Assembly (NCBI RefSeq): GCF_000709555.1 | Contig: NZ_CP006873.1 | Location: 30,001 to 62,000, forward strand | Direction of reading: 5' to 3' | DNA length: 32,000 nt | DNA from: Candidatus Saccharimonadota bacterium | GTDB taxonomy: Bacteria; Bacteroidota; Bacteroidia; Flavobacteriales; Blattabacteriaceae | Part shown: piece by piece, positions 1-32,000 of the stretch | How positions within the stretch are numbered: the first letter of the stretch is position 1 | Layout of the letters: each line of letters opens with the position of its first letter | Position numbers and translations under genes: made by a program | Notes under the pieces: model-generated | Database searches by the model: none | Seen by the model: the letters and a program-made list of their open reading frames with translations, nothing else | Told to the model about the DNA's origin: nothing

Positions 1-72
1 AAAAACATGTTTTCGTAATTCTTCAAGATGTTCCATAAATGGCATCTTTTCGTTAGAAGAAAAATATTCCAT
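1..72 (-). CDS. tatC: Probable Sec-independent translocase TatC, N-terminal fragment (gene continues left of window)
   Basis: Minus-strand translation from the ATG at 72-70 reads MEYFSSNEKMPFMEHLEELRKHVF. The M-x-F-x-x-HLEELR pattern is typical of a TatC N-terminus. An in-frame upstream ATG at 132-130 is an alternative start. Only 24 codons are visible. Confidence 0.4.
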   Translation of the reverse strand, partial: MEYFSSNEKMPFMEHLEELRKHVF

Positions 73-132
73 GAGACGGTCAGTTGGGAGAATTATTTCC
101 GGAGTGGGCTTTAGAACTGGATTAGGGTACAT

Positions 133-289
133 TAAATAAAAAAAAGACGGCGTTTGGAAGTCTTCAATACCTTCACCTACCTACTTTTTATAATCGACAA
201 AGGAATTTTGGATCTATAAATGGCTGTCTTAAGAGTAGCCTGCTACTAGGAGACCCCCGGATTGACATTCATTGACTTTTGTAACCCTC
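133..289 (-). pseudogene. ftsY: ftsY (SRP receptor) C-terminal remnant; most of the gene is deleted
   Basis: Minus-strand fragments read ..VTKVNECQSGGLLVAGYS* (264-229) and ..SFVDYKK*VGEGIEDFQ (to 154). They match the FtsY C-terminus LTKLDGTAKGG...IP-KYIGVGEGIEDLQ, but lie in different frames and carry in-frame stops. The position downstream of rpmB-rpmG-DUF4295 fits flavobacterial synteny. About 250 N-terminal codons are absent. Confidence 0.6.
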
Positions 290-448
290 TCATTTAGTGG
301 AAAAAAAATCATTTATTTTATTATCTGGAACTATTTTTTCTTCAAAAACATAAGTTCTTGATTTGATTGACTTTATCATACGTATAACTTTTGTCATTTT
401 TTTAGATCCATTATTTTGGAACCCCGGGGGTTTTTTTGTTTTTGCCAT
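290..448 (-). CDS. Small DUF4295-family protein (52 aa), typically encoded after rpmG in Bacteroidota
   Basis: The ORF is below the track threshold. It reads MAKTKKPPGFQNNGSKKMTKVIRMIKSIKSRTYVFEEKIVPDNKINDFFSTK*, which resembles the DUF4295 pattern MAKK...K-TKxIKMVKSxKSGxYxFxExI. It starts 1 bp after the rpmG stop. Confidence 0.7.
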   Translation of the reverse strand: MAKTKKPPGFQNNGSKKMTKVIRMIKSIKSRTYVFEEKIVPDNKINDFFSTK

Positions 449-449
449 T

Positions 450-632
450 TTATTTAATTTCTTTATGAATAGTGTATTTTCTTAGAATAGAGTTATATTT
501 TCTTAATTCTATTCTATTAGGCGTATTTTTTTTATTTTTGGTACTAAAATAACGAGATATCCCTTTTTTTCCACTTTTCTTATGTTCAGTACACTCCAGA
601 ATTATTTGTATTCTATTTCCTTTTTTTCCCAT
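450..632 (-). CDS. rpmG: 50S ribosomal protein L33
   Basis: 60 aa, [21 protein letters not shown]...[10 protein letters not shown]. Typical L33 sequence, adjacent to rpmB. Confidence 0.95.
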
Positions 633-640
633 TTTTGATT

Positions 641-877
641 TTATTTTATTAGTCTTTTTTTCCTCGAACGTTTCAGTGCCTCTTCAATTCCTATAGTATT
701 CACAGTTCTAATTCCAGCTGCAGAGATTTTTAACAAAATCCATCTATTTTCTTTAGGAAGAAAGAATCTTTTTTTTATCAGATTAATATTAAAACGACGT
801 TTAATTTTATTATTAGCATGAGAAACTTTGTTCCCTATTAGAACTTTTTTCCCGGTTATTTGACAAATTTTTGACAT
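641..877 (-). CDS. rpmB: 50S ribosomal protein L28
   Basis: 78 aa, [33 protein letters not shown]. Canonical L28 N-terminus. Confidence 0.95.
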
Positions 878-948
878 TTGAAAGAGGTTTTTTATTTCGG
901 ATTATTTAAATAACAGCTGCATAAGCTTTTTAATGAATAAATTCCATT

Positions 949-2568
949 ATGCAAGATCAAAAAATAGATTATTATTTACTTATAGGGACTATAATTTCAA
1001 TCTTAATAGTCTTTTTTTGTTTAAAAAAGCCTTTCAATGAAATTGGGTCGAAAAATATACAGTTATCAAATAATATTAATAAAACTATTTTATTCTCTCC
1101 CAAGAAATATGGGGAAACGATTTTAGAAAATGATCTTATTAGGGTAAAAATATCTAATCTTGGTGGGAATATTAGTGAGATCTTTCTAAAGAAGTATAAG
1201 ACTTATAACGATAAAATCTTACGTTTAGTAAAGACGAAAAGTTTCACTTTTGGTCTAAATCTTATAACTCTTTCGGGAAAAAAAGTTGATAGTAATGATT
1301 GGTTATTTACCCCTAATCTGCAAGAAACTCCCTATCAATACATCTTAACTATGAAAACAATTTTTCCTCCCGGAGGTGAATTAAATTATATTTATTCATT
1401 ACCGAAAGAAAAATCATATGAGGTAAATTTTTCCATTACTAGTCGAGGTCTTTGTTCTTTCGCAATAAATAATGCTATTTTTTTTAATTGTAAACAGAAA
1501 TTAATTGGGTTGGAAAAAAATTACAGTTATGAAAATAATTATGCACAAATGTGTTATTCTTATGGAAAGAATAAAAAAATAAAATCTTTAAGTGAAATAA
1601 GACCAGATCAAAATATAGTAAAAAAAATAAATTGGATAGCTAATAAACAACAATTTTTTACAACTATATTTTTTCCTAAAAATACTTTTCAAACAACGAA
1701 AATTCAATCAAAAAGACTTACATCACCATTTTATATTAAATGGGGTTCTATGTTTTCTCCATTAGAATTAGTTGATAATGAACTTAATTGGAAGGCAAAG
1801 TGGGATTTTGTTCCATTAAAGTATAATCTTCTTAAGAAGTATGGGGATAATTTTGAAGATATTATCCCATTTGGGTGGAGGATTTTTAGATCTATTAATA
1901 AAAACTTTTTTTTAAAACTTTTACAATTTTTAGAAAAAACAAAGTTGAATTATGGAGTAATTATTATATTAATGACTATTATAGTCAAACTTATATTATT
2001 CCCCATTACTTATTGGCAATGTAAATTCATTGCTATAATGAAAATGAGACGTTCTGATATAGAAGAACTGAATGAAAAACTGAAAGATGCAGATCCTTTC
2101 CAAAAGCAACAAGCTACTATAGAATTTTATAAACAAATAGGAATAAATCCAATGTCTGTATTTTTCCCAGCAATTTTCCAAATACCAATTTTTTATGCAC
2201 TGTTTAAATTTTTTCCAAATATTATTAATCTTCGAGGAAAATCATTTCTTTGGGCTTATGATTTAACTTATTACGATTCAGTATTTCATCTTCCTTTGAC
2301 TATACCGATTTATGGAAATCATGTTAGTTTATTTACTTTATTTTATATATTTGCGTTTATATTGTATACAAAGTTTAGTCATATAAATAATTACGGAAAT
2401 AATAATCGGCTTCTGAAATATTTCATGCCAATAATAATGCTTTTATTTATTAATAATTATGCTTCCGGACTTTCATTATATTATTTTATATCAAATATTT
2501 TGAATCTTATTATTCTGTTTCTAATTAAGAAAAAAAAAATAACAAAATATATATTGCGTAATAATTAG
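949..2568 (+). CDS. yidC: Membrane protein insertase YidC
   Basis: 539 aa with an N-terminal TM, a large periplasmic domain and a C-terminal multi-TM 60 kDa-IMP core (..PITYWQ...MKMRRSDIEELNEK...GINPMS..FPAIFQIPIFYALF). It has a short basic tail and an A10 run at 2530-2539 near the 3' end. Confidence 0.9.
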   Translation: MQDQKIDYYLLIGTIISILIVFFCLKKPFNEIGSKNIQLSNNINKTILFSPKKYGETILENDLIRVKISNLGGNISEIFLKKYKTYNDKILRLVKTKSFTFGLNLITLSGKKVDSNDWLFTPNLQETPYQYILTMKTIFPPGGELNYIYSLPKEKSYEVNFSITSRGLCSFAINNAIFFNCKQKLIGLEKNYSYENNYAQMCYSYGKNKKIKSLSEIRPDQNIVKKINWIANKQQFFTTIFFPKNTFQTTKIQSKRLTSPFYIKWGSMFSPLELVDNELNWKAKWDFVPLKYNLLKKYGDNFEDIIPFGWRIFRSINKNFFLKLLQFLEKTKLNYGVIIILMTIIVKLILFPITYWQCKFIAIMKMRRSDIEELNEKLKDADPFQKQQATIEFYKQIGINPMSVFFPAIFQIPIFYALFKFFPNIINLRGKSFLWAYDLTYYDSVFHLPLTIPIYGNHVSLFTLFYIFAFILYTKFSHINNYGNNNRLLKYFMPIIMLLFINNYASGLSLYYFISNILNLIILFLIKKKKITKYILRNN

Positions 2569-2593
2569 GCGTAATAATTAAGGGAATAATATT

Positions 2594-4528
2594 ATGAATC
2601 AAAACAATAAACCCAATAAACCCAATAAACCCAATAAACCCAATAAACCCAATAAACCCAATAAACCCAATAAACTTAATAACCCCAATAACCCCACAGA
2701 TTTGTTTTTTATATCATGTTTCCTGATTATTTTGGGAATATTTATTTTTCAATCTTTTGTCTTTAAAAGACAACAGATTTCTCAAGATTTTTTTTTTCAA
2801 ATCCTTTCTGAAAAAAGAGTTCATAAAATAATTATAACAAATCACTCTAAAGCCAGAATATGGGTTTATAAAACAAATATAAAAAATATAAAAAATCAAA
2901 AAGATCTTTTATATCCGTATTTTGATCATTATGAATTAACTATAAATAATTTTACTTTTTTTTCTCAAAAGATTGAAGAATATAAATATCTCTATAAATT
3001 AAATCTCATTCTTCTTTCAACGAATCAAAACGAATCTAATTTGAGCAAAACTGTCATTGAATCCGGATTATTTTTTTTCCTCTTTGTCATATTCTGGGGA
3101 TTCATATTATCTCGTCTAAACGGAGGTTATGGAAAACATATATTTAATATTGGAAAGTCTAAAGCTAAACTTTTTGACGAAACCGATAATGTTAAAATTA
3201 CTTTCCGAGACGTCGCTGGGTTGGAAGGAGCAAAGGAAGAAATCCAAGAAATTGTTGACTTTCTAAAAAATCCGAATAAATATACTAATTTAGGTGGGAA
3301 AATTCCTAAAGGTGCGCTATTAGTGGGACCTCCAGGAACTGGTAAAACTCTTTTAGCTAAAGCTGTTGCCGGAGAAGCTAAAGTCCCGTTCTTTTCTCTT
3401 TCGGGATCTGATTTCGTAGAAATGTTTGTTGGAGTAGGTGCTTCTCGCGTCAGAGATCTTTTTAACCAAGCTAAGGAAAAATCTCCTTCCATTATTTTTA
3501 TTGATGAAATCGATGCTATAGGACGTTCTAGGGTAACAAATAATATTAATGGAGCTAATGAAGAACGTGAAAATACCCTGAATCAGCTACTAACGGAAAT
3601 GGATGGTTTTGATACCAATACTAATGTTATAGTGATGTCAGCCACCAACCGTTCAGAGATTCTTGATCAGGCACTTTTACGTCCTGGACGTTTTGATAGG
3701 ACTATTTTTATAGATCTTCCAGAACTAAATGAAAGAAAAGAAATTTTTTTAGTACATATTCAAAAATTAAAAATTGCAGCAGATATAGATATTGAATTTT
3801 TATCTCGTCAAACTTCTGGGTTTAGTGGTGCTGATATAGCGAATATATGTAATGAATCTGCTATTATAGCAGCTAGGAAAAACAAATCAAAAATAGAATA
3901 TCAAGATTTTTTAAGTGCTATAGATAGAATTATTGGAGGATTTGAAAAGAAAAATAAAGTAATAAAGTTAGCAGAAAAAGAAAGAATAGCTTATCATGAA
4001 GCTGGGCATGCTGCTATTAGTTGGTTAATTGAACATGCGGCTCCTCTGGTAAAAGTTACTATTGTTCCTAGGGGAAAATCTTTAGGAGCCGCTTGGTATC
4101 TTCCAGAAGAACGTCAATTAACTACTTTTGAACAGATGCAAGATGAAATTTGTGCCATGTTAGGAGGACGGGCAGCTGAACAAGTAATATTGAAAACGAT
4201 TTCGACAGGTGCTTTAAACGATTTAGAACGTGTAACTAAACAAGCACAATCTATGGTAACAATTTTTGGATTAAATAAACGTATTGGGAATATTTCTTAT
4301 TATGACTCTACAGTTCAAACCGAATATGCAAAACCCTATAGTGAAAATACTGCCAGAATTATTGATGAAGAAATTTCTAAAATTATTGAAGAACAATATC
4401 AACGGGCATATAAATTATTAGCTAATAATCGTGTCAAACTTCAACAATTAGCTCAGAAATTACTTGAGAAAGAAGTGATCTTTAAAGAAGATCTTGAGGA
4501 AATTTTTGGAAACAGACCTTTTCCATAA
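2594..4528 (+). CDS. ftsH: ATP-dependent zinc metalloprotease FtsH
   Basis: 644 aa. It shows Walker [14 protein letters not shown], Walker [10 protein letters not shown], the SRH region and the zinc motif HEAGHA. The N-terminus carries an (NKP)n repeat. Confidence 0.97.
2606..2695 (+). repeat. In-frame tandem 9-bp repeat (AATAAACCC) x7 perfect plus 3 degenerate copies, encoding (NKP)7-NKL-NNP-NNP in the FtsH N-terminus
   Basis: Read directly: aataaaccc repeated from 2606 to 2668, then aataaactt aataacccc aataacccc. Confidence 0.95.
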
Positions 4529-4533
4529 AAAAT

Positions 4534-6423
4534 TTATTTAACTTCTTCAAAATCTACATCTTGAACATTTTCATTTTGACTCTTAGTATTAGATGCGTAA
4601 GTATTTTTTACGCTATTTTTTTTAGCAGTATACAATTCTTGTGAAATACTGGTCCAAATCTCGGTTAAAATTTTTGTCGTCCTGTCTATTTCAGAGAAAT
4701 TTTTTGAAGCACGAGCATTTTTCAGCTGTTGTAAAATCTCTTCGATTTTTTTCTTATTCTCTTTTGAGAATTTGTTTTCGGATTCTTTAATCTGTTTTTC
4801 AGTTTGAAAAATTAATCCATCCGTAGCATTTAACTTATCAATTTCTTCTTTATATTTTCTGTCTTTATCAGCATTTTCTTGGGCTTCTCGTTTCATTTTT
4901 TCAATTTCTTCTTGACTTAATCCTGAAGAAGCTTCAATCCGAATTGATTGTTCTCTATTAGTACCTTTATCTTTAGCTGAAACGTTTAAAATCCCATTGG
5001 CATCAATATCAAAAGTTACTTCGATTTGAGGTATTCCTCTAGGAGCTGGTGGTATATTAATTAAATCGAAACGGCCAATTTCTTTATTATCTTTGAAAAG
5101 AGATCGTTCACCTTGTCCTACTCGAATAGTTACAGCTGGTTGATTGTCAGAAGCCGTAGAAAATGTTTCTGATTTTTTTGTTGGGATAGTTGTATTAGAT
5201 TCTATTAATTTAGTAAATATTCCCCCTAAAGTTTCTATACCTAAAGAAAGTGGGGTAACATCCAGTAGAAGCACATCTTTAATATCTCCAACAAGAACTC
5301 CACCTTGAATAGCTGCGCCTATAGCTACAACTTCGTCAGGATTAACACCTTTTGAAGGTTTTTTTCCAAATAATTTTTCTACTGAAGCTTGAATTTTTGG
5401 AATTCGTGTAGAACCACCTACTAAAATGACTTCATCAATATCTTTAATTGCATCTAATCCAGCGGATTCTAATGCTTTTTTGCAAGGTTCCATTGAACGA
5501 CGAATAAGACCATCTGAAAGTTGTTCAAATTGAGCTCTAGTAATAGTTTGGACTAAATGTTTTGGTCCAGAAGAAGTAGCGGTAATATAAGGTAAATTAA
5601 TTTCAGTTTTTAGTCCTGAGGAAAGTTCTATTTTTGCTTTTTCAGCTGCTTCTTTTAAACGTTGATGAGCCATAGGATCTTGTCGAAGGTCAATACCTTC
5701 TTGAGATTGGAAACTCTTTACCAAGAAATTAATAATAATATCGTCAAAATCATCTCCTCCTAAATTGGTATCCCCATTTGTAGAAAGTACTTCAAATACG
5801 CCATCACCTAATTCTAGAATAGAAATATCGAAAGTACCTCCTCCTAAATCATATACTGCGATTTTTTTATCATGTTTCTTTTTATCTAAGCCGTAAGCTA
5901 ATGCTGCTGCAGTAGGTTCATTAATTATGCGTTCTACTTTCAATCCTGCAATTTCTCCAGATTCTTTAGTAGCTTGTCTTTGTGAATCATTAAAATATGC
6001 AGGGACCGTGATAACGGCACGAGTCACTTTCTGTCCAAGATAATCTTCAGCAGTTTTCTTCATTTTTTGTAAAATCATTGCTGAAATTTCTTGTGGAGTA
6101 TAAATTTTTTTATCTATATCGACTCTTGGAGTATTATTAGGACCTTGTATAACCTTATATGGCACCCGATTTATTTCAGTAGAAATCTCCGAAAATTTTG
6201 TTCCCATAAACCGTTTTATTGAAAAAATCGTTTTTTTAGAATTAGTAACAGCTTGTCTTTTAGCTGGATCTCCTATTTTTATTTCTCCTTCTTCAACAAA
6301 GGCTACCATAGATGGAGTAGTTCTTTTTCCTTCAGAATTAGGAATTACTATAGGATCATTACCTTCCATTACAGCAACACAGGAATTGGTTGTTCCTAAA
6401 TCGATACCAATAATTTTATTCAT
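4534..6423 (-). CDS. dnaK: Molecular chaperone DnaK (Hsp70)
   Basis: 629 aa, [21 protein letters not shown]...[12 protein letters not shown]...[14 protein letters not shown]. Full-length Hsp70. It is convergent with ftsH with only 5 bp between the stops. Confidence 0.98.
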
Positions 6424-6495
6424 TTTGGAAAATTTTTAAAAATAGAAAACAAGCATTGTGCCATTAATTTGGGTTTTATCTTATTGTGTGTTTAT

Positions 6496-6514
6496 TTGAG
6501 AATGTCATTCTCAA
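6496..6514. promoter_or_regulatory. Near-perfect inverted repeat TTGAGAAT-gtc-ATTCTCAA in the dnaK / rplM divergent intergenic region
   Basis: An 8-bp arm, 3-nt spacer and 8-bp arm, read directly. It lies about 73-91 bp upstream of the dnaK start (6423, minus strand). Function unknown. Confidence 0.25.
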
Positions 6515-6625
6515 TGACTTTATGTCATTTATCATATTTTGGTGTTTAATTTTGTTAATTAAAACGAAAATGCTATATATACTCATGCTTTTCTTTGTAA
6601 ACAATGATTTTATTTTTAATATACT

Positions 6626-7072
6626 GTGGACAGTTTAAGCTTTAAAACAAATTCCGGCTCAAAATATTATCTAAGCAAACGTTGGTTACTTATTGATGCA
6701 ACAGATCAAAGTTTAGGAAGACTTGCTTCGACTATTGCTAAAATAATAATAGGAAAACATAAAATTATTTTTACACCTCACATAAATTGTGGTGACCATA
6801 TTATCGTGATTAATGCTGAAAAAATCAGTTTAAAAGGGAATAATTGGAAAAATAGAAAATACATCAGTTATACTGGTTACCCTGGGGGGAAAAAATGTAT
6901 AAGCGTTTTTGAACAATTCAATAAAAATCCGATTGTGATTTTAGAAAAAGCTGTTAAAGGAATGTTACCTAAAACTAGGTTAGGGAATCAACTTTATAAA
7001 AACTTACATGTTTATGTAGGTAAAAACCATAAACATGTGTCTCAAACACCTATAGTATTGAATATTAATTAA
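6626..7072 (+). CDS. rplM: 50S ribosomal protein L13 (GTG start)
   Basis: 148 aa, (GTG)MDSLSFKTNS...RWLLIDATDQSLGRLAS. This matches the flavobacterial L13 N-terminus MDTLSYKT. Confidence 0.95.
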   Translation: MDSLSFKTNSGSKYYLSKRWLLIDATDQSLGRLASTIAKIIIGKHKIIFTPHINCGDHIIVINAEKISLKGNNWKNRKYISYTGYPGGKKCISVFEQFNKNPIVILEKAVKGMLPKTRLGNQLYKNLHVYVGKNHKHVSQTPIVLNIN

Positions 7073-7078
7073 TTTGAT

Positions 7079-7465
7079 ATGGAAGTTTTACATATAATAG
7101 GAAGAAGAAAAACTTCAATAGCTCGGTTGTATTTATCCCCAGGATGTGGTCAAATAGTTATTAATCAAAGAAATTATAAAAAATATTTTCCACAAAAGTT
7201 ATTAATATATAAAATTTTACACCCGTTTTCACTTACTAATAATATAGATAAATTCGATTTAAAAATTCGTGTTTTAGGAGGAGGTCTAAACGGACAGGCT
7301 GAAGCTATTCAGTTGGCTATTTCTCGTGCTCTTTGTAAGATCAATTCAGAAAATAGAAGAATTTTAAAACCTTTAGGATTACTGACACGTGATCCACGTG
7401 GGGTAGAACGTAAAAAATTTGGAAGAAAAAAAGCTAGAAAGAAATCACAGTTCTCAAAACGTTAA
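7079..7465 (+). CDS. rpsI: 30S ribosomal protein S9
   Basis: 128 aa, ..GRRKTSIARLYL..GGGLNGQAEAIQLAISRAL...RDPRGVERKKFGRKKARKKSQFSKR. Confidence 0.96.
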   Translation: MEVLHIIGRRKTSIARLYLSPGCGQIVINQRNYKKYFPQKLLIYKILHPFSLTNNIDKFDLKIRVLGGGLNGQAEAIQLAISRALCKINSENRRILKPLGLLTRDPRGVERKKFGRKKARKKSQFSKR

Positions 7466-7497
7466 TTTTTTTATTATTTTAAATAAATAAATGTAGA

Positions 7498-8214
7498 ATG
7501 TCGAAATCGAAAATAAATATAAAAGAATTATTATCTACTGATGTCCATTTTGGACATTCTTCACGGAAATGGTGTGCTCATATGAGTCCATATATCTACA
7601 TGAAACAAAATGGAATTTATCTTATAGATCTTTATAAAACTATAGAAAAGTTACAGGAAGCTTGTAAAGCTATACAGAATATTGTTTATTCAGGTAAAAA
7701 AATACTCTTTGTAGCCACAAAAAAACAAGCTAAAGACATAGTCTCAGAAGTTTCGAGAAAGCATAATATGCCTTATATTACAGAACGTTGGTTAGGAGGT
7801 TTACTGACAAATTTTAGAACTATTCGTAAAACAGTTAAAAAACTTAATCTTATTGACAAAAAAAAGAAAAGTGGGGCTTACGAATCTCTTTCAAAAAAAG
7901 AATTATTAATGATAAATCGGTCTCAAAAAAAGCTTGAAAAATATATAGGATCTATATCAGGAATGACGCGATTACCATTTGCCATTTTTATTATAGATAT
8001 CTCTCGAGAAAAAATTGCTCTTAAAGAAGCTAAGAAACTTAATATTACCACGTTTGCTATGGTAGATACTGATTCGAATCCAAAATTAGTAGATTATTTT
8101 ATTCCTTCTAATGATGATTCTTCAAAATCTATATCAATTATTTTAAAATATATAAGTGAAGCTATAGCTATAGGAATTTCTTCGAGACAAAAAGAACGAG
8201 AAAACAATGTATAG
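7498..8214 (+). CDS. rpsB: 30S ribosomal protein S2
   Basis: 238 aa, ..LLSTDVHFGHSSRKW...ERWLGGLLTNFRTI... Confidence 0.96.
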   Translation: MSKSKINIKELLSTDVHFGHSSRKWCAHMSPYIYMKQNGIYLIDLYKTIEKLQEACKAIQNIVYSGKKILFVATKKQAKDIVSEVSRKHNMPYITERWLGGLLTNFRTIRKTVKKLNLIDKKKKSGAYESLSKKELLMINRSQKKLEKYIGSISGMTRLPFAIFIIDISREKIALKEAKKLNITTFAMVDTDSNPKLVDYFIPSNDDSSKSISIILKYISEAIAIGISSRQKERENNV

Positions 8215-9028
8215 AATAACTGCTAATCAAATAAAGAATCTTAGGAAAAAAACTGGTTCTGGAATAATGGATTGCAAAAAAGCGCTTATAGAATCTAAGG
8301 GAGATTTTCAAAAAGCTATTGAAATCTTACGAATAAATGGAAAACAAATTGCTCTGAGTCTTTCTCATCGCGAGACTAATGAAGGAGTTCTTATTGCAAA
8401 AGTAAATAGAGAAGAAACACAAGGAGTAATTATCGGATTAAGTTGTGAAACTGATTTCGTAGCCCAAAATAGTGATTTTATTCAATTAGCTAATAAATTT
8501 GCAGAAATAGCGATTTCATGTATAAATAAAGATGATTTATTAAATAAATTTATAGGTAATCTTCCGATTAAGGAAAAACTTATAGAACAAACTGGGGTAA
8601 TAGGAGAAAAAATTGATTTATGTTTTTTTGAAAAACTGTCAGCTTCTTTTGTATCTTTTTATGTTCATAATGGTAATAAAATAGCTAGTTTAGTAGGATT
8701 ATCATCTGCCCCTAAAGGCGTTCAAGAAGTAGCTAAAAATTTAGCTATGCAAGTAGCAGCTATGAATCCCATAGCTTTAAATAAAAAAAAGTTATCTCCT
8801 GAGATCCTTCATAAAGAAAAAGAAATTGCAAAAGAACAATCAAGAAAAGAAGGAAAACCTGAAAATATGATAGAAAAAATTTCTCAAGGAAAATTAAATA
8901 AATTTTTGGCTGAAAATTTACTTCTGGACCAAAAATTTATAAAAAATAATAAATTATCTGTAATAGAATATGTAAAAAAATTTAATTCTAATATTCAAAT
9001 TACTGATTATAAAAGATTATCTTTTTAA
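8207..9028 (+). CDS. tsf: Translation elongation factor Ts
   Basis: 273 aa, ..IKNLRKKTGSGIMDCKKALIES.GDFQKAIEILR.. (UBA-like N-terminus), plus an EF-Ts dimerisation core. Overlaps rpsB by 8 nt. Confidence 0.93.
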   Translation: MYRITANQIKNLRKKTGSGIMDCKKALIESKGDFQKAIEILRINGKQIALSLSHRETNEGVLIAKVNREETQGVIIGLSCETDFVAQNSDFIQLANKFAEIAISCINKDDLLNKFIGNLPIKEKLIEQTGVIGEKIDLCFFEKLSASFVSFYVHNGNKIASLVGLSSAPKGVQEVAKNLAMQVAAMNPIALNKKKLSPEILHKEKEIAKEQSRKEGKPENMIEKISQGKLNKFLAENLLLDQKFIKNNKLSVIEYVKKFNSNIQITDYKRLSF

Positions 9029-9097
9029 GGTGGTAAAATCTTATTTTGTCCTTATAACGGGATCCTGTAAAAGCTCTAATCCTTACTCTTCCTCCTA

Positions 9098-9670
9098 ATG
9101 TTGTCCCATGAACTCTCTCTAATTAAAGAAAGTGCTCAATTGGTTTCCAAAACATTAGGAATGTTAACTTCAGAAATCCAACCAGAGGAATTTATTCGGG
9201 ATCATGGCGGTATTCCAGCTTTTCTAGGACTTTATAATTTTCCCAATACATTATGCTCCAAATGAACAAATAGTTCATGGGATTCCCAATAAAAAACCTT
9301 TATCTGAAGGAGATATTGTGTCTATAGATTGTGGGGTCCTAATGAATGGATATTATGGGTATCATGCTTATACTTTTGCAGTAGGTGAAATATCTGAAGA
9401 CCGAAAAAAACTCATAGAGGTTACTAAAAATTCTCTATCCCGTGGGATATATTCTTGTCGAATAGGGAATAGGACAGGAGAAATTGGATATGCCGAAAAA
9501 ATCTACATGATCTGGGAAAAAATTATTAGAAGGAATGGTCCTAGCTATTGAACCTCAGATAATTAAAAAAGATGTACCGCAGATAATAAGCCTTCAGTTC
9601 ATTTTGAACATAATGTAGCCTAAATGGAAACCCAATTTTACTTTCTACATATAAATTTATATATCAAACG
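9098..9670 (+). pseudogene. map: Methionine aminopeptidase (type I) pseudogene with multiple frameshifts and internal deletions
   Basis: Frame a (9098-9259) reads MLSHELSLIKESAQLVSKTLGMLTSEIQPEEFIRDHGGIPAFLGLYNFPNTLCSK*. Frame b reads PNEQIVHGIPNKKPLSEGDIVSIDCGVLMNGYYGYHAYTFAVGEISEDRKKLIEVTK..GEIGYA, followed by a collapsed middle. Later frames read LEGMVLAIEPQII, ADNKPSVHFEHNVA* and NGNPILLSTYKFIYQ. All are MAP motifs but they sit in at least 4 frames. The track ORF 9318..9551 is one fragment. Confidence 0.85.
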
Positions 9671-9788
9671 CTTAATATTCATTCTGATGAAGAGGAACCT
9701 TTTATTATTAAGGACTATTAAACGGATTCTGCTCTAACTCTAGAATCAGTATCAATTATGAATTGATTTTTAAAATAAAAAAAATATT

Positions 9789-10184
9789 ATGCCAACAATC
9801 CAACAGTTAATAAGAAAGAAAAGAGAAATTTTTAAGAAAAAAAGCAAATCTCCGGCTTTAAATTCTTGTCCTCAACGGAGAGGAGTCTGTATACGAGTTT
9901 ATACTACTACTCCTAAAAAACCTAATTCGGCAATGCGGAAAGTGGCTAGAGTCCGTTTAACTAATGGAAAAGAGGTTAATGCCTATATTCCTGGCGAGGG
10001 TCATAATTTACAAGAACACTCTATCGTTTTAGTTCGTGGTGGAAGAGTTAAAGATTTGCCTGGTGTACGTTATCATATATTACGAGGTGCTATAGATACT
10101 GCTGGAGTCAAAGATAGAAAACAAGCACGTAGTAAATATGGAACTAAATCTGACAAAAATGAATTGAATCTTAAAAAGAAATAA
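9789..10184 (+). CDS. rpsL: 30S ribosomal protein S12
   Basis: 131 aa, [12 protein letters not shown]...[52 protein letters not shown]. Confidence 0.98.
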
Positions 10185-10187
10185 AAG

Positions 10188-10664
10188 ATGAAAAAAGGAA
10201 ACCTGAAAAAAAGATCTTTATTACCTGATCCAAAATTTAACGACCCTTTAGTTAGTCGTTTTGTTAATAATTTAATGAAAAATGGGAAGAAAAATCTCGC
10301 ATATAATATATTTTATGGTGCGATGAAAATTGTAAAAGAACGGAATGAAAATAAAGATAAAAATGAGCTCGAAATTTGGAAACAAGCACTGACCAATATT
10401 ATGCCTCATGTAGAAGTTAGGAGTAGGAGAGTAGGAGGATCTACTTTTCAGATTCCGAGACAAATTAGTCCATATAGAAAAATATCAATAGCTATGAAAT
10501 GGCTTATCTGTTACTCACGAAAAAGAAATGAAAAAAGTATGTCTGATAATCTTGCAGCAGAAATTATTGCCGCATCTAAGGAAGAAGGATTAGCCGTAAA
10601 GAAACGTATTGATACTCATAAAATGGCCGAATCTAATAAAGCTTTCTCACATTTTAGGTTCTAA
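10188..10664 (+). CDS. rpsG: 30S ribosomal protein S7
   Basis: 158 aa, ..[28 protein letters not shown]...[16 protein letters not shown]... Confidence 0.96.
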
Positions 10665-12766
10665 TGAAAGATCTTAAATTTACTAGGAATATAGGTATAG
10701 CAGCACATATAGACGCGGGAAAAACTACTACGACAGAACGTATACTTTTTTATACTGGGATCAACCATAAAATAGGTGAAGTCCATGATGGGGCTTCTAC
10801 TATGGATTGGATGGCTCAAGAACAAGAGAGAGGTATTACTATTACTTCAGCTGCTACGAGATGTGAATGGAAATATTGTAATAATAAATATGATATAAAT
10901 CTTATAGATACACCAGGTCACGTGGATTTTACCGTAGAAGTAGAACGTTCCTTAAGAGTCTTAGATGGAATGGTTACTATTTTTAGTGCGGTAGATGGAG
11001 TAGAACCACAATCAGAAACTGTATGGCGTCAAGCAGAAAAATATAAAGTACCAAGAATAGGTTTCGTCAATAAGATGGATAGACGAGGTGCAGATTTTTT
11101 CAATGTTTGTTCTCAGGTAAAAAAAATATTAGGTGGGAATCCTTTGCCTCTGCAAGTTCCTATAGGTAGCGAAGAAAGTTTTAAAGGTGTTGTGGATCTG
11201 ATTTCTAATAAAGCTATAATCTGGAGTGAAGATGATTATGGGATGACTTATAAAAATATCCCTATTCCCAACAATCTTGAAAAAATAGTAGCTGACTATC
11301 GTGGAAAACTTATTGAAGCTATCGCGGAATACGATGATATTTTGATGGACAAATTTTTTGAAAATCCTAATTCGATTTCAGAAAATGAGTTGATTGAAGA
11401 TTTGAGAAAAGCTACTATTCAAATGAAGATTGTTCCTATGCTTTGTGGATCATCATTTAAAAATAAAGGGGTCCAGTCTATTTTAGATGCTGTTTGTCAA
11501 TATCTTCCATCTCCTTTAGATGTGGAACATATTATAGGAAATAATCTTAAAACAAAATCACCAGAAAAAATAATCCCATCTGATAATGAACCATTTACAG
11601 CTTTAGCTTTTAAAATTTCTACTGATCCTTTTGTAGGGAAGTTAGCTTTTTTTCGGGTCTATTCTGGAAAGCTTGATGCAGGTTCTTATGTTTTAAATAC
11701 TCGTTCCAATAATAGAGAACGTATTTCTCGTCTATATCAAATGCATGCTAATAAACAAAACCCGATTAATAGTATTAAATCAGGAGATATTGGAGCTGCT
11801 GTCGGATTTAAAGATATAAAAACTGGAGATACTCTTTGTGATGAGAATAGGCCGATCCTTTTGGAAAGTATATCTTTTCCTGATCCAGTAATCGGGTTTT
11901 CCATAGAACCTAAATATAAAAATGATATTGATAAAATGAGTTTTGCTCTTTCCAGACTAGTTGAAGAAGATCCGACTCTTCAAGTTAGGATAGATAATTC
12001 CAGTGGACAAACGATTTTATCAGGAATGGGAGAGCTTCATTTAGAAATCATTATTGATAGGATGAAAAGGGAATTTCAAGTAGAAGTCAATCAAGGAAAA
12101 CCTCAAGTCGAGTACAAAGAATCATTTACTACAGAATATCAACATAGAGAGGTTTATAAAAAACAAACTGGAGGGAGGGGGAAATTTGCTGATATTATAT
12201 TTAAAATTGGTCCTACTAATAAGAATTCGTTCGAATTTGTTAATTCTGTAAAAGGAGGAAATATTCCTAAGGAGTTTATTCCATCTATAGAAAAAGGTTT
12301 TAAAGAAGCTATGAAAACAGGTCCTTTAGCAGGTTATGAAATAGATGCGATGAAAATAACTTTAATAGATGGAACGTATCATACTGTTGATTCTGATCAA
12401 TTATCATTTGAACTAGCAGCTAAGATAGGTTTTAAAGAAGCTGCAAAAAAAGCAAATCCAGTTCTATTAGAACCTATTATGAAAATTGAAATAGTTACTT
12501 CAGAAGAAAATCTGGGAAATATAGTAAGTGATTTAAACCGACGTCGTGGTATTTTGCAAGGTGTAGATGATCGGAACAATTCTAAAATAATTAGAGCACA
12601 GGTTCCTTTAACTGAAATGTTTGGATATGTAACTACTTTACGAACACTTTCATCAGGAAGAGCTACTTCTTCAATGGAATTTTCTCATTACGAATCTGCT
12701 CCTAAAAACGTTGCTGAATCTATTATTTTTAGGGTAAAAGGAGATCCTCATAAAAATGAATCATAA
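10664..12766 (+). CDS. fusA: Translation elongation factor G
   Basis: 700 aa, ..[25 protein letters not shown]...[18 protein letters not shown]...DTPGHVDFT. Its ATG overlaps the rpsG stop (TAATG). Confidence 0.98.
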
Positions 12767-13061
12767 AATTAGAATCAAATTAAAATCTTACGATCAGAAT
12801 TTAGTAGATAAATCTGCGGAAAAAATAGTCAAATCTGTGAAACCAACAGGGGCTTTTGTTAACGGACCCATATGTTTGCCAACACAAAAAAAAATTTTTA
12901 CTATTTTACGTTCCCCACATGTTAATAAAAAGTCGAGGGATCAGTACGAATTACGTATTCATAAAAGATTATTAGATATTTATAGTCTTTCTTCTAAAAC
13001 TATAGATGTGCTAATGAAACTCGAAATTCCTAGTGGTGTAGAAATTGAAATAAAAGGATAA
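12756..13061 (+). CDS. rpsJ: 30S ribosomal protein S10
   Basis: 101 aa, [25 protein letters not shown]...[25 protein letters not shown]. Confidence 0.96.
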
Positions 13062-13067
13062 TTTATT

Positions 13068-13694
13068 ATGTCATGTCTTATCGGAAAAAAAATTGGAATG
13101 ACGAGTCTTTTTGATGAAGATGGAAAACATGTTTCTTGCACTGTTATTCAGGCAGGGCCATGTTCAGTTATACAAATTAAAACCTTTGAAAAAGATGGTT
13201 ATTCATCTGTACAACTAGGTTTCGATAATCAACTAGAAAAAAATGTCTCGAAACCTCTGTATGGTCATTTTAAAAAAGCTGGAGTGTATCCGAAAAAAAA
13301 GATTCTGGAATTTTCTGGCGAATTTGTGAATCATATAAAATTAGGTGATGAAATCAGGATCAATTTATTCTCAGAAGGAGAATTTGTCGATGTCACAGGT
13401 TTATCTAAAGGTCGTGGGTTTCAGGGTGTAGTCAAGAGACATCATTTTTCTGGAGTTGGAGAACGAACTCATGGTCAACATAATAGGTTAAGATCTCCAG
13501 GTTCTATTGGAGCAGGATCTGATCCTTCTAGAGTATTTAAAGGAACAAAAATGGGAGGTCGAATGGGATATAAAAATGTTACTGTTAAAAATCTTAAAGT
13601 CCTAAAAATAGTTCTTGAACGGAATCTGATTGTTTTAAAAGGGTCTGTTCCTGGTAATAACAATACATATCTAGCAATTAAAAAATGGAAATAG
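13068..13694 (+). CDS. rplC: 50S ribosomal protein L3
   Basis: 208 aa, ..[28 protein letters not shown]...[15 protein letters not shown].. Confidence 0.96.
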
Positions 13695-14320
13695 CCGTCT
13701 TAAATATTAAAGGAGAATCTACCGGTCGTAATATTTTATTAGATCCCTCTCTTTTTAAGATAGATTATAATGATCATTTAATATATTTTGATCTTAAAAG
13801 ATATTTAGCTTCACAACGTCAAGGAACAAATCAAACTAAGGAGAGGAGCAAATTATCAGGAAGCACTAGAAAACTTCATCGTCAAAAAGGGACAGGTAGT
13901 TCAAGAAAGGGAGATATTCATAATCCAATATTTCGTGGTGGGGCTAGAGTCTTTGGACCTCGTCCAAGATCGTTTCATCAAAAATTGAATAAACTTGCCA
14001 AAAGTTTAGTTAAAAAATCTATACTTAGTCAAAAAGTCAAAGATAATGCTATTAAAGTCGTAGAAGATTTTTCTTTTGAAAAGCCTAATACGAAAAAATT
14101 TTTAAGTCTATTACGTTCTTTTAAATTAGAAAATAAAAAAATACTCTTTGTATTAAAAACCCCAGATAAAAAATTATATCTTTCGGCAAGAAATTTACAA
14201 GGAAAAAAAATTATAACTGTTAACGAAATAAATAGCTATGATTTACTGAATTCAGTGAAATTAATTTGTTTCGAAAGTGCTTTTTGTAAAATTCAGGAAA
14301 ATTTAAAAAAAGTAATATAA
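13685..14320 (+). CDS. rplD: 50S ribosomal protein L4
   Basis: 211 aa, ..[52 protein letters not shown].. Confidence 0.95.
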
Positions 14321-14322
14321 AC

Positions 14323-14595
14323 ATGGATTTGTTAAAGCCAATTCTTACTGAAAAAACTAGTGCTGCTGTTAAGTTGCACAATGTTTACGTTTTTTTAGTA
14401 AATATCCGTCATAATAAATCTGATATAAAAAAAATAATTGAAAATAGATATTCTGTATCTGTAAAAAATGTCCGGATTATAGTGTGTGCACCTAAACGGT
14501 TTAAATCTAAAAAAATTAAAAAAGCTCTCGTAGAATTTAAAAAAGGACAATCGATAGATTTTTCTAATCTCGATTGTTATCATAATATTCAGTAA
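14323..14595 (+). CDS. rplW: 50S ribosomal protein L23 (short, 90 aa)
   Basis: [13 protein letters not shown]...[18 protein letters not shown]...[15 protein letters not shown]. Position between rplD and rplB. The hairpin-loop region looks shorter than in the homologues I remember. Confidence 0.9.
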
Positions 14596-14597
14596 TT

Positions 14598-15416
14598 ATG
14601 TCAGTGAAAAAATTAAAACCTATAACACCTGGACAGAGATTTAGAATTGTAAATAGTTTTAAGGAAATTACTAAAACTATTCCTTGCAAAATTTTAACTA
14701 AAGGAAAATCTTCTTCTGGAGGTAGAAATAATACTGGAAAAATGACTGTCCGTTATATTGGAAAGGGTCATAAAAGAAAATATCGAATTATCGATTTCAA
14801 AAGAGATAAAAGAGAGATATTTGCCGTAGTGAAATCTATAGAATATGATCCTAATCGTTCAGCGTTTATCTCTCTTCTTCATTATTACGATGGAGAAAAG
14901 CGGTATATTATTGCCCAAAATGGACTTAAAGTTGGACAGAAAATTATTTCTGGAAAATCAGTACTTCCTGAAATAGGAAATGCTACTTTTTTAAGTGAGA
15001 TACCGTTAGGGACGATTATTTCTTGTATTGAAGTGAAACCAGGGAAAGGGGCCAAAATTGCTCGGAGTGCTGGTTCTTATGCGCAAATATCTGATAGAGA
15101 TAATAAATATGCTATAATTAAACTACCTTCAGGTAAAACAAAGATCCTATTGGCTACTTGTATGGCTACTATAGGTTCAGTATCAAATTCAGATCATCAA
15201 TTAGAAATATCTGGGAAGGCTGGAAGGAACCGTTGGTTAGGAAGAAGGCCTAGGACCAGAGCAGTTGCTATGAATCCTGTAGATCATGCTATGGGGGGTG
15301 GTGAAGGGAAAGCATCCGGGGGTCATCCCAGAAGCAGGAAAGGGATTCTTTCTAAGGGATATAAGACAACCAGAAAGGTAGATAGAATTTCTAACAAATA
15401 TATTAAAAGGAAATAA
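14598..15416 (+). CDS. rplB: 50S ribosomal protein L2
   Basis: 272 aa, [15 protein letters not shown]....[23 protein letters not shown]...[19 protein letters not shown]. Confidence 0.97.
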
Positions 15417-15419
15417 ATT

Positions 15420-15701
15420 ATGACACGTTCCTTAAAAAAAGGTCCATTTATCCACTATAAATTATATAAAAAGGTTACAAAAAGGTCTCATTCGATTAAA
15501 AATAAAAAACCCGTTATAAAAACTTGGTCTCGAAATTCTGTTATTTCTCCAGATTTTGTTGGAAAAATTATAGCCGTTCATAATGGAAAACAATTTATAC
15601 CAGTATCTATTACAGAAAATATGGTAGGTCACAAACTAGGAGAATTCTCTCCAACACGGATTTTTAGTGGACATGCTGGGGCTAAGAAAAAAAGAAAATA
15701 A
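15420..15701 (+). CDS. rpsS: 30S ribosomal protein S19
   Basis: 93 aa, [11 protein letters not shown]...[50 protein letters not shown]. Confidence 0.97.
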
Positions 15702-15712
15702 ATTTTAGCATT

Positions 15713-16099
15713 ATGGGATCAAGAAAAAGAATAAGTGCTATATCTAAAATCCGTACCGTTTTTGCATGTTTAAATAACGTCCCTATTTCAGCTCGAAAAA
15801 TGAGACTAATAGCTAATTTAATCCGTAATCTTTCAACCCAGAAGGCCCTAGAAGTAGTTAAATTTAATAAAAAACATGCCTCTATTTATTTTGAAAAGCT
15901 GATTCTTTCTGCTATGGCTAACTGGATAAATAATAACCCATCTCTTGGGAAAGAGCAATTATATATTAGTAGAATCTATGTAGATAGTGCTCATATGCTC
16001 AAAAGAGTTCGTGCTGCTCCTCAGGGTAGAGGTCATAAAATTAGAAAAAGATATAACCATGTCAGTATTTTTTTGGATCGTAAAAATAATGGAGAATAA
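15713..16099 (+). CDS. rplV: 50S ribosomal protein L22
   Basis: 128 aa, ..[20 protein letters not shown]......[24 protein letters not shown]. Confidence 0.95.
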
Positions 16100-16800
16100 T
16101 GGGACAAAAAACAAATCCGATAGCTAATCGACTAGGTATTATAAGAGGTTGGGATTCTAACTGGTATGGAGGAAAAAATTACAAAAATAGAATCAAAGAA
16201 GATTACCATATCCGTCAATATATTGAAGCACACTTTTCAAAGTCTAGTATATCTCATATTTATATAGAAAGTACTTTAAAAATGATCATTCTTACTATTA
16301 CTTCATCTCGTCCAGGTATTATTATTGGAAAAGGAGGAAAAGAAATAGATAAACTAAAAGAGTCATTAAAAAAAATGACTGAGAAAGATGTTAATATTAA
16401 TATATATGATATCCGTAATTCTTCTTTGGATGCTCGGTTGGTCGCCAAAAATTTATCCCAACAAATTTCCAATCGAATTTCCTATAAGAAGGCTATAAAG
16501 GTAGCTATTTATGATGCTAAACGTCTGGATGTTGAAGGGATCAAAATACAGATATCTGGGAGGTTAAATGGTGCAGAAATGTCCAGAACTGAATCTTATA
16601 AAGAGGGTCGGATTCCTCTTTCTACCCTTCGTGCTTACATAGATTATGCTATAGATTTTGCTCAGACTTCTTATGGAATAATTGGAATAAAAGTTTGGAT
16701 TATGAAAGGAGAAATTTATGAAAAAAAAACAGATCTATCTCCATTAATAGGATTGAAAAAACAACAAAGACCCAAATCAAAAAAATATGTTACAACCTAA
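16099..16800 (+). CDS. rpsC: 30S ribosomal protein S3
   Basis: 233 aa, [25 protein letters not shown]...[29 protein letters not shown]. Confidence 0.97.
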
Positions 16801-17209
16801 AATAACAAAATATAGAAAACAACAGAAAGGTCGCATAAAAGGAAAATCGAGTCGAAATTGTACCCTTTCTTTTGGAATTTTCGGGTTAAAAACATTAGAG
16901 TCAAGTTTGATAACAGACCGTCAGATAGAAGCTTCTAGGATAGCAGCTACTCGGTATATGAAAAGAGAAGGAAGATTATGGATTAATATTTTTCCTGATA
17001 AACCAATAACTAGGAAACCTCAAGAAGTTAGAATGGGGAAAGGAAAAGGTTCAGTAGAATTTTGGGCAGTGCCTGTAAAATCAGGTTGTATTTTATTGGA
17101 AATTAGTGAAGTCACATTATTAATAGCTAGAGAAGCTTTACGGTTGGCAGCAACAAAGTTACCAGTAAAGACTAAATTTATAGTCGCCAATAATTTTGAT
17201 GTATTATAA
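16787..17209 (+). CDS. rplP: 50S ribosomal protein L16
   Basis: 140 aa, [19 protein letters not shown]......[44 protein letters not shown]. Confidence 0.97.
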
Positions 17210-17211
17210 GA

Positions 17212-17320
17212 ATGAAAGCATCTGAAATAAGAAATGAGGAAAAAAATTTTAATAATCAAATTAAGAATTACTAGAAAAATTAGAGCTAGGAGGAAAAAAA
17301 AGACAGAAAATTTGTTATGA
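17212..17320 (+). pseudogene. rpmC: 50S ribosomal protein L29 relic (internally deleted and frame-split)
   Basis: Only 107 bp separate rplP and rpsQ, where rpmC (about 190 bp) normally sits. The ATG at 17212 gives MKASEIRNEEKNFNNQIKNY* (stop at 17272-17274); MKxSEIR is an L29-like N-terminus. A second frame (from 17234/17267) reads ..[17 protein letters not shown] and ends in an ATGA overlap with rpsQ, resembling the L29 C-terminus IRxxRRxIARIKTxLNE. The best-case product is about 36 aa versus about 63 aa. Confidence 0.65.
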
Positions 17321-17571
17321 AAAGGAATTTAAGAAAAGAAAAAATAGGAGTTGTTATTAGTAATAAAATGAATAAAACTATTATTGTCAAAGAAATCAGA
17401 CGTGTAAAACATCCTTCTTATAGAAAAGCTATATCTAGGATAAAAAAATATGCAGCACATGACGAATATAATATTTGCAATGAGGGAGATCTTGTTCAAT
17501 TAATGGAAACACGTCCACTTAGTAAAAGTAAGCGTTGGAGATTGGTTAGAATAATAGAAGAAGTCAAATAG
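17317..17571 (+). CDS. rpsQ: 30S ribosomal protein S17
   Basis: 84 aa, ..[19 protein letters not shown]...RVKHPSYRK...[31 protein letters not shown]. Confidence 0.96.
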
Positions 17572-17578
17572 TTATTAG

Positions 17579-17950
17579 ATGTTACAGCAAGAATCCATCC
17601 TGAAAGTTGTCGATAATACAGGGGTGAAAGAGGTATTACTTATTCGTATACTTGGTGGTACTAAAAAGCGGTATGCCTCGATAGGAGATAGGATCGTAGT
17701 ATCTTTTAAAAAAGTTATTTATTCAGGTGAGATAAAAAAAGGGCTGGTCTCTAAAGCTGTAGTTGTCCGTACAAAAAAACCAGTTCGTCGAGAAGACGGT
17801 TCTTATATTTCATTTGATGATAATGCTTGTGTCCTTCTCAATACTTCAGGAGAAATTAGAGGTACTCGTATTTTTGGACCTATTCCTCGTGAACTCCGTT
17901 CACATAATAAATATATGAAAATTATATCATTAGCATCTGAAGTTCTTTAG
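17579..17950 (+). CDS. rplN: 50S ribosomal protein L14
   Basis: 123 aa, [27 protein letters not shown]. Confidence 0.97.
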
Positions 17951-17953
17951 ATT

Positions 17954-18265
17954 ATGAAATCAAAAATAAAAAAAGGAGATAAAATCATAGTTTTAAGCGG
18001 AAATTATAAAGGGGTTAAAGGAAGAGTAATAGCTGTTTTTCCTCAAAACAAAACCGCTATTGTAAAAGGTGTTAATCTTATAAAACAACATATTAAACCC
18101 CATGATCACAATACCAAAGGGGAGATTATTAAAAGAGAATCTCCTATATCTTTATCAAAGATTTCTGTAGTTGATCCAGATAGCGGAAAACCTACCCGTA
18201 TTGGATTTCATCTAAAAGATGGAAAGAAGTTTCGGATAGCTAAGCGTTCTGGAAAAATATTATGA
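17954..18265 (+). CDS. rplX: 50S ribosomal protein L24
   Basis: 103 aa, [28 protein letters not shown] (KOW motif). Position between rplN and rplE. Confidence 0.95.
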
Positions 18266-18810
18266 TGTATTTCCCTAGAATAAAAAGTTTATATAAAAAG
18301 AAAACTTCTCTGATAATGGAAGAATTCAAATATTCTTCGCCTATGCAAGTTCCGAGACTTCAAAAAATTATTCTTAGCCAAGGAATAGGAGATGCGGTAT
18401 CTGATAAAAAACTTATAAAGTATGCTATTGAAGAAATGAGTGCTATTGCTGGTCAAAAAGCAGTCCCTTGTCTATCAAGAAAAGATGAATCCGGTTTTAA
18501 ACTCCGTAAGGGAATTCCAGTGGGAATTAAGGTAACTCTTAGAAGAGATAGAATGTTTGAATTTTTAGATCGGTTAATCACTGTCGCTCTTCCTAGAGTC
18601 CGAGATTTTAATGGAATTAATTTTAAAAGTTTCGATGGTCACGGGAACTACAATCTGGGTATATCAGAACAAATTATATTTCCAGAAATTTCGATAGAAA
18701 AAATTAAAAAAATTTCAGGAATGGATATTACTTTTGTTACCTCAGCTAAAAGTGATGAAGAGGCGTTTTCATTACTAAGATATCTTGGATTGCCTTTTAA
18801 AAAAAAATAA
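18262..18810 (+). CDS. rplE: 50S ribosomal protein L5
   Basis: 182 aa, ..[10 protein letters not shown]....[24 protein letters not shown]...[31 protein letters not shown]-type overlap with rplX. Confidence 0.96.
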
Positions 18811-18816
18811 ATAAAA

Positions 18817-19086
18817 ATGGCTAAAAAATCTCTTCAATCTAGAGAACGTAATAGATTAAAATTATATCAAAAATATGCTGAAAAACGGAATCAGCTAAAA
18901 AAATCTGGGAATTATGAGGGTTTGCAAAAACTTCCAAGAAATTCTTCTAGAGTTAGATTGCATAATCGTTGTGAATTTACAGGACGGCCTAAAGGATACA
19001 TGCGTTTATTTGGAGTATCTCGGATTTTTTTTAGAGAACTTGTAAATATGGGTTTAATTCCAGGTATAAAAAAATCTAGTTGGTAA
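18817..19086 (+). CDS. rpsN: 30S ribosomal protein S14 (long form)
   Basis: 89 aa, [24 protein letters not shown].....[41 protein letters not shown]. Confidence 0.96.
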
Positions 19087-19103
19087 TTAAAAAAACATAA
19101 AAT

Positions 19104-19502
19104 ATGTACACAGATCCTATAGCAGATTTTTTAACACGAATTCGGAATGCTTTAAATGCTGAACATAGGATAGTGGAAATTCCTTCTTCAAAATTAAAAA
19201 AAGAGATCACAAAAATATTATTTGATCAAGGATTAATATTAAGTTATAAATTTGAAGAAAATTCCACTAAGAAAAATATTAAAATTGCTTTAAAATATGA
19301 CCGGAAAACACGAAAACCAGTAATTAAGTCTATTAAGCGTTTAAGCAAACCAGGATTAAGAAAATACAGTTCATCTACTAATTTACCCCGTGTATTAAAT
19401 GGGTTAGGAATTGCAATAATTTCGACCTCTAAAGGCGTCATGACAGATAAACAGGCTAGAGCAAAACATGTTGGAGGAGAAGTTATATGTCATGTATATT
19501 AA
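19104..19502 (+). CDS. rpsH: 30S ribosomal protein S8
   Basis: 132 aa, [16 protein letters not shown]......[33 protein letters not shown]. Confidence 0.97.
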
Positions 19503-19513
19503 AAATGTTATTT

Positions 19514-20062
19514 ATGTTAAGAATTCGAAATTTTACTCTTTCGATACCTAAAGGGGTTTCAGTAGAATTAAAAAACAATAATCTTATAGAAGTATTAGGA
19601 AATCTAGGAAAATTACAACAAGTATTCTCTTCACGAATTAAAATAGAATATAATGGAGAAAAACTCTTAGTGAAGAGAACTTCAGATAACAAGGAAGATC
19701 GAGCAATACATGGTCTTTATTGCTCAATTATTAAAAATATGTTTATTGGAGTCACCATGGGATTTTCTAAGGAATTGGAATTAGTAGGAATAGGATACAG
19801 AGCTTTTCATAAAAATCAACGATTAGAATTAAATTTAGGTTTTTCTCACAATATTATAATGGAACTTCCTATAGAAATTAAACTACAGACCCAATCTGAA
19901 AAAGGAAAAAATCCATTAATTATTCTTAAATCCTGTGATAAGCAACTATTAGGTCTTGTTGCTGCTAAAATTTATTCTATTAGAAAACCAGACCCTTATA
20001 AAGGAAAAGGAGTCAGATACGTAGGAAAATATATAAGAAGAAAAGCAGGAAAATCAGCTTAA
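19514..20062 (+). CDS. rplF: 50S ribosomal protein L6
   Basis: The track ORF starts at 19487 inside rpsH. The ATG at 19514 gives MLRIRNFTLSIPKGVSV, matching the L6 N-terminus MSRIGKxPIxIPxGVxV. The ATG at 19505 is an alternative start. Confidence 0.93.
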   Translation: MLRIRNFTLSIPKGVSVELKNNNLIEVLGNLGKLQQVFSSRIKIEYNGEKLLVKRTSDNKEDRAIHGLYCSIIKNMFIGVTMGFSKELELVGIGYRAFHKNQRLELNLGFSHNIIMELPIEIKLQTQSEKGKNPLIILKSCDKQLLGLVAAKIYSIRKPDPYKGKGVRYVGKYIRRKAGKSA

Positions 20063-20064
20063 AA

Positions 20065-20382
20065 ATGTATAAAAAAAAGAATAAAATTTTTGGGACTTCA
20101 GAAAGGCCCCGTCTATCAATATATAGAAGTAATAAAGATATTTGTGCTCAAGTCATTGATGATTTTAAAGGTATTACGTTATCTTCAGCAACAAGTAAGG
20201 AAACAAATTTTAAAATAAAAGTAAGTAAAACTAAAAAAGCTACTTTGGTTGGTAAAAGATTAGGAGAAAAAACTCTTAAGTTAGGTATAAGTCGTGTCGT
20301 CTTTGATAGAAATGGTTATCTCTATCACGGCCGAGTCAAAGCCTTAGCTGAAGCAGCTCGAAAAGAAGGATTAGAATTTTAA
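20065..20382 (+). CDS. rplR: 50S ribosomal protein L18
   Basis: 105 aa, ..FGTSERPRLSIYRSNKDICAQVIDD....VVFDRNGYLYHGRVKALAEAARKEGLEF. Confidence 0.96.
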   Translation: MYKKKNKIFGTSERPRLSIYRSNKDICAQVIDDFKGITLSSATSKETNFKIKVSKTKKATLVGKRLGEKTLKLGISRVVFDRNGYLYHGRVKALAEAARKEGLEF

Positions 20383-20388
20383 CCAAAA

Positions 20389-20886
20389 ATGGAAAAAACA
20401 GTTCTTAATAAAAAAATTTCTAGACTTGTTGAAGTAGATAGAGTAGTAAAAGTAACCAAAGGAGGAAGAGGATTTAGTTATCGGGCTCTTGTAGTAGTGG
20501 GGAATGAAACTGGGATAGCCGGGTACGGTACTGGAAAATCTAAAGATATTTCTGAAGCTATTGCAAAAGCGGAAGCTAATGCAAAAAAAAATCTTTTTCA
20601 AATTCCTGCTGTTAATGGTAGTATTCCTCATGAACAAGAATCTCGTTATTCAGGGGCTTGTGTTTTTATGAAACCTGCTTCTCAAGGAACAGGACTTATT
20701 GCTGGTGGGGCTGTGCGCGCTGTATTAGAAGTAGTTGGGATTAAAAACGTCCTGTCAAAATCTAAAGGTTCTACTAATGCACACAATGTAGTAAAAGCAA
20801 CGTTTAAAGCATTATCAAATATGCGTGATCTAAAAAATATTGCGAGAGAAAGAGGTGTTTCTATACAAAAAGTTTTAAAAGGTTAA
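20389..20886 (+). CDS. rpsE: 30S ribosomal protein S5
   Basis: 165 aa, ..VDRVVKVTKGGRGFSYRALVVVGNETGIAGYGTGKSKDISEAIAKA... Confidence 0.97.
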   Translation: MEKTVLNKKISRLVEVDRVVKVTKGGRGFSYRALVVVGNETGIAGYGTGKSKDISEAIAKAEANAKKNLFQIPAVNGSIPHEQESRYSGACVFMKPASQGTGLIAGGAVRAVLEVVGIKNVLSKSKGSTNAHNVVKATFKALSNMRDLKNIARERGVSIQKVLKG

Positions 20887-20891
20887 AACAA

Positions 20892-21089
20892 ATGAATAAA
20901 ATTAAAATTACGCAAGTCAAAAGTCTTATCAAATGCTCTAAGAATAAAAAAAAAACTATTAAAGCCTTAGGGTTAAGAAAAATTAATCATCAGGTAGAGC
21001 ATCTTTATACTCCTCAAATCCTGGGAATGATACGTAAAGTCAGGCATCTTCTCAAAATAGAAACAGATGAAATTTGTCAAAAATTGTAA
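20892..21089 (+). CDS. rpmD: 50S ribosomal protein L30
   Basis: 65 aa, MNKIKITQVKSLIKCSKNKKKTIKALGLRKINHQVEH..TPQILGMIRKVRHLL. The 3' end overlaps rplO by 23 nt. Confidence 0.93.
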   Translation: MNKIKITQVKSLIKCSKNKKKTIKALGLRKINHQVEHLYTPQILGMIRKVRHLLKIETDEICQKL

Positions 21090-21483
21090 ACGTCTTGGTA
21101 GAGGGCAAGCTTCTGGAAAAGGAGGAACTTCAACACGAGGACATAAAGGAGCAAAATCACGTTCAGGAAATTCTACTAAATTTGGATTTGAAGGTGGTCA
21201 AATGCCTCTACAGCGCCGGATCCCTAAATTTGGATTTAAAAATATTCATCGGAAATGTTATGTTGGTATTAATATAGATGTCTTACAAAATTTAGTAGAT
21301 AAGGGAAAAATTAAAACCGAAGTGAATCCAATAATTTTACAAAAACTCGGTTTAGTATCTAAAAATAAATTAGTCAAAATATTGGGTCGTGGAAAATTAA
21401 CATCTCAAATAAATTTTTCAGCTTTAAAATTTAGCAAAAGTGCTCTAAAAGCAATACAAAAGGTTGGAGGGAAAATTTTTTAG
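21067..21483 (+). CDS. rplO: 50S ribosomal protein L15 (N-terminally short)
   Basis: 138 aa, ..KRLGRGQASGKGGTSTRGHKGAKSRSG.....FEGGQMPLQRRIPKFGF. Confidence 0.94.
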   Translation: MKFVKNCKRLGRGQASGKGGTSTRGHKGAKSRSGNSTKFGFEGGQMPLQRRIPKFGFKNIHRKCYVGINIDVLQNLVDKGKIKTEVNPIILQKLGLVSKNKLVKILGRGKLTSQINFSALKFSKSALKAIQKVGGKIF

Positions 21484-22841
21484 TCCTCTAAAAAATCTTT
21501 GGAAAGTAGAAGAATTGCGTCACAGAATTATTGTTACGATTTTTTTTTTTATTAGTCTACCGTTTAGGATCTTATGTTCCTTTAGTAGGAATTAATTCGA
21601 GAGAGATAGGTGACTTTATAGAAAATCTGAATCCAAGTACCAAGAACATTATGCAGGTTCTTTCTTCATTTACTGGCGGTGCTTTTACCCATGCTTCAGT
21701 CTTAGCTCTTGGAATCATGCCTTATATCTCAGCCTCTATTGTTATCCAACTTATGGAAATTCTTTTTCCATCTCTAAAAAGAGAAGGGAGAAAAAAAATT
21801 AATTATCTTACTAAATGGCTGACTATAGGTCTTTGCCTTATTCAGGCCCCAGCATATATTGCAGCACTTACTACTCAATTCTTACCATTTTCTGATATTC
21901 CTAAAGCTTATCTATTAGATATAACAAGTTCCCAGGGAAAATTGTTTTTCTGGTTAATGTCTATTTTATTACTTACTACAGGAACATTATTTTCTATGTG
22001 GCTTGGAGAAAATATTTCCAATAAAGGAATTGGAAATGGGATTTCATTAATTATTATGATAGGTATCATAGTACGTTTTCCAGAATCCATAGTTATGGAA
22101 ATCCTAAATAGAATGGAAGTAGGTCACGTTGGTCTATTTTTATTATTTTTTGAATTTATAATTTGGTTTTTTATAATACTATTTTGTATATTTGTTATAC
22201 AATCCGTGAGAAAAATTCCTCTTCAATATGTCAAATATATCCAAGCAAAATATATTCAAAATTATTATTTTTCAATAAAACCGTCAATTCGACAATATAT
22301 TCCGTTAAGTGTTCTAACGGTAGGAGTTATGCCTATTATATTGGCCCATGCCATTATGTTATTGCCAGTAATTTTATTTACTCATATTAGAAATGAAGAA
22401 TTCAAACAAATTGTAGAAATTTTCCAAGATCTTTATGGAGTTTGGTATAATATAGTATTTGTTTTTCTTATCATATCCTTTACATTTTTTTATACCACAA
22501 TTACTATTCCTGTAAATAAAATGGCGGATGATCTTAAAACAAATGGAGCATATATTCCAGGCGTCAACCCAGGTCAGGACACGATTGATTATATAGATAA
22601 TATTTTGGATCAAATAACTTTTTTAGGAGCGATTTTACTTGCAATAATTGCCGTATTGCCCGCTATTGTGGTAAGAATAGGAGTTACTAAGGGATTTTCT
22701 TTATTTTACGGAGGTACATCATTATTAATTATTATAGGAGTAGTACTAGACATATCTCAACAAATAAACGCTTATTTGCTTAATATTCATTATGACGGAA
22801 TGATGCAAGGAAAAAGATCTCTGATAACAAAAAATAAATAA
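21464..22841 (+). CDS. secY: Preprotein translocase subunit SecY; the 5' end is frame-split at a T11 homopolymer (intact only if read as T10, or if translation starts at TTG 21531)
   Basis: The body is 21531..22841 (436 aa, ..[15 protein letters not shown]...[14 protein letters not shown]...). The conserved N-terminus [17 protein letters not shown] is encoded at 21488-21538 in a different frame, which opens after the stop at 21446-21448 with only TTG 21464 as a start candidate. The two frames meet at the T11 run 21540-21550. Confidence 0.9.
21540..21550 (+). repeat. T11 homopolymer at the secY frame junction
   Basis: Counted directly: the t at 21540 plus tttttttttt at 21541-21550. Confidence 0.95.
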
Positions 22842-23062
22842 TGTCTAATAAAAAAGAATCTTTTATAGAGCAAGATGCTGAAATTATAGAAGCGTTGCCT
22901 AATGCAATGTTCCGCGCTCGGTTAGAGAACGGACATATTCTTAAAGTTTATATCTCTGGAAAAATTAGAAAGAATTATATCAAAATTCTTCCTGGAGATA
23001 AAGTTAGGATGGAAATTTCTCCTTATGACCTAACTAAAGGTAGAGTTATTTATAGATATTAG
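22841..23062 (+). CDS. infA: Translation initiation factor IF-1
   Basis: 73 aa, ..[62 protein letters not shown]. Its ATG overlaps the secY stop. Confidence 0.97.
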
Positions 23063-23076
23063 AATTTATAACAGCA

Positions 23077-23196
23077 ATGAAAGTGAAAACCTCTTTAAAA
23101 AAAAGAAGTGTTGATTCTAAAATAGTAAGACGGAAGGGAGGACGTTTATATGTAATAGATAAAAAAAATCCCAAATTTAAACAAAGACAGGCATAG
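23077..23196 (+). CDS. rpmJ: 50S ribosomal protein L36
   Basis: The ORF is below the track threshold. It reads [39 protein letters not shown] (39 aa), matching Bacteroidota-type L36 and lying between infA and rpsM. Confidence 0.93.
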
Positions 23197-23199
23197 TAT

Positions 23200-23577
23200 A
23201 TGGCAAGACTTTCAGGAGTAGACTTACCTAAAAACAAAAGGGGGGTAATAGGACTAACGTATATTTACGGTATAGGAAAAAGTACTGCGAAAAAAATACT
23301 TTCCCAAGTCGGAGTCAATCCAGATAAAAAAATAAAAGATTGGAGTGATGAAGAAATTAATGACATCCGTAAAGTTCTTCTCGAAAGTGTAAAAACTGAA
23401 GGAGAACTTAAATCGGAATCCCAGATGAACATTAAACGGTTAATGGATATAGGTTGCTATAGAGGGATTCGTCATCGAATTGGGTTACCATTAAGGGGAC
23501 AGAAAACTAAAAATAATTCTAGGACCAGAAAAGGGGTAAAAAAAACAGTAGCTAATAAGAAAAAAATTATTAAATAA
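23200..23577 (+). CDS. rpsM: 30S ribosomal protein S13
   Basis: 125 aa, [33 protein letters not shown]....[24 protein letters not shown]. Confidence 0.97.
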
Positions 23578-23958
23578 ATGAAAACACATGGAAAAAAGCA
23601 ACAAAAAGTTGAAGTTGATATTATAGGTATAGCACATATCAATTCTTCTTTCAATAACATTATCATTACTTTAACAAATAAAAAAGGAGAGGTTATATGT
23701 TCTTGTTCTGCAGGGGAAATAGGATTTAAAGGTTCTAAAAAGAATACTCCTTATGCTGCTCAAATAACTGCTGAGAAAGTAGCTGAAAAGGGTTTTAATG
23801 CTGGACTTCGAAAAGTAGATGTTATTATAAAAGGATGTGGAATTGGTAGAGAATCAGCTATTCGTTCTTTGAATAAGGTCATTTCCGTTGTTAGTCTTAC
23901 AGATCGTACTCCATTGCCTCACAACGGATGTAGACCTCCTAAACGTAGAAGAGCTTAA
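23578..23958 (+). CDS. rpsK: 30S ribosomal protein S11
   Basis: 126 aa, ..[17 protein letters not shown]...G......[18 protein letters not shown]......[16 protein letters not shown]. Confidence 0.97.
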
Positions 23959-23979
23959 TTTAAAAAAAAAAAAATAATT

Positions 23980-24600
23980 ATGGCAAAATATATCGGACCT
24001 AAAACTAAAATTGCCCGTAAATTTGGCGAAAAGATCTTTGGTAAAGACAAATATTTTGACAGGAAAAAATATATTTATAATCAACACGGAAGTTATCATA
24101 GACGAGGAAAAAAATCTGGATATGCTCTTCAACTTTTAGAAAAACAGAAACTAAAGTATATATATGGGGTTTTGGAACGTCAATGTAGAAGAATGTTTAA
24201 AAAAGCATTAAGTATGAAAAAAAATACTGGGGAAGTATTTTTACAGTTATTTGAATCTCGTTTAGATAATGTGGTTTATAGATTAGGGATCTCTCTATCT
24301 CGTTCAGGAGCACGACAATTAGTATTACATGGACATATAACTGTCAACCAAAACAAAGTAAATATTCCTTCTTATTTATTAAAACCAGGAGATATTGTAG
24401 AAATTAGAAAAAAATCTCAAAATAATCCAAATATTCAACATGTTTTGAATTCCCATAACTCGTCTGGTCAAATAGTTGATTGGTTGGTATGGGATCAAGA
24501 AAAAATGCGTGGAACTTTTAAAAGTCTTCCTGAAAGAGAAAAGATTCCAGAGAATATTAATGAACGAATAATAGTTGAATGGTATTCAAAATATAAATAA
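23980..24600 (+). CDS. rpsD: 30S ribosomal protein S4
   Basis: 206 aa, MAKYIGPKTKIARKFGE.IFG.......YGVLERQ....F......LESRLDNVVYRLG...SR..ARQLV.HGHI.VN...VNIPSY. Confidence 0.97.
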   Translation: MAKYIGPKTKIARKFGEKIFGKDKYFDRKKYIYNQHGSYHRRGKKSGYALQLLEKQKLKYIYGVLERQCRRMFKKALSMKKNTGEVFLQLFESRLDNVVYRLGISLSRSGARQLVLHGHITVNQNKVNIPSYLLKPGDIVEIRKKSQNNPNIQHVLNSHNSSGQIVDWLVWDQEKMRGTFKSLPEREKIPENINERIIVEWYSKYK

Positions 24601-24602
24601 AG

Positions 24603-25562
24603 ATGACGATTGTAAATATTATACAACCTGAAAGAGTTCTCATAAAGAGTGAAACTTTGTATTCAGGCATTTTCGAAATTAACCCTTTGGAACCTGGTTT
24701 TGGAGTTACTATAGGGAATAGCCTAAGACGAATTCTTCTTTCTTCTTTAGAAGGTTTTGCTATTACTTCAGTAAAAATTGAAGGAGTCAATCATGAATTT
24801 TCGACAATAAAAGGAGTAATAGAAGATGTGACAGACATTATTCTTAATTGTAAAAAAATACGATTCAAAAAATCTAGTGATTTAAAAAGCACTAAAGAAG
24901 AAGTAACGGTTTGTATAACAGATAAAGAGAAAATTACAGCGGGAGATTTTGGACAATTTATTTCTGGATTTCAAGTATTGAACCCAGATCTTATTATATG
25001 CAATAAAAACAAATCTATTCCTTTTAATATTTTCTTTATTATAGAAAAAGGTCGTGGATATGTACCTGCTGAAGCAAATAAAAAATATGAATCTACCATA
25101 GGAACTATTGCGATTGATTCTATATTTACACCAATAAAAAATGTAAAATATACTGTGGAAAATTGTAGGTTTGAACCAAAAACAGATTATGAAAAACTTT
25201 CTATAGAAATTCAAACAGATGGTTCTATCTCACCTAAAGAGGCTTTGATAGAAGCTTCTAAAATTCTAATAAATCACTTTATGTTATTTAATGAGAATAA
25301 TATTTCTACCGAGAGTCCAAATCTTACAGAACTTTCTGAATATACTGTATATTTTGAAAAATTGTTGAATTCTAATCTGTCCGAACTTGGCCTATCGGTA
25401 AGAGCACAAAACTGCTTAAAATCAGCAGAAATTTTTACGTTAAGACAACTAATAAGTAAAACCGAAACAGATCTAAAAAAATTGAAACATTTTGGAATAA
25501 AAACTTTGAATGAGATAAATATATTTTTAGAAAAAAAAGGTTTGGGTAGAGTTAAAAAATAA
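24603..25562 (+). CDS. rpoA: DNA-directed RNA polymerase subunit alpha
   Basis: 319 aa, ..GFGVTIGNSLRRILLSSLEGFAITSVKIEGV.HEFSTI.GV.EDV..I.LN.K......C-terminal LS.RAQNCLK.A.I.T...L......DL.K...FG.K.L.EI. Confidence 0.97.
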   Translation: MTIVNIIQPERVLIKSETLYSGIFEINPLEPGFGVTIGNSLRRILLSSLEGFAITSVKIEGVNHEFSTIKGVIEDVTDIILNCKKIRFKKSSDLKSTKEEVTVCITDKEKITAGDFGQFISGFQVLNPDLIICNKNKSIPFNIFFIIEKGRGYVPAEANKKYESTIGTIAIDSIFTPIKNVKYTVENCRFEPKTDYEKLSIEIQTDGSISPKEALIEASKILINHFMLFNENNISTESPNLTELSEYTVYFEKLLNSNLSELGLSVRAQNCLKSAEIFTLRQLISKTETDLKKLKHFGIKTLNEINIFLEKKGLGRVKK

Positions 25563-25568
25563 TTCAAT

Positions 25569-26072
25569 ATGAGGACGATATCTTATACTATGGAAGGTCA
25601 ATATGAACCCATAGAATTACGTTATGGAGGTCCACTGGGAAAAGAAGTGTTCAGAGAAAATGTGAATAGAATACTTTCTCAAGAACTGATTGGCGATAAG
25701 GCATTGCTAGGAATTTCTTTAGCTAAAGTATTAGTCGGGTTTCACGCTTGGACTCTACCCATGCTCCTCAATGGACATCAAGAATTAGCAGGTGATGAGG
25801 TAGCTTCTCAAGATGCATTATTACAAGCTGCTGAAGAACATTTTAAAGGAAGCGAAGGGATGCAACTGAAAGATATTACTTATTTATGCGAAAATTCTCA
25901 CTCTATTGAAGACGTAATGGATCAATTAGTAGGGTACGCGAATTCGATGTGCGTATCCACGACGATTATCTCTCATAGTGAAACCGCTGTAGAACGTATG
26001 GCCAATAATAAACTTTTGCGAATTGAAGCTGCCTCTCAATGGAAAGCTTTCTACTCACCCTATTTACGATGA
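25569..26072 (+). pseudogene. eno: Enolase-derived relic ORF (167 codons, stop-free, about 60% of eno deleted)
   Basis: Collinear enolase motifs all lie in one frame. EGQYEPIELRYGG..GKEV..NVN..I..ELIG corresponds to STGxxEAxELRDGG..GKGV. ALLGISLAK corresponds to ANAILGVSLA. LAGDE corresponds to AVGDEGG. KDIT matches directly. HSIEDVMDQ corresponds to SIEDGLxExDW. TTIISHSETAVE corresponds to [32 protein letters not shown] corresponds to RxAKYNQLLRIEExLGxxAxY. The ORF starts 6 nt after the rpoA stop and ends in an ATGA overlap with rplQ. The regions around the VGDDL metal ligand and the catalytic Lys are missing. Confidence 0.8.
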
Positions 26073-26449
26073 TACACAGAAAAAAGATAAATCATCTTGG
26101 GAGAACGTCATCACATCGAAAAGCTATGTTGTCGAATATGGCCTGTTCTCTTATTCTTAAAAAAAGAATAAGTACCACTTTAGCTAAGGCGAAAGCATTA
26201 CAACGTTTTATAGAGCCTCTTCTTACCAAGAGCAAAACATCTAGTACACATTCTAGACGCATAGTATTTTCATATTTACAAAATAAGTCCGCTGTTGTAG
26301 ATATTTTTCTTACAGTGGCTCCTCAAATATTAGAGCGTCCTGGAGGTTATACCAGAATTATTAAAACTGGATTTCGATTGGGTGACGGTTCAGAAATGGC
26401 ACTAATAGAATTAGTGGATTTTAACCCATGGTATACTAAAAAAAAATAA
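26069..26449 (+). CDS. rplQ: 50S ribosomal protein L17
   Basis: The track ORF begins at 26039 inside the eno relic. The ATG at 26069 gives [49 protein letters not shown], matching the L17 N-terminus MRHxKKxNHLxRxxxHRKAML. Confidence 0.95.
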
Positions 26450-26455
26450 TAGTAA

Positions 26456-26635
26456 GTGTTCAAGCATTTGGGATCGCTAGCTGGGGTTCTCATAATCGCG
26501 TACACGGGAAGTTATGCTATACAATATTCCGTCCTCACAGATTTCTCTATAAGCCTAGGACGAAAATCTAGGATAAAAAGGCTCTTTGAAAATCACTACG
26601 AGGTGAGAAATAGCCGCATCTGCAAATTAATTTAA
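26456..26635 (+). pseudogene. Possible gene remnant, tentatively carA-like (carbamoyl-phosphate synthase small subunit N-terminal region)
   Basis: A 59-codon GTG-initiated open frame in a visibly GC-richer spacer reads VFKHLGSLAGVLIIAYTGSYAIQYSVLTDFSISLGRKS... There is a loose match to CarA G.AFGEV.FNTGMTGYQE.LTDPSY.GQ. As I recall, carA follows rplQ in many Flavobacteriia. The similarity is weak. Confidence 0.3.
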
Positions 26636-26661
26636 TCGATAAATTTTCTTTACAAAGCATT

Positions 26662-29301
26662 ATGGAAATATTAACTCGTTACAAACCTCAAAATATTGAG
26701 AAACAAATATATAATTTTTGGCTTCAAAAAGATTTTTTTCATTCGATTCCTGATGAAAGGCCTTCTTATACTGTGGTAATTCCTCCACCAAATATTACTG
26801 GTATACTTCATATGGGGCACATGTTGAATAACACGTTCCAAGATGTACTTGTCCGTCGTTCTCGGATGATAGGTTACAATACGTGTTGGGTTCCAGGAAC
26901 AGATCATGCTTCCATAGCCACTGAGGCTAAAATAGTATCTCATCTCAAAGAAAAAAAACTGACGAAATCAAAAATCGGTCGAGAAGCTTTTCTAAAATTA
27001 GCTTGGGAGTGGACTCATAAACATAGAGAGACCATATTGAATCAACTTAAAAAGCTTGGATGCTCTTGTAATTGGAAATATACAAGATTTACCATGGAGA
27101 AATCGCTATCAAATTCTGTTATTCGTTGTTTTATTGATTTATATAGACGCGGATTGATTTATAGGGAATACAGAATGGTAAATTGGGATACTGAGGCGAA
27201 AACCACTATATCAGATGAAGAGGTAATATATAAAGAATGTAAAGGAAGACTTTATTATGTAAAGTATCCTATTTTAGGTAAAAAAGAATATTTAATTATT
27301 GCCACTACTCGTCCAGAAACCTTGTTGGGTGATACGGCTGTTTGTGTTCATCCATCTGATGACCGTTTCTCCCATCTAAAAATTGGAGAAAGTATTTTGG
27401 TTCCCATTATTCAACGTATAGTACCACTTATAAAGGATGAATATGTGGATAAAGAATTTGGAAGCGGCTGTCTTAAAATGACTCCTTCTCACGACGTTAA
27501 TGACCAAATTTTAGCTAAAAAATATCATCTAGAATTTATAGATATTCTTAATGAGGATGGGACTTTAAATGAACATGCTTTCCACTATCATGGAAAAGAC
27601 CGTTTTCACGTGCGTAAAGAGATTGTCCAAGAACTAAGAGAAAAGGGTTTTTTGATCAAAGAAGAGTCCTTAATCCATAAGGTCGGCGTCTCTGAACGTA
27701 CTGGATCTTTGATAGAATCTCGTCGTTCCATGCAATGGTTTCTAAAAACAAAAGATATGGCTAAACAAGCGATTGAAGCTGTAAAAAATGGAGAAATTCA
27801 CTTTCATACCCAAAAAATAGAAAATATTTATAAAAATTGGATGGAAAATATCCAAGATTGGAACATTTCACGTCAACTTTGGTGGGGACACCGAATTCCA
27901 GTGTATTATTATAATAATAATATAGAAGATTATATAGTGGCTGAAACTAAGGAGGAGGCTCTGAATCTAGCTCGGAAAAAAATAAATTGTGAAAAAATAA
28001 CATTGGATATGTTCAACCAAGACGAAGATGTGCTTGATACTTGGTTTTCTTCTTGGCTATGGCCAATTTCTGTATTTGATGGCATATCTAGCCCAAATAA
28101 TAAAAGTATTCAATATTATTATCCAACTAAAGATTTAGTCACTGGACCTGATATTCTATTTTTTTGGGTAGCACGTATGATTATGGCTGGTTATACTTTT
28201 ATAAATAAAAAACCATTTGAGAACGTTTGTTTTACTGGGGTTGTTCGTGATAATCATCACAAAAAAATGTCTAAGTCTTTAGGAAATTCTCCTAATCCTA
28301 TTACCTTGATGAATCAATATGGGACAGATGGAGTAAGAGTAGGACTATTGCTTAATAGTAAAATGGGTAATGATCTTATTTTTAATGAAAAACTTTGTTT
28401 ACAAGGAAGAAATTTTGCGAATAAAATATGGAATGCTTTCCGGTTGATCAAATCTTGGAAAACTGATTTTAATGCACCTATTTTAACTTATGAAAAGTTA
28501 GCTATAAAGTGGTTTGAAAACCGATTTTATCAGGTACTTGAACAAATAGACAAGTTATTTGAAAAATATAAAATTTCTGACACGTTAAATATCCTGTATA
28601 ATTTTTTTTGGGATGATTTTTGTTCTTGGTATTTAGAAATTGTCAAACCCTCTTCAAAAGATTCTGTGTCAGATTTTCTATATTCAAAAACATTTCAATT
28701 TTTTGAAAATTTGATGAAATTGCTTCATCCATTTATACCATTTCTTACCGAAGAAATTTGGCAACAAATTAAAGTCCGTGCAGACAAAGAAGCACTTATT
28801 ATTAGTTCATGGCCTAAAAAAAAACAAATGGAGGAAAAAATAATAAAAGATTTTTGTAAGATTATGCATCTTGTAATAGAGTTACGATCCTTAAGAAAAA
28901 GGCAGAGAATTTCTTCAAATATTTCATTTTTGTTGTCCACTTGTATTAATAATGAAAAATCTATATTCTATCCCGTGGTTTTAAAATTAGAAAATATTTC
29001 TGAGCTTTCTTTTCTGGAAGAGAAACCTATTAATAACAAATTATCTTTTTTAGTTGGTACACAAGAATACTTTGTGTCTTTTGAAGGACAAACTAATCTC
29101 TATGAGGAGATTCAAAAATTAAAAAAATCTATAGAATACTATAAAGATTTTCTAGCATATACAAGGGAAAAATTGTCAAATAAGCATTTTGTATCTAATG
29201 CTCCTCAAAGAGTAGTTAATTTAGAAATGAAAAAAGAATATGAGACCATAAACAAAATCAAAATGCTACAAGATAGACTTAAAATTATACTCGAAAAGTA
29301 A
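26662..29301 (+). CDS. valS: Valine--tRNA ligase
   Basis: 879 aa. Class I HIGH motif PPPNITGILHMGH, KMSKS motif KMSKSLGN, a CP1 editing domain and a C-terminal coiled coil. Confidence 0.97.
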   Translation: MEILTRYKPQNIEKQIYNFWLQKDFFHSIPDERPSYTVVIPPPNITGILHMGHMLNNTFQDVLVRRSRMIGYNTCWVPGTDHASIATEAKIVSHLKEKKLTKSKIGREAFLKLAWEWTHKHRETILNQLKKLGCSCNWKYTRFTMEKSLSNSVIRCFIDLYRRGLIYREYRMVNWDTEAKTTISDEEVIYKECKGRLYYVKYPILGKKEYLIIATTRPETLLGDTAVCVHPSDDRFSHLKIGESILVPIIQRIVPLIKDEYVDKEFGSGCLKMTPSHDVNDQILAKKYHLEFIDILNEDGTLNEHAFHYHGKDRFHVRKEIVQELREKGFLIKEESLIHKVGVSERTGSLIESRRSMQWFLKTKDMAKQAIEAVKNGEIHFHTQKIENIYKNWMENIQDWNISRQLWWGHRIPVYYYNNNIEDYIVAETKEEALNLARKKINCEKITLDMFNQDEDVLDTWFSSWLWPISVFDGISSPNNKSIQYYYPTKDLVTGPDILFFWVARMIMAGYTFINKKPFENVCFTGVVRDNHHKKMSKSLGNSPNPITLMNQYGTDGVRVGLLLNSKMGNDLIFNEKLCLQGRNFANKIWNAFRLIKSWKTDFNAPILTYEKLAIKWFENRFYQVLEQIDKLFEKYKISDTLNILYNFFWDDFCSWYLEIVKPSSKDSVSDFLYSKTFQFFENLMKLLHPFIPFLTEEIWQQIKVRADKEALIISSWPKKKQMEEKIIKDFCKIMHLVIELRSLRKRQRISSNISFLLSTCINNEKSIFYPVVLKLENISELSFLEEKPINNKLSFLVGTQEYFVSFEGQTNLYEEIQKLKKSIEYYKDFLAYTREKLSNKHFVSNAPQRVVNLEMKKEYETINKIKMLQDRLKIILEK

Positions 29302-29362
29302 AAGTACGATCAGTTGATGTTTTCTTTAAATATATATTCATTAAATATAAAATCGGTTTTGA

Positions 29363-31132
29363 GTGAAAAGTACGTTGGAACGGCTAATTCCTGTTCTATA
29401 TGAAGCTGTTACTCATGTAACAGGTATTAAAAATACTTTAAGTCTTGTAATTCAGTATACCAAAAAAGAATTTCCTGGATATATTACTTTAGTTCTTTTA
29501 CCTTTAATGAAAATATTAAAGCAATCTCCTGAAAAAATGGGAAATCAAATAGGAAAATATGTTAAGAAACATTCCCAAATAATTCAATCTTTTCGATATA
29601 TTAATGGTTTTTTGAACTTTGAATGTACTGATTCATATTATAATGAGTTATTAAAAGAACTTTCTAGTAGTAACTTTTTGACAACTACATCTTCAGATAA
29701 GAAGACTCTGATGATAGAATATTCTTCCCCCAATACTAATAAACCTTTACATCTTGGTCATATTAGGAATATGGTATTAGGTCATTCAATATCTGAACTT
29801 TTTAAATCTGTAGGAAAAAAGGTAATAAAAATACAGATTCTCAATGATCGTGGAATACATATTTGTAAATCTATGCTGGCTTGGAACAAATTCTCCGGAG
29901 GAGAAACTCCTGAAAACAGTGGTATGAAAGGTGATCATTTAGTCGGAAAATATTATGTCTGCTTTGAAAAGGCTTATAGGAAGGAAGTGAATGATTTATG
30001 TGCACAAGGTTTTGATGAAAAGAAAGCTAAGAAGGAAGCCCCAATTATGCAAGAAGTTCATCAACTGTTGCGTCTTTGGGAATCTGGAGATGAAAAAATT
30101 TTGGCTTTATGGAAAAAAATGAATAACTGGGTATACCAAGGGTTTAAAAAAACCTATAGACAATTAGATATTAATTTTGACTATACTCAGTATGAGAGTA
30201 ATACTTACTTATTAGGGAAAAGAGTTATTGAAGAAGGAATAAAAAAAAAGGTCTTCTTTTATAAAGAAGACGGTTCAGTCTGGGTAGATCTTACTAAGGA
30301 GGGTCTAGATGAAAAGTTGCTTTTGCGTGCAAATGGAACAGCGGTGTACCTTACACAAGATCTTGGAACAACTATAGAACGTTTTGAAAAATATCCTATA
30401 GATTCTCTTATATTTCTCGTTGGAGAAGAACAAAAGTATCATTTTCGTGCGCTTTTTATCATCCTAAAGAAACTCGGATATGTCTGGGCAGATAAGCTTT
30501 TCCATCTTTCATATGGCATGGTAGAACTCCCTTCAGGCAAAATGAAGTCTAGAGAAGGCATTGTAGTAGATGCAGATGATCTGTTGGAACAGATGAACCA
30601 AGTGGCTAAAAAAATTACAAAAGAACTAGGAAAAGTCCATGATTATTCATCTACTGACTTAAAAACTCTAAGTTTAGGCGCATTGAAATACCATCTCCTA
30701 AAAGTCGATCCTAAAAAACGTATTATGTTTAATCCTGAAACTTCAGTAGATTTTAAAGGAAATACAGGGACTTACATCCAGTATACCTATTCTCGTATTC
30801 GCTCTTTAGAGAGAAAGGCTATGGCGATAGCATCGAAAAATATTCACCCGTATTCTCCAAGTGAAGAGGAAAAATATTTATTAAAAATCCTAGAACAATA
30901 CCCTTCTTTAGTGAAAAGTTCTGCGGAAAATTTTAGTCCAGCTATATTGGCTAATTACATTTATGAACTAGCTAAATCTTTTAACGATTTTTACCAAAAC
31001 GTCAGTGTAAAAATTATTCAAGATAAAAATCTGGATCAGGCTATTTTCCGACTAAAACTTTCTATTTTGTGTGGAGAAGTTTTAAAATTAGGCCTGAAAC
31101 TTTTGGGAATCAATATGCCAGAACGTATGTAG
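29363..31132 (+). CDS. argS: Arginine--tRNA ligase (GTG start)
   Basis: 589 aa, ..IEYSSPNTNKPLHLGHIRN..LG......LSYGMV.L..GKMKSREG..V.....ALKYHLLK and a C-terminal DALR anticodon-binding domain ending ..NMPERM. Confidence 0.95.
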   Translation: MKSTLERLIPVLYEAVTHVTGIKNTLSLVIQYTKKEFPGYITLVLLPLMKILKQSPEKMGNQIGKYVKKHSQIIQSFRYINGFLNFECTDSYYNELLKELSSSNFLTTTSSDKKTLMIEYSSPNTNKPLHLGHIRNMVLGHSISELFKSVGKKVIKIQILNDRGIHICKSMLAWNKFSGGETPENSGMKGDHLVGKYYVCFEKAYRKEVNDLCAQGFDEKKAKKEAPIMQEVHQLLRLWESGDEKILALWKKMNNWVYQGFKKTYRQLDINFDYTQYESNTYLLGKRVIEEGIKKKVFFYKEDGSVWVDLTKEGLDEKLLLRANGTAVYLTQDLGTTIERFEKYPIDSLIFLVGEEQKYHFRALFIILKKLGYVWADKLFHLSYGMVELPSGKMKSREGIVVDADDLLEQMNQVAKKITKELGKVHDYSSTDLKTLSLGALKYHLLKVDPKKRIMFNPETSVDFKGNTGTYIQYTYSRIRSLERKAMAIASKNIHPYSPSEEEKYLLKILEQYPSLVKSSAENFSPAILANYIYELAKSFNDFYQNVSVKIIQDKNLDQAIFRLKLSILCGEVLKLGLKLLGINMPERM

Positions 31133-31135
31133 TCT

Positions 31136-31922
31136 ATGTTTGATATCCCGTCAAGGAAGTATTGAGTAAGATTTCAGAACCCATAAAAGAATTACGTCGT
31201 GTTTTACTTAATGCTGATGTGAATTTGAAAGTAGCTAAAAAAGTTCTAATAAAGATTGTACACAGTGAACTCGTAGAACTTCTGGGTCTACCAGGTAAAA
31301 CAACTTTTTCCGTCAAATTAGCTTCTTACTTGTCCAGTAAAGAACGGAAAAATCCTTTATTAGTATCTGTTGATATTTCACGACCTGCAGCAATAGAACA
31401 ACTTAAAAAATCATATGCGAGAGTTAAGTGTAATGATGTATTAATAATAGATCACGCAGGACGTATAGATGAAGCTCTGATGAATGAAATCAAATATCTT
31501 TATCAAGAAAGATGTCGAGACTCTTTTTGTAGACAGGACAAGATTCAGTGAATCCCGCACCACGATATTTTAAATTATGAAGGCGGACAAACTAGATGGA
31601 GCACTAACTATTCGAAGTGTTGGACCCATTAAATTCATAAGCACTGGTGAAAATATGAGTATTACGAGTTTCTGCAACAACTAAAAAAAATACCAGGATG
31701 AAAGAATTTTCCTTTAAAATCATTGAGGCTATTATCTATTCTCTGACTCCTAAAGAACGGAAACATCCTAATATTATCAATCGAAAAAACCGAATCGCTA
31801 GTGAGTCTGTAACCTCTGAAGAAAAATTTCTACTTAAGCAATTAGAACATATGAGAAAATTAATAAATCCTTCGATAAAAAATATAATCACTACTATTTT
31901 TTCTGTAATATCTGATCTATGA
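31136..31922 (+). pseudogene. ffh: Signal recognition particle protein Ffh (SRP54) pseudogene, frameshifted and heavily deleted
   Basis: The ATG at 31136 gives MFDIPSRKY* (the Ffh N-terminus is MFDNLS). Later fragments are in other frames: IKELRRVLLNADVNLKVAKK (N domain); GLPGKTTFSVKLASYL...PLLVSVDISRPAAIEQL (the P-loop GLQGSGKTT shortened by 2 residues); VLIIDHAGRIDEALMNEIK (DTAGR changed to DHAGR); DKLDGALTIRSVGPIKFISTGENM (DARGG is lost from TKLDGDARGGAALS..PIKFxGxGE); and IIEAIIYSLTPKERKHPNIIN.KNRIASESV (M domain). The whole is about 790 bp versus about 1.3 kb intact. Track ORFs 31162..31551 and 31698..31922 are fragments of it. Confidence 0.88.
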
Positions 31923-31945
31923 CAGACTCTTCTTCTAAGGAAAAG

Positions 31946-32000
31946 ATGATCTGTATCATGTTTTCTAACGGTAAATCAAAAAAATTTCCATTGGGAACTT
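31946..32000 (+). CDS. thrS: Probable threonine--tRNA ligase, N-terminal fragment (continues right of window)
   Basis: The ATG at 31946 gives MICIMFSNGKSKKFPLGT.., resembling the ThrS TGS-domain start MIKITLPDGSxKEFxxGxT. Only 18 codons are visible. Confidence 0.4.
   Translation, partial: MICIMFSNGKSKKFPLGT

Follow-up and report, generated by a model that had tools for sequence, protein, structure and literature searches.

Evidence for an eroded ftsY relic at its ancestral position in the scale insect symbiont 'Candidatus Walczuchella monophlebidarum'

The DNA analyzed here (the window) is a stretch of 32,000 nucleotides (nt) from strain LLAX of 'Candidatus Walczuchella monophlebidarum'. This flavobacterium, which lives in symbiosis with a giant scale insect, has a genome of 309,299 bp (PMC3971599). 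The window has a G+C content of ~30% and is densely packed with genes. Close to its start, the minus strand carries rpmB (positions 877 to 641; Pfam L28), rpmG (632 to 450; Pfam L33), and a gene for a 52-aa DUF4295 protein (448 to 290; PF14128, E = 2.9e-13), followed by ~158 noncoding bases (289 to 132) and then by tatC. The DUF4295 gene is the upstream neighbor that marks the ancestral slot of ftsY, the gene for the signal recognition particle (SRP) receptor. Its stop codon is TGA (292 to 290), and the noncoding stretch starts directly after it, as an earlier note on this DNA had reported when describing the stretch as a C-terminal ftsY stub. The 5' end of tatC (1 to 81, minus strand; beginning MEYFSSNEKMPFMEHLEELRKHVF) was recognized by translation and continues past the window edge; its identity was established through homologous open reading frame (ORF) fragments in two loci of related genomes (i.e., L012 and L013), which match PF00902 (TatC). 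The spacer between the stretch and tatC (82 to 131) is fairly conserved across strains, and a promoter and terminator scan of window positions 1 to 960 found neither on the minus strand within the stretch.

Elsewhere in the window, map (methionine aminopeptidase; 9104 to 9718, plus strand) is a pseudogene; compared with an intact 277-aa gene in a sister locus (L004, 1919 to 2752), it has frameshifts and has lost two internal segments. The 5' end of ftsH (2605 to 2696, plus strand) contains a 9-bp tandem repeat (CAATAAACC; 10.2 copies) that encodes (NKP)n, and the FtsH ORFs called in the sister loci are of unequal lengths (493 to 621 aa).

In Blattabacterium, the gene order is rpmB-rpmG-DUF4295-ftsY, with a 320-aa ftsY that overlaps the DUF4295 stop codon; the same order, with a 316-aa ftsY, is present on a 1.55-Mb contig of a Flavobacteriales genome. 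Since an intact ftsY follows DUF4295 in both genomes, the LLAX stretch fills the ancestral ftsY slot, on the correct strand. Its size is ~158 nt (~52 codons), versus ~950 nt for the intact ftsY of these relatives.

The other side of rpmB differs among these bacteria. In Walczuchella, yidC (window 878 to 948 side) adjoins rpmB; in Blattabacterium and the Geopemphigus symbiont (three YidC-anchored loci, L001 to L003; ~8380 to 10000), pyrG precedes yidC, with lplA and rsfS separating yidC from ftsH and with cdsA and psd separating ftsH from dnaK. All four of these genes are absent from the corresponding places in Walczuchella, which, together with the yidC-rpmB adjacency, points to a rearrangement plus deletions in Walczuchella. 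The YidC-anchored loci are uninformative for ftsY, because yidC follows pyrG and not rpmB there. A DUF4295-like match (56% identity over 36 residues) was also seen at positions 10001 to 10108 of a contig labeled as a Solirubrobacteraceae metagenome-assembled genome (L008); since DUF4295 was otherwise found here only in Bacteroidota genomes, this match may be a binning contaminant.

The longest ORFs overlapping the stretch encode 26 to 27 aa, compared with the ~300 aa or more of an intact ORF for a functional FtsY. In the minus-strand frame phased on base 300, the translation reads ERVTKVNECQSGGLLVAGYS, a stop, DSHL, a stop, IQNSFVDYKK, a stop, and VGEGIEDFQTPSFFYLM, after which the frame runs without a stop into MEYFSSNEKMPFMEHLEELRKHVF at the start of tatC. 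The three in-frame stops are TAA (231 to 229), TAG (216 to 214), and TAG (183 to 181). The two motifs on which the earlier note was built (i.e., VTKVNECQSGG at 285 to 253 and VGEGIEDFQ at 180 to 154) had been assigned to two frames; both lie in this single frame, broken by the three stops. The frame is also open from an ATG at 135 to 133 into tatC (window 82 to 135, minus strand), so that a TatC as annotated might begin with 18 additional residues derived from the former ftsY-tatC spacer. The coding sequence of this extension is not conserved in the sister genomes.

Searches with the translated stretch (stops as X) against Pfam, NCBIfam, and PDB returned no match even at permissive E-values, and it stays below the FtsY family threshold. 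When the FtsY proteins of Blattabacterium and the Flavobacteriales relative were compared with the whole window by tblastn, only noise was obtained (HSPs in the stretch, E ~28). Profiles were built from 120 flavobacterial FtsY proteins, and an hmmsearch of the full-length six-frame translations with the 120-sequence profile matched only the paralogous ffh pseudogene described below. The search for an SRP54-type domain suggested in the earlier note is thus negative for the stretch; it is the locus alignment with Blattabacterium and the Flavobacteriales genome, proposed at the same time, that shows the ftsY slot. None of the GTPase motifs G1 (GxxGxGKT), G3 (DTAGR), and G4 (TKxD) is recognizable in the LLAX stretch, and the C-terminal FtsY motif GxGE..DL..F is represented by VGEGIEDFQ at 180 to 154.

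A C-terminal version of the profile (i.e., its last 61 columns) gave 5.0 bits in the frame that contains VGEGIEDFQ, the best of the six frames, and this score was equaled by 12 of 3,000 dinucleotide shuffles. When 212 real 300-nt window tiles were ranked on this profile, the tile with the stretch came approximately third to fourth, and the paralogous ffh pseudogene came first. With the full-length profile, the observed score was matched by 46 of 2,000 shuffles. Part of these modest scores stems from the VTK..GG segment, which we conclude to be misaligned (see below). On the basis of the profile scores, the FtsY similarity of the LLAX stretch taken alone appears only marginally beyond chance.

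At 90% identity, the L28, L33, DUF4295, ArgS, and ValS proteins encoded in the window belong to clusters whose named members are from Walczuchella genomes, and the L28 cluster led to the orthologous region in eight other Walczuchella assemblies (CRMU [CP170566], ICPU [OZ034981], DRPI [CP170567], ICSE [CP170563], three Logan contigs, and one ENA contig). All eight sister loci show rpmB-rpmG-DUF4295, then 160 to 1,200 nt with no called gene or with tatC fragments only, and then smpB. Several FtsY-like motifs are preserved in these intervals. Directly after DUF4295, the segment KRFIAGKTKV resembles the FtsY N-domain segment KTFIGKSKV. A P-loop relic (VNGVGKIVLLGKIFKQ in L004 and VNGVVKIVLLVAG in the DRPI-type loci) resembles the FtsY P-loop VNGVGKTTTIGKLA, and VNGVGKIVLLGK of L004 matches FtsY profile positions 122 to 136 (the P-loop region; VNGVGK). 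GGA(S/Y)DTFRAAAV in CRMU, ICPU, and L009 resembles FtsY GAGDTFRAAAVDQ, the CRMU and ICPU motif corresponding to profile positions 148 to 160. A K.D..KGG relic (KTDPRVFKGGMI) in CRMU and ICPU resembles FtsY TKLDGTAKGGVVI. Finally, LGEGIEDLQIFYKDAFISSF with its stop codon in CRMU and ICPU corresponds to the FtsY C terminus (profile positions 294 to 314; 7.6 bits); this block is truncated or altered in L009 and ICSE. A relic of DTAGR (G3) was not seen in the ftsY locus of any strain.

The motif relics of the sisters are colinear with FtsY, since profile positions 21 to 41, 122 to 136, 148 to 160, and 294 to 314 follow one another in DNA order. In the two best sister relics (CRMU and ICPU), none of 2,000 shuffles equaled the observed FtsY profile scores, and the two-frame score sum was 13.8 bits, versus -9.4 +/- 4.6 for the null. 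These loci have also diverged in ways specific to each lineage. In ICSE (L015, ~5650 to 6150), tandem repeats have grown inside the ftsY relic, with 10-bp units (GCAGCCGTAA) seeded on the RAAAV codons and 16-bp units (CATAAATACTGCCGTA); in L004 (~10640 to 10900), a 15-bp array (AATAAATCCGACCCG) within the relic is broken by an assembly gap of Ns. The lineage-specific indels, together with the repeat expansions of ICSE and L004, are those of a pseudogene that is free of purifying selection.

Global DNA alignments connect the LLAX stretch with these relics, with matches at 240 of 272 aligned bases for CRMU and at 184 of 212 for DRPI. The strongest link is a 27-nt block at 181 to 155 (TAGGTGAAGGTATTGAAGACTTCCAAA), which shares 96% identity with CRMU and ICPU (pairwise blastn E ~4e-9) and encodes VGEGIEDFQ (154 to 180, minus strand) in LLAX and LGEGIEDLQ in the two sisters, where it is part of the C-terminal block ending at the stop; the equivalent segments are VGEKMEDLQ in Weeksellaceae and IGEKIQDLK in Blattabacterium. 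The earlier identification of VGEGIEDFQ as a true FtsY C-terminal motif is borne out by this block. The comparison with FtsY C termini is therefore marginal for the stretch itself and significant by way of the sister relics. Downstream, a degraded tail (TPSFFYLM; 132 to 153) aligns with the end of the CRMU and ICPU block (..TCCTCTTTTTAATG, SSF plus stop), and indels have since put the ancestral ftsY stop codon TAA (134 to 132) out of frame.

Four further islands lie upstream, all on the minus strand. The block IQNSFVDYKK with its stop (181 to 213) is common to the DRPI lineage (VQNSFVDSKK plus stop; 33 nt, 97% identical to DRPI), and LLAX AAAGTAGG in this block aligns with CRMU AAAGGAGG (KGG). 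The block may descend from the TKxD..KGG (G4) region of ftsY, an origin that these short alignments leave uncertain. At 214 to 237 lies a frameshifted relic of GA.DTFRAAAV, in which GCTACTCTTAAGACAGCC (~239 to 222) gives ATLKTA in a neighboring frame and aligns with CRMU GATACTTTTCGTGCAGCA (DTFRAA) in another; the island columns read GATACTTTTCGTGCAGCAGCC (DTFRAAA) in CRMU and CGTGCAGCTGCC in DRPI, and it is the sister motif that corresponds to profile positions 148 to 160. GGLLVAG (238 to 258) represents the segment just after the P-loop: LLAX GGTCTCCTAGTAGCAGGC (~255 to 238) is ~94% identical over a 16-nt blastn match (E = 0.002) to DRPI ..GTTCTCCTCGTAGCAGGC after VNGVVK. The P-loop codons themselves, kept as VNGV(G/V)K in L004 and DRPI, are deleted in LLAX. 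Lastly, ERVTKVNECQS (259 to 289), directly after the DUF4295 stop, is conserved across all sister loci and continues in CRMU and ICPU as ..VTKNYIIKRFIAGKTKV, like FtsY LEKTNKSFFEKLTKTFIGKSKV (profile positions 21 to 41; E ~2 to 4, weak alone); ERVTK probably goes back to helix 1 of the FtsY N domain (L.KT..), to judge from these short alignments. The assignments of the N-helix scrap, the 181 to 213 block, and the frameshifted DTFRAA relic are tentative ones, drawn from short alignments and weak profile scores, and the ftsY ancestry of the LLAX stretch is secure only through its DNA homology to sister relics that are significantly FtsY-like.

The P-loop codons were removed by a ~35-bp deletion private to LLAX, and the GG of TK.....GG lies at its junction. 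Because TK.....GG is located 5' of the P-loop and DTFRAA relics, it cannot be the G4 motif TKLDGTAKGG, and its reading as a motif of the FtsY C-terminal region is withdrawn. A colinear hidden Markov model alignment that equated VTK..GG with TKLDGTAKGG was rejected on the sister-genome alignment. The anatomy is accordingly not the clean C-terminal stub first proposed; the sister alignments reveal a mosaic of islands produced by many internal deletions. Its pieces are distributed over different frames, and stops, frameshifts, and large deletions have abolished its coding capacity. No usable N or GTPase domain is left, in agreement with the earlier note; however, these regions are not wholly missing, since small islands from along the whole gene persist. 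Different ftsY islands are kept in the LLAX, DRPI-type, and CRMU-type loci. LLAX has its C-terminal block in common with the CRMU/ICPU/ICSE type and its 213 to 181 block in common with the DRPI type.

The SRP pathway has suffered a second hit in the same window. An intact ffh is ~1,340 nt long. In LLAX, 31 kb away from the ftsY slot, ffh (31140 to 31922, plus strand) is independently a pseudogene of ~780 nt, in which Pfam recognizes pieces of SRP54_N, SRP54, and SRP_SPB that are spread over three frames and interrupted by internal deletions. No intact ORF is left to reach the TIGR00959 equivalog cut-off (473 bits), the fragments scoring 73 and 32 bits; G1 has a damaged sequence, GLPGKTTF, and G3 has changed to DHAGR. 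The ffh of DRPI is split into fragments of 217 aa and 76 aa, with both G1 (SGQTT) and G3 (DHAVR) damaged, and that of CRMU is nearly erased. No SRP RNA gene was found inside the 32,000-nt window. Together, the ftsY relic and the ffh pseudogene indicate that SRP-dependent cotranslational targeting is gone.

The translocases and insertases are in a different state. The secY (436 aa) and yidC (539 aa) genes of LLAX give full-length Pfam matches, and the LLAX genome paper describes secA, secE, and tatABC as present or complete and lists Sec, Tat, and YidC with no SRP components (PMC3971599). Both yidC and tatC appear whole in LLAX and are fragmented in every sister locus examined (L004 and L009 to L015); the fragments lie at ~3400 to 4950 in these 10-kb loci and at 5755 to 6515 in L012 to L014. 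In CRMU, secY is fused with infA (528-aa product). The argS gene of CRMU (L016, 8692 to 8904) is down to a 70-aa DALR fragment.

On the basis of translation, synteny, sister DNA alignments, profile scores, and shuffles, window positions 289 to 132 (minus strand) very probably represent a nonfunctional relic of ftsY at its ancestral position downstream of rpmB-rpmG-DUF4295, which upholds the central claim of the earlier note. The stretch might instead be an ordinary intergenic spacer, its FtsY-like peptides being chance matches in AT-rich DNA. The empty Pfam, NCBIfam, and PDB searches and the blind tblastn result (E ~28) would fit such a spacer, as would an unrelated window tile (28051/28201) that scores slightly above the stretch on the C-terminal profile. 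However, position and strand are exactly those that synteny predicts, the DNA is homologous to sister relics with three or four ordered FtsY motifs (CRMU/ICPU, 0 of 2,000 shuffles), and the VGEGIEDFQ block extends in the sisters to a 21-residue FtsY C terminus that ends at a stop. We therefore consider a chance origin largely refuted and highly improbable. An equally faint prospect is that a functional ftsY persists elsewhere, relocated or duplicated, with the stretch as a leftover of an intact SRP pathway. The LLAX sequence examined is the window, and ~277 kb of the chromosome lies outside it; nonetheless, ffh, the obligate partner of FtsY, has decayed to a pseudogene both in LLAX and in two of the sisters. 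To our knowledge, genomes of ~300 kb essentially never carry duplicated genes. Given the dead ffh and a published description that lists Sec, Tat, and YidC and names no SRP genes (PMC3971599), we infer that LLAX has no second ftsY.

It is also unlikely, if somewhat less so, that the relic has been co-opted (e.g., to serve tatC as a promoter or 5' leader, or to extend TatC at its N terminus). The relic frame is stop-free from 180 to the tatC start, and the conservation of the 82 to 131 spacer among strains would suit such a role. Against this, there is no sigma-70-like site on the minus strand between 82 and 289, the sisters carry stops and frameshifts in this region while their tatC is itself fragmented, and the relic is no more conserved than the flanking genes. 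A decayed, nonfunctional ftsY thus remains our preferred reading. Under this reading, ftsY function was probably lost before the sampled Walczuchella lineages diverged, and the deletional bias of endosymbiont genomes would then have removed most of the ~950 nt through many small and medium deletions. The surviving islands would be the N-helix scrap, the post-P-loop scrap, the frameshifted DTFRAA scrap, the 181 to 213 block, whose origin is uncertain, and the C-terminal VGEGIEDFQ..SFF including the former stop codon; which islands were lost later would have differed from lineage to lineage. The LLAX relic would now encode nothing and would serve only as a spacer between DUF4295 and tatC.

Identical large portions of ftsY are missing from all sampled lineages, and the simplest interpretation is therefore that SRP targeting disappeared early, probably in the ancestor of Walczuchella, and that the insertases are decaying later, at lineage-specific rates. 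Membrane-protein targeting would now be SRP independent or largely dispensable. A broader proposal can be put forward only tentatively, with the balance tilted somewhat against it: that LLAX is a natural bacterium without SRP, having lost both Ffh and FtsY, probably in the clade ancestor, while keeping full-length SecY and YidC (reportedly also SecA, SecE, and TatABC) and membrane respiratory complexes, with inner-membrane insertion that is SRP independent or aided by host-supplied factors. The sisters, in which yidC and tatC decay, would then show the later steps of an ordered series (i.e., receptor and SRP first, insertases later).

The relic is a case of ordinary gene decay in a shrinking genome, and eroded secretion genes are already on record in the literature on this clade. 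According to a 2025 comparison, seven Walczuchella genomes are fully syntenic, and most of 11 COG-U (trafficking/secretion) genes have been lost or pseudogenized (PMC12188211). The 2014 genome paper defined pseudogenes by a length threshold of <50% of the ortholog (PMC3971599); the ftsY relic is far below this size and may be unannotated. Neither ftsY nor ffh is named in the main text of the 2014 paper (PMC3971599) or of the 2025 paper (PMC12188211), both terms are absent from the 2014 supplements, and a literature search on this scale found no paper that names their loss in Walczuchella. New here, at most, are the specific ftsY relic and its mosaic anatomy.

The relic illustrates the fate of ftsY as a colinear skeleton of short motif islands, of which different ones survive from lineage to lineage, and the ftsY and ffh loci document that both SRP components are gone across Walczuchella. 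The suggested order of decay, with ftsY most eroded, followed by ffh, with yidC and tatC whole in LLAX and fragmented in sisters, and with secY retained, bears on the reach of SRP-independent membrane-protein insertion in nature. The locus also warns against relying on motifs spotted in relics: TK..GG proved to be a spurious match, and ancestry was settled only by sister-genome alignment.

Compared with FtsY itself (TIGR00064; PF02881 SRP54_N plus PF00448 SRP54) in Blattabacterium and the Flavobacteriales relative, the LLAX relic occupies the same strand and genomic position and resembles the protein in its C-terminal VGEGIEDFQ..SFF and, by way of the sisters, in the N-helix, post-P-loop, and DTFRAAA scraps. 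It differs in having ~52 codons instead of 316 to 320, three stops, frameshifts, no G1, G3, or recognizable G4, and no family-model score. The pseudogene-rich Walczuchella genomes described previously (PMC3971599 and PMC12188211) belong to the same clade and reflect the same deletional process, with lineage-specific erosion across syntenic genomes. Beyond the clade, the relic has parallels in other SRP-less bacteria. Bacteria that live without SRP include those with the smallest symbiont genomes (e.g., Carsonella, Hodgkinia, and Tremblaya) and Uzinura, and SRP mutants of Streptococcus mutans are viable. Uzinura is listed without Sec and Tat (PMC3971599). LLAX is like the SRP-less bacteria in that Ffh and FtsY function was lost in a highly reduced intracellular bacterium. 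Unlike the SRP-less minimal symbionts, LLAX has retained secY and yidC at full length, and reportedly also secA, secE, and tatABC; with its translocases kept and SRP lost, it looks like an intermediate stage, in which targeting was lost before the translocases.

Follow-up and report, generated by a model that had tools for sequence, protein, structure and literature searches.

The remnants of ffh, ftsY, map and rpmC found in one stretch of the genome of Candidatus Walczuchella monophlebidarum LLAX are probably the product of a decay of envelope, secretion and energy genes under relaxed selection and strong deletion bias, and the published interpretation is this same general erosion. The stretch analysed (hereafter the window, 32,000 nt) is part of the published genome (309,299 bp) of this flavobacterial symbiont of the giant scale Llaveia axin, a host that also carries an enterobacterial symbiont. 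The erosion itself has already been reported (Choi et al. 2025; Galperin et al. 2021), and the case is an ordinary and largely explained one; the unreported detail of the window is a deletion in the hairpin loop of ribosomal protein uL23.

Seven Walczuchella genomes have been published (Rosas-Perez et al. 2014, PMC3971599; Choi et al. 2025, PMC12188211, bioRxiv 10.1101/2024.10.23.619753, Table S2), that of LLAX in 2014 as a hybrid assembly of 454 and Illumina reads. The window has 95-96% nucleotide identity to the Walczuchella of Icerya purchasi (ICPU). Published Walczuchella papers already give ffh and map as pseudogenes and rpmC as absent in LLAX (PMC12188211), but do not mention the ftsY remnant, the secY T11 frameshift, the uL23 hairpin deletion or the independent timing of map loss. 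A wider survey found that Uzinura and W. monophlebidarum lack a single ribosomal protein gene, rpmC (Galperin et al. 2021).

Ffh and FtsY had been called dead in the first-pass annotation, and the following features bear this out:

31171..31922, plus strand: ffh remnant (tblastn with P0012, Pfam and PDB matches)
31171-31509, plus strand: ffh piece 1, parts of the N and G domains
31589-31657, plus strand: ffh piece 2, end of the G domain
31686-31922, plus strand: ffh piece 3, C-terminal half of the M domain, with an open ORF at 31698-31922
151..285, minus strand: ftsY remnant, from the last third of the FtsY G domain, ~45 codons interrupted by 3 in-frame stops
290-448, minus strand: DUF4295, intact (Pfam E = 2.9e-13)
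450-632, minus strand: rpmG, intact ORF
641-877, minus strand: rpmB, intact ORF

Only 196 of the 447 residues of the intact flavobacterial Ffh P0012 can be aligned by tblastn, in three pieces and three frames. Pfam matches are restricted to partial SRP54_N, SRP54 and SRP_SPB domains, the P-loop is truncated (GLPGKT vs GLQGSGKT), and the greater part of the M domain has been lost; L161 ffh has a mutated Walker A lysine (GSGQT). A DNA alignment of three lineages revealed ffh deletions common to the window, L161 and L163, together with private ones in each lineage, and the shared deletions identify ffh as an ancestral pseudogene. Indeed, ffh is a pseudogene or absent in all seven published genomes, and ftsY is unlisted there (Choi et al., PMC12188211).

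Of ftsY, approx. 85% has been deleted. The remnant lies directly downstream of DUF4295, so that the DUF4295-rpmG-rpmB block (290..877, minus strand) serves as its synteny anchor: a ~320-aa FtsY is found at the same position in 31 metagenomic Bacteroidota contigs, with the order rpmB-rpmG-DUF4295-ftsY conserved. PDB and Pfam searches alone left the remnant (151-285) undetected. A profile of the 31 FtsY C-termini aligns the segments VTKVNECQSGG...VGEGIEDFQ of the remnant with 6.7 bits. Two of 1000 shuffles scored as high, as against none of the 158 other window pieces of 200 nt. The LLAX window accordingly encodes no functional Ffh and, at the syntenic locus, no functional FtsY, of which the published gene table lists no second copy, a pattern that fits the SRP-less state. 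In the window plus 54 kb of sister loci (86 kb of Walczuchella sequence in all), no Rfam family scored above threshold and no SRP RNA was found; ffs is not listed in the published tables either. The SRP was dead before the sampled Walczuchella lineages split. Ffh and FtsY being mutually dependent, either gene became useless after loss of the other; the SRP pathway was the first to fail, and small deletions have pared both genes down since.

Map and L29, also listed as dead or damaged in the first reading of the window, are represented by shorter remains:

9119..9620, plus strand: map remnant (six-frame reading; Pfam Peptidase_M24)
9119-9262, 9261-9500, 9514-9585 and 9579-9620, plus strand: map pieces, in three frames
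17212..17316, plus strand: rpmC remnant flanked by rplP and rpsQ, ~30 codons interrupted by 3 stops

The Peptidase_M24 match is limited to profile positions 34-136 of 208, and the map pieces cover 177 of the 266 residues of Uzinura Map, with at least 8 deletions private to the window lineage. In L166 map is complete save for one TAA, and it is shredded differently in LLAX and in ICPU; since this stop is the only lesion of the L166 gene, map died independently in LLAX, ICPU and L166. It was lost at least three times, long after ffh had died. The rpmC remnant reads MKASEIRNEEKNFNNQIKNY*KN*S*EEKK. Relative to the intact rpmC of ICPU (62 codons), the window has four internal deletions, three of them common to L161. 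The gene is intact in four of the seven Walczuchella genomes without working ffh, and absent in exactly the three of seven that keep tig, an anti-correlation (PMC12188211). No rpmC is present between rplP and rpsQ in Uzinura or in Sulcia PSPU. L29 loss appears to be a recurrent, low-cost event in tiny flavobacterial symbionts and not a consequence of SRP loss.

The protein-conducting channel gene carries a lesion of another kind:

21464..22841, plus strand: secY, +1 frameshift in a T11 run (21540-21550), otherwise full length

Removal of one T yields a full-length SecY of 458 aa, with 89% identity to ICPU SecY and 49% to Galbibacter SecY over the full length. The frame-splitting homopolymer noted previously is real, as one extra T, and secY is not eroding in LLAX: dN/dS relative to ICPU is 0.46, and the window contains 0 private secY indels, where the neutral rate taken from ffh and map (~1 per 100 nt) predicts ~14 (Poisson P ~1e-6). 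The LLAX gene is still under selection. The T11 run is common to L161 and L166 (T10 in ICPU), and in these two assemblies secY is broken, the same frameshift having been followed by real gene decay. LLAX secY has the features of a slippage case, its frameshift lying within an A/T tract of 9 bases or more while the rest of the ORF is intact and maintained by selection. The gene is presumably expressed in one of two ways, by transcriptional slippage within the T tract or by initiation at an in-frame TTG (21531) situated 9 nt before it, a possible start that would give a protein minus its first 22 residues. In the published Walczuchella papers secY is treated as intact, and the poly-A/T cases named are carB, trpC and mnmE only.

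One might also ask whether the pseudogenes and the secY frameshift are errors of the 2014 assembly. It combines 454 with Illumina reads, homopolymer errors are frequent in 454 sequencing, and secY is damaged by one base only, within a T11 run. Such an origin is scarcely credible, however: ffh, map and rpmC carry many multi-base deletions, several of the deletions recur in the independent assemblies L161, L163, L166 and L001, and T11 is found again in two Logan assemblies built from different sequencing runs, L161 and L166.

The ribosomal tunnel itself has been altered in this genus:

14323..14595, plus strand: rplW (uL23), intact ORF, 90 aa

We compared this protein with uL23 of Uzinura, Sulcia, E. 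coli and F. johnsoniae (7JIL_T) and with 71 Bacteroidota. The short hairpin that the first-pass annotation had suspected was confirmed, at a size of 11 and not about 8 missing residues. Relative to F. johnsoniae uL23 and 69 other non-Walczuchella Bacteroidota, the 11 hairpin residues, including the intratunnel tip, are missing between F60 and K61 (codons 60/61, nt 14500-14505). The gap spans the equivalents of E. coli V67-G75, and the hairpin, with its tip at about E. coli G71, is not full length. Among the 71 Bacteroidota aligned, the loop deletion occurs only in Walczuchella, and 69/69 outside the genus keep the loop; ICPU, P0004 and P0005 share the deletion, and the nearest outgroup, P0006, has a full loop. 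The deletion appears to be a derived trait of the whole genus. None of the 30 proteins compared in the region has a larger internal deletion, and the pairwise dN/dS of rplW vs ICPU (0.61) is the highest in the set. Family membership is supported by a PDB match to 7JIL_T (E = 6e-9), by PF00276 recorded for close homologues, and by a Foldseek probability of 1.00 to uL23 chains for the predicted structure (moderate confidence, pLDDT 69), which has TM-scores of ~0.65-0.72 to archaeal uL23 and to 7ZQ5 chain t, and equally to bacterial uL23.

SRP and SecA probe the tunnel exactly at the site of this deletion, and neither its position nor its size would be expected from general erosion. The loss of SRP, which uses the loop, may have permitted the deletion, within what is a single lineage. 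The stronger proposal, that SRP loss took away the main user of this intratunnel "nascent-chain sensor" loop and so allowed it to be deleted, is a tentative one, and we consider it rather doubtful. If it is true, Walczuchella would be a naturally occurring bacterium whose uL23 is loop-less in the archaeal manner, and one subclade would also be without uL29; it would constitute a natural experiment in which a bacterial tunnel exit co-evolves with targeting factors. E. coli uL23 E18 is a surface position that crosslinks to SecA and the docking residue of trigger factor; its equivalent is conserved in the window (TEK). After normalisation for the usual variability of each protein, uL23, uL22, uL4 and uL24 are no more diverged than other ribosomal proteins, and the divergence ratios of tunnel proteins are much alike in Uzinura and Sulcia.

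The earlier proposals that yidC is intact and that SRP-dependent targeting has been abandoned both agree with what was found:

949..2568, plus strand: yidC, intact, 539 aa

Both YidC domains are matched end to end in Pfam (60KD_IMP 1-163 of 163; YidC_periplas 4-281 of 283). With ffh and ftsY dead, SecY, SecA, YidC and LepB survive in LLAX alongside polytopic membrane proteins (Choi et al. Table S2, PMC12188211), so that membrane insertion is presumably SRP-independent, through SecYEG/YidC. LLAX alone has an intact yidC, which in the six other genomes is a pseudogene or missing (Choi et al., PMC12188211), and no other genome has yidC and lepB both intact (PMC12188211). NrfD, a PsrB-like protein, DUF3341, NDH-2 and a cbb3-related protein are likewise intact only in LLAX (PMC12188211). 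Membrane clients and insertion machinery are retained or lost together across Walczuchella genomes.

Could the lost functions have been replaced from outside? Choi et al. (PMC12188211) put the loss of envelope, trafficking and energy genes down to host complementation in general terms, and L. axin has its enterobacterial symbiont, so that SRP, Map and uL29 might be imported from host or co-symbiont, a matter of complementation and not of dispensability. We regard this as very unlikely. Neither the window nor the related loci offer any evidence that bears on import; an imported SRP would also need an SRP RNA, and none was seen in the 86 kb of Walczuchella sequence; and from several free-standing precedents it is known that cells can do without SRP, without L29 or without the uL23 loop, each taken singly.

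The central proposal of the first-pass annotation was that SRP, FtsY, Map, uL29 and the uL23 loop form one unit, dismantled jointly when the cell abandoned co-translational handling of nascent chains. All four dead window genes do act at or near the emerging chain, uL23 is minus the loop tip that SRP and SecA contact inside the tunnel, and loop deletion and dead ffh coincide in every sampled Walczuchella lineage. The gene set named there may also be enriched in losses (4/11 dead vs 31/287 elsewhere), with a one-sided P = 0.03 that is post hoc. Nevertheless, the losses neither co-occur across lineages nor share a timing, and a single coordinated loss is improbable. Not all ribosome-docking factors (SRP, trigger factor, deformylase, Map) are gone: tig and def are intact in LLAX according to the published annotation table (PMC12188211), def has omega = 0.13 across the seven genomes (PMC12188211), and it is intact, at 161-166 aa, in L161 and L163. 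The rpmC/tig anti-correlation, the retention of rpmC in four genomes without working ffh, and the repeated, late loss of map point in the same direction. So do the relatives, Uzinura lacking L29 but keeping map intact and the uL23 loop full, and Sulcia PSPU keeping the loop (3 residues shorter), with Sulcia DMIN devoid of SRP. The conserved E18 equivalent and the lack of excess substitution in tunnel-lining proteins also argue against such a unit.

The decay is, furthermore, not confined to the tunnel exit. The notion that the pseudogenes are not a random set holds in that Walczuchella pseudogenes are skewed to COG categories M (envelope), U (secretion) and C (energy) (Choi et al. 2025, PMC12188211); it fails as regards specificity, given that the Tat pathway, LepB, FtsH, envelope genes and respiration decay in sister genomes (PMC12188211). 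Some large-subunit ribosomal protein genes are also eroding in the genus (PMC12188211). Neither is the window otherwise intact, as had been supposed:

1..132, minus strand: 5' end of a gene running off the window, probably tatC, with the ORF start at 132

This ORF reads MYPNPVLKPTPEIILPTDRLMEYFSSNEKMPFMEHLEELRKHVF, and its HLEELR motif, typical of TatC N-termini, makes tatC the probable identity; its 44 aa gave no match in Pfam. tatC is a pseudogene in LLAX (Choi et al. Table S2, PMC12188211), and it falls outside the tunnel-exit set but within the eroding export machinery. The second departure is a ~500-bp insert with an orphan ORF in the rpoA-rplQ interval, whose product has 100% identity to an NCBI protein of Ca. 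W. monophlebidarum. It is conceivable, though doubtful, that both this ORF and the ffh C-terminal ORF are open only as translational-coupling bridges, to rplQ and thrS, respectively.

After the SRP, further genes failed in one lineage or another, map and rpmC in LLAX and secA, secY, yidC, lepB, tat, tig and ftsH in sister genomes. In the published table, losses of secA, secY, yidC, lepB, tatC and tig form a patchwork (PMC12188211). LLAX is the least eroded of the genus, with SecA, YidC, LepB, trigger factor and deformylase listed as intact, plus residual polytopic respiratory proteins.

Most elements of this picture have counterparts elsewhere. The SRP-less state is already known: Sulcia muelleri DMIN, Carsonella, Hodgkinia, Tremblaya, Zinderia and Blochmannia vafer likewise have no functional Ffh (Matelska et al. 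2016, PMC4779614). In Sulcia DMIN, Carsonella and others, however, the SRP genes are gone without trace, whereas the remnants in Walczuchella are still readable. Streptococcus mutans resembles the window genome in that membrane proteins can be made with SecY and YidC and without Ffh or FtsY, but it has a dedicated second YidC paralogue. The latter bears a long basic tail that binds ribosomes. The single YidC of the window ends in a short, basic tail, KKKKITKYILRNN. Sulcia PSPU misses L29 at the same rplP-rpsQ junction as the window and still has an intact SecY (446 aa).

For secY, the nearest parallels are the endosymbiont poly(A)/poly(T) slippage cases (Tamas et al. 2008; Wernegreen et al. 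2010; both cited in PMC3971599). It shares with them a frameshift of one base within a tract of 9 T or more, in an essential gene that is otherwise intact, and conservation of the frameshift across lineages. It differs from them in that rescue is putative, a second route via the in-frame TTG is available, and the gene has decayed in two sister lineages.

As to uL23, the hairpin of Sulcia is near full-length, 3 residues shorter, whereas Walczuchella has lost 11. In archaea and eukaryotes, the space vacated by the loop is filled by eL39. The fold of the window protein, with a shortened hairpin directed into the tunnel, is also that of archaeal and eukaryotic uL23 and of spinach chloroplast uL23c (Bieri et al. 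2017, PMC5694952), and engineered E. coli delta-18 loop ribosomes (Knuepffer et al. 2019, PMC6692507; PDB 7ZQ5), with a truncated hairpin as well, could be isolated and their structure solved. Unlike this engineered truncation, that of Walczuchella is natural, and it affects a uL23 of the bacterial type.

The DNA of the window (G+C about 31%) contains the S10-spc-alpha ribosomal protein gene cluster, flanked by yidC, ftsH, dnaK, valS and argS; the N-terminus of FtsH (approx. 2600-2690, forward strand) carries a tandem peptide repeat. In a scan with one genome per species, by far the closest relative was the Walczuchella symbiont of Icerya purchasi (ICPU; L16 99% identical in amino acid sequence, DNA 95-96% identical over 20 kb), with Uzinura diaspidicola ASNER and Sulcia PSPU as the next relevant symbionts. 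Contigs of other Walczuchella lineages (L161/L162, L163/L164 and L166), 95-97% identical to the window, were reached via homologues of an orphan ORF and of uL23. Genome decay in this genus is documented: the seven Walczuchella genomes compared so far have 27-84 pseudogenes each, and gene loss is heaviest in envelope (M), trafficking/secretion (U) and energy (C) functions, with some large-subunit ribosomal protein genes also gone (Choi et al., MBE 2025, PMC12188211). For strain LLAX, the symbiont of the giant scale Llaveia axin from whose genome, published in 2014, the window derives, Table S2 of that work (bioRxiv 10.1101/2024.10.23.619753) gives ffh (two fragments), map and tatC as pseudogenes, rpmC as absent, and secA, secY, yidC, lepB, tig, def, rplW and several respiratory membrane proteins as intact, while ftsY occurs nowhere in it. 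The rpmC gene is the sole ribosomal protein gene missing in W. monophlebidarum, and the same holds for Uzinura (Galperin et al. 2021).

The dead genes of the window belong to this wider decay of genes for membranes, secretion and energy. Their best explanation, which we consider probable, is that genes for membrane-protein biogenesis decay stepwise and largely independently under relaxed selection in a heavily pseudogenised symbiont, SRP having been lost first and SecY and YidC probably still working in LLAX. The gene remnants are the following:

31171-31922, forward strand: ffh remnant, to which an intact flavobacterial Ffh (P0012, 447 aa) aligns as three pieces in three frames, 196/447 residues
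151-285, reverse strand: ftsY remnant of about 45 codons with three stops, after the DUF4295 gene
9119-9620, forward strand: map remnant, pieces in three frames, 177/266 residues of Uzinura Map
17212-17316, forward strand: rpmC (L29) remnant of about 30 codons with three stops and four deletions relative to ICPU

Comparison with P0012 and searches of Pfam and PDB indicate that the window ffh has lost its first 26 residues, a segment that ends within the P-loop, some of the G domain, and about 80 M-domain residues. Several deletions in ffh are common to the window, L161 and L163, and ffh had thus died before these lineages diverged; each lineage also has further private deletions, and the Walker A lysine is mutated as well in L161. 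The C-terminal M-domain piece (31698-31922, forward strand) has kept its frame open over 74-76 codons in each of three lineages, across which the neighbouring part of ffh is gap-rich and only 76-83% identical. The TGA stop of this ORF overlaps the ATG of thrS (start at 31919), and the frame may have been retained to couple translation of thrS.

Generic searches miss the ftsY remnant. Nothing significant was found for it or for the rpmC remnant in PDB or Pfam, and tblastn with whole FtsY recovered only a match at VGEGIEDFQ with E = 8.9, so that detection required a profile made for the FtsY C-terminus and controlled with shuffled sequences. This profile aligns the remnant (VTK..GG...VGEGIEDFQ) at 6.7 bits. 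Among 1000 shuffles, 2 attain this score; among 158 other 200-nt segments of the window, none does. The position of the remnant is syntenic: an FtsY-like ORF lies downstream of rpmB in 31 of the 80 metagenomic Bacteroidota loci fetched around rpmB, and four of five inspected loci have a gene of about 320 aa immediately after rpmB-rpmG-DUF4295.

The history of map is different. In L166 (4595-5404; run SRR21677114) this gene is in one frame over 264/266 residues relative to Uzinura Map, interrupted by one TAA codon in place of the GAA of the window, and represents either a very recent pseudogene or a case of read-through or a sequencing issue. This near-complete copy, together with the different deletions that have shredded map in the window and in ICPU, indicates that the recent common ancestor still had a live map, which has since been lost independently at least three times. 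These parallel losses provide a direct estimate of the deletion rate in dead DNA: about one indel per 100 nt, counted from the divergence of the nearest lineage sampled.

For rpmC, an intact gene of 62 codons is found in ICPU at the place of the window remnant. Three deletions are common to the window and L161, with further private deletions in each, and represent one loss within the LLAX/L161 subclade. The rplP-rpsQ junction leaves no room for rpmC in Uzinura (L073, approx. 10432-10460) or in Sulcia PSPU (L045, approx. 10417-10426). Together with the loss in the LLAX/L161 subclade, L29 loss has occurred in three separate lineages of flavobacterial symbionts and is a recurrent event in tiny symbionts of this kind. 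Another ribosomal protein gene, rpsJ of ICPU (L001, approx. 5990-6280), seems to be without a normal start, since the aligned start leads to 19 codons only and the long ORF opens at SAEKIVKSV.

The secY gene is split by a run of 11 T at 21540-21550, compared to 10 T in ICPU. Removal of one T yields a SecY of 458 aa, which can be aligned over its whole length to the SecY of ICPU (89% identity) and of Galbibacter (49%). A sequencing error is ruled out by the identical run in two independent assemblies (L161 and L166), which also indicates that the frameshift is not new. In these two lineages secY then suffered an 8-nt deletion and further damage, whereas the window has zero private indels. Over the same period, ffh and map of the window lineage gained roughly one private indel for every 100 nt; about 14 would be expected in secY if neutral (Poisson P ~1e-6), and its dN/dS relative to ICPU is 0.46, i.e. 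relaxed yet below 1. We conclude from these comparisons that secY is likely still functional in LLAX and protected by selection, and that its expression may rely on slippage along the T run or on an in-frame TTG at 21531, which would drop the first 22 residues only. The longest homopolymer of the window has 13 A (23962-23974) and lies in the rpsK-rpsD spacer; 11 further A/T runs of 9-11 bases are dispersed over the window, and among intact genes only the secY run disrupts the frame. In Uzinura, fragments only of secY are found between rplO and infA (L073, 14623-15546), matching Walczuchella residues 74-221 and 411-433, and SecY appears to be lost.

The first-pass annotation had taken ffh, ftsY, map and the L29 gene as dead or damaged, the secY frame as split and yidC as intact, and all of these readings stand; both domains of YidC are complete according to Pfam. 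It had also proposed that SRP-dependent targeting was abandoned in favour of reliance on SecY and YidC alone or on host factors. The narrower part holds, in that this genome has given up SRP and would still insert membrane proteins through SecY and YidC, as in Sulcia; reduced genomes devoid of SRP protein and SRP RNA alike include Sulcia DMIN (Matelska et al., PMC4779614). The broader part, i.e. that the factors acting at the ribosomal tunnel exit (SRP, FtsY, Map, uL29 and the uL23 loop) were dismantled as one coordinated unit, is unlikely. Dead genes are indeed enriched in the set named for this proposal (4/11, compared to 31/287 elsewhere; one-sided P = 0.03), a set chosen post hoc, but for LLAX, Table S2 of Choi et al. 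has intact genes for trigger factor and deformylase, two factors docking at the tunnel exit, and def is intact in L161 and L163. Nor do the losses track one another across related symbionts: the patterns of rpmC, ffh and map are discordant, with three different times of death. Among the seven Walczuchella genomes, rpmC is present in four that lack tig and absent from three that keep it, and it persists in four without a working ffh. Uzinura lacks L29, yet retains both map and the complete uL23 loop; L29 is gone in Sulcia PSPU too. Decay in sister genomes also reaches secA, secY, yidC, lepB, tat, ftsH and respiratory proteins. Membrane clients and insertion machinery are lost in the same genomes, and LLAX keeps both. 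This fits a loss of clients relaxing selection on the insertion machinery, a process broader than co-translational targeting. The pattern is striking in a single window and vanishes once sister genomes are aligned.

Faster substitution in tunnel-lining proteins was also considered. Identity to free-living orthologues is lowest for uL23, uL24, uL4 and uL22, but after normalisation by variability among free-living Bacteroidota their divergence ratios (1.30, 1.44, 1.45 and 1.61) compare with a typical value of about 1.3, Uzinura and Sulcia being about the same, and the idea was rejected.

Stepwise, largely independent decay is a phenomenon already known for Walczuchella and other reduced symbionts. 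The small new details are the remnant of ftsY, the deletion in the uL23 loop, the secY frameshift common to several lineages and the repeated independent losses of map, of which the last three, i.e. a genus-wide natural deletion of an intratunnel loop, a real frameshift under selection and repeated losses of one gene, may be useful to those working on these symbionts.

One insert in the ribosomal cluster is absent from free-living flavobacteria, Uzinura and Sulcia:

25569-26072, forward strand: orphan ORF of 167 aa, filling an insert of about 500 bp between rpoA and rplQ

Its G+C content (0.39) differs from that of the window (0.31), and its product has a counterpart of 100% identity at NCBI, annotated as "hypothetical protein" of Candidatus Walczuchella monophlebidarum. 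It has no match in Pfam or Rfam, and its only homologues are ORFs of other Walczuchella lineages (69% and 50% identity). A hidden RNA gene (ffs or rnpB) in this GC-richer insert was rejected, as no Rfam match was obtained even at E up to 10. The dN/dS of the ORF is 0.8-1.6, all indels across three lineages are in frame, and the ORF is broken in ICPU. The ORF begins 7 nt past the stop codon of rpoA and runs into the start of rplQ, so translational coupling may be all that keeps it open.

The uL23 loop deletion is the one feature of the window without prior report. The shortening suspected in the first-pass annotation is real: compared with F. johnsoniae uL23 (7JIL chain T) and all 69 other non-Walczuchella Bacteroidota, 11 residues are missing between F60 and K61, the largest internal deletion among 30 proteins compared. 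It occurs in every Walczuchella uL23 found (the window, ICPU, and two further sequences, P0004 and P0005), while the nearest outgroup (P0006, 54% identical), whose contig also has an intact L29, features the full loop. The missing columns correspond in the alignment to E. coli V67-G75. Experiments in E. coli have linked this loop to tunnel scanning by SRP and SecA, ribosomes without 18 loop residues have been purified and used, and E18 is one surface position of uL23 that crosslinks to SecA (Knuepffer et al. 2019, PMC6692507). The equivalent glutamate is conserved in Walczuchella uL23 (TEK). This residue is also the docking site for trigger factor, and that it is conserved agrees with tig being retained. 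A causal link between the loop deletion and the loss of SRP is plausible, though it rests on one lineage.

In an AlphaFold model of the window uL23 (pLDDT 69, pTM 0.60), the fold is predicted to be kept, with an 11-residue connection in place of the hairpin. The model matches archaeal uL23, an engineered E. coli uL23 with truncated loop (7ZQ5) and normal bacterial uL23 to about the same degree. Unlike Walczuchella, Sulcia PSPU keeps the uL23 loop, 3 residues shorter, with SRP absence known for strain DMIN (PMC4779614), and Uzinura, with secY fragments only, keeps the full loop. In spinach chloroplasts, by contrast, the hairpin of uL23c is truncated too, and has been described with altered docking of SRP (Bieri et al. 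2017, PMC5694952).

Follow-up and report, generated by a model that had tools for sequence, protein, structure and literature searches.

Genes carrying a one-base indel in a long A/T run that are nevertheless read by transcriptional slippage have been described in Buchnera and Blochmannia (Tamas et al. 2008 and Wernegreen et al. 2010, as summarised in PMC5009743 and PMC3017870). Runs of at least 9 A or T give rise to transcript length heterogeneity (PMC5009743; PMC3017870), and for the frameshifted genes covered in these summaries 12-50% of the transcripts are in frame. When transcription slips at a homopolymer, the usual outcome is one extra base; a study in Buchnera found 151 of its 157 insertions, but only 16 of 57 deletions, within runs, and saw no frame restored (PMC5574713). 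In the genus Walczuchella, Choi et al. 2025 (PMC12188211) named the poly(A/T) pseudogenes carB, trpC and mnmE as possible slippage cases. Gene erosion, too, classically begins with homopolymer indels (PMC3017870; PMC5574713). In organelles, homopolymer frameshifts can be corrected translationally (PMC8254509), and the same has been discussed for endosymbionts (PMC5009743); for the oligo(A) frameshift of chloroplast atpB, the correction has been tied experimentally to the ribosome (PMC8254509).

The secY gene in the 32,000-nucleotide window analysed here, which belongs to Ca. Walczuchella monophlebidarum LLAX, the symbiont of the scale insect Llaveia axin, carries an inherited poly-T lesion and is a new instance of this known pattern of insect symbionts. 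As in Buchnera and Blochmannia, a precedent that the first-pass annotation had invoked, the host genome is that of an AT-rich, vertically inherited insect symbiont, a one-base indel in an A/T run of at least 9-10 nt interrupts a gene that is otherwise intact, the lesion is common to several species, and the substitution pattern is unlike that of a pseudogene. Unlike in those symbionts, LLAX belongs to the Bacteroidota rather than the Gammaproteobacteria, the coding strand bears the run as poly(T), and restoring the frame requires -1 or +2, not the favoured +1; this requirement had been left aside in the first-pass annotation. In addition, secY with the same lesion is dead in the sister lineage, so that finding the lesion in several species is not in itself proof that the gene is maintained. 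The carB, trpC and mnmE cases come from the same genus, partly from the same genome, and share the proposed mechanism. However, secY is absent from that published list, which screened only 'fragmented' predicted genes and for which the upstream piece of secY, 43 aa long, had probably escaped gene prediction; the list thus misses at least secY, and the secY case adds lineage-specific evidence of selection.

In the window, 11 consecutive T, flanked by A on either side, lie near the 5' end of secY. The secY N-terminus, read from TTG 21464, and the remaining 433 codons are in two different frames joined at this run, and the gene is therefore encoded not as a single uninterrupted frame but as a 43-aa ORF and a 436-aa ORF. 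With T10 or T13 in place of T11, a single secY ORF of 458 (T10) or 459 (T13) aa is obtained; the T12 reading meets an immediate stop and is a dead frame. One predicted junction peptide of a full-length, frame-restored SecY is IIVTIFFLLVYR. No compensating indel was found near the tract in LLAX secY. The native start TTG 21464, which is also the annotated start of an intact orthologue, lies inside the 3' end of rplO with a 20-nt overlap, and this suggests translational coupling. The downstream frame is open from TTG 21531 onwards, and TTG 21531 is its sole canonical start ahead of ATG 21651; the 396-aa product called from the latter would be without TM1 entirely. These coordinates and ORFs bear out what the first-pass annotation had read from the same letters, namely the splitting of secY by the T11 and its continuity as T10, the end of the upstream frame and its overlap with rplO, and TTG 21531 as the only start of the downstream frame, the last with the qualification that it is the only canonical one before ATG 21651.

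Features of the rplO-secY-infA region (positions in the window)
Feature	Position	Strand	Basis or remark
rplO (ribosomal protein L15)	21067..21483	+	ORF; TIGR01071 match, 146 bits
Native secY start TTG and first 25 codons, upstream frame	21464..21539	+	ORF; start of orthologue
TTG in the downstream frame, would give a 436-aa SecY with remodelled TM1 start	21531..21533	+	ORF
T11 run, read as ancestral T10 (ATT TTT TTT TTA, Ile-Phe-Phe-Leu of TM1) plus one inserted T	21540..21550	+	
Rest of secY, codons 29-458 and stop, downstream frame	21551..22841	+	No other stop or frameshift
TAA closing the upstream frame as written (43-aa product)	21593..21595	+	ORF list
ATG chosen by automatic gene calling for the public protein collection; product of 396 aa	21651..21653	+	
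infA (IF-1)	22841..23062	+	ATG shares one base with the secY stop (TAATG)

The T10-corrected 458-aa protein scores 302.3 bits against TIGR00967, the NCBIfam SecY equivalog, above its cut-off of 253.6, and PF00344 is on record for the 396-aa database call. From residue 9 onwards, the corrected protein aligns unbroken across the junction to the SecY structures 3DL8 and 3DIN, and the stretch of the first 25 codons aligns with residues 5-25 of Aquifex SecY (3DL8). Since homology to the SecY N-terminus and TM1 extends to either side of the tract, and orthologues in four related genomes have T10 in frame at the very same site, the split is not a chance pattern. The order rplO-secY-infA is the same in the window and in all related loci that span the region. 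The ELR.R motif in the N-terminal tail is kept in all SecY compared.

The comparison of tract length among strains that had been proposed for this locus was run on related loci fetched by their identical infA protein. The tract is T10 and in frame in the four genomes of the Icerya/Crypticerya clade (ICPU, CRMU, CRGE and ICSE), and it is T11 in six independent assemblies of the sister clade of LLAX, the Drosicha type, comprising five Logan assemblies and the DRPI genome CP170567. The DRPI genome was built from PCR-free Illumina data, polished with Pilon and covered 1,226x, and genomes of the other clade from the same laboratory and pipeline read T10. Because T11 is common to LLAX and six sister-clade assemblies and T10 is found in the other clade, the extra T appears to be inherited, and a homopolymer sequencing or assembly error, one of the explanations suggested at the outset, is very unlikely. 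Flank distances group LLAX with the Drosicha type, apart from the T10 clade; a single insertion on their shared stem therefore suffices, and we infer that it occurred once, at that point. The tract length is constant in all six Drosicha-type assemblies, where secY is dead and the tract unconstrained, and length changes are rare in the other runs of at least 7 nt in the region, which argues against frequent parallel change. A further lineage (ERR10687444) is 95-97% identical to both clades, and its contig begins 99 nt upstream of infA, without the secY 5' end. An exact-protein look-up with L36 returned the same genomes and no new lineage.

The fate of the gene differs between the bearers of T11. 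In the Drosicha type, secY has been destroyed by seven disabling lesions (an 8-nt deletion, a 7-nt insertion and five stop codons), a course that resembles the known erosion that follows homopolymer indels; in LLAX, unlike in such erosion, there is no second lesion and the substitution pattern is constrained. The 8-nt deletion was considered as a frame restorer and rejected, since the sum of +1 and -8 is not divisible by 3 and the deletion sits past the stop of the upstream frame. At most Drosicha-type loci, the codon directly after the equivalent of TTG 21531 is TAA. In ICSE, secY has been destroyed independently, yet T10 is retained. The two marks of a decaying pseudogene, multiple disabling lesions and neutral substitution, occur together in the six Drosicha-type assemblies and in ICSE, and not in LLAX; it should be kept in mind that a single LLAX-like genome entered this comparison. 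The earlier premise that secY is essential fails in this genus: to judge from these remnants, the gene is dispensable in some Walczuchella. Secretion genes are reported to be lost or pseudogenized in all seven Walczuchella genomes of the 2025 comparative paper (PMC12188211).

On the LLAX branch, secY shows 7 nonsynonymous and 11 synonymous codon changes (7N:11S), which departs from the neutral expectation of 0.777 (binomial p=4.4e-4), cannot be distinguished from what 12 essential genes in the flanks show on that branch (10N:30S in a comparison that used blastn; Fisher p=0.35), and differs from the 36N:5S of Drosicha-type secY (p=2.4e-4). Purifying selection is documented in this way solely for codons downstream of the tract, and for the signal to apply to the time since the lesion, T11 must have arisen a single time, on the stem shared with the Drosicha type. 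The 433 downstream codons hold no further stop or frameshift, whereas 2.8-4.1 lesions would be expected on the LLAX branch under neutrality at the lesion density of the Drosicha type (P(0)=0.06-0.017). Since LLAX secY has no further lesion and a substitution pattern far from neutral and like that of the flanking essential genes, a functional SecY is probably still made. Thus, of the three readings first offered, sequencing error becomes very unlikely, and some functional product, by slippage or by truncation, is supported by purifying selection, which does not divide the two routes. The idea that secY is kept open only for its coupling to infA was also considered and rejected: it would not yield a low N:S, and infA is intact beside the dead secY of the Drosicha type.

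Based on the results presented above, the reading we tentatively prefer is that the T11 is a real and old insertion, and that secY is possibly kept functional in LLAX through RNA-polymerase slippage. One T would have been inserted into the ancestral in-frame T10 within TM1 before the LLAX symbiont and those of the Drosicha type diverged; secY would then have decayed in the latter, and in LLAX the remaining 433 codons would have stayed intact under purifying selection, with a working SecY produced from the frameshifted gene. The polymerase would slip on the run (template A11, RNA U11) and generate a mixed transcript pool, from which a minority of U10 or U13 transcripts would be translated from the native TTG 21464 into full-length SecY, with either the ancestral sequence or one additional Phe. 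It is from the lesion, its phylogenetic distribution, the missing further lesions and the substitution pattern that we infer a functional gene and a slippage step, and U11 to U10 or U13 slippage is slightly favoured as the route.

Several observations speak against this reading. The secY frame needs -1 or +2, while homopolymer slippage is mostly +1. A full-length product should also hold the N-terminus constrained, but the codons ahead of the tract have changed faster: on the T11 path, 4-5 nonsynonymous changes fall in the 25 pre-tract codons vs 11 in the other 403 (per-codon p=0.001-0.008), a rate 7-9 times higher per codon, whereas the rates are equal in the T10 clade; this contrast is post hoc and fragile, with p=0.02, or 0.16 if Trp13 is ancestral. 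Three of the pre-tract changes (T8P, I12L and N20H) are common to LLAX and the Drosicha type and therefore date to the stem. Finally, secY has been lost in the Drosicha type and in ICSE, and LLAX SecY itself shows some degradation: it departs at 9 of the 112 columns that are strongly conserved, compared with 4-5 in the T10 relatives, and the deviations include the loss of G-E-S residues of a conserved loop.

The last point leads to the alternative that LLAX secY is a young, nonfunctional pseudogene, in which T11 arose recently and in parallel or constraint was lost lately, so that the low N:S predates inactivation; a parallel, recent T11 in LLAX may make the selection signal older than the lesion. 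We consider this rather unlikely. It would fit a genus in which secY has been lost at least twice and in which secretion genes decay throughout, it would account for the extra deviations at conserved columns, and the chance of finding no further lesion reaches 0.06 in one of its two estimates. Moreover, the density of nucleotide changes on the LLAX branch is roughly double in secY compared with the flanks, a ratio that is 1.1-1.2 in the T10 lineages. However, the nonsynonymous rate of secY is 2.8 times that of the flanks in LLAX, compared with 2.1 times for the T10 clade, and T11 is common to a monophyletic group in whose six other assemblies the tract is stable under neutrality. The 7N:11S is far from neutral and resembles the flanking essential genes, and the clean 433 codons contrast with the seven lesions of the sister lineage.

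Slippage would be unnecessary if the frameshift is old and real and the functional protein simply begins at the out-of-frame TTG 21531, a reading that is doubtful but has to be taken seriously. Such a protein would lack the native 25-residue tail, and Phe codons from the T run would supply a new first third of TM1, with initiation either by ribosomes ending at the rplO stop 48 nt upstream or de novo. It had been supposed that such a product simply loses part of TM1; in fact, it retains 15 of about 21 TM1 residues, with MLRFFF in place of IIVTIFF, and TTG 21531 is the only start that preserves TM1 in this way. A basic residue is followed by a hydrophobic stretch, whose best 19-aa window has a mean Kyte-Doolittle value of 1.45 vs 1.91 for the native protein. 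The native start is also a TTG, putatively coupled to rplO, and neither the -1 nor the +2 slippage that is disfavoured would be needed. This reading would fit with selection that is documented only downstream of the tract and with pre-tract codons whose faster evolution is confined to the T11 path and absent from the T10 clade, with the reservation, already given, that the rate contrast is post hoc and fragile. On the other side, A-rich leaders favour initiation in Bacteroidota, and the context upstream of TTG 21531 (cacagaatta) is less A-rich than that of TTG 21464 (atacaaaagg). Ribosomes in the upstream frame translate across TTG 21531, the conserved ELR.R motif would be lost, and initiation at this codon is a prediction from the sequence. 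The combined scenario of one insertion with two fates, in which secY was lost in the Drosicha type and has been kept under purifying selection in LLAX, with the new beginning MLRFFF encoded by the poly-T run and the tail abandoned, is unlikely.

It is highly improbable that T10 is the true state of the chromosome in LLAX, or of a sizeable fraction of its many copies, with T11 either introduced wrongly into the consensus of the 2014 Velvet/Phrap hybrid assembly or reflecting an intracellular polymorphism. The LLAX T11 is known from that one assembly, which drew on Illumina data and on 454 reads prone to homopolymer miscalls, and symbionts are polyploid, so that T10 and T11 copies could coexist. 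Nevertheless, 61.6 million Illumina read pairs also went into the assembly, the other coding runs of 7-10 nt in the part of the window that was compared (about 18.8-26.9 kb) are in frame and agree with the relatives, and an error would have to match by chance the sister-clade state of six independent Illumina assemblies.

Ribosomal +1 frameshifting on an unedited transcript, with tRNA-Phe slipping from UUU to the overlapping UUU on U11, is the least credible of all the readings: the run permits perfect re-pairing in the +1 frame and there is the translational precedent of atpB, likewise a homopolymer frameshift in an essential membrane-complex gene of a reduced genome, but efficient +1 sites normally require an A-site pause, and here, unlike in the prfB type, the zero-frame codon after the run is AUU, neither a stop nor rare or slow, no Shine-Dalgarno-like (GGAGG-like) stimulator lies within 20 nt upstream, and the move most readily made on slippery U runs is -1, which leads into the dead frame of the T12 reading. 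For LLAX secY, then, the usual +1 stimulators are missing, and ribosome and polymerase are not told apart as they were for atpB.

If SecY is still made, a core membrane-protein machine would depend on error-prone decoding outside the Gammaproteobacteria, with a natural control in a sister lineage where the same lesion ended in gene death. The LLAX/Drosicha pair could show under which conditions a buffered frameshift persists and under which it begins the loss of a gene, and whether a symbiont of about 300 kb manages without a Sec channel of its own. LLAX secY merits annotation as a homopolymer frameshift candidate, and the truncated database proteins of 396 or 436 aa are misleading.

In line with the preferred reading, secA, secE, secY and yidC are counted among the genes present in the 2014 genome paper. 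Exact-protein look-ups with S9 and S12, aimed at the yidC and ftsH of relatives, matched no record. A search with the YidC protein returned LLAX's own YidC as the only close match among the 120 matches listed, the next being 52% identical, which suggests that other Walczuchella are without an intact yidC copy, although fragments could rank below these 120 matches. In the LLAX window itself, both yidC and ftsH are intact.

[quoted passage not shown] When the run is read as T10 or T13, a single protein of 458 or 459 aa is obtained, and the T12 reading stops at once. The corrected SecY scores 302.3 bits, above the curated SecY equivalog cut-off of 253.6, and its alignment with the solved SecY structures 3DL8 (Aquifex) and 3DIN (Thermotoga) is unbroken over the junction. 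Such continuity on the T10 reading had been proposed in the first-pass annotation and is borne out by these results; its placement of the T11 run, both frames and the 20-nt overlap of TTG 21464 with rplO also proved correct when rechecked in the sequence. TTG 21464 is the start annotated by NCBI in the intact orthologue P0002, and the LLAX SecY fragment is most closely related to that of 'Candidatus Walczuchella endosymbiont of Icerya purchasi'. The gene call for LLAX in the public protein collection (P0001) comprises 396 aa from ATG 21651 and would be without TM1; this start is only a choice of the gene caller.

Locations of the secY elements and of other features in the window
Feature	Coordinates	Strand	Description
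T11 run in secY	21540-21550	+	11 consecutive T, A on either side
Upstream secY frame	TTG 21464 to TAA 21593-21595	+	encodes [25 protein letters not shown], reads through T11, then stops
Downstream secY frame (rest of SecY)	open from TTG 21531 to 22841	+	436 codons
secY codon 13	21500-21502		TGG (Trp)
secY stop/infA start	22839-22843		TAATG, one base shared
A13 run	23962-23974		longest homopolymer of the window; forms rpsK-rpsD spacer
yidC and ftsH	949-4528		intact, 539 and 644 aa
A10 run, in frame	2530-2539		yidC/ftsH region
T10 run, in frame	2788-2797		yidC/ftsH region
tsf-rpsL interval	9028-9789		760 nt
Sole ORF of tsf-rpsL interval	9318-9551		77 aa, matches part of Peptidase_M24
ORF in rpoA-rplQ interval	25569-26072		167 aa, overlaps rplQ ORF

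Related loci were fetched via the identical IF-1 protein, encoded directly 3' of secY, in several public assemblies, and further loci via SecY and IF-1 relatives. A comparison of tract length, recommended for strains or populations in the first-pass annotation and made here among relatives, gave T10, in frame, in ICPU, CRMU, CRGE and ICSE (L001, L009, L010 and L011; the T10 clade), and T11, as in the window, in the Drosicha-type loci of the sister clade (L002-L007), namely five Logan assemblies from different sequencing runs and the DRPI genome CP170567 (PCR-free Illumina, Pilon-polished, 1,226x coverage). DRPI shares its laboratory and pipeline with CRMU, CRGE, ICSE and the 2025 study's own ICPU assembly, so a platform effect does not account for the T10/T11 difference; the ICPU sequence compared here is from a separate assembly, OZ034981. 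With T11 in six sister-clade assemblies and T10 from the same laboratory and pipeline in the other clade, a sequencing error is very unlikely. An assembly error specific to LLAX (a Velvet/Phrap assembly of Illumina HiSeq and 454 reads; PMC3971599), or a T10 majority, is highly improbable, and an artefact or polymorphism of the LLAX tract is a minor candidate of equally slight probability.

The tree from flanking-gene distances places LLAX with the Drosicha type, opposite ICPU, CRMU, CRGE and ICSE, and a single insertion on the LLAX/Drosicha-type stem therefore explains all tract states. Since secY is dead in the Drosicha-type assemblies, the tract is unconstrained there, although T11 is kept in 6/6 of them. 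In addition, the length of other runs of at least 7 nt in the region almost never differs between genomes, and length change is consequently not fast enough to make parallel gain the natural expectation. The LLAX secY frameshift is inherited.

Scored relative to the intact ICPU gene, all Drosicha-type loci have, together with T11, a TAA at codon 233 and have lost 8 nt at a point 45 nt 3' of the tract; single lineages have gained a 7-nt insertion or further stops (codons 98, 143, 272 and 341), and several in-frame deletions also occur. In ICSE, the T10 tract of the 1,522-nt secY region (L011 2482-4003) is intact, yet no gene is called, and the gene carries six in-frame stops, four internal frameshifting indels and large insertions of 99 and 123 nt, so secY was lost there independently. 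The earlier premise that secY is essential thus fails in this genus. PMC12188211, which compared seven Walczuchella genomes in 2025, describes secretion/trafficking genes as lost in three of them (DRCO, DRPI and ICSE) and as pseudogenes in the others; its poly(A/T) slippage screen was limited to genes predicted 'fragmented', and carB, trpC and mnmE, not secY, are the candidates that it names. The LLAX genome authors counted 27 pseudogenes and gave secY simply as present (PMC3971599). Neither that paper nor the available text of PMC12188211 names the secY frameshift, but both put forward the general idea.

Compared with the intact ICPU gene, LLAX secY has no lesion besides T11. With codon changes polarised by the T10 clade as outgroup, the nonsynonymous:synonymous counts, which are small, in secY and in 12 flanking essential genes were 7N:11S and 10N:30S on the LLAX branch, 12N:1S and 15N:13S on the Drosicha-type stem, and 24N:4S and 14N:4S within the Drosicha type. 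The LLAX secY ratio departs from neutrality (expected share of nonsynonymous sites, 0.777; p=4.4e-4) and from that of Drosicha-type secY (36:5; p=2.4e-4), a lineage rich in N changes even in its ribosomal protein genes, and does not differ from the flanking-gene ratio of the LLAX branch (p=0.35). If the LLAX branch were neutral, 2.8-4.1 further lesions would be expected from the disabling-lesion density of the sister lineage (P(none) = 0.06-0.017). With the flanks as reference, secY has a nonsynonymous rate of 2.8x in LLAX and of 2.1x in the T10 clade, whose gene is intact, and a density of nucleotide changes of ~2x on the LLAX branch and of 1.1-1.2x in T10 lineages. LLAX SecY is off-consensus at 9/112 strongly conserved columns, the lost conserved G-E-S loop residues included, and its T10 relatives at 4-5; the SecY of Bostrichicola, a tiny-genome symbiont, has 9 deviating columns as well. 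These patterns point to a gene that is somewhat relaxed yet still constrained in LLAX, provided that T11 was present over the whole LLAX branch. That it is a young pseudogene is unlikely, but far less so than an artefact.

The frameshift is probably tolerated in LLAX via recoding or re-initiation, and three routes are compatible with the structure of the locus. Transcriptional slippage, ranked first and still tentative, would act on the 11-nt run and yield length-mixed transcripts, some of them in frame. As described in PMC5009743 and PMC3017870, an 11-nt run falls in the range giving length-heterogeneous transcripts with bacterial RNA polymerases, and 12-50% of the transcripts of Buchnera and Blochmannia genes frameshifted in this way are in frame. 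Frame restoration in LLAX requires -1 or +2, whereas slippage at runs is mainly +1 in the genome-wide data of PMC5574713, so the rescued fraction may be small. LLAX secY is a candidate for the Buchnera/Blochmannia class of homopolymer frameshifts, whose defining molecular features are mixed transcripts and full-length protein, and shares with it the type of lesion, the genomic setting and the substitution pattern. It differs in phylum, in the direction of correction required, in that the sister-lineage gene died after the same lesion, and in that a plausible alternative start is created by the shift itself.

After slippage, in the same tier as the young pseudogene, comes a re-headed SecY, an unlikely but substantial alternative, in which initiation at TTG 21531 would give [20 protein letters not shown]...; this product retains a basic residue plus a hydrophobic stretch but drops the 25-residue tail including the conserved ELR.R motif. 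Along the T11 path (the stem shared with the Drosicha type plus the LLAX branch), 4-5 nonsynonymous changes fall in the 25 codons upstream of the tract (T8P, I12L and N20H date to the shared stem, V3G and perhaps C13W to LLAX) versus 11 in the other 403 (p=0.001-0.008 per codon); the T10 clade shows an equal rate of change for both parts. This hints that the native N-terminus lost constraint once T11 arose, which would favour the TTG 21531 route and an old, single T11 origin, although the between-clade contrast was drawn post hoc and is fragile (p=0.02-0.16). A +1 slip of tRNA-Phe on the ribosome is possible in principle but minor and most improbable, the usual pause codon and stimulator being absent around T11.

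Several other features were observed. The TGG at secY codon 13, encoding a Trp conserved in other Flavobacteriia, is also present in DRPI-type loci (L003, L005), and TGT (Cys) is found in the T10 clade and the closest relatives of the TGG-bearing loci; the T/G change is recurrent at this single site. In CRMU and CRGE (L009, L010 4001-5587), secY and infA are fused into one 526-528-aa ORF (P0123, P0125), as likewise described in PMC12188211. The rpsK-rpsD spacer run, A13 in LLAX, has only eight A (A8) in Drosicha-type loci and is missing from the T10 clade. Over whole Drosicha-type loci, substitutions appear rich in A:T to C:G transversions, and most of them are nonsynonymous, those in ribosomal protein genes included (14N:4S within the clade), a pattern compatible with selection or repair having collapsed across the genome. 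L012 (Logan ERR10687444), whose contig ends within the 3' end of secY, represents a Walczuchella-like lineage with 95-97% identity to both clades, outside the seven published genomes. No YidC of other Walczuchella was among the best 120 matches of a protein search, and LLAX may therefore be alone among sequenced Walczuchella in having an intact insertase. The 167-aa ORF has no match in Pfam or NCBIfam; it is retained at 153-157 aa in Drosicha-type loci and is not called in T10-clade loci. The 77-aa ORF between tsf and rpsL looks like a remnant of methionine aminopeptidase (map).

Follow-up and report, generated by a model that had tools for sequence, protein, structure and literature searches.

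Remnant of ffh, the gene of bacterial SRP54, between argS and thrS of Candidatus Walczuchella monophlebidarum

SRP loss in reduced genomes and the place of the window strain

Neither the RNA nor the protein of the signal recognition particle (SRP) is present in Sulcia muelleri DMIN, Carsonella, Hodgkinia, Tremblaya, Zinderia and Blochmannia vafer (Matelska et al. 2016, PMC4779614). The 32-kb stretch of DNA analysed here (the window) belongs to Candidatus Walczuchella monophlebidarum, the symbiont of Llaveia axin axin, whose published genome comprises 309,299 bp. Similarly to the symbionts listed above, the window strain is an obligate intracellular organism of the ~300 kb genome size class without a functional Ffh, and Sulcia belongs to the same bacterial (flavobacterial) order. 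In the genomes surveyed in PMC4779614 ffh is simply absent; in the window, however, a recognisable remnant of the gene is extant, while SecY and YidC are intact. Since the remnant can still be recognised, the process of loss is caught midway. An initial annotation of this DNA, made from the sequence alone, had found the decay surprising on the grounds that ffh is near-universal and essential; these grounds do not hold for genomes of such a size (PMC4779614).

Erosion of the same kind has been described in the same organism and genus. According to [quoted passage not shown] (MBE 2025, PMC12188211), most of the 11 COG-U (trafficking/secretion) genes have disappeared or become pseudogenes across Walczuchella, a state described there as typical of tiny symbiont genomes; the original Walczuchella genome paper counts 27 pseudogenes (GBE 2014, PMC3971599). 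The decay of ffh in the window is the same phenomenon. In the accessible portions of the main texts of PMC3971599 and PMC12188211 ffh is not named, and neither a per-lineage map of ffh lesions nor the open copy of 309 codons dealt with below is described. Precedents for an SRP that is dispensable, either with a small set of membrane proteins or by takeover through YidC/Oxa1, are provided by mitochondria, which lost the bacterial SRP (Pyrih et al. 2021, PMC8321541), and by Streptococcus mutans, which is viable in an SRP-independent manner through YidC2 (PMC8546722), although both concern other lineages and other mechanisms than those of Walczuchella.

The loss of ffh in the window is real, ordinary and essentially already known, because both the loss of SRP in symbionts of similar genome size and the erosion of trafficking genes in Walczuchella have been published. 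What is modestly new is the listing of two of its fragments as RefSeq proteins and the presence, in a Drosicha-type relative, of a shrunken copy that is open in frame over 309 codons. The remnant captures, nucleotide by nucleotide, an intermediate stage in the loss of the near-universal SRP, with SecY and YidC still intact, and it takes its place in a graded series that leads from the intact gene (free-living organisms) through 940 bp (Drosicha symbionts), 787 bp (window) and an N-domain stub (Icerya/Crypticerya symbionts) to nothing (Uzinura). Its use lies in serving as a teaching example and in correcting the annotation.

Position and content of the ffh remnant

We consider the locus at 31136-31922 (Table 1) to be what is left of ffh (bacterial SRP54), without function and evolving neutrally, with a probability of about 0.93. 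In the window strain ffh is dead and is being deleted piecemeal via many small and medium-sized deletions; 787 nt are left of the ~1,329 nt of an intact gene, that is, 41% is gone. With 11 intact Ffh proteins of Bacteroidota as queries, tblastn of the 32-kb window gave collinear Ffh matches with E-values to 2e-21: reference residues 27-204 match 31171-31491 (frame 1), residues 248-278 match 31589-31657 (frame 2; 58-61% identity) and residues 360-423 match 31686-31865 (frame 3). In Pfam, fragment 1 matches SRP54_N (E 1.3e-5, 25.8 bits, cutoff 22.4) and the SRP54 GTPase domain (E 2.3e-12, 47.4 bits, cutoff 22.7), and fragment 3 matches SRP_SPB (E 3e-10, 40.8 bits, cutoff 27; profile positions 36-90 of 91), all three matches exceeding the curated cut-offs.

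A custom frameshift-aware protein-to-DNA alignment, used for the ffh remnants with a reference of 442 codons, aligned 249 of the 442 (140 identical) and required at least six changes of frame. The deletions that it revealed include reference residues 12-26, 50-71, 89-109, 148-173, 280-332 and 349-367 and several smaller ones; according to the lesion table, those within fragment 1 (50-71, 89-109, 148-173 and 194-195) are in frame. The ancestral start lies 3 nt past the argS stop and its frame closes after 9 codons; all intact Bacteroidota Ffh proteins recovered downstream of argS begin, as it does, with MFD. The initial annotation had described N-, G- and M-domain motifs of Ffh in the correct order but scattered over several frames with stops, about 40% of the length missing, and the P-loop and G3 motifs reading GLPGKTT and DHAGR. 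Pfam, tblastn and the alignment bear out this description, with three fragments in three frames.

Table 1 Features of the window that are relevant to the ffh remnant (window coordinates).
Feature	Position	Strand	Content	Context or evidence
ffh remnant	31136-31922	+	787 nt	between argS and thrS start
ancestral ffh start	31136..31165	+	ATG-TTT-GAT at 31136-31144; MFDIPSRKY, TGA at 31163-31165	frameshift-aware alignment
fragment 1	31162..31551	+	129-codon ORF, TTG start; shrunken N domain and GTPase domain	Pfam, tblastn
fragment 2	31577..31684	+	35-codon ORF, second frame; G4-G5 region KLDG......ALTIRSV..GPIKFISTGENM	tblastn
fragment 3	31698..31922	+	74-codon ORF, third frame; C-terminal part of M domain	Pfam, tblastn
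argS	29363..31132	+	intact, full length, 589 aa, AID37373.1	upstream flank
thrS start	31919..32000	+	candidate ATGs 31919, 31946, 31958; runs off window	downstream flank
secY	21531..22841	+	intact, 436 aa	Pfam SecY E 1.3e-83, profile positions 1-305/306
yidC	949..2568	+	intact, 539 aa, AID37333.1	Pfam 60KD_IMP, YidC_periplas

A functional SRP54 needs one ORF of ~440-455 aa that comprises the N, G and M domains, whereas the remnant offers three pieces, of 129, 35 and 74 aa, each in a frame of its own. In fragment 1 the LLNADVN motif is retained; the G1 P-loop, GxxGxGKT(T) in functional proteins, is truncated to GLPGKTT (LLGLPGKTT, within ELLGLPGKTTF), the 21-residue deletion 89-109 having taken the first half of the P-loop and the strand that precedes it, and G3 reads DHAGR (IIDHAGR) instead of DTAGR. 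G4 (TKxD) is represented by DKLDG, in a frame different from that of G1-G3. Of the DARGG loop, the DTRGGA residues are deleted, and this deletion is common to three of the related lineages described below (L081, L091 and L092). Reference residues 280-359, which hold the methionine-rich hydrophobic signal-peptide groove and the finger loop, are missing upstream of fragment 3. Within this fragment the SRP-RNA-binding motif is degraded (SLTPKERKHPNIINRKNRIASES); where the consensus is SMTxxER..P.....SRxxRIAxGSG, tblastn aligns SLTPKERKHPNIIN--RKNRIASES. The remnant is devoid of the catalytic and substrate-binding elements required of SRP54. The Rfam search of the 32-kb window returned no match to SRP RNA, either at the gathering threshold or at E<=1.

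Among 80 Bacteroidota loci fetched around argS, 11 carry ffh downstream of argS, intact (440-447 aa) in 10 cases, and in the free-living Bacteroidota loci the two genes are directly adjacent wherever the coordinates were checked. Since ffh follows argS in 11 free-living Bacteroidota, the remnant occupies the ancestral slot. Its position, adjacent to argS and shared with same-site remnants in seven other Walczuchella lineages, is the orthologous position that is expected of a unitary pseudogene. The flanks had been called intact: this stands for argS, which is full length in the window, while the intactness of thrS is not visible from the window and is known via GenBank, where ThrS of the Walczuchella genome is an intact protein of 635 aa (AID37374.1). 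The accessions of ArgS (AID37373) and ThrS (AID37374) are consecutive, therefore the original GenBank annotation placed no protein between argS and thrS. The view of the initial annotation that the decay is specific to the gene agrees with the state of argS, thrS, valS, secY and yidC around ffh, all of which are intact in the window genome. SecY is the translocon to which SRP would deliver and is still encoded in the window, and YidC is a membrane insertase that could act independently of SRP.

The stop of the last fragment overlaps the ATG at 31919 (ATGA). A reading of this overlap as translational coupling to thrS was played down, because the alignment of the Uzinura ThrS (MICIKF...) and the start of the 635-aa GenBank protein put the real thrS start 27-39 nt downstream. 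Scanning 30900-32000 for sigma-70 promoters and terminators gave fewer matches than were found in shuffled sequence.

RefSeq lists fragment 1 as WP_038436085.1, "signal recognition particle receptor subunit alpha" (129 aa), and fragment 3 as WP_038436086.1, "hypothetical protein" (74 aa). Both look like annotation errors, which should be merged into one ffh pseudogene. The 217-aa and 76-aa ffh fragments of the Drosicha symbionts are likewise annotated as proteins (YBU89157.1 and YBU89156.1).

The argS-thrS interval in related symbionts

The argS-thrS interval was compared in seven other Walczuchella lineages (strain names are those of PMC12188211). Drosicha-type strains (DRPI, which is L081; the DRCO-type L088-L090; and L091) carry a remnant of 940 bp, which shows ~17 gaps relative to intact Ffh, every one of them in frame. 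With the exception of L091, a single TGA stop divides it into ORFs of 217 aa and 76 aa. Its lesions comprise a P-loop reading GSGQTT (the Walker-A Lys replaced by Gln), a G3 motif reading DHAVR (Gly replaced by Val), the deletion of DTRGGA and the change of the ATG start to CTG. In L091 (Logan assembly of SRR21677114, 5778-6707) TTA stands where the sister strains have TGA, which results in an uninterrupted ORF of 309 codons that spans the whole shrunken ffh in a genome of ~30% GC; here too Gln replaces the P-loop Lys and CTG the ancestral ATG. The remnant of L092 (ENA assembly) has 7 in-frame stops and 5 frameshifts, and its deletion boundaries differ. In the Icerya/Crypticerya subclade (L082, L083, L085 and L087) N-domain residues 1 to ~112 are kept, among them stretches that the window copy has lost, and ffh is otherwise reduced to the C-terminal "SGTSIVEFLLKQLEQ". 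The lesions are largely lineage-specific. The ancestor of Walczuchella still carried an ffh that was far more complete.

The nearest sequenced symbiont genus is represented by Candidatus Uzinura diaspidicola (CP003263), which shares the gene order valS-argS-[ffh]-thrS-infC-rplT with the window. While the window keeps a remnant of 787 nt, ffh is completely excised at this site in Uzinura, where the argS stop lies 2 nt from the thrS start and no trace of ffh was detected. The comparison of this interval among related endosymbionts, which had been suggested along with the initial annotation, is thus in keeping with a decay of ffh: the Walczuchella remnants differ by lineage and the Uzinura site is without the gene.

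The alignment around 31560-31600 contains deletions in conflict with each other. An identical deletion of 30 nt (NDILNFDGVV) is common to L081 and L092 and absent from the window, while deletions of 6 nt and 12 nt are common to the window and L081 and absent from L092. This implies that at least one identical deletion arose twice, or that an ancestral polymorphism was sorted differently.

In the Icerya/Crypticerya clade argS is a fragment of 61-70 aa that corresponds to the DALR domain (L082 14726-15020, L083 14755-14967, L085 14712-14897, L087 14641-14826), and the entire gap between valS and thrS amounts to only ~670-930 bp. With argS cut down to the DALR fragment, arginyl-tRNA synthetase appears to be lacking in the symbionts of this clade.

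Sister lineages show decay of the Sec translocon. SecY is a 172-aa fragment in DRPI (L081 2252-2770), it is not called in ICSE, and it is fused to IF-1 in CRMU and CRGE (L087 6758-8258 and L083 6893-8479); in the window strain it is full-length (436 aa).

Alternative readings, proposed mechanism and further features of the window

Between the window and L081 the divergence of the remnant (K = 0.080) exceeds that of the neighbouring valS and argS (dS 0.042-0.055, dN 0.011-0.013). With changes between the two polarised by L092 for per-branch rates, the substitution rate of the remnant is 1.3-1.9 times the rate of the third codon positions of the flanks on each of three branches, including that of L081 (Drosicha). 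As its divergence equals or exceeds that of synonymous sites in the flanks, the remnant is evolving neutrally, as is expected of a unitary pseudogene. A deficit of indels on the L081 branch was considered as a sign of constraint and rejected; it is not significant (about 0.06, our own estimate), because the Drosicha branch has only about half the length of the window branch.

Some features of the relatives would fit a product that is still in use. The fragments, or the 309-aa in-frame "mini-Ffh" of the relatives, might still be translated and selected as a GTPase-dead ribosome- or RNA-binding factor, or translation of the locus might be needed for the expression of thrS-infC-rpmI-rplT. The ~17 gaps of the Drosicha-type lineage are all in frame and the L091 ORF is uninterrupted over 309 codons at ~30% GC; the ORF of the last fragment is uninterrupted in the window as well as in L081, L091 and L092 and ends 24-36 nt before the thrS start or overlaps it; the two largest window fragments are still ORFs, listed as proteins by RefSeq, and peptides might conceivably be expressed from them. 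We nevertheless hold such a residual function to be improbable. On none of the branches, that of L081 included, does the remnant change more slowly than synonymous sites; the Drosicha copy itself has lost the Walker-A Lys (GSGQTT), the DTAGR motif (DHAVR) and the ATG start (CTG); the symbionts of the window and of L092 persist in spite of the many frameshifts and stops in their copies; and in the last ORF the differences between the window and L081 appear, by eye from the alignment, to be mostly amino-acid-changing.

A related proposal assigns selection to the past. On the stem of the Llaveia and Drosicha lineages, ffh might first have shrunk by exclusively in-frame deletions to a "mini-Ffh" of ~310 residues without the DARGG loop and the signal-peptide groove, to be pseudogenized later, and independently, in the Llaveia (window) and L092 lineages. 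If this were so, there would have been a period of selection for a truncated, non-targeting product or for translation through the argS-ffh-thrS operon. The chance that all stem deletions are multiples of three is ~1e-3 to 1e-4 if there were 6-8 independent neutral events (our own estimate, in which the number of events is uncertain). The all-in-frame deletions of the Drosicha copies hint at an earlier phase of shrinkage under some selection for an open frame; the whole sequence of events we regard as unlikely.

It is very unlikely that the window copy is the redundant remnant of a duplication, with an intact second ffh or a horizontally acquired replacement elsewhere. The window covers 32 kb of a 309-kb genome, which leaves room for such a copy; the remnant, however, sits in the ancestral syntenic slot, and tblastn with the 11 Ffh queries detected no second ffh-like sequence within the 32-kb window. 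Duplicates are very rare in symbiont genomes of 300 kb, which also counts against a second copy. Used as a query against 5.8 billion protein clusters, the 309-aa protein of the relative retrieved no intact Walczuchella Ffh among called proteins: the one close match was a Drosicha-type fragment of 218 aa, so that Walczuchella-like Ffh is represented by fragments only, and the rest were intact Ffh proteins of other genera with 41-52% identity, that of the Geopemphigus symbiont being the highest-ranked named match. As the database includes both the GenBank and the RefSeq proteins of the Walczuchella genome, nowhere has an intact Ffh been called for Walczuchella. The available part of the genome description in PMC3971599 gives Sec, Tat and YidC and no SRP component. 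With the Ffh G domain as bait, no ftsY was found in the 92 fetched loci either.

An artefact of sequencing or assembly, by which the frameshifts and deletions would be errors and ffh would be intact in the organism, has a negligible probability, even though the exact strain is known from a single assembly and some of the reads came from 454 sequencing, with its tendency to homopolymer errors. The coverage of this assembly, which combined Illumina with 454, was 1571x. Relative to the sister lineage the lesions of the window are indels of 5, 11, 30, 66, ~40, 12 and 6 nt outside homopolymers. At least seven independently assembled relatives carry homologous, differently decayed remnants, and key losses of motifs, such as the DTRGGA deletion, recur across assemblies. 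Rescue of the reading frame by transcriptional slippage was rejected as well, because the frameshifts lie outside homopolymers and essential motifs are deleted. Both circumstances by which the initial annotation could have been overturned, an intact copy elsewhere and an error of assembly, are thereby opposed by the evidence.

For the preferred reading, a dead and neutrally evolving ffh, we propose the following course. Selection on co-translational membrane targeting may have been relaxed as the membrane proteome of the symbiont shrank, envelope and energy functions having probably been lost or passed to the host or to the Sodalis co-symbiont. Owing to the deletional bias of endosymbionts, the gene would now be disappearing. 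Those few membrane proteins that remain would presumably be inserted in an SRP-free manner through the intact SecY and YidC.

The window contains a second pseudogene at 9098-9620, between tsf and rpsL, which consists of fragments of methionine aminopeptidase (map). Within it, an ORF of 77 aa (9318-9551) matches Peptidase_M24 (E 1.8e-8), and adjoining short ORFs resemble further pieces of map. Another ORF, at 25569-26072, lies between rpoA and rplQ, overlaps the start of rplQ and has no Pfam match. It measures 157-167 aa and is conserved in the Llaveia/Drosicha clade (L081 6179-6652, L088 179-652); at its position the Icerya clade has ~600 bp of uncalled sequence.
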